A DNA stretch of 29,652 bases from Blastocatellia bacterium (GTDB lineage Bacteria; Acidobacteriota; Blastocatellia; UBA7656): the NCBI GenBank assembly GCA_963765495.1, contig CAVXWP010000011.1, positions 1 to 29,652 on the forward strand. The letters run 5' to 3'. Below the pieces are notes generated by a model. The model saw only the letters and a program-made list of their open reading frames with translations. It ran no database searches and was not told the origin of the DNA. Below are positions 1 through 29,652 of this stretch, piece after piece. How positions within the stretch are numbered: the first letter of the stretch is position 1; each line of letters begins with the position of its first letter. Both the position numbers and the translations under genes were made by a program.

Positions 1-43
1 CCTCTCAAGGCGGAGAGTACGGGTTCGAGTCCCGTTAGCGGTA
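1..43 (+). tRNA. tRNA-Glu(CTC), 3' part (truncated by window start)
   Basis: Anticodon loop CT-CTC-AA closed by GGCG, T-arm ACGGG-TTCGAGT-CCCGT, then acceptor 3' strand and discriminator A at 43; CCA not encoded. Confidence 0.9.
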
Positions 44-63
44 CTCATAATCAGATAGTAAAA

Positions 64-102
64 CCGGCCCGGAGGTTATACCTCCCGGGCCGGAAACATT
101 TT
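64..102 (+). terminator. Intrinsic terminator after tRNA
   Basis: GC-rich hairpin CCGGCCCGGAGG/CCTCCCGGGCCGG (one bulge) followed by AAACATTTT. Confidence 0.65.
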
Positions 103-290
103 CGGGCAAGCTCCCCGGGCAACCATTCTTTTTATTCATTCTGACTGATCTTATAATTTTCATTCCATATCTGGAAAAAATGACGGGTTCGTCATTTCTA
201 TAGGTGGGACATTGATCTTATTTGCAAACAGGTGTTTCTGCCTCACCCAGGACTCTGTAAAAACCGGGCATTTGCCCTGAGGGGGACGAC

Positions 291-698
291 ATGCAGAATA
301 AGCCTTCCGATAGCAAACAATCGCCTGCCGCCAGAAAAAGAAGAAGATTTCAGGTGAACTGGTCCGTCATGGTCGTAGGCCGTGACACTACGGGGGCGAG
401 TTTCATTGAGATGACGGTGCTTGAGAATATAAGCTCTCGCGGCGCTTATCTCTACATCGAGAAATTGGTCGAGGTCGGCGCGATTATTGATCTGTTGATC
501 AAGCTGCCGCTCAAGTCTGACCGGTGGATGAAGTACAGCGGAGAGGTTGTAAGGACCGAAGACTCTTCGGCGGGGGTCGGCACGGCTATGGAATTCAAGC
601 ATTTCCGGCCTGAATTCGTCTCTTCCTCCGCAATTGTGAAATCTAAGAAGGACCAATTACCTCTATCACCCGGCCTATCTCTCCGGTTTCGAGCCTGA
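291..698 (+). CDS. PilZ domain protein (putative c-di-GMP receptor)
   Basis: RxxxR (RKRRR) and N-x-S-x-x-G (NISSRG) motifs, beta-rich body ending GEVVR...GTAMEF; GAGGGGG RBS upstream. Confidence 0.85.
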   Translation: MQNKPSDSKQSPAARKRRRFQVNWSVMVVGRDTTGASFIEMTVLENISSRGAYLYIEKLVEVGAIIDLLIKLPLKSDRWMKYSGEVVRTEDSSAGVGTAMEFKHFRPEFVSSSAIVKSKKDQLPLSPGLSLRFRA

Positions 699-843
699 CC
701 TTTATTCCGTGGGGGTGGTAGGCCGATCTGGTAAGTATATCTTTTACTATTCCGCGAGTCTTCCTGCCTGTTCGCTGGTCGGGCTTTAATATAATGTCTA
801 CTTCCAGCCCCGGATGAATCTCTTTTCGATGCTGATGGCTCAT
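643..843 (-). CDS. ywbE: YwbE family (DUF2196) protein
   Basis: Recognised family signature K.DQRTG..TRG.VKDILT.S..HPHGIKVRL..G.IGRV in a 66-aa ORF. Confidence 0.9.
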   Translation of the reverse strand: MSHQHRKEIHPGLEVDIILKPDQRTGRKTRGIVKDILTRSAYHPHGIKVRLETGEIGRVIEVIGPS

Positions 844-1074
844 GGTCTCAATAGTAGCACCCGTCAGCGCAAAACTTGAAGAATCAAATCAAAGCAGGCA
901 TTGCCCGCGTTATCAAGATTATGAAAGAATGAGAGCGTTCTGAGTATAAGAACTTTTGTGAGGTTGTATTTGCACTCTGTTCCCGGGAAATCGCACTATT
1001 ACAGAAAAGGGTTAGACGCGGATTTTCGGGATGCGGAAGAGACTTATCATTTTCGAGCAAGCGGGAAATCGGTT

Positions 1075-1392
1075 TTGGTAGAGAAGAGGAAATGGTCCAG
1101 ATACAGGATGTCGTCTCCGGTTAAAGTGGCAGGTGTAGATCGGGACGGAATCCCCTTCCAGAGCACAGGCATATTGTGCAACATCAGCGTGGGCGGAGCC
1201 TTCGCGCAGATTAATAGAGGACTTTGCCCCGGAGTGAGCGTAGAAGTAGCAATAGAGTTACCCTTGACCGGAGACAGGTGGATGAGCTACCCGGCAGAAG
1301 TCATCCGCGCAGAAAGCAATGAATCGGGAGCGGGCATTGCTATAAGATTCACTTCCGGCTGGCCTGTTTTTACCAGGGGAACCGCCGGTTAA
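1075..1392 (+). CDS. PilZ domain protein, paralogue of 291..698 (start uncertain: TTG 1075 or GTG 958)
   Basis: RKWSR (RxxxR) and NISVGG motifs; shares LPL..DRWM.Y..EV.R.E with the first PilZ. Confidence 0.8.
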   Translation: MVEKRKWSRYRMSSPVKVAGVDRDGIPFQSTGILCNISVGGAFAQINRGLCPGVSVEVAIELPLTGDRWMSYPAEVIRAESNESGAGIAIRFTSGWPVFTRGTAG

Positions 1393-1424
1393 CACGTTGG
1401 GTTTTCGGGATTGAATTCTCTCGA

Positions 1425-1616
1425 CTATTTCAACGGCTCATCCCCCTCAACCCTCTTGAGCAGAGATAATCTGAGTTCGCATTGCTGACGCAATTCACGC
1501 AGCCTTGCGATGTCACTCTCGCTGGCCGTCTGGTCGCAGTCGAGTTCTCGCCCGATATCGGCAAGCAGAGAGTTAAGCGCCGCCACGTTTCCCGCCAATC
1601 TTTTTCTGCTCTCCAT
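1425..1616 (-). CDS. Small hypothetical helical/coiled-coil protein
   Basis: 63-aa ORF with GGGGA upstream of ATG and amphipathic Leu periodicity; no family recognised. Confidence 0.45.
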   Translation of the reverse strand: MESRKRLAGNVAALNSLLADIGRELDCDQTASESDIARLRELRQQCELRLSLLKRVEGDEPLK

Positions 1617-1792
1617 TGGCTATCCCCATCCCATCTTCTCAAACTATCCGCACTAAGTAAGAGATGCATGAGACTACCCTCAAATACCCCTTGAATTCTT
1701 GTATTCTTATTGCATTAGAGCCTGTTGAAATTTCAATTCTTTTGCAGCCCGACTGATCCTATTTCGCAAGCCCTGCCTACAGGCGTACCTCT

Positions 1793-1962
1793 TTGCGATG
1801 TAGTAGCATTGACCCGGTCATCGAAGCCTACAAAGAGACGTAGACATCACTTTGATCCGGGGGAATTTAGAGCTTACTCCGACCGAGCGAATCGAAAAGC
1901 TGATGCGGCTTCAGGAGTTCGCCTCGGAATTGCGGCGCGCAGGAAAAGAACAGGCAAAATAA
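1793..1962 (+). pseudogene. Small (~55 aa) hypothetical protein, frameshifted at ~1832-1836
   Basis: Adding one A to AAA at 1832-1834 gives SSIDPVIEAYKRDVDITLIRGNLELTPTERIEKLMRLQEFASELRRAGKEQAK*; start unclear. Absent from the ORF track. Confidence 0.6.
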
Positions 1963-2103
1963 TCCTCAGGCATCTTCCTGAGCCGTCTTCATCCACTATA
2001 TCCTTCAGACAATTCCGCCTCGATGTGGCGCGACACCGGAAACAGGCTTAAACTTTGTATTCTGAATTTGCTATTATGCGAGAGCGCGGCTTACGGGAAG
2101 AGT

Positions 2104-5013
2104 ATGCCTAAGAATTTGCGCTCACAATTATTGCGTTATGGCGGCGCGGTTCTGCTTGTCGCAATCGCTACGCTGGCCAGGGCGCTGCTCACTCCACTGA
2201 TTGGAAACACCCTGCAATATTTCACCTATGTTCTGGCGGTGATTTTCGCGGCGTATTATTACCGGCTTGGTCCGGCGCTGGTTGCCACCGCGCTTGGAGC
2301 GGTTGCGGCCCGCTATTATTTCATCTCGCCGATATACTCTCTTGCAATGACTGGCGGGATGGACTGGCTGAGACTGGTCACATATTTCACTATAGGCATT
2401 TCCGTCACCCTGTTGAGCGAGAGCGTACACAGAATCCGCATACGTGGCGAGCAGGCTGCGTTTTCGCTCAAACAACAGCACAAGTGGTTACAGGTGACGC
2501 TTGCAAGCATAGGCGATGCAGTCATCGCTACCGATGCCGAAGGCCGTATCACCTTTATCAACCGCGTAGCTCAGTCCCTTACGGGATGGACGCGATACGA
2601 AGCGGTAGGCAAACCGCTTGAAACAATCTTCAAGATAATAGATGAACAAACTCGCGAGCCGATTGAGTCTCCGGCAAAACGCGTGATGCGCGAGCGATCC
2701 ATCGTCGGGATGTCAAGTCGCGCTCTTCTCGTGGCGAGAGACGGAACCGAGATACCGATTGACGACAGCGGCGCGCCCATCGAAGACGACACAGGAAAGG
2801 TCGAGGGGGTTGTCCTGGTCTTTCGCGATATAACCGACCGACAACGCGCCGACGAGGAGATGCGCAAAAGCGAGGAACGTTATCGCGAACTCTTCGAGAA
2901 CGCAAACGACATAGTCTATACGCTCGACCTCGACGGCAATCTGACTTCAATCAATAAAAGGGGCGAGGAGATAACCGGGTACTCTCGCCAGGAGATTATC
3001 GGCCAGAACATAGCCCCTTTTATTGACCCGGGCGACGTTCAACTGATGCAGCAGGCGCTATTGCGCAAGCAGGATGGCGAACAGCTTACAGTTTACGAGA
3101 TGAATTTGCTGGCAAATGGCGGACGCAAGGTCCGCCTCGAAGTCAGCAGCCGCCTGATTTACAAAAACGGCGACCCCGTGGGCATTCAGGGCATAGCCCG
3201 CGACATAACCGAACGTAAGCAGATAGCCGAGAGACAGAAATTTCTTGCCGAGGCCGGAACCGTTTTAGCTTCGTCGCTCGATTATGAGATCACGCTAAAA
3301 AACCTCGCCAGGCTTGCCACGCCCGCGCTCGCCGATTGGTGCACCGTGCACATACTGGAAGAGGGGGGAGATATTCGCCCTCTCGCAATCGCCTACTCAG
3401 ACCCCTCGGCCGTCGAATTGATAAACCAGTTGCAAGATAGTTATCCGCTCGATGAGAATGCGCCGCAGGGCGCTGCAAAAGTTATTCGCACGGGGGAGCC
3501 TGAATTTTATGCCGAAATCCCGGAATCGCTGCTCGAGCAAACGGCTCGCGATAAAGAACATTTGAAGTTTTTGCGCTCGCTTGGGATGAAGTCGGCCATG
3601 ATAGTCCCGTTGCAGGCGCGAGGAAGAACGCTCGGAGCGATGACATTTGTAACTACCGAATCAGGTCGCCATTACACGACCGCAGATTTCGAGATAGCCG
3701 GAGACCTGGCCCACCGCGCCGCGCTCGCCCTGGACAACGCAAGGCTATATCACGAAGCCAAAACCGCTATCGAATCGCGCGAGGAAGCCCTCAATCTGCG
3801 CGATGAACTGCTGGTGCGCGAGCAGGTGGCCCGCGCCGAAGCCGAATCCGCCAACCGCGCTAAAGATGAGTTTCTGGCTACCGTATCGCACGAACTCCGC
3901 ACCCCGCTCAATGCCATGCTCGGATGGGCGCACATGCTGCGAAAAGGGCTCGTCGTAGAGGAGGACACCGAACGCGCTCTTGAAACCATCGAGCGCAACG
4001 CAAGGGCGCAGGCCCAGATCATCGATGACATTCTGGACGTTTCACGCATCATCACGGGCAAACTCAGATTGGATGTCCGTCCCGTCGAACTTGCTCCGAT
4101 CATCGAGGAGGCGATCTTCTCGACGCAACCCGCGGCTGAAGCGAAAGAGATAGACCTTCAATTTTCGCTCGACCCGGGCACAAGCCCGGTCTCGGGCGAC
4201 CCGGATCGCCTCCAACAGGTGGCGTGGAACCTGCTCGCTAATGCCGTCAAATTTACCCCGGGCGGCGGGCGAATCGAGGTGCGGCTTTGTCAGGTAGATT
4301 CTTACGCGCAACTCAGCATAAGCGATACGGGTCAGGGAATCGACCCTGAGTTTGTGCCTCGCGTCTTCGACCGTTTCCTTCAGGCCGACAGCACAAGCAC
4401 ACGTCTGCACGGCGGGCTGGGGCTGGGGCTTGCCATCGTGCGCTACCTCGTAGAGATGCACGGAGGCGAGGTTTCCGCCGAGAGCCCGGGACTCGGGCTT
4501 GGCTCAACCTTCACCGTAAGATTGCCCATTTTGACCGCGCGCCGAAAGGAGAGTCATCCTGAACTGGTCGAACGCCGAACGACCGAAGAGAGATCGGCTG
4601 AACGGTCGCCTCTACTCGACGGCGTGCGAGTGCTTGTAGTTGATGATGACTCTGATACCCGCGAGATGGTGGCGCTGGCACTCGCCGAGCGGCAGGCAGA
4701 CGTGAAGACATGTTCATCGGTCGGGGAGGCGCTCGACGCTTTCAAAGAGTGGAAGCCGGATGTTCTTGTCTCTGATATACAGATGCCCGAACAGGACGGG
4801 TACGAGTTGATAACCGAGGTTCGCCACCTTGAGCGCGACCGGGATGAGAAGATTCCCGCGGTCGCCCTGACGGCTTATGCGAGGAGCGAAGACCGCGCGC
4901 GCGCCCTCCAGCTGGGGTACAACGTTCACGTGTCAAAACCCGTAGACCCGGCCGAACTGGTTATGGTCGTCGCCGGACTTGCCGGTCGCCTGGACAAAGT
5001 CGGCAACATATGA
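2104..5013 (+). CDS. Hybrid sensor histidine kinase (membrane DUF4118-like input, 2x PAS, GAF, HisKA, HATPase, REC)
   Basis: N-terminal TM helices; PAS ends VFRDIT and IARDIT; H-box SHELRTPL; N-box NLLANAVKF; GLGLGL; REC VVDDD/SDIQMP. ATG 2104 preferred over GTG 2023. Confidence 0.95.
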   Translation: MPKNLRSQLLRYGGAVLLVAIATLARALLTPLIGNTLQYFTYVLAVIFAAYYYRLGPALVATALGAVAARYYFISPIYSLAMTGGMDWLRLVTYFTIGISVTLLSESVHRIRIRGEQAAFSLKQQHKWLQVTLASIGDAVIATDAEGRITFINRVAQSLTGWTRYEAVGKPLETIFKIIDEQTREPIESPAKRVMRERSIVGMSSRALLVARDGTEIPIDDSGAPIEDDTGKVEGVVLVFRDITDRQRADEEMRKSEERYRELFENANDIVYTLDLDGNLTSINKRGEEITGYSRQEIIGQNIAPFIDPGDVQLMQQALLRKQDGEQLTVYEMNLLANGGRKVRLEVSSRLIYKNGDPVGIQGIARDITERKQIAERQKFLAEAGTVLASSLDYEITLKNLARLATPALADWCTVHILEEGGDIRPLAIAYSDPSAVELINQLQDSYPLDENAPQGAAKVIRTGEPEFYAEIPESLLEQTARDKEHLKFLRSLGMKSAMIVPLQARGRTLGAMTFVTTESGRHYTTADFEIAGDLAHRAALALDNARLYHEAKTAIESREEALNLRDELLVREQVARAEAESANRAKDEFLATVSHELRTPLNAMLGWAHMLRKGLVVEEDTERALETIERNARAQAQIIDDILDVSRIITGKLRLDVRPVELAPIIEEAIFSTQPAAEAKEIDLQFSLDPGTSPVSGDPDRLQQVAWNLLANAVKFTPGGGRIEVRLCQVDSYAQLSISDTGQGIDPEFVPRVFDRFLQADSTSTRLHGGLGLGLAIVRYLVEMHGGEVSAESPGLGLGSTFTVRLPILTARRKESHPELVERRTTEERSAERSPLLDGVRVLVVDDDSDTREMVALALAERQADVKTCSSVGEALDAFKEWKPDVLVSDIQMPEQDGYELITEVRHLERDRDEKIPAVALTAYARSEDRARALQLGYNVHVSKPVDPAELVMVVAGLAGRLDKVGNI

Positions 5014-5149
5014 CCGTGTTGTAACCGAAGACGTACGGGCAAAAACCTCTAAAGCCACCGAAAGCCCCCATTCAAGCATCCCTAAAATTGGCGTTTATAT
5101 CCGCACCCTTTCGATGGAATGACAAGACAGAAATGAGGAGGAAAACCTT

Positions 5150-5701
5150 TTGAAACTTCTAAAATCAATGATACTACTGGCGGTACTCGGCCAGGCAATA
5201 TTTGCCGATGGCAACCCCTCTCAACAAAAATGGGCCGAAACCCCGGCTGGAATCAGCCCCGTCTCGATGGCGCGAGCAGGCGAGATAATCGCTTAAGATG
5301 AAGGCGGGATTCAATTCGAAACACCCACCGGCTGGCAGGTCGAGCGGCGCGATGACGGAGATGTCTTTGTCACGACGACCGACAGCGGTCTCATAGTAAT
5401 TTTTGGGATCGTCGAAGAGGACGATATCGATACGAGAGTGGACCAGTTGAAAGCAGGCATGACGGACCGGGTCAAAAACTTTAAGTCTGACGGCGAGCCA
5501 CGCGAGGTCACGTTGAACGGGCTGAAAACAATAGGCGAATCCGGCTCAGGAGAAATCGAAGGCGAACAGGTTCAATGGAGCATTGACGTCATCATGGCTC
5601 GAAAGCCCGTTCTGGTCTACTCATTCGCAGCCACTTCGGTCTGGCACCAGCACACATCCGAATATCAGGCCCTGATCAAAAGCATCAAGAGAATCAATTG
5701 A
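5150..5701 (+). pseudogene. Secreted hypothetical protein (possibly PsbP/DcrB-like) interrupted by in-frame TAA at 5294-5296
   Basis: GAGGAGG RBS, TTG start, signal peptide MKLLKSMILLAVLGQAIFA; frame continues past TAA (codon 49) into GIQFETPTGW and the listed 5438..5701 ORF. Confidence 0.7.
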
Positions 5702-5716
5702 ACGCCTTGAAATGCG

Positions 5717-5885
5717 GCGTGATGCGTGATGCGTGACCTTAAAGGCAGTCTCGTTTTAACGAGGAACTCAGTTCCTCGGCCCCGGAGGGGTCGAAGTAAG
5801 GTAGCCAGTGGCAAGCCCAAGGCGCATCCATTGCGCAACATCAATGGGTAATTCCAAATCTCACGCATCACGCTTCACGCATCAC
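5717..5885. repeat. Inverted heptamer-repeat cassette (GCGTGAT)x3 ... (TCACGCA)x3.5
   Basis: Arms 5717-5736 and 5861-5885 read directly; between convergent genes. Confidence 0.9.
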
Positions 5886-8335
5886 TATTCGTATCTGAGC
5901 GCGACCATCGGATCGACCCGCGTAGCTCGTCTTGCCGGGATCAAACAGGCGGCAATCGCGACGACGATCAGCACTGCCGGTACCACAATGAATGTCAGGG
6001 GATCGGTCGCGCTGACTTCAAACAGCAGGCTTGCCATAACGCGCGTCAGCAAAAAGGCTCCGGCCATGCCGACGCCCAGCCCCACTATCGCAAGCCTGAA
6101 CCCCTGGCCCACCACAAGCGACAATACATTTCCCCTCGTAGCGCCGAGCGCTACGCGAACTCCTATCTCCTGAGTGCGTTGCGCCACCGTATATGACATC
6201 ACACCGTAGATGCCTACGGCCGCGAGCAAAAGCGAGATGGCTGAAAACGTTCCAAGCAACAGTGAAAGAAAACGCGGCCTCACCATCGAATCCGCAACGA
6301 CATCGTTCATAGTACGCAGGTCATATATAGGCACGCTCGGGTCCAGTTCAGAAACCGCCGAACGTATGCTTGAGGCGACCGAACCGGGATTCCCCTCGGT
6401 TCGAACGACAAAGTTCATATCGTTGTCTACGCCGAATTCGACCCCCTGCGCCTGTAGGAGGTAGAGTTCGGGCCCAGCAGGTTTGTCTACGCCTGCGTTC
6501 TTTGTATCTTCGACAATCCCGACGACGGTAAACCAGATGGGAGGATCATTGAAACCCGGATTGATGCGCCGCCCGATGGGGCTATCCTGCCAGAACCGTC
6601 GAGCCATCGCCTGATTGATCACTGCGACCTTCTGCGCTCCCTCGGCGCCGTCGGTTCGTTCAAAGGTCCGACCATCAATTGTTCGAATGCCCATAGTCTT
6701 GAAGTAGTCTTCGCTTATGACATTCCAGTAATCCACATTTTCGGCGGGTTCGTCGGGCGATGTAGGCTTATAATCTTCAATATCGGTGTCATTGGCGTTT
6801 ATCGGTCTGAGCGGCGGCAACCCGCCTGCCTGTGCAGCGGCTTTTACGCCGGGAATCGCGGCCAGGCGCTGTTGCAAGTCTCTGGCAAACTGCACTCGCT
6901 CAGGAGACTTGTATTTTGTCCCGGGCAGTTCAAGGCTCATTGACATAACGGAATTTTGGTCGAATCCGAGTTCGACGTGTTGGAGTTTCCAGAAGGCGTG
7001 GATCATAAGCCCCGAGCCGATTATGGGAATCACGGCGAGCGCGATCTCGGCGATGACGAGAGCCTGTCTGAATCTGTGGCTTCCCCCTCCCGCCACTCTC
7101 TGCCCCGATGATCGCATCCAGATTGCCAGATCGCGATCACGCATCTGGAAAAGCGGCACGAGCGCAAAGAACAAAACCGAAAGCATAGAGATGCCGAGCG
7201 TGAAGGCCAGCACCGTTAGATCAATACTGATTTCGCCCGTGCGCGGTACGCTGTCGGGCGCTGCGGCCATAATAACCGTGAGTCCCACACGAGCAAGAAG
7301 GACGCCTGCCACAGTACCAAGCAGGACCAGAATCATCCCTTCGGCGAGAAACTGACGAAGCAGCCGCATGCGCCCCGCACCCAGGGCCAGCCGCATCGCA
7401 AATTCGCGTCGCCGGGATTCGGCTCTTGCAAGCAGCAGATTGGCGACGTTTACGCATGCGATCAGCAGCACAAAAGCGACCGCGCCCAGAAGCATTAAGA
7501 CAGCGGGACGCACCGTTGCCGTTACGTCTTCGTGCAGAGGGATCATCAAAACCGGGTGGAATTCGGGGTTCAATAAATGCTTTGCCCGGTGCTCGTTCTT
7601 CCACCCCTCCATCAGCGAAGCCATCTCGGCCCGCGCCTGATCGACGCTTGCATCAGGTTTGAGCCGCCCGACAACATTGAGGTAATGCCCTCCCCGGCTG
7701 CCGGGGTTTGCGGGGTCGAACTGAAAAGAGGCAACCACTTCAGCCGGATCATTGCTGCCCGGAGGAAAGACAAATGCCGGAGGCATCACGCCGATGACCG
7801 TATAGGGTTGAGAGTCGATTTGAATCTCTTTGCCGATTATATCGGTCTCTGCGCCAAAGGCGCGCCGCCAGAGCCCGTCCGAGATGATCGCCGTACGCGG
7901 CCCGCCCTTTATATCTTCTTCCGGCATGAAGTTACGTCCTCTGGCAATCGGCACGCCAAGCGTATCGATCAAACTCCGCGTAACCAGCGCGGCAGTGACC
8001 CGAAGCGGTTCGCCCGAAGTACCGATGTTTGCTCCGCCCATAGACCACGCGCCTATGCTCTCCCACGATTTGGCCTCGTTCTGGATATCCATGAACTCCG
8101 GCGCAGAGATCCAGAATTTCTTCAAATCCATTGTCGGGAATTCACTGTAAACGCGCACGAGTTTTCCCGGTTCGTGATAAGGCAACGGCCTGAGAAGCAC
8201 GGCATTGACTACGCTGAAGATAGCGGTGTTTGCGCCGATACCGAGCGCCAGCGTCAATACGGCGACCATAGTAAAACCGGGGTTCTTTGCCAGTATTCTG
8301 AATCCATATCGAAGGTCTTGCCAGAGACTGTCCAT
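5885..8335 (-). CDS. ADOP-type duplicated ABC permease (2x MacB_PCD/FtsX)
   Basis: Starts [13 protein letters not shown] with GGAGG RBS (8335 preferred over 8407); [30 protein letters not shown], ends DPMVALRYE. Confidence 0.93.
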
Positions 8336-8403
8336 ATTTCCTCCATTGATCAGTCGTGAGTTTCGAATTGCCGATAATAGTGCCGGAGTCGGCAACCACC
8401 CAT

Positions 8404-8455
8404 TCAAAACTCAAAACTCAAAACTCAAAACTCAAAACTCAAAACTCAAAACTCA
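8404..8455. repeat. Perfect heptamer tandem repeat (TCAAAAC)x7.4
   Basis: Counted directly; lies between the two ADOP genes, 7 nt after the upstream gene's stop. Confidence 0.97.
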
Positions 8456-8462
8456 CCCCTCC

Positions 8463-10895
8463 CTACTCATAGCGCAGTGCCACCATCGGGTCTACCCTGA
8501 TTGCCCGACGGGCCGGGATGAAACTGGCTACCAGAGCCACTCCTGCCAGAATCAGCGAAATCGCTATAAAGGTTACGGGGTCGGTTGCGCTGACGCCGTA
8601 CAGCAAATCCACCATCAGGCGAGTCAAAGCCAGTGCCGTTATCAATCCGATGCCGACCCCGCCTGCTGTAAGCAAGATGGCCTGTCCAACTACCAGTTTG
8701 AAGATGTCGCGGCTGGCAGCGCCCAAAGCCATTCGCACCCCGATCTCGTGCGTGCGTTGCGTGACTGAATAAGAGATCACACCGTATATGCCGACGGCTG
8801 CCAGCACAAGCGCGACCCCGGCAAAGATCATCAGCAACAGCATCGAGAATCGCCGCAACGAGATCGAATCCTTCATCAACTGCTCCATAGTCGAGATGTT
8901 AGAGACGGCCTGGTCAGGGTCAAGTGCGCGTATCTCGTTGCGGACCGCGCCGATAATGGTTTTCGGGTCGGCAGAGGCGCGCACGGCAAGCGTCATAACA
9001 GAGGTCGGAAACTGCGCTTCACCGAGGTAAATCTGCATGGGCGGTTTTTTATCCAGACCATATTGATTGACATCGCCCACGATGCCCGCAATCGTCCGCC
9101 ACGGCTGCGGGTTCTTCTCCGAGCCGGGGAATTTTATCCGCTTGCCAATCGGGTCCTGGTCGGGCCACAACTGATTGGCCATGGTTTCGTTGATAAGCAC
9201 GACCTGCGGGCCGTCCTGATTGTCCCGCCCGGTGAGTGCGCGGCCTCGCAAAACGGGGATCGACATCGTTTGCAGATAATCGGGCGTGACGATGTAGAGG
9301 TCTACGCTGATCTCTTCCCCGCGAGGTTTCGGAAAATCTTCGACCGCAAGCCCTCTGCCGTCGAAATTGCCGCTAAAGGGCAGAACGCTCGTCACACCAC
9401 ACGACTGGACGCCGGGCAGGGTCTTTATACGTTCAAGCATTCGGTCATAGAAAGCTACATAATCCTGCCTCTTTGGATACTTCGCGCTCGAAAGCATCAG
9501 GTTCATGGTCAAAAGGTTTTCAGAATTGAAACCCGGATTTACATCTCGCAACCTTAGAATGCTTTTGATGAGCAACCCCGCCGAGATTAGCAGCACGAGC
9601 GCCATCGCTACCTCGGATACGACCAGAATACTCCGCAGGCGATTTCGACTCGCTCCCGCACCCGAACTTCGACCGCCTTCCTTTAGCGATTCGTTCAAAT
9701 CAGGGCTTGAGACGTGAAAGGCCGGGGCAAGCCCGAATACGATGCCCGCAAGGATGGAGATCACAAACGTAAAAGCAAGCACTCGCGTATCTATACTCAC
9801 GCGCCCGAGCAGGGGAGAGACTTGCGCGCCGAGGACTTCGATCAGGCTGGTTCCCCACATAGCCAGGAGTATTCCTATCGCCCCGCCCATAAGACCGAGC
9901 AGAACGCTTTCGGTCAAAAACTGACGCACAAGGCGGAGGCGACCGGCTCCGAGCGCCGCCCTTATTGCGATCTCTTTCTGCCTCGCCGTAGAGCGCGCAA
10001 GCAACAGGTTTCCCACATTGGCGCAGGCAATCAGCAGTACAAAGCCGACCGCGCCCAGAAGCAGCAACAGAATCGGGCGCAGGCCTCCTACAGTATCTTC
10101 TGTCAGGGTAGTGAGCCGGACACCATATCCTGTGTTATGTTCGGGGTGTTGCTGCTCCAGACGACCGGCGATTATTGTCATCTCAGACTGTGCCTGCTTG
10201 AGTGTGACATCGGGTTTCAATCGGCCTATGGCCCTCAGATGCCGCCCGCTGCGCTGATCTTCGTCGTGCGCTTCGGCCACCGGACGGTAGTACTGAGCGT
10301 TGGCTTCGACGAGGTTTGCGGGCAGGGGGTGAAAGTCGGCGGACATGACTCCGACTATGGTGTAGGGGCGGCTGCCGAGCGAAACGGTCTTGCCTATTAT
10401 TTCGGGATCGCCTCCGAACCGGCTCTGCCACAAACCGTAGCCAAGCACGATCACGAAATCCTTACCATCTTCCTGATCTTCGGGCAAAAAGGTGCGGCCA
10501 AGTAAGGGTTCGCCTCTCATTATCCGAAAGAACCCGTCTCCGACCTGTATGGCGGGAATTCGTTCCGGCTCTCCGACGCCGGTCAATACCGGCTGCCAGT
10601 CTCCATAGGTGGTCAAATCTTCAAACACCGTATTCTGATGCCGCCAATCGTCCACATCCGTAGCAGAGACCTGATCCCGATGCTCATTTTCGGAAGGGCG
10701 GTCGCCCCACACAAGCACTATGCGGTCGGGGTTGTCGAAGGGCAGAGGTTTAAGGAGTATAGAGTTGACCACACTGAAGATCGCCGTATTTGCGCCTATG
10801 CCTAAAGCCAGCGAGATTATGGCTACAACAGTGAGGCCGGGCGTTTTCAGCAGCATCCTGATCCCGTAGCGCAGGTCTTGAAGGAGGATTCCCAT
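8463..10895 (-). CDS. ADOP-type duplicated ABC permease (2x MacB_PCD/FtsX)
   Basis: [40 protein letters not shown], ends DPMVALRYE; GGAG RBS. Confidence 0.95.
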
Positions 10896-10952
10896 TTAAT
10901 TATCTCCGGTTGCTTTTTGGCCTACGAATATCTGAGTCGGATTGTTTTACAG

Positions 10953-10967
10953 GAAAGAATCGTGCCA
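10953..10967 (-). promoter_or_regulatory. Putative sigma-54 promoter for the ADOP pair
   Basis: Minus strand TGGCAC-GATTC-TTTC: perfect -24 box, -12 box TTTC instead of TTGC, ~60 nt upstream of ATG. Confidence 0.55.
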
Positions 10968-11134
10968 CGCGCGCGCGCCGGGTCAGAGCAAGGCTTTATG
11001 AAAATTAGGGGCCAAAGCGCCTGTTGAGCGTAAGCACGTGTTCATTTTCGGGATTCGGCATTCCCACAGGCGACACAGTGACGAGCGGTTGTGAATCGCC
11101 CTGTGACCCGAGGCATCATAAATTCGACAACATC

Positions 11135-11236
11135 AATAGGCCACGGATGACACGGATGCGACGGATTTTCGCGGATTGGCTCATACATGGTCTGATCCGC
11201 GTAGATCCGCCTGATCCGCGTCCGTCCCGGCCTATT
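11135..11236. repeat. Inverted nonamer-repeat cassette (CACGGATNN)n ... (ATCCGCNNN)n
   Basis: Left arm 11135-11176 has four CGGAT cores at 9-10 nt period, mirrored in 11195-11236; closed by AATAGGCC/GGCCTATT. Confidence 0.85.
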
Positions 11237-11382
11237 CCTATTTTCATAACATTGATTTTGAAAGCTGAATGGCCCTTGACCTGATGAAAATCTCGCAAAT
11301 ACCGCCGGTCCGATTGGCCAAGCGGAGGTTCTGCTGAGATAATGCTCGAAACTAACATCCGAAGCTAAAGGAGAAGACCAAC

Positions 11383-13317
11383 ATGGTTCAAGCCCATAAA
11401 AATAGATGTCTCAGCGCCCTGATCGTATTGTTGGCGCTTTCTCTGATGGGTCTCGCGCAGGCCCCCGCTCAAGACTCCGACAACGTGAGAGCGCGTTACA
11501 CCAAGTACGAATACAGTATTCCCATGCGCGACGGGATCAAACTTTTCACGGTCGTTTATGTCCCCAAGGACGGGTCCGAGCGTTACCCTTTTCTCTTAAC
11601 GCGCACGCCTTACAGCGTGGCTCCCTACGGAATTGATAATTATCGCACTTCGCTTGGCCCCTCTCCTGAGTTTGAAAAGGAAGGCTTTATATTTGTCTAT
11701 CAGGATGCTCGCGGGCGTTATATGTCGGAAGGCGAGTTTCAGCAGGTGCGCCCCTATCGGCCAAACAAGCGGGGGCCAAAGGATATTGATGAGAGCACCG
11801 ACACATACGATACAATCGAATGGCTGCTCAAAAACATCCCGAACAACAACGGGCGAGTCGGAATGGTCGGCATATCGCAGCCGGGGTTTCACGTCGCGGC
11901 CAGCATCATAGATTCGCATCCGGCGCTCAAATGCGCCTCGCCTCAAGCGCCGACCGCCGATTACTACATGGGGGACGACGTATATCACAACGGCGCGTTC
12001 ATGCTTGCGGCGAATTTCGGGTTTTATTCGAGCTTTCGCCCGCGTAAAGACGGCCCGCATCCGCCCGAAAGACAGGTGGGGTTCGATCCGGGCACGCCTG
12101 ACGGGTACGACTTTTTTCTAAATCTCGGCCCGCTTGCCGAAGCGAATCAGAGACTCTTTGGCGGCGAAGCCCGCTACTGGCAAGAGATCATAGACCATCC
12201 CAACTATGACGAGTTCTGGCAGCAGCGTTCGCTTTGGAAGTTTATGAACAATGTGAAATGCGCCGTTCTCAACGTAGGCGGGTGGTACGATGCCGAAGAC
12301 CCGGCAGGCCCGTTTCACATCTATCGCTCGATAGAAAAGAACGACCCCGGCACGGTCAACATGCTTGTCATGGGACCGTGGCGACACGGCGGATGGGCGC
12401 GCGGCCCCGGAGATAAACTTGGCAATCTCAATTTTGCCGTCAAGACGGGGGAATATTTCAGAGAGCAGATTCAGTTCCCCTTCTTCATGCATTATCTGAA
12501 GGACAAGCCCGCCGACCTGCCCGAAGCCTATATGTATCTGACCGGCATCAATGAGTGGCGACGGCTGGCCGACTGGCCCCCGAAGGATACAAAGCCGCTC
12601 ACGCTCTACTTTCACGCAGGCGAAAGTTTAAAGACGGCGCCTCCTGCCGAAAGCGATCCAAACGCATTTGATGAATACATCAGCGACCCGAATCGCCCCG
12701 TGCCTTATCTGGGCTACGTCGTGCCTGATATGACATCCGACTATGCGACTGAAGATCAGCGATTCGCCTCCGAACGGCCCGATGTGCTGGTTTATGAAAG
12801 CGAGCCGCTTGAGCAGGACCTGATCGTAGCCGGTCCCGTCAAGGTCAATCTGAATGTGTCAACGACGGGGACGGATTCGGATTTTGTGGTAAAACTGGTT
12901 GATGTTTATCCGGGTAATTATCCCACGCCCCGACCGGCGGAAGGACAGCCTGTACCGTCGAACGCGGTGAGAATGGGCGGGTACGAACAGCTTGTGCGCG
13001 GCGAGCCGTTTCGCGGCAAATTCCGTAACAGCTTTGAAAAGCCGGAACCTTTTATACCGGGCAAGGCAGCTGCAATCGCCTTCGAGATGCCCGATGTCTA
13101 TCACGCCTTTCGCAAGGGGCACAGAATAATGGTTCAGGTGCAGAGTTCATGGTTTCCGCTGGTTGATCGAAATCCGCAGAAATTCATGAACATCCCAAAG
13201 GCCGGACAAGCAGATTTTCAGAAAGCTACCGAGCGAATCTTTCGCTCTGCTAAACTCCCGTCTTCTGTGACCCTGCTTGTCGAAGGTACACCCGTGGAGA
13301 TCACAGGAAGCAGATGA
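11383..13317 (+). CDS. CocE/NonD family serine hydrolase (alpha-amino-acid ester hydrolase-like), secreted
   Basis: Signal peptide; IPMRDG, RTPY, QDARGRYMSEG, nucleophile elbow GISQPG, GWYDAED, GPWRHGGW, C-terminal QSSWFPLVDRNPQ. Confidence 0.93.
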   Translation: MVQAHKNRCLSALIVLLALSLMGLAQAPAQDSDNVRARYTKYEYSIPMRDGIKLFTVVYVPKDGSERYPFLLTRTPYSVAPYGIDNYRTSLGPSPEFEKEGFIFVYQDARGRYMSEGEFQQVRPYRPNKRGPKDIDESTDTYDTIEWLLKNIPNNNGRVGMVGISQPGFHVAASIIDSHPALKCASPQAPTADYYMGDDVYHNGAFMLAANFGFYSSFRPRKDGPHPPERQVGFDPGTPDGYDFFLNLGPLAEANQRLFGGEARYWQEIIDHPNYDEFWQQRSLWKFMNNVKCAVLNVGGWYDAEDPAGPFHIYRSIEKNDPGTVNMLVMGPWRHGGWARGPGDKLGNLNFAVKTGEYFREQIQFPFFMHYLKDKPADLPEAYMYLTGINEWRRLADWPPKDTKPLTLYFHAGESLKTAPPAESDPNAFDEYISDPNRPVPYLGYVVPDMTSDYATEDQRFASERPDVLVYESEPLEQDLIVAGPVKVNLNVSTTGTDSDFVVKLVDVYPGNYPTPRPAEGQPVPSNAVRMGGYEQLVRGEPFRGKFRNSFEKPEPFIPGKAAAIAFEMPDVYHAFRKGHRIMVQVQSSWFPLVDRNPQKFMNIPKAGQADFQKATERIFRSAKLPSSVTLLVEGTPVEITGSR

Positions 13318-13366
13318 GCGATGGCTTTTTAAGGACTCAAAATCAAAACCCAAGGAGACTCGCAAG

Positions 13367-14167
13367 ATGCGAACAATTACTATCACTCGCGTTTTTTTAA
13401 CGTTGGGGATTTTCTTTGCAGTTGCCCACAATGCATTTGTAGCTTCGACAGGACCGGGCTCTCAGCAATCCCCGCAAGACTGGAAGATTCACGACATGGA
13501 TCGTCCGCAGCCCAAAGTAATCACCCCCGGCAAGCCGTGCGCCGAGCCTGCCATCCCGCCTTCGGATGCCGTGGTCCTGTTCGGCGGCAAGGATTTATCC
13601 GAATGGCGAAACGCCTCGGGCGAAGCGGCGAAATGGAAGGTTGAGAAGGGCTACTTTGAGGTAGTCAAAGGAACGGGGGCCATCTCGACGGCTAAAGGCT
13701 TTGGCGATTGCCAGCTTCACGTGGAGTGGAGCGCGCCTGTTCCGGCAGTGGGCGAAAGCCAGGAACGCGGAAACAGCGGCATCTTTTTGATGGGGCTGTA
13801 TGAAGTTCAGGTGCTCGATTCATATCAAAACAAGACCTATCCCGATGGGCAGGCTTCGGCCGTTTACGGACAATATCCGCCCCTTGTAAACGCAACGCGG
13901 CCACCGGGGCAGTGGCAAACTTACGATATAATTTTCCATCGCCCGCGATTTGATGCGGACGGAAAAGTCACTCACCCCGCTCGCGTTACAGTCTTGCATA
14001 ACGGCGTCCTTGTTCAAGACAACGTAGAGTTGACCGGGCCGACGGCGCACAAACAACGCCCGCCGTATCAAAAGCATGCCGACAAGCTGCCGCTGTCATT
14101 GCAAGATCACGGCAACCCGGTTCGCTATCGAAACATCTGGCTGCGCGAGTTGTCCGAAGGTCAGTAA
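13367..14167 (+). CDS. DUF1080 (3-keto-disaccharide hydrolase-like) protein, secreted
   Basis: AAGGAG RBS before ATG 13367; PPSDAVVLF, LHVEW, GNSG, YEVQVLDS, WQTYDI, LQDHGNPVRYRNIW. Confidence 0.92.
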   Translation: MRTITITRVFLTLGIFFAVAHNAFVASTGPGSQQSPQDWKIHDMDRPQPKVITPGKPCAEPAIPPSDAVVLFGGKDLSEWRNASGEAAKWKVEKGYFEVVKGTGAISTAKGFGDCQLHVEWSAPVPAVGESQERGNSGIFLMGLYEVQVLDSYQNKTYPDGQASAVYGQYPPLVNATRPPGQWQTYDIIFHRPRFDADGKVTHPARVTVLHNGVLVQDNVELTGPTAHKQRPPYQKHADKLPLSLQDHGNPVRYRNIWLRELSEGQ

Positions 14168-14189
14168 AAACGATAGAAAAAAAGGCCGC

Positions 14190-14242
14190 TATTCACACGC
14201 GTTCACCTGAGATTTGAAATCTCAGGTGAACGCGTGTGAATA
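14190..14242. repeat. Perfect palindrome, 26-bp arms around a single base
   Basis: TATTCACACGCGTTCACCTGAGATTT-G-AAATCTCAGGTGAACGCGTGTGAATA, followed by ACATTTTT; may act as terminator. Confidence 0.95.
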
Positions 14243-14288
14243 ACATTTTTCCGGCGTGGCGGGCCTGACGCAATCAAAAATAATCCAA

Positions 14289-15512
14289 ATGAAAAATAGA
14301 ACAGAGTACCTCATTCTCGCCTTATCCATTTTCGTGATGGCCTGTGGGGCGACAGACGCTCGCGCGCAATTCGTCTCGGTCAAAGGGAAACAATTCATAG
14401 AACCAGACGGCAGGCCGCTCCTGCTGAGAGGCATCAATCTGGGCAACTGGCTCTTGCCGGAGGGCTACATGTTCAAGTTCGAATCGGCAAACTCTCCGCG
14501 ATTGATCCACACGGTAATCAATCAACTGGTTGGCGAGGACGATGCGTACAAGTTCTGGCGGTTTCACCGCGACACATACATCACCAAAGATGACATTCAT
14601 TTCATAAAGAGCGCCGGGTTCAACTCCGTCCGCATACCCTTCAGTTATCGCCTGTTTGTGACCGAAGCCCGCCCGCGACAATTCGAAGGCGAGGGCTACG
14701 GGCTCTTAGATAAAGCTATCAAGTGGTGCAAGGAAGAGAATCTCTACGTCATTCTGGACATGCACGCGGCGCCCGGGGGGCAGACCGGCGACAACATCGA
14801 CGATAGCTTTGGCTACCCTTTTCTCTTTGAGAGCCCGGAAAGCCAGCATCTGACAATCGAGTTATGGAAGGAGCTTGCCCGCAGGTATAAAGATGAGCCG
14901 ATCATCATCGGCTATGATCTGTTGAATGAGCCGATACCTCATTTCTTTGACGCGGATTATTTCAATCCCAAACTCGAACCGCTTTACAGGCGCATCGTGG
15001 CAGGGATCAGACAGGTAGATCGCAACCACATTATCTTCTTAGGCGGCGCGCAGTGGGACAGCAATTTCAAGGTTTTCGGCCCTCCTTTTGATGATAAACT
15101 CGCCTATACCTTTCATAAATACTGGACCGAAGCGACCCAGGCCGTGATTCAGGAGTATGTAGATTTCAGCAACAAATATAACGTACCGCTGTGGATGGGC
15201 GAGTCGGGCGAAAACACAAATGAGTGGATCGAGACGTTCAGAAAACTGCTTGAAAAGAACGATATAGGCTGGTGTTTCTGGCCTTATAAGAAACTGGATT
15301 CGCCCTCGTGCATAGCCTCGATCAAACCGCCCGAGGGGTGGGACGCGATCATCTCATTTGCCAACCATCCGAGGATCACTTTTGAAGATATCAGAAAGCA
15401 ACGCCCTCCCAAAGACGTAATAAATCGCGCGATACTCGGGTATCTCGACAACATCAAATTCAAGAACTGCAAAATCAACGAGGACTATCTGAAGGCGCTT
15501 GGCCTGAAATAG
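14289..15512 (+). CDS. Glycoside hydrolase family 5 protein, exported
   Basis: GINLGNWL.PEGYM, GFNSVRIP, ILDMHAAPGGQ, acid/base LLNEP, FHKY, nucleophile MGESGE; hydrophobic N-terminus. Confidence 0.93.
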   Translation: MKNRTEYLILALSIFVMACGATDARAQFVSVKGKQFIEPDGRPLLLRGINLGNWLLPEGYMFKFESANSPRLIHTVINQLVGEDDAYKFWRFHRDTYITKDDIHFIKSAGFNSVRIPFSYRLFVTEARPRQFEGEGYGLLDKAIKWCKEENLYVILDMHAAPGGQTGDNIDDSFGYPFLFESPESQHLTIELWKELARRYKDEPIIIGYDLLNEPIPHFFDADYFNPKLEPLYRRIVAGIRQVDRNHIIFLGGAQWDSNFKVFGPPFDDKLAYTFHKYWTEATQAVIQEYVDFSNKYNVPLWMGESGENTNEWIETFRKLLEKNDIGWCFWPYKKLDSPSCIASIKPPEGWDAIISFANHPRITFEDIRKQRPPKDVINRAILGYLDNIKFKNCKINEDYLKALGLK

Positions 15513-15658
15513 GGGGCCAGGGGCCAGGGGCCGGGGGCCGGTGACCTGCGCCCTGGAGGGGTCGATAAAAAGAAATCTTCAAATCACCGATCACCGACCA
15601 CTGACCAACGATCTCTGCCCCCTGATCACCGGCCCCCGGCCCCCGGCCCCTGGCCCCC
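15512..15658. repeat. Inverted heptamer-repeat cassette (GGGGCCR)x4 ... (YGGCCCC)x4
   Basis: 33-nt arms 15512-15544 and 15626-15658 complementary at 32/33; internal (TCACCGA)-type heptamers. Confidence 0.93.
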
Positions 15659-15688
15659 GATAGCAAAACCGGCTTCGGTTTTGCTATC
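15659..15688. terminator. 13-bp hairpin, possible terminator, overlapping a possible extended -10 (TGcTATCAT, 15682-15690)
   Basis: GATAGCAAAACCG-GCTT-CGGTTTTGCTATC; no clear U-tract after the stem. Confidence 0.5.
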
Positions 15689-18600
15689 ATGATTTCACGC
15701 ATGGACTCAATGGACAAAGAACTGAAGACGAAGCTTAGAAAGCACCTGAAAGGAGTTGCCGGGTCTAGTTTGGAAAATCTATTTAATCGAATAGGCGTAT
15801 TGCCCTATGAAAGAATGTTGCTCATAACCGACATCAGCGTAACCCTCGCAGCGACGAATCTGCGAGCGGCGGTCGAGATGTTAAAGGCTGCCCCCGATGT
15901 CTCTCGCCTGATAGAGGCGGGCGATATGCGAGTGTGGGGCGAGATAGGCAAGCGCCTTTCGGCTACCAGCGTAGAGACGACTATAGACTTTTTCCAGGCA
16001 AGCGCCGGTATACTGCAAGACGTAGTCGAAGACATGCGCTCTCCCGTCCTCAGACTCGTAAACAAACAGGCGGCGCTTTCAGCCAACACGGCGGTCGAAT
16101 GCTTCAAGTCAGCGCCGCGAATAATAAACTCTATCAACGATCACGAAACCGTGGCCCAGATTCTGACCATCTGTCTTGAGCTTGCGCGCCATTCGGTCAA
16201 GCACAGCAATGATCTCTTCATGTCCGCGCCACAGGTGGTCTCGCGCCTTGAGGCAAACAGCCCCGAAAATCGCGGGCTGGTTGAGCGCGCGCTTTCCTTG
16301 ACTTCTGCCTTCGCATTTCGCTCGGGCGGCACGGCGGCTGAATTCTTTGTAGAGCTTCCAATAGTCGCATCCTCATCCGATATAGAGTCGCTTGAAAAGC
16401 TCTTCAACAACACCGAAGAGTATCTTGACCGCTCGGGCGGGGTGGCTCTGCAATACTTCAAGGCCGCGAGCCGCGTGCTGACAATCGCGGGACACGAGAG
16501 CTTTGAGCGATGGTCTGAAATGGCCCGGCGCGTGGCCCAGCAGGGCAATGCCGCGAGCTATCATTTCATGAAGGCAAGCCCTCAGATCATCTCCGATCTG
16601 GCCGCGCGCGCGGGCGCAAACCGCCGCGCCAGGGTCGTGGCAAGCGTGCTCGAGATCGTCGAAAAGATCGCCGAACGCAACACGATGGCCGCCGTCGAAT
16701 GCTTTAAGACGAGCCCTGTAGCGCTTGCCGCCGCATCGCTCGGGCAGTTCCGCGAATGGGCCGAGCGCGGCCTCGCCACAATAGCGGGCAACCCTCGCCG
16801 CGTGCAGGCATACTACGGGCTGGAATCAAAAGCCAGTCAGGACGCGCTCTTCAGGATAGAAGGCGGGCTCACGCTCGATACCGTAGCGCAGACGCTTCGC
16901 CTCTATGTCGAAGGGTTGACCGGGCGCGCGCTCAACATCGCGCCTCTGACATCCATACCGGATGAAGCGAAGATAGGCGATGGCAAGACGATCTATCTGC
17001 CATCGGTGGTAGCCGAGTTTGACGACGAAGCCGAAAATTTCCGGCTCTTCAAAGTAATCGCGGCCCACGCGGCGGGCCAGATAGAGTTTCAAACCTACGC
17101 AGAGGATACGCCTGAAACGATTGCCGCGCTGCGCGAGACCCGCGAATCATTCAGAAAGAAACGCAAGGGCAACGGACATAAGTCAGCCGCACAAAAAAGC
17201 CTCGTCTCAGACACAGCCGTTCCAGAAGGGGTGGGATTCCTGACCGTGCTTGCGGCCTTTCCAAACCCGGAACTGGCTACCCGATTGTTTTCGACTGTCG
17301 AAAACGGGCGCATAGATTTTCTCCTGCGCTCGATCTATCGAGGCATCCGCCGAGACCTTGATTTCGTGCAGGGGCGGCTGGTGGAGCGTCGCCCCGATCT
17401 CGAAAGAATTCCGGCCGACATCGTGGCCTTCGAGCTTCTGTTTCAGATTTCGATCTGCGGAGGCGCGACCGAACAGGCGCGAAGGACGTACCCGACCGTA
17501 GTTCGCGACCTCGAACGCATCTTTGCGGATTACATATTCCGGCAGGATGCGACCGTAGCCGATTCTCTGATCGCTACGAGGCTGATCTATGATTTCTTCG
17601 TCGAGCAGCCCAATCAATCCGATTCCGAAAGCGATCAGTCATCAAGCGAAGGAAACCAGGGCGAGGGCGAGCAGGGAGCGTCATCCGACTCAAGCGCCGA
17701 GCAGAGCGAACAGCGTCAGCAGATTCAAACACGCGAAGACCCGCTCAGTTACTGGGCATCGGGGCAGACGCAAGAGATATCGCCCGATCAGGATATGTTC
17801 AGCCGCGTGACCAACGCCGAGAGCCAGGAGCAGGATCTCGAAAAAGGCGACCGCGCCTTCTATTACGACGAATGGGACCGCGAGCTTGGAGATTACCGCA
17901 CTCGATGGTGCCGCGTGGTAGAGAGAGCGGGCGCGCGCGGGTCGCGCGGGTTTGTAGAGATGGTCCGCAGTCGCTTTGCGGGGATAATCTCTTCGATCAG
18001 GTATCAGTTTCAATTGCTGAGGCCGGAAAATCTGCGACGCATTCGCGGCGAGATAGACGGGGAAGATTACGATTTACAGGCCGTGATCGATTACGCGCTC
18101 GACAAACGCTCGACCGGGCTTATTGATGACCGCCTCTACACGAGAAAGCTCAGACGCGAGCGCGATGTGGCCGTTTCATTCCTGCTCGATATGTCGAGTT
18201 CGACGGCGCGGACTATCAGCCGGTATCCGAATCATCCTTACACGCAGCCGGGCCAGCGCATAATCGACATAGAGAAGGAAGGGCTTGTCCTGATGAGCGA
18301 GGCGCTCGAAGCCGTGGGAGATGCCTATTCGATGCAGGGCTTCACAAGCGAGGGCCGCCGCAATGTGAAGTTCTATGTGATAAAGGATTTTTCCGAAAGC
18401 TACTCGGCGGAAATAGAGCGGCGCATAGGCGGCATCACCTATCAAAACAACACGCGCCTGGGCGCGGCGATTCGCCACGCCGCGACACGGCTCGCCCGAC
18501 AGGATGCGCGCACGCGATTGTTGATAGTGCTTTCGGACGGTCGCCCCTATGACCACGATTATGGCGACAGCCGCTATGCTCGCGAAGACACGCGCATGGC

Positions 18601-18769
18601 GCTCAGACAGGCGCGGCTCGAAGGCATAACGCCGTTTTGCATCACGATTGACCGCGAGTCGGAAGACCAGCTCAGGGATATGTACGGCGAGGTGGGCTAT
18701 ACGATAATTGACGACGTATTGAGCCTGCCCGAACGATTGCCCGGCATCTATAGCCGGTTGACTACCTGA
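15689..18769 (+). CDS. Large NorD/CbbO-like VWA domain protein with N-terminal helical repeats (start may be 15701 or 15710)
   Basis: C-terminal VWA with [28 protein letters not shown]; preceding YDEWD motif and acidic linker typical of NorD/CbbO. Confidence 0.88.
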
Positions 18770-18788
18770 CAATGGACTCTATTTTTTT

Positions 18789-18861
18789 GACAGGATTAAC
18801 AGGATTCAAGAAGATCAAGAAAAATCTTGTTGAATCTTTCAGAAATCCTGTCAATCCTGTC
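18789..18861. repeat. Inverted nonamer-repeat cassette (RACAGGATT)x2 ... (AATCCTGTC)x2
   Basis: Arms 18789-18806 and 18844-18861 plus degenerate inner units; right arm overlaps the kinase stop codon. Confidence 0.85.
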
Positions 18862-21265
18862 TACCGGTTCTTCGGGTTAGGCTCGATATGACCGCGGCCA
18901 GTTCTGCGGGCTCAACAGGTTTTACTACGTGAGATTGAAAGCCCGCCGACAGGGCAAGCAACCGATCTTCTGTTCTGGCATGCGCGGTGAGCGCGATGGC
19001 CGGAAACCATCCGTTGGTTTCAACCTCCCCGGCTCTGATTCTGCGAATGAGCGAATAGCCGTCCTCTTCGGGCATCTCGATATCGCTCACCAGTATATCC
19101 GGCTTTACAACTTGAAGGGCCGAAACTGCTTCGGCGGCAGACGACGCAGTCGTCACACTGGCTCCAAGCTCTCCGAGCATAGTTGTAAGCAGATCCCGCG
19201 CATCCGCATCATCGTCGACGATCAGAATGCTCAGTCCATCAAGAGAAGCGGGAGGCGTAAGAGCGAAACCACGATGGCCTATCGCTTTGCTCACCCGCTC
19301 CGCGCCGATGCGAATCGAAGACATATCGCGTGTTATAGATACGGGAAGCTCGACCTTAAACGTAGCGCCTGTTCCCCTGCCTCCGCTATAGACCGAGACA
19401 GTGCCTCCGTGCAGTTCCACAAGATGCCGCACGATGGCAAGCCCAAGCCCAAGCCCGCCATGCGATCTGGTGAGCGTGCTGTCAGCCTGACGGAACCGAT
19501 CAAATACATAAGGCAGAAAGTCGGGATTTATGCCTTCGCCCGTATCGCTCACCGTGATCTCGATATGAGAATTGACGCTCTTGAGCGAGATCTGTATACG
19601 CCCGCCTTTCGGTGTAAATTTGACGGCATTTGAAAGCAGGTTCCACATTACCTGCTGAAGCCTGTCCGGGTCGCCGAGTACCGGGCCTGCTTCGCTGTCG
19701 AGCATCGTCTGAAGCCTGATCGCTTTGGCGTCGGAGGCGGGGCGAATCGCCTCGACCGCGTCTTCGATGACAGAGGAAATCTCTACCGTCTGCACGTCGA
19801 GGCGAAGTTTGCCCGTTATTATGCGCGAGACATCCAGAATATCTTCGATGATCTGCGCCTGCGCCCTCGCGTTTCTCTCTATGGTTTCGAGGGCGCGGCT
19901 GGAGACATCGGCGCTCAGACGCGATGTCCTCAACATCTTCGCCCATCCGAGTATGGCATTTAAGGGCGTGCGCAGTTCGTGCGAAACGGTCGCCAGAAAT
20001 TCGTCTTTGAGACGGTTGGCCTGTTGTAGCTCGGCTTCGATCTGCTTCAGGTTTGTTATGTCCTGAAACATGATAATCGCGCTCGAGGGATGGCCGTGCA
20101 TCGCGGGCACGTTTTCGCTGAAAAGTATGAGCGACTTCTTGCCGGCGGGCGTGTGCCAGTCCATCTCGAACCCTTCGAGTCGTTCGCCTCTTGAGGCGCG
20201 GACTCCGGGCATCTCCTCATCGGGTATGCGATTGCCTTTTTCGTCGGTGCAATAATAGACGGTGTGATACTCTTCGGCCGGTTTGCCCTTTGGAAATTCG
20301 CCTCCGGCCATCTCATCCGCGCCCCGGTTTGCGAAAGTCACTATCGCCGTGTGGGGTTCGACAAGCAGCATGGGCGTGGGCATGAGATCAAGCACATTTT
20401 CGAGCCATTTCTGCTGGTTTTGAAGGTCTTCTTCCGCCCGCTTGCGCTCGATTGCCGCGCTCAGGACGTTTGCGACCGATTGAAGAAAGTTGATGTCATC
20501 TTTTGTAAAAAAGCCTTTTCGCAAAGCGTGAGCGCCCAGCACTCCAAACGGGCGCTTCGATCCGCGAATGATCACTACCATGCTCGAACGTATCCTGTAC
20601 TCGATCAGGTCGGGGTGTACTCGAAAACGTGTCTCCTTCGCCAGATTATTTGCGATCATCGACTCGCCCGATTGCAGGGTGTAGCCCACCATGGAATCTT
20701 TCGCCGCAATGATCCTTTTTCCATCCGGGCTCTCTTTCCATCCCGTTCCCGAGAGTACAAGGAACGAATCTTCTTCCGCCATGTATTCCAGAATCGAGCA
20801 ATGGCGAACGTCGAGCGTTTCAGTCACCAGCCGTGTTGTCTCTGTCATAAGATCGGGCAGGCGGGTGCCTTCAAGCGCAAGCTGACCCAGCCGGGCAATC
20901 GCCGCCTGCTGTAGCGCGCGTGTCTTGCGAGCATCGCTTGCTCGCCGCAGCCAGCCTGCCAGGAGGGCGATCAGGGTCAGTATGATGAGCCTCGGCAGAT
21001 CCGAAGGGTAGAGCCGTAAGGGAAAGAAGGGTTGGGATTCGCCTACAAATAACCTCGCGAGAAACGACCAGAGAACCGCCGACATGATGCCCGGCCCCAG
21101 CCCTCCATACCAGGCGCTCAATATCACCGCTACGAGAATAAGAATCGTCGGATTCAGCGTGAAGACGCGACGAATGAGAAGCTCTAAAATCAAGGTCGCC
21201 GCGACTATGACTATGGCAAGACCGTAACGGAATACATGTGATCGAAGGAGTTTTTTCATAATCAA
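18851..21265 (-). CDS. Hybrid sensor histidine kinase (membrane DUF4118-like input, GAF, PAS, HisKA, HATPase, REC); start TTG 21265 or ATG 21259
   Basis: TM N-terminus SAWYGGLGPG; GAF ending FLQSVANVL; SHELRTPL; NLLSNAVKF; GLGLGL; REC IVDDD/SDIEMP. Confidence 0.95.
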   Translation of the reverse strand: MIMKKLLRSHVFRYGLAIVIVAATLILELLIRRVFTLNPTILILVAVILSAWYGGLGPGIMSAVLWSFLARLFVGESQPFFPLRLYPSDLPRLIILTLIALLAGWLRRASDARKTRALQQAAIARLGQLALEGTRLPDLMTETTRLVTETLDVRHCSILEYMAEEDSFLVLSGTGWKESPDGKRIIAAKDSMVGYTLQSGESMIANNLAKETRFRVHPDLIEYRIRSSMVVIIRGSKRPFGVLGAHALRKGFFTKDDINFLQSVANVLSAAIERKRAEEDLQNQQKWLENVLDLMPTPMLLVEPHTAIVTFANRGADEMAGGEFPKGKPAEEYHTVYYCTDEKGNRIPDEEMPGVRASRGERLEGFEMDWHTPAGKKSLILFSENVPAMHGHPSSAIIMFQDITNLKQIEAELQQANRLKDEFLATVSHELRTPLNAILGWAKMLRTSRLSADVSSRALETIERNARAQAQIIEDILDVSRIITGKLRLDVQTVEISSVIEDAVEAIRPASDAKAIRLQTMLDSEAGPVLGDPDRLQQVMWNLLSNAVKFTPKGGRIQISLKSVNSHIEITVSDTGEGINPDFLPYVFDRFRQADSTLTRSHGGLGLGLAIVRHLVELHGGTVSVYSGGRGTGATFKVELPVSITRDMSSIRIGAERVSKAIGHRGFALTPPASLDGLSILIVDDDADARDLLTTMLGELGASVTTASSAAEAVSALQVVKPDILVSDIEMPEEDGYSLIRRIRAGEVETNGWFPAIALTAHARTEDRLLALSAGFQSHVVKPVEPAELAAVISSLTRRTGRQD

Positions 21266-21325
21266 AGGCTTTCCTCTTACAGTGCGCTAAAGACGCGAAA
21301 AGCCAAAAGCTAAGAGTTCAAAACG

Positions 21326-21393
21326 GCCACAGAGGCACCGCAGGCACAGAGATTTTTATAATCTTTTCTCTGTGCCTGCGGTGTCTCTGTGGC
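21326..21393. repeat. 27-bp inverted repeat built from nonamers (CACAGAGGC-like)
   Basis: GCCACAGAGGCACCGCAGGCACAGAGA / TCTCTGTGCCTGCGGTGTCTCTGTGGC, 26/27 complementary, 14-nt AT-rich loop. Confidence 0.93.
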
Positions 21394-21445
21394 AAGATAT
21401 TTTTCCCTCTCTGAATAGATGTGCCAGCAGCCATTTTCTCATGCA

Positions 21446-24400
21446 TCAAAAGATATACTTCAAGGCAAACTGAATCTGCCTTCCCGGTCCGGCCGAACCT
21501 ATAACGCCCGCTGTGGGTTGATCTATACGCGCGTCGGGCTGACCGAAATTGGCGTGGTTCGGGAGATTGAAGAACTCTGCGCGAAACTGTAGTCGATGCC
21601 CTTCCAATGGCAATGTAAAGCTCTTGAAGAGGGAGGCATCCAGGATGATAGAGCCCGGCCCCGTCAGTATGTCGCGCCCGGAATTGCCAAAGCGAAATTC
21701 GGTTGCGGGAACCGGCGAAAAATCGGTTACGTCAAACCAGCGATTGATTCCCGGATCAATCACTTCGCCCGAACCCAAACGATCAGGGCGAGTGGCAAAT
21801 CCGGCCTGCGCATTTGCGGTCGAAACTACCGGCGTAAACGGTCTTCCATCGTAAAGCTGAATGATCGCGTTGACCTGCCAGCCGCCCAGTATCGCCTCAA
21901 GCGCGCTGTGAAAATTGTTGCCAAATACGCGCCCCCTCCCTACCGGCAACTCGTAAACAAAATCGGTAGCCCAGACCCTGCGGCGGTCAAATTCCGCGAG
22001 ACCCCGTTCGGCGCGGAGGTTTCGCGGGTCCTGCGGCAATCGGGATGCCGATCCAAACGAGAGATCATCAATCGCCTTTGACCACGTGAAGCTCGAGCGA
22101 AATTCAAACCCGCCGCCGAATCGCTTCTCCGCCTTTAGCTGGAGCGCGTTGTAGCTCGAATTCCCTCCGAGGCTTTGAACCAGAATCCGGCCAAACCCCG
22201 GAAAAGGCGATATGTTCCCCTCGGGAGTTCTGATCGTCTGGTTGACGTTCAAAGTCGTAGACAGATGAGTCGCTTTAGTGCCGACATAGCTCGCTTCAAC
22301 TCCGAGGCTTCGGGTAAATTCGCGCCCTACGGTCAGACTCCAGGTCTGCTGATAAGGCGTAGGGTTGTCAAATTCCCACCCGTTCGGACTGCTTGCGCCG
22401 GGGGTCAACCCCGGTCGGCTCGCGGGAAAGGGGTCTGAAAGACTCGGGTTTCCAACCGCGACTGCCTGGAAAAGCTCTAACCGCGTAAAGGGGAATGCCG
22501 TGGCTCCGAGAAGCTGATACATAGTGAATTGCAGGTCGAAGGCTGTGAAGACGCCATAGCCGCCCCTTACGACCGTCTTTGCGCTCCCGCCCGGTCGCCA
22601 GGCAAATCCGAGCCGGGGCGAAAAATTATTCTTATCCGTACGCACAAGCCTTCGCCCGAACCCGTCTTCGCCTGCCCGCACCTGACGGCCTTCGCTCAAA
22701 ATGAAATTGGCCCAGCGATCATACTTTTCAACCGGCGGCTGGTTCAGGTCGTATCGAATGCCGAGATTGAGCGTAAGGTCTGAGCGCACATTCCAATCAT
22801 CCTGAAAATAGAAGCCGTAATAGTTGCTGAATAGATAGCTCTTATTTGTTCCCACCTGTCTGATGGTCTGAACGGGGAGCCCGAGCAGAAAGTCTGCAAA
22901 GGGGTTTCCTGAAAACGCGCCTATGAATGCTATCTGGCCCCCGGCAAATGAAGCGAAAAGATTGAAATGCTGCGATCTTTGAAAATCTCCCCCGAACCGC
23001 ATCTGGTGTCTGCCCGCGACTATGCCTGCGGAATCCGAAACCACGTATTCATTATCGGTCCACTCATCGGGCAAAAATGTCGGGTCGCCGATCTCCGGCA
23101 GACCCGAAATCACGATATTCGCAAGCCCCGTCCCCCGTGCCACGCCGGTTACGCCTGTCTCTGCCGATGTGTTTTTCCCCGCGTTTACCGACCGCTCTGA
23201 AAAGGTGTTGCGGACAAAGCCCAGACGAGCCTCGTTGATAAAATTGCGGCCAAACGCGTGCGTGTAGCTGACGGACCATTGCGCGGACCTTGATCGACGG
23301 GTCGAGCCAAAACCCGTGAGCGAGCTTGAGCGAAACGGAAGACCCGCATCCAGATCATTCAGAATAAATCGCCCGGTGATCTGGTCGGAATCGCCTATGT
23401 AATGATCGAGTTTTGCGATGAAGTTGTCCTGATCTTCGCGGAGCGTTTCGTTGGCAATAAAATTCAACGCGCCTTCCCTGTTTGGAAGCGGAATAAAAGA
23501 GAGGATATTGCTCGCGACGGGGCTTATCAATTCCGCAGGGATGGCATTGCCTGCAAACGGCCTGCGGGTGAACGGGTTCCTGATCGGCGCAGCAAATATT
23601 CCGGCGCGCTCATCAAGGGTCGGCACGCGGGCCAGCCGCGTCTGCCCTTCACGATTTCTGAGCCCCTCGTAGCTGAAGAGGAAGAAAGTACTGTCGCTTG
23701 CAACGGGGCCGTTCAACACTCCGCCAAACTGATTTCTGATCAGTTTCGACGTATCGGGGTCAAAGAAGCTTCTCGCATCCAGAGCGTCGTTGCGATGAAA
23801 CTCAAACAGCGACCCGTGAAATGTCCTGGTCCCGCTCAACAACGCTACGGAGATGACGCCGTCGCTCAAGCGCCCGTATTCGGCAGAGAAATTACCCGTT
23901 ATGACCTTGAACTCCTGTATGGCATCAATAGAGGGCGAGGCTACGGGCTGATTACCGCGCCTGTCCACATTCGAGACGCCGTCAATCAGGTAATTGACGT
24001 GATCGGACCTCGCTCCGTTTATATTGAACGGATTGGCTCCGGCGGCGGCTGGAACGACGCCGGGAGCAAGCGTGGCGAGTGACAGATAATTTCGCCCGTT
24101 GAGCGGTATATCGAGGATTTCACGATTTGTAATTACTTCGCCGAGCGATGCCGTTTCCGTATTAACGACTATGGCATCAGGGCTGACGGTTATCTCTTCG
24201 GCGACGACTCCGGCCTCAAGAGAGACATCTATCCTGAGAGTCTGATCCACCTGAAGTTCAAATCCCCGGCTCGAAGCGCGCTTGAAACCCGATGCCCCTA
24301 CGCTTATGCGGTAACTGCCCGGCACAAGCTGCCGAATCACATAGCTTCCGCTTTCATCCGACTCGGCAGAGGTCGATATATTGGTTTGAGTATTGGTGGC

Positions 24401-24562
24401 TGTAACAGTTGCGCCAACGACCGTGGCCCCGGTCTGATCTGTGACATTGCCAAGGATGCTCGCCTTATAGCCTTGAGCAAATATCGGGGATGCACCGAAC
24501 ACAAGCTCTACAATAATCAATAGAGAGCAGAGAGATGTTTTCTTCAACGTGTGAGGTCTCAT
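21446..24562 (-). CDS. TonB-dependent receptor, Oar-like, with N-terminal carboxypeptidase-regulatory-like domain
   Basis: Signal peptide; G.VTDQTGA, IPLNGRNY..LA.LAPGV, AIQEFKV, SAEYGR, QDDW.V...LTLNLGIRYD, FRAEFFNLPNH.NF, terminal F. Confidence 0.93.
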   Translation of the reverse strand: MRPHTLKKTSLCSLLIIVELVFGASPIFAQGYKASILGNVTDQTGATVVGATVTATNTQTNISTSAESDESGSYVIRQLVPGSYRISVGASGFKRASSRGFELQVDQTLRIDVSLEAGVVAEEITVSPDAIVVNTETASLGEVITNREILDIPLNGRNYLSLATLAPGVVPAAAGANPFNINGARSDHVNYLIDGVSNVDRRGNQPVASPSIDAIQEFKVITGNFSAEYGRLSDGVISVALLSGTRTFHGSLFEFHRNDALDARSFFDPDTSKLIRNQFGGVLNGPVASDSTFFLFSYEGLRNREGQTRLARVPTLDERAGIFAAPIRNPFTRRPFAGNAIPAELISPVASNILSFIPLPNREGALNFIANETLREDQDNFIAKLDHYIGDSDQITGRFILNDLDAGLPFRSSSLTGFGSTRRSRSAQWSVSYTHAFGRNFINEARLGFVRNTFSERSVNAGKNTSAETGVTGVARGTGLANIVISGLPEIGDPTFLPDEWTDNEYVVSDSAGIVAGRHQMRFGGDFQRSQHFNLFASFAGGQIAFIGAFSGNPFADFLLGLPVQTIRQVGTNKSYLFSNYYGFYFQDDWNVRSDLTLNLGIRYDLNQPPVEKYDRWANFILSEGRQVRAGEDGFGRRLVRTDKNNFSPRLGFAWRPGGSAKTVVRGGYGVFTAFDLQFTMYQLLGATAFPFTRLELFQAVAVGNPSLSDPFPASRPGLTPGASSPNGWEFDNPTPYQQTWSLTVGREFTRSLGVEASYVGTKATHLSTTLNVNQTIRTPEGNISPFPGFGRILVQSLGGNSSYNALQLKAEKRFGGGFEFRSSFTWSKAIDDLSFGSASRLPQDPRNLRAERGLAEFDRRRVWATDFVYELPVGRGRVFGNNFHSALEAILGGWQVNAIIQLYDGRPFTPVVSTANAQAGFATRPDRLGSGEVIDPGINRWFDVTDFSPVPATEFRFGNSGRDILTGPGSIILDASLFKSFTLPLEGHRLQFRAEFFNLPNHANFGQPDARIDQPTAGVIGSAGPGRQIQFALKYIF

Positions 24563-24642
24563 CTTATACGGGTCTAAGGTTGTTCCTCACAGATCCACTG
24601 CCCGCAATCATAGATAATCGCACTGTATAGAGCAAGCCGGGG

Positions 24643-24830
24643 CGGGGGCCAGGGGTCAGGGGGCCGGGGCCGGGGCCGGAAATTCTTATCTTCCAGTTCT
24701 ACCCATCTGGGATTTGATATTTGCTATTTGCGATGCGGAGTCGGTAAACATTCAAGCTACTCTAGAATGCACGCAATCACCGATCACCGACTATTGTTAC
24801 CGGCCCCTGGCCCCTGGCCCCCGGCCCCCG
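24643..24830. repeat. Second (GGGGCCR)n ... (YGGCCCC)n inverted heptamer cassette
   Basis: Arms ~24643-24679 and 24800-24830; internal AATCACCGATCACCGAC identical to 15582-15598. Confidence 0.9.
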
Positions 24831-24831
24831 A

Positions 24832-24868
24832 TGTACGATACTGAACAGTGGCTGTACACAACTGAACG
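24832..24868 (+). promoter_or_regulatory. Tandem putative enhancer-binding-protein sites
   Basis: TGTAC-N3-ACTGAAC at 24832 and 24853 (21-bp period), ~70-105 bp upstream of the sigma-54 motif. Confidence 0.65.
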
Positions 24869-24903
24869 GCTGTGAATCTCTTTGCGTTTTTTTTGTAGTT
24901 TGA

Positions 24904-24916
24904 AATCAATCAGTTA
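24904..24916 (+). promoter_or_regulatory. IHF binding site
   Basis: AATCAATCAGTTA matches WATCAANNNNTTR exactly, with upstream T-tract, between enhancer and promoter. Confidence 0.7.
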
Positions 24917-24935
24917 AGAGCTTCAGGTACTCTTT

Positions 24936-24950
24936 CGGCCTCACTATTGC
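24936..24950 (+). promoter_or_regulatory. Sigma-54 (-24/-12) promoter of efflux operon
   Basis: CGGCCT-CACTA-TTGC: GG-N10-GC spacing with TTGC, 25 nt before ATG. Confidence 0.7.
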
Positions 24951-24974
24951 CAAAGCTCGTTTGAGGATTGATCT

Positions 24975-26219
24975 ATGGACCGTGAATTAGACCCTGCATT
25001 TAGAAGGAAACAGATCATCAAGCGAGCCGGGGCGTCGGCGCTGCTCGTTTCTCTGGTCGCTGCTCTATTCGTCTGGGGCCCCGGTTTTATCACCCCTTCG
25101 CTCAACCGGGCGAGGATCAGAACCGCCCGCGTAGACGAGGGGCCAATCGAGGCTACCACGAACGCAAGCGGGACCGTCGTCCCCGAATTCGAGCAGGTGC
25201 TCTCAAGTCCGGTTGATGCCCGCGTGCTGAAGATTCTGAAGCGGCCCGGAGATACCCTCACAAGAGGCGAGCCGATCATAGAACTCGACGTGAGCGAGTC
25301 GGTACTTGAACTTGATAAGCTCGATCAGCAAATCGAGCTAAAACAGAATCAGCAGGCTAAAGCAAAACTCGATCTTGAGAATACTCTGATAACACTCCAG
25401 AGCCAGTGGGAGATCAAGAACCTGGAGTACAAGGCCGCAAAGACAAACTCCGAAAGGAGCCGCGAGTTGTTCAAGAAAGGGCTTCAGTCGGAAGAACTGC
25501 TGCGAACCGCCGAGTTGAATGAAGAGAAGACCCGCTATGAACTGAAGCAACTTGAAGACGCTAAACTAAACGCTCAGGCCTCGACAAAAACACAGCTTGA
25601 AGGGCTCGCCCTGGAGATGAAGATGCTCGACAAAGAGCGCATAGAAGCGCGGCGCAAACTCGATCTGGCCACGACGAAATCTGATCGTGACGGCGTGCTG
25701 ACGTGGGTAGTAAACGAGGAGGGGGCAACAGTGCAAAAAGGCGCGGTGCTGGCGCGCGTCGCCGACCTGACATCTTTTCGTGTAGACGCAAACACATCAG
25801 ACATCCACGCCGGGAAACTTTTGACGGGTCTTCCGGTCAGCGTGAAGATCAATGACGATTACCTGCCGGGCACTATCTCAAGCATCAACCCGACTATCAG
25901 CAACGGCATAATCTCGTTTGCCGTGAGCTTGAAGGACAAGGCGAGCCCCTTTTTGCGGTCGAATCTTAGAGTGGATGTTTTGATAGTGACCGACCGCAAA
26001 GAGAAGGCGCTTCGCATAAAGAAAGGCCCGTTCGTCAGCTCCGAAGGCCAGCACGATGTGTTTGTGATTCGCGGCGATACGGCCGTAAAAACACCCGTTC
26101 GCATAGGCATCTCAAGCTTTGACACCTATGAGGTGGCCGAAGGGCTGATCGAAGGAGATGAAGTCATCATATCCGATATGAGCGATTACATGTACCTGAA
26201 GGAAGTGAAGCTGAAATGA
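24975..26219 (+). CDS. Efflux periplasmic adaptor (MacA/HlyD-like membrane fusion protein)
   Basis: Single N-terminal TM, lipoyl halves, long coiled-coil hairpin, C-terminal GLIEGDEVIIS; GAGGA RBS. Confidence 0.92.
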   Translation: MDRELDPAFRRKQIIKRAGASALLVSLVAALFVWGPGFITPSLNRARIRTARVDEGPIEATTNASGTVVPEFEQVLSSPVDARVLKILKRPGDTLTRGEPIIELDVSESVLELDKLDQQIELKQNQQAKAKLDLENTLITLQSQWEIKNLEYKAAKTNSERSRELFKKGLQSEELLRTAELNEEKTRYELKQLEDAKLNAQASTKTQLEGLALEMKMLDKERIEARRKLDLATTKSDRDGVLTWVVNEEGATVQKGAVLARVADLTSFRVDANTSDIHAGKLLTGLPVSVKINDDYLPGTISSINPTISNGIISFAVSLKDKASPFLRSNLRVDVLIVTDRKEKALRIKKGPFVSSEGQHDVFVIRGDTAVKTPVRIGISSFDTYEVAEGLIEGDEVIISDMSDYMYLKEVKLK

Positions 26220-26974
26220 AGGCTTCGGAGAGGAAATATTTGATGGAGACCGTTACAGCCAAATCCGAAAAGAGCATCGGCGGCACCGCCGCGGTCGAGC
26301 AGAAGGCGATGATCCGGCTTGAAAATATCGAGAAGGTCTATCGCACGGATCGCATAGAAACCGTCGCGCTCACAAACGTCAACCTGACAGTTCGCGAAGG
26401 CGAGTTTATATCGATTATGGGGCCGTCGGGGTCGGGCAAGAGCACTCTGCTCAACGTCATAGGATTGCTCGACGTGCCGACGAGCGGGGAGGTCAGCCTG
26501 AACGGGAAGCCTATAACTTCTTTTAGCGACAGGTATCTGGCCAGAGCCAGAAACGAAGATGTAGGCTTCATCTTTCAATCATTCCACCTCATCAACGATT
26601 TGAGCGTCGTCGATAATGTCGAAATCCCCCTGCTCTATCGAAAGATGGCGGGCTCTTTGAGGCGAAAGATGGCGCTCAAGGCGCTGGATCGCGTGGGATT
26701 GAATTCGCGTGTCCACCACTTTCCGGGGCAGCTATCGGGCGGGCAGCAACAGCGCGTAGCGATAGCCCGCGCCATTGTCGGAAACCCTCGCGTGCTGCTG
26801 GCCGACGAGCCTACGGGTAACCTCGACAGTCAGATGGGCGACGAGATCATGGACATACTCAAAGACCTGGGCCACGAAGAAAAGACAACCGTGGTGATGG
26901 TGACGCACGACCCGCGCCAGGCCGAAAAGACCGAGCGCATAATCAGGCTCTTCGACGGCCGACAGGTGAATTGA
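26216..26974 (+). CDS. ABC transporter ATP-binding protein (MacB/LolD type); alternative start 26243
   Basis: Walker [10 protein letters not shown], signature LSGGQQQR, Walker [16 protein letters not shown]. Confidence 0.96.
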
Positions 26975-26987
26975 GGAGTGATGCGTG

Positions 26988-28225
26988 ATGCTAAAAAACT
27001 ATATCAAGATCGCCGTAAAGGTATTTGCCCGGAGAAAGTTCTTTACCTTTATCAGTCTGTTTGCGATCAGTTTTACACTGATAGTTCTGATGGTGGTCAC
27101 GGCTTTTCTGGATCATATTTTCGGGCCGCTGCCGCCTGAGACCAAAACTGACCGCACGCTGGGCGTTTTTCAGCTGATGCTGAGAGGTCCGAACGCCACA
27201 TCCAACGGCCCCGCAGGCTATGGTTTTCTGGACCGCTTCGCGCGCAATCTGCCAAATGTAGAAAAGGTCTCTATCTTCACAACGCCCGGACAGGCTTACT
27301 CCTACAAGGATGGCGAGAAGATAAAGTCCTTCTTCAAACGCACGGATGGAGAGTTCTGGCAGATCATGGATTTCAACTTTCTTGAAGGCGGTCCCTTTAC
27401 TCCCGATGATGAACAGAATGCCAATTTTGTCGCCGTCATCAACGAAGCCACTAGAAAGAAATTCTTTAACAACGAACCGGCCGTGGGCCGGACCATCGAG
27501 GTAGACGGGCAACGATTCCGCGTCGTAGGCGTGGTGGCAAATGTGCCTTTCTTCAGACTGACCCCTTTTTCCGACATCTGGGTTCCAATAAGCACGTCTA
27601 AAACGGATGGCTATCGCACACAGCTTCAGGGCAATTTCATGGCTGTCTTGCTTGCCCGCTCGGCGGCGGACTTTCCCCTGATAAAAGAAGAGTTCAAGTC
27701 TCGACTCTCTCAGGTCGATCTTTCGGACCATAAAGAATTCGAGATGGCTATCGCAGATACGGAAACGCTTTTTGAATTCGCATCCAGAATGTTCAGCCCG
27801 CACCAGGATGAAAATCATCCCGCGAGTTTTTTGATTGCGATCCTCGGACTGATGGTCCTGTTTATGATGCTGCCTACGGTGAACCTGATCAACATCAACG
27901 TCAGCCGGATAATGGAGCGCGCAAGCGAGATCGGCGTGCGCAAGGCGTTCGGGGCTTCGTCGTGGACGCTGGTCGGACAGTTCGTAGTCGAAAACGTACT
28001 GCTCACGCTCGTGGGCGGAGTGATCGGATTCCTTGGCGCATACTTTGCCCTGCAAGCCATCACAAGCGCGGGATTGATTCCTTATGCCGAATTTCAATTG
28101 AACTATAGAATCTTTCTCTACGGCTTTATCCTTGCGATCTTCTTTGGTCTGTTCAGCGGAGTTTACCCAGCGTGGAAGATGTCGCGGCTCAACCCGGTCG
28201 AAGCCCTAAAGGAGGCACACGATGA
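26988..28225 (+). CDS. MacB/FtsX-type ABC permease; probable 1-nt deletion near the stop (as sequenced reads through to 28379)
   Basis: ERASEIGVRKAFGA, GVYPAWKMSRLNPVEALK; one extra A at 28208-28210 gives ALKGGTR* ending in an ATGA overlap with the next gene. Confidence 0.85.
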
Positions 28226-29463
28226 TTCGCCATATCTTCAAGATGGTCTGGAACCGCAAGCGGATCAACTTCCTTATCACCGTAGAAATTTTCTTTTCAT
28301 TCCTGGTTCTGTTTGCGGTCATGCTGTTTGCCGTACACTACATAAACAATTATCGCCACACTCTCGGCTTCGATTATGAAGACGTGTATAACGTGAGTAT
28401 CGAAAGAGGAGACAATCGCGGAAGAGTTTTTGCCGGAGGGGAAGACTCTACCGCCTTGTCTAACGAGATGACCCTGGGATATGGTAGGGGAGTTGCGCCA
28501 GTTTGACGAGGTAGAAGAAGTAGCGGGCATACAGATGTCGCCCTTTTCACAATCAAGCGGCAATTCCGATTACAACATCGGCGGGCGCAGCATCAGGTAT
28601 GAATTTGATGAAGCGACCGACACTTTCGCCGATGTCATGAAGTTGAATGTGGCGCGCGGCAGATGGTTTGGCAAAGAAGATGACGGCTCGAATGATGAGT
28701 TTCTTGGTTGCTCATCAACGAGCGATTCCAGCTGCTGACCTGTTCGGCTGACGAAGACCCCGACAGGCCGGTATCATCAAGGCCGACGCGGACCCGCGAG
28801 GCAACCCCATAGAAAAGCAGGACCGGGTCATCGGGGTCATATCCGATTTCCGCAAAGATGGGCGAGTTCGGAGCACTTGAAAACTTCGTTTTCCGGCGCA
28901 AAAACTTAAACGATCCAAAGAGTCGACCTGTCGAGAACCTTCTGATAAGAGTTCGCCCGGGCACATCGGCTGCCTTTGAGGAAAAGTTGATGGCTCGAAT
29001 GCAGACCGTGGCCCGCGACTGGTCATTTGAGATCGAGCCGCTCGCCGTTATGCGAGACACCATGCATCAGATATATCTCGCGCCGATAATCGCCGCGGGG
29101 CTAGTCGCGGGGTTTCTGATGATAATGGTGGGGCTCGGGCTTACGGGCGTGCTCTGGCAAAATGTCACGCAGAGGACAAAAGAGATCGGGCTCAGGCGAG
29201 CCAAAGGCGCGACCGCCGGAAAGATTTACACTCAGATTCTGGGCGAGCTTTTGATCATCACATCCTTCGGACTGGTCGTCGGAACCTTGATCGTAGTCCA
29301 GTTCCCGCTCCTCGATCTGATCGGCTATATAAGCAGCGGAGTATACATTTCGAGCCTCCTGATTTCGCTCTTTCTGATATATCTGTTGACGCTCGTTTGC
29401 GGGTTGTATCCAAGCTGGCTTGCGACTAAAGTACGACCTGCCGAAGCATTGCATTACGAATGA
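28222..29463 (+). pseudogene. Second MacB/FtsX-type ABC permease with multiple frameshifts (probably sequencing errors)
   Basis: Pieces in changing frames: MIRHIFKMVWNRK, GRWF, LINERF, AADLFG, DEDP, RVIGVISDFRKD, GEFG...RTKEIGLRRAKGA...PAEALHYE. Confidence 0.85.
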
Positions 29464-29600
29464 GCAGTAGGCAGCAGGCAGTAGGCAGTAGGCAGTTACG
29501 GAGTTGGGTACCACCTCTTCATATGCATACCCCATGCTCTCTTTAGCAGTAGTCATCAATTCAGTATCAACTGCCTACTGCCTACTGCCTACTGCTCATT
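29459..29600. repeat. Inverted heptamer-repeat cassette (GCAGTAG)n ... (CTACTGC)n
   Basis: Arms 29459-29497 and 29569-29600; left arm contains the permease TGA and one extra unit. Confidence 0.93.
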
Positions 29601-29605
29601 GTTCG

Positions 29606-29652
29606 ATGGAACAAACGATGGACCGAGCTAGTAATAACGGCGAGATGATTCT
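29606..29652 (+). CDS. Possible 5' end of a CDS (perhaps a response regulator), truncated by window end
   Basis: Open frame MEQTMDRASNNGEMI(L); identity inferred only from context. Confidence 0.3.
   Translation, partial: MEQTMDRASNNGEMI

Follow-up and report, generated by a model that had tools for sequence, protein, structure and literature searches.

Along one stretch of the genome of a soil acidobacterium, intergenic palindromes built from tandem 7-mer or 9-mer repeats recur, which raises the question of whether they arose on the spot, serve the host as RNA structures or belong to a mobile element. The stretch (hereafter the window) is contig C11, 29,652 nt long. Seven inverted cassettes and a one-armed TCAAAAC array had been listed in the original prediction, and all eight are present where it had placed them:

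5717..5885, no strand assigned: heptamer-armed hairpin, unit GCGTGAT, arms at 5717-5736 and 5861-5885
8404..8455, minus strand: one-armed TCAAAAC array of 7.4 units, read as GAGTTTT in the direction of the flanking genes
11135..11236, no strand assigned: gene-less 9-mer cassette in a divergent gap, CACGGATNN arms closed by AATAGGCC...GGCCTATT
15512..15659, no strand assigned: heptamer-armed hairpin, unit GGGGCCR, arms at 15513-15539 and 15629-15659
18789..18861, no strand assigned: gene-less 9-mer cassette, unit RACAGGATT, filling a convergent gap
21326..21393, no strand assigned: gene-less 9-mer cassette, unit CACAGAGGC, with a perfect 27-bp stem
24636..24830, no strand assigned: heptamer-armed hairpin in a divergent gap, unit GGGGCCR, arms at 24636-24679 and 24800-24830
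29459..29600, no strand assigned: heptamer-armed hairpin, unit GCAGTAG, arms at 29464-29496 and 29570-29595

The inverted cassettes have one architecture in common, as had been proposed: all seven consist of inverted unit arrays and fold as long hairpins, with z-scores of -7.50 (5717), -6.32 (11135), -8.05 (15512), -7.25 (18789), -13.35 (21326), -4.69 (24636) and -8.42 (29459) and 0 of 200 shuffles folding as well in each case. At 5717, 15512, 24636 and 29459 the long stem is formed by reverse-complementary arrays of 7-nt units; folding was also computed for the one-armed array at 8404..8455 and gave no hairpin. No gene lies inside any window cassette, the cores being 14-125 nt long (14-16-nt loops in the 9-mer cassettes). 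The cassette at 15512..15659 begins right at the TAG stop of a GH5 gene (14256..15512), the left arm at 29459..29600 directly follows the TGA stop of an ORF (28858..29463), and the right arms at 5717..5885 and 18789..18861 adjoin the TAG stops of minus-strand genes (a permease gene, 5885..8407, and gene 18851..21265, respectively). The one-armed array starts 7 nt past the TAG stop of gene 8463..10895 and reaches the ATG of the next permease gene; its stop-GGAGGGG-array junction is common to four permease paralogues, some of which may be gene duplicates. Both GGGGCCR hairpins contain inner arrays, ATCACCG at 15583-15613 in one and two ATCACCG units (24776-24790) plus 2.9 of ATTTGCT in the other, and the 124-nt core at 5717..5885 is atypical and composite.

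A genome-wide scan of the 7.30-Mb, 98%-complete assembly bore out the suspected bias towards periods 7 and 9. TRF returned 1641 period-7 arrays over the whole genome against 126 in an order-3 Markov simulation (13-fold), and 654 period-9 arrays against 163. The expected excess of inverted pairs was found as well: same-unit arrays lie inverted within 3 kb of each other in 634 cases (589 of period 7; median core 48 nt), compared with 0 in the simulation. Units had been described as locus-specific, a claim that has to be given up, since about 50 canonical units serve 518 clustered loci and six of them make up 355 loci. Members of a unit family have conserved cores (clusters comprising 111, 50 and 44 loci; 44-74 nt in the repeated families), with 250 of the 518 loci left as singletons under the short-BLAST rule used for clustering. 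The window palindromes are copies of several such dispersed families, which together amount to roughly 650-700 copies in this genome. The largest family, NCGTGAT, has about 230 loci, and no cognate gene for it or for the GCAGTAG family was found in the assembly.

Every window cassette belongs to a multi-copy family, and four (11135, 18789, 21326 and 29459) are repeated end to end at 31-96 other places each with 70-99% identity, so that the earlier view that no single MITE family explains them is not supported. Counting places that cover at least 80% of the length, 11135..11236 has 96 others (identity 77-91%), 18789..18861 has 39, 21326..21393 has 42 (identity up to 95.6%, outer flanks conserved) and 29459..29600, with its conserved 74-nt core, has 31, one of them an assembly duplicate on contig C7. 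For 5717..5885, about 27 places repeat the arms and two core modules, and a full-length sibling sought in the genome was not found. The sequence of the 8404..8455 array recurs at 59 places, and the arms of 15512..15659 at 87; its core is unrepeated, and that of 24636..24830 is likewise unique.

Could each structure have originated locally, through replication slippage of a chance heptamer, with hairpins formed by chance or by local inversion-duplication? Heptamer arrays are prone to slippage, and in the 23S rRNA intervening sequence (IVS, helix 45) of Coxiella burnetii, which has a 28-bp stem with GACAGAT heptamers, their number varies among strains according to the passages on that element (PMC4990558). 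Moreover, GGGGCCR and TTTTGAG loci have arms in common and unrelated cores, a pattern that is unexplained by whole-element copying, and the orthologous gap upstream of the VWA gene holds arrays with other units in 2 of 8 other genera. A local origin is nevertheless hard to square with inverted pairs that the simulation never produced, with a small unit vocabulary common to many loci and with units conserved alongside their proteins across phyla (see below), and we regard it as very improbable. For the conserved-core families it is contradicted by the conserved cores and the whole-element copies at up to 96 places. Simple slippage, which the original prediction had already judged insufficient, is excluded on the same grounds: the cassettes are dispersed copy families, not local slippage products.

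Full family-1 elements occur in this genome alone among the 31 searched, and the sequence comparison points to a lineage-specific burst. Neither filled/empty polymorphism nor an insertion event was seen in the comparison with the nearest genomes available, which belong to other genera, and unit number did not change between two overlapping assembly versions of the window.

What the window cassettes are relatives of is suggested by the genes found between such arms elsewhere. Throughout the genome only two kinds were found there: four-helix-bundle genes of the '23S rRNA intervening-sequence protein' family (TIGR02436/PF05635), whose cassettes have arms of 7-nt units, and GxxExxY genes (TIGR04256; PD-(D/E)XK-like protein), with arms of 8-10-nt units. 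Inverted heptamer arrays enclose all 4 four-helix-bundle genes, and inverted 9-mer arrays enclose the single GxxExxY gene, on contig C8, in agreement with what had been put forward for other genomes in the original prediction. Its remark that the window has neither gene was also right, the four-helix-bundle genes being on other contigs, and no GxxExxY gene is found between the arms of the window 9-mer cassettes. Both arms of the contig C8 cassette align with 11135-11236, whose own arms are short arrays of C[AG]C[AG]GA-type units with a conserved terminal closing word, as in GxxExxY cassettes. Gene-less and gene-bearing cassettes of this genome thus have arms in common, and the suggested empty forms of a small cassette have their match in the window copies. 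Since these have no TIGR02436/PF05635 gene in the loop, they are gene-less relatives of the IVS-type element and not full members. In the literature searched, a link between the gene-bearing and gene-less forms was not found.

Relatives in the same class repeat the picture. Four-helix-bundle loci have strict inverted arrays on their flanks in 21 of 30 and in 20 of 27 cases; at GxxExxY loci the arrays are 8-10-mers, with strict pairs at 11 of 30 (one being a spurious 5-mer), and units resembling those of 21326 and 18789 flank GxxExxY genes. The pairing of 7-mers with four-helix-bundle genes and of 9-mers with GxxExxY genes holds in other phyla too. Around relatives of the AGGGATG-cassette protein with 57-73% identity, spread over many phyla, strict inverted arms are present at 50 of the 75 complete loci. 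Units within 1 mismatch of the reference occur at 24 of 50 of these kin loci versus 1 of 34 in a diverse sample (Fisher p 5e-6, with kin loci that are not independent). Arms of the same AATAGAAC-ACGGAT type surround relatives of the GxxExxY protein in Bacteroidota, Ignavibacteria and other groups, and at least one flanking array is present at 62 of 73 such loci, periods 9 and 10 being dominant. Of 17 pattern matches for the NCGTGAT unit, 6 have it on the flanks of a TIGR02436 gene, all in Lysobacter-type genomes. The unit sequence thus travels with the protein subfamily across phyla, a correspondence that co-inheritance alone can produce.

The left-arm unit has more G than C in 44 of 50 loci and in 28 of 34, and polarity is fixed, the G-rich unit standing on the 5' arm whichever strand is read. 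There is a preferred arm length of about 4 units (~28 nt): the modal class, 3.5-4.5 units, holds 419 of 958 arms in the genome and 77 of the 180 arms of gene-bearing cassettes. The lengths of the left and the right arm show no correlation (r 0.10), and mismatches are frequent at the variable position of the unit.

The position of the cassettes relative to genes invites an explanation in terms of the host, namely that they are selected RNA structures (3'-end stabilisers, bidirectional terminators or insulators, or RNase III sites after stop codons) and owe their spread and conservation to function instead of selfish copying. The arm edge lies a median of 1 nt from the stop codon (IQR -3 to +6), and this anchoring persists in long spacers: among tandem gaps, 21 of 39 with 120-250 nt of other spacer and 19 of 31 with more than 250 nt still have the arm within 10 nt of the stop. 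In 24 of 35 permease ORFs ending in native ALRYE, an array begins between -4 and +15 nt relative to the stop. Occupancy falls from 13.8% of convergent gaps to 8.6% of tandem and 6.7% of divergent ones. In convergent gaps the cassette takes the place of nearly all other DNA (residual median 3 nt versus 92 nt in 755 cassette-free gaps; 66% versus 12% with at most 10 nt left). The majority of abundant units supply stop codons in all three frames, and RNase III cuts the analogous Coxiella IVS within its stem, as the passages on its processing report (PMC4990558). Strand and terminator features, however, speak against this reading. None of the cassettes between 9700 and 29652 is among the 26 terminator-like sites of that interval, a number at chance level (22 +/- 5.7), no U-tract follows the stems, and 18789-family flanks have a T-run on the left (5') and an A-run on the right (3'), the reverse of a terminator. 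Folding energy has no strand bias (sense versus antisense 160 versus 153 of 313 tandem loci, p 0.45), nor have G-U pairs (889 versus 863). Divergent gaps hold 58 loci and ORFs 19, and the same arms enclose selfish-looking genes. Taken together, we consider host selection unlikely as the source of these elements.

Known non-autonomous elements, either REP/REPIN sequences moved by a RAYT (Y1) enzyme or MITEs that depend on a classical transposase gene at another place in the genome, are a quite improbable source. There are resemblances: like REP, BIME and REPIN sequences, the cassettes are high-copy extragenic palindromes at gene ends that form hairpins and occur without target duplications, and many E. 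coli REPs are located close to stop codons. Bacterial MITEs likewise combine many short non-coding copies, inverted ends, a family-specific interior and rare longer gene-bearing copies with the same ends; many copies, inverted ends and a conserved interior were found here together, except at the GGGGCCR loci, where cores differ. REPs, however, are single palindromes, and the arms here are tandem 7-9-nt units; nor are the associated genes transposases, unlike in REP/RAYT systems. Both Y1-transposase (PF01797) matches in the genome lack heptamer arms, one being IS200-like with its own small hairpins and the other RAYT-like and flanked by its own GC-rich REP, so that neither is a RAYT gene flanked by cassette repeats. 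Unlike MITEs, the 18789 family, on which the target-duplication test was made, has no duplication of k>=3 in 32 usable copies (of 39), and at k=2 there are 6 versus 4.4 expected. Further differences are ends made of variable-length repeat arrays and families that share arms only. The long forms encode only four-helix-bundle or GxxExxY proteins, and no autonomous transposase-encoding partner with the same ends, nor any mobilising enzyme for the cassettes, was found in the genome. Rfam gave no match at gathering score; its hits were microRNA-hairpin look-alikes below threshold, the strongest at 38.5 bits where the gathering score is 82.

The best explanation, to which we give a probability of about 0.6, is that the cassettes are gene-less, MITE-like members of an IVS-like palindromic class whose gene-bearing forms carry a four-helix-bundle or GxxExxY gene. 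Arms would be putative arrays of recognition sites for the cassette-encoded protein, which would make the gene-less copies non-autonomous elements or additional sites that it serves in trans. Spread may follow a copy-and-paste route without target duplication, with landing at, or survival only at, gene 3' ends. Co-transcribed with a host gene, the ~28-bp stem would be an RNase III substrate by analogy with the heptamer-armed Coxiella IVS, and such cutting would make insertion between cistrons tolerable. We know of no mobilising enzyme, nor of any catalytic activity on record for the four-helix-bundle family. It is possible, if doubtful, that four-helix-bundle and GxxExxY proteins read tandem 7-nt and 9-nt words in a modular way and with their arms form a new transposase-less class of mobile cassette that inserts at the ends of coding regions, with gene-less copies (several hundred here, about 1% of the DNA) served in trans, and that both the intervening sequences of 23S rRNA and the long-noted bacterial heptamer excess derive from this class.

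Cyanobacterial STRRs are described as direct arrays and are not known to form inverted pairs around a core or to be linked to a gene. Like the elements here, STRRs and the heptanucleotide repeats that bacteria in general have in excess (Mrazek et al. 2007, as summarised in PMC4679880) are dispersed, mostly intergenic and well above expectation. Precedents in print are the Coxiella IVS and the Xanthomonas heptamer pairs. In the sections of PMC4990558 that deal with it, the Coxiella IVS resembles the window class in its long terminal stem (~28 bp) with tandem heptamers in the arm, and the loop gene of ORF-bearing IVSs belongs to the same four-helix-bundle ('S23p') family as the heptamer gene cassettes. 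Unlike IVSs of 23S rRNA, window copies sit between protein-coding genes, gene-less and in hundreds, and RNase III processing is a feature described for the Coxiella IVS. GGGAATC heptamer arrays form convergent inverted pairs in two Xanthomonas genomes (70 and 75 cases; Rehm et al. 2015, PMC4692102); in the passages on these pairs they are, as here, mostly intergenic, rarer in divergent gaps and closer to the ORF on their 5' side (mean 28 nt) than to the one downstream. Those passages treat arrays of one unit as G-quadruplex-forming simple repeats and do not describe the conserved cores, gene-cassette link and multiple unit families seen here (PMC4692102). The GGGGCCR gene cassette of this genome encodes a protein that matches a solved structure, the Xanthomonas S23p pentamer 2gsc (E 3e-26).

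All features of the original prediction, seven inverted cassettes (two inverted unit arrays, the arms, around a core) and a one-armed array, were found in the window where it had placed them. Four of the cassettes are whole-element copies, matching elsewhere in the genome over at least 80% of their length by BLAST:

5717-5885: cassette with heptamer arms, unit GCGTGAT
8404-8455: one-armed array of TCAAAAC / GAGTTTT units
11135-11236: cassette with 9-mer arms; copies at 96 other places, 77-91% identity
15512-15659: cassette with heptamer arms, unit GGGGCCR
18789-18861: cassette with 9-mer arms; copies at 39 other places
21326-21393: cassette with 9-mer arms; copies at 42 other places
24636-24830: cassette with heptamer arms, unit GGGGCCR
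29459-29600: cassette with heptamer arms, unit GCAGTAG; copies at 31 other places

Hairpin folding gave z from -4.7 to -13.4 for the seven inverted cassettes, none of 200 shuffles equalling any of them, and the TCAAAAC array, which has no partner arm, does not fold. In two of the 9-mer families, conserved and partly palindromic flanks extend past the predicted boundaries. Both GGGGCCR cassettes and 5717-5885 have arms and some short modules in common with other loci, their cores being unique. Within the 5717 core, a 45-nt module is found again at 5-19 places; the 11-mer GGAGGGGTCGA, common to the cores of two unrelated cassettes (5736-5860 and 15541-15628), has 11 genomic occurrences where about 3.5 are expected.

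The assembly (7.30 Mb in 17 contigs, 54% G+C, the window being the entire contig C11), apparently that of a soil acidobacterium, is rich in duplicated MacB/FtsX-type permeases and Oar-like TonB receptors. Tandem Repeats Finder (TRF) returned 1641 period-7, 654 period-9 and 296 period-14 arrays, against 126, 163 and 33 in an order-3 Markov simulation of the genome. Pairing each array with one of reverse-complementary unit at most 3 kb away gave 634 inverted pairs, 589 of them of period 7, along with 121 direct pairs; the simulation gave none of either kind, and the spacing of array pairs peaks at 25-75 nt. Clustering left 518 loci (479 of period 7, 23 of period 8 and 16 of period 9), a few copies being counted twice because C11 overlaps the ends of contigs C10 and C7. 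The TRF thresholds censor arms below about 2.2 units and most 9-mer arms; most 9-mer elements are missed since their arms are only 2-3 imperfect units. Together, the 507 loci whose core does not exceed 200 nt occupy 55.3 kb (0.76% of the genome), and the three 9-mer families come on top of this.

The units had been thought locus-specific, a view that the genome does not bear out: about 50 canonical units serve all 518 loci.

Canonical units and the loci that carry them
NCGTGAT variants: 119+62+23+13 loci
AGGGATG: 56 loci
GCAGTAG: 46 loci
GGGGCCR: 37+11 loci
TTTTGAG: 35 loci
GATTTTR variants: about 28 loci

Conserved cores accompany the arms in a 111-locus cluster (NCGTGAT arms, core of ~44 nt), a 50-locus cluster (AGGGATG arms, ~70 nt) and a 44-locus cluster (GCAGTAG or TTTTGAG arms, ~74 nt); 250 loci are singletons under a short-BLAST clustering rule that is insensitive. 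Full copies of the NCGTGAT family (82-90% identity) occur only in this genome among the 31 searched, and NCGTGAT arrays without the core are found in four other genera of the same taxonomic family, a distribution that looks like a lineage-specific burst.

Similar arms had been said to flank four-helix-bundle and GxxExxY genes in other genomes, and the link holds here as well: each of the four TIGR02436 genes (PF05635, the four-helix-bundle 'S23p' protein of 23S rRNA intervening sequences, IVS) lies between inverted heptamer arrays, and the single TIGR04256 (GxxExxY) gene between inverted 9-mer arrays. A looser PF05635 search of the genome returned no credible further four-helix-bundle genes. 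Scanning all wider inverted pairs in the genome revealed no other kind of cargo, most such pairs being adjacent cassettes that flank one ordinary gene. The units around the four TIGR02436 genes all differ (GGGGCCA, TTTTGAG, AGGGATG and GATTTTG). Between the GxxExxY cassette and window 11135-11236 both arms align and the loop alone differs; a gene-less core as the deletion product of a gene-bearing cassette was rejected, as the alignment is confined to the arms.

Both gene families are present in 45 of 61 genomes of the class searched. In the class, 21/30 and 20/27 sampled four-helix-bundle loci are flanked by strict inverted arrays (complementary consensus units, one mismatch at most), and nearly all of these have different units. 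The GxxExxY loci of the class carry 8-10-nt units of the types CACAGAGG, CACGAAGG and CACGGATG, which are also the unit types of the three 9-mer cassettes in the window; the TRF rule found pairs at 11/30 of them, one a spurious 5-mer, most others having a one-sided array. Two gene-bearing cassettes of this genome have coding limits that run into the repeat: the longest ORF of the four-helix-bundle gene in the AGGGATG cassette (contig C7, 193586-194034, locus L045) starts at an ATG within the left arm, and the ORF of the GGGGCCR cassette (contig C1, 724983-725426, locus L032) reaches its stop only beyond the right arm, which it translates into a tail ...PAPGPRPP.

The four four-helix-bundle paralogues share only 15-18% identity and their alignment has no conserved stretch, and loci of relatives were searched with single proteins. 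Relatives of the AGGGATG-cassette protein at 57-73% identity occur in Acidobacteriota, Chloroflexota, Verrucomicrobiota, Planctomycetota, Proteobacteria and others, with strict inverted heptamer arms at 50 of 75 complete loci (the set after removal of 5 short ones). Among these 50, the unit lies within one mismatch of AGGGATG at 24 and within two at 39, compared with 1/34 and 5/34 in a diverse class-level sample (Fisher p 5e-6 and 9e-9, values that overstate the case because the loci are kin). Likewise, GxxExxY relatives at 52-67% identity (Bacteroidota, Ignavibacteria, Chloroflexota and others) share with window 11135 both the closing word and ACGGAT-type units of 9-10 nt. For NCGTGAT, this genome holds about 230 gene-less loci and no gene; a pattern search for NCGTGAT-type arms 365-395 nt apart returned 17 loci elsewhere, 6 of which hold a TIGR02436 gene, all in Lysobacter-type genomes. 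The other unit that is an orphan here, GCAGTAG, has its counterpart in a related genus, where CAGTAGG arms flank a four-helix-bundle gene. Since the 7-mer stays recognisable while the protein diverges by 30-40%, sequence comparison suggests that this non-coding unit is under selection, most simply as the putative recognition site of the protein; co-inheritance alone could also produce the correspondence.

The cassettes follow rules of polarity and length. The G-rich version of the unit stands on the 5' arm of either strand in 44/50 and 28/34 gene-bearing cassettes, and the listed loci of the six main families in the genome show no exception. Arm length peaks at 3.5-4.5 units, a class that holds 419 of the 958 arms in the genome (median 4.1) and 77 of the 180 arms of gene-bearing cassettes (median 4.4); at about 28-31 nt, the preferred arm is as long as the Coxiella IVS stem. 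The length of a left arm does not correlate with that of its right partner (r 0.10). In NCGTGAT the variable position takes any of the four bases in either arm, and with one unit position free the stems contain periodic mismatches; in this family the variable base showed no asymmetry between 5' and 3' arms. No target duplication was found among the usable copies of the 18789 family. Elements nest within the loops of other elements, and composites (contig C9 at 271012 and several GCAGTAG loci on C1) hold a whole or half 9-mer cassette inside the loop of a heptamer-armed element.

On a gene map made by greedy selection of the longest ORFs with a minimum of 100 aa (5468 ORFs over 87% of the genome, a rough approximation), 320 loci fall in tandem, 120 in convergent and 58 in divergent gaps, 19 inside ORFs and one at a contig edge. 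Measured from the neighbouring gene's stop codon, the outer edge of an arm is at a median of 1 nt (IQR -3 to +6); where the neighbour is a downstream start, the median is 17-18 nt. Such anchoring does not reflect lack of room, because arms stay near the stop where other spacer is long: considering the 234 tandem gaps with non-negative residual (the remainder of the 320 being excluded), an arm lies within 10 nt of the stop in 21/39 gaps with 120-250 nt of other spacer and in 19/31 with more than 250 nt. Of 35 long permease ORFs with the native ALRYE ending, which include some gene duplicates and two that are one assembly duplicate, 24 have an array that starts -4 to +15 nt from the stop, with at least five different units. 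Many other ORFs terminate on a stop within the first units of the array; most of the abundant units contain TGA or TAG, and a period of 7 puts the stop in all three frames. For annotation, this means that many ORFs take their stop from the repeat and that false N-terminal extensions result. A single stop codon as target was rejected, as stops adjoining arms are of all three kinds with TAG mildly enriched (28% vs 20.5%, p 0.007). Unpaired stop-adjacent arrays have their G-rich strand in the sense of the gene in 136/149 cases, which follows from the polarity rule and stop anchoring and is not independent evidence. At window 8400-8470, a Shine-Dalgarno-like GGAGGGG precedes the 52-nt one-armed array; as the array runs up to the ATG, about 55 nt separate the motif from that start codon. 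Four permease paralogues have this junction in common. Liang, Rudd and Deutscher reportedly placed REPs near stop codons.

We consider the window cassettes to be gene-less members of an IVS-like cassette class, with a probability of roughly 0.6. Each arm may then be an array of about four putative sites for a cassette-encoded protein, as the unit-protein correspondence suggests. Gene-less forms possibly multiply as whole elements, in bursts; conserved interiors demonstrate whole-element multiplication for five families, which do not include the GGGGCCR loci. Their spread might use a route without duplication that ends at gene 3' ends, where the observed anchoring could come from targeting or from selection. 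By analogy with what the Coxiella IVS account (PMC4990558) says of RNase III, stems of ~28 bp in host transcripts would probably be cut by that enzyme. The main rival holds that the host retains cassettes for the action of their stems at mRNA 3' ends. Some host use is favoured by the convergent gaps, which cassettes fill: they leave a median residue of 3 nt, where convergent gaps free of cassettes have 92 nt; in divergent gaps the cassette adds to a normal-sized spacer (226 vs 215 nt). Strand-specific selection on the stems at the RNA level left no sign: the sense strand folds better than the antisense in 160 vs 153 of 313 cases (p 0.45), and G-U pairs do not differ (889 vs 863). Relative to gene direction, the cores show a weak orientation bias at most, with counts of 40 vs 24, 19 vs 13 and 20 vs 11, none significant singly and not poolable because 'sense' is arbitrary within each family.

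Other identities were rejected. Rfam searches at E<=1 returned only sub-threshold microRNA-like hairpin matches, and no cassette scored in an intrinsic terminator scan of window 9700-29652. A RAYT/IS200 link, with the cassettes as REPs of the RAYT-like gene of this genome, fails because that gene has a GC-rich REP of its own. This Y1 transposase gene (contig C17, 143994-144630) is flanked by its REP hairpins on both sides, and the same REP is found upstream of the VWA homologue in another genus (L005).

If the cassettes are indeed gene-less IVS-like elements, the heptamer excess, the 23S rRNA IVS and the four-helix-bundle proteins would be parts of one element class in this genome, at an extreme load. 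To our knowledge, the bacterial heptanucleotide excess, the origin of ORF-bearing 23S rRNA IVS and the function of the very large family of small four-helix-bundle proteins, relatives of the DGR accessory protein Avd, have gone unexplained for decades. It is predicted that each cassette protein binds its own unit array, that the stems are RNase III substrates and that gene-less copies depend on the cognate gene. The Coxiella IVS has a 28-bp stem, GACAGAT heptamers in strain-variable number, an S23p four-helix-bundle ORF and RNase III cutting, in an account of one rRNA element (PMC4990558). In Xanthomonas, convergent inverted GGGAATC pairs near the 5' neighbouring ORF are treated as quadruplex-forming simple repeats (Rehm et al. 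2015, PMC4692102), and heptamer excess is among the matters reviewed by MacGregor 2015 (PMC4679880). A full-text literature search, whose coverage leaves out most subscription journals, returned no publication tying the four-helix-bundle or GxxExxY families to repeat arms or gene-less copies. This analysis contributes a family structure for the gene-less copies, the association of 9-mer arms with GxxExxY in this genome, the tracking of units by protein across phyla, the polarity and length rules, and stop anchoring that is independent of room.

Filled and empty alleles were compared with relatives that are other genera, at about 70% nucleotide identity, and at one orthologous gap, that upstream of the VWA gene. 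Among eight other genera, an inverted heptamer pair built on a different unit occurs in one and two non-complementary arrays in another; the remaining six lack arrays. Apparent joints at 5736-5861 in low-depth contigs of one DNA run were rejected as alleles: they are further copies of the family, whose cores are different. Between the two assembly versions of the window, one arm carries a single SNP and the unit number is unchanged. Window 1-8937 and 16947-29652 duplicate the ends of contigs C10 (99.83% identity) and C7 (99.80%), so that about 21.6 kb of the window stands twice in the assembly, either as assembly redundancy or as a second haplotype bridging both. Compared with the C7 copy, window 28470-28860 has a cluster of single-base indels and substitutions that coincides with a MacB/FtsX permease split into ORFs 26985..28379 and 28858..29463, either a sequencing error or a real frameshift.

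At window 14168-14256, a perfect palindrome of ~22 bp that has no tandem units occupies the whole interval from gene 13277..14167 to gene 14256..15512. It belongs to a separate hairpin repeat family, the middle of the palindrome being present at about 8 places in the genome. Window 1-43 is the 3' part of a tRNA gene truncated by the contig end (Rfam tRNA, 28.9 bits, gathering score 29). A TTTGCTATCAT-like word, 10-25 nt ahead of the start codon (ATG) of the VWA-domain gene, is kept in all nine genera compared (window 15660-15700 and loci L002-L010); it probably serves as a -10 region, the leader then being very short. In the window this word makes up the 3' half of a small hairpin (15660-15687) that immediately follows the cassette.
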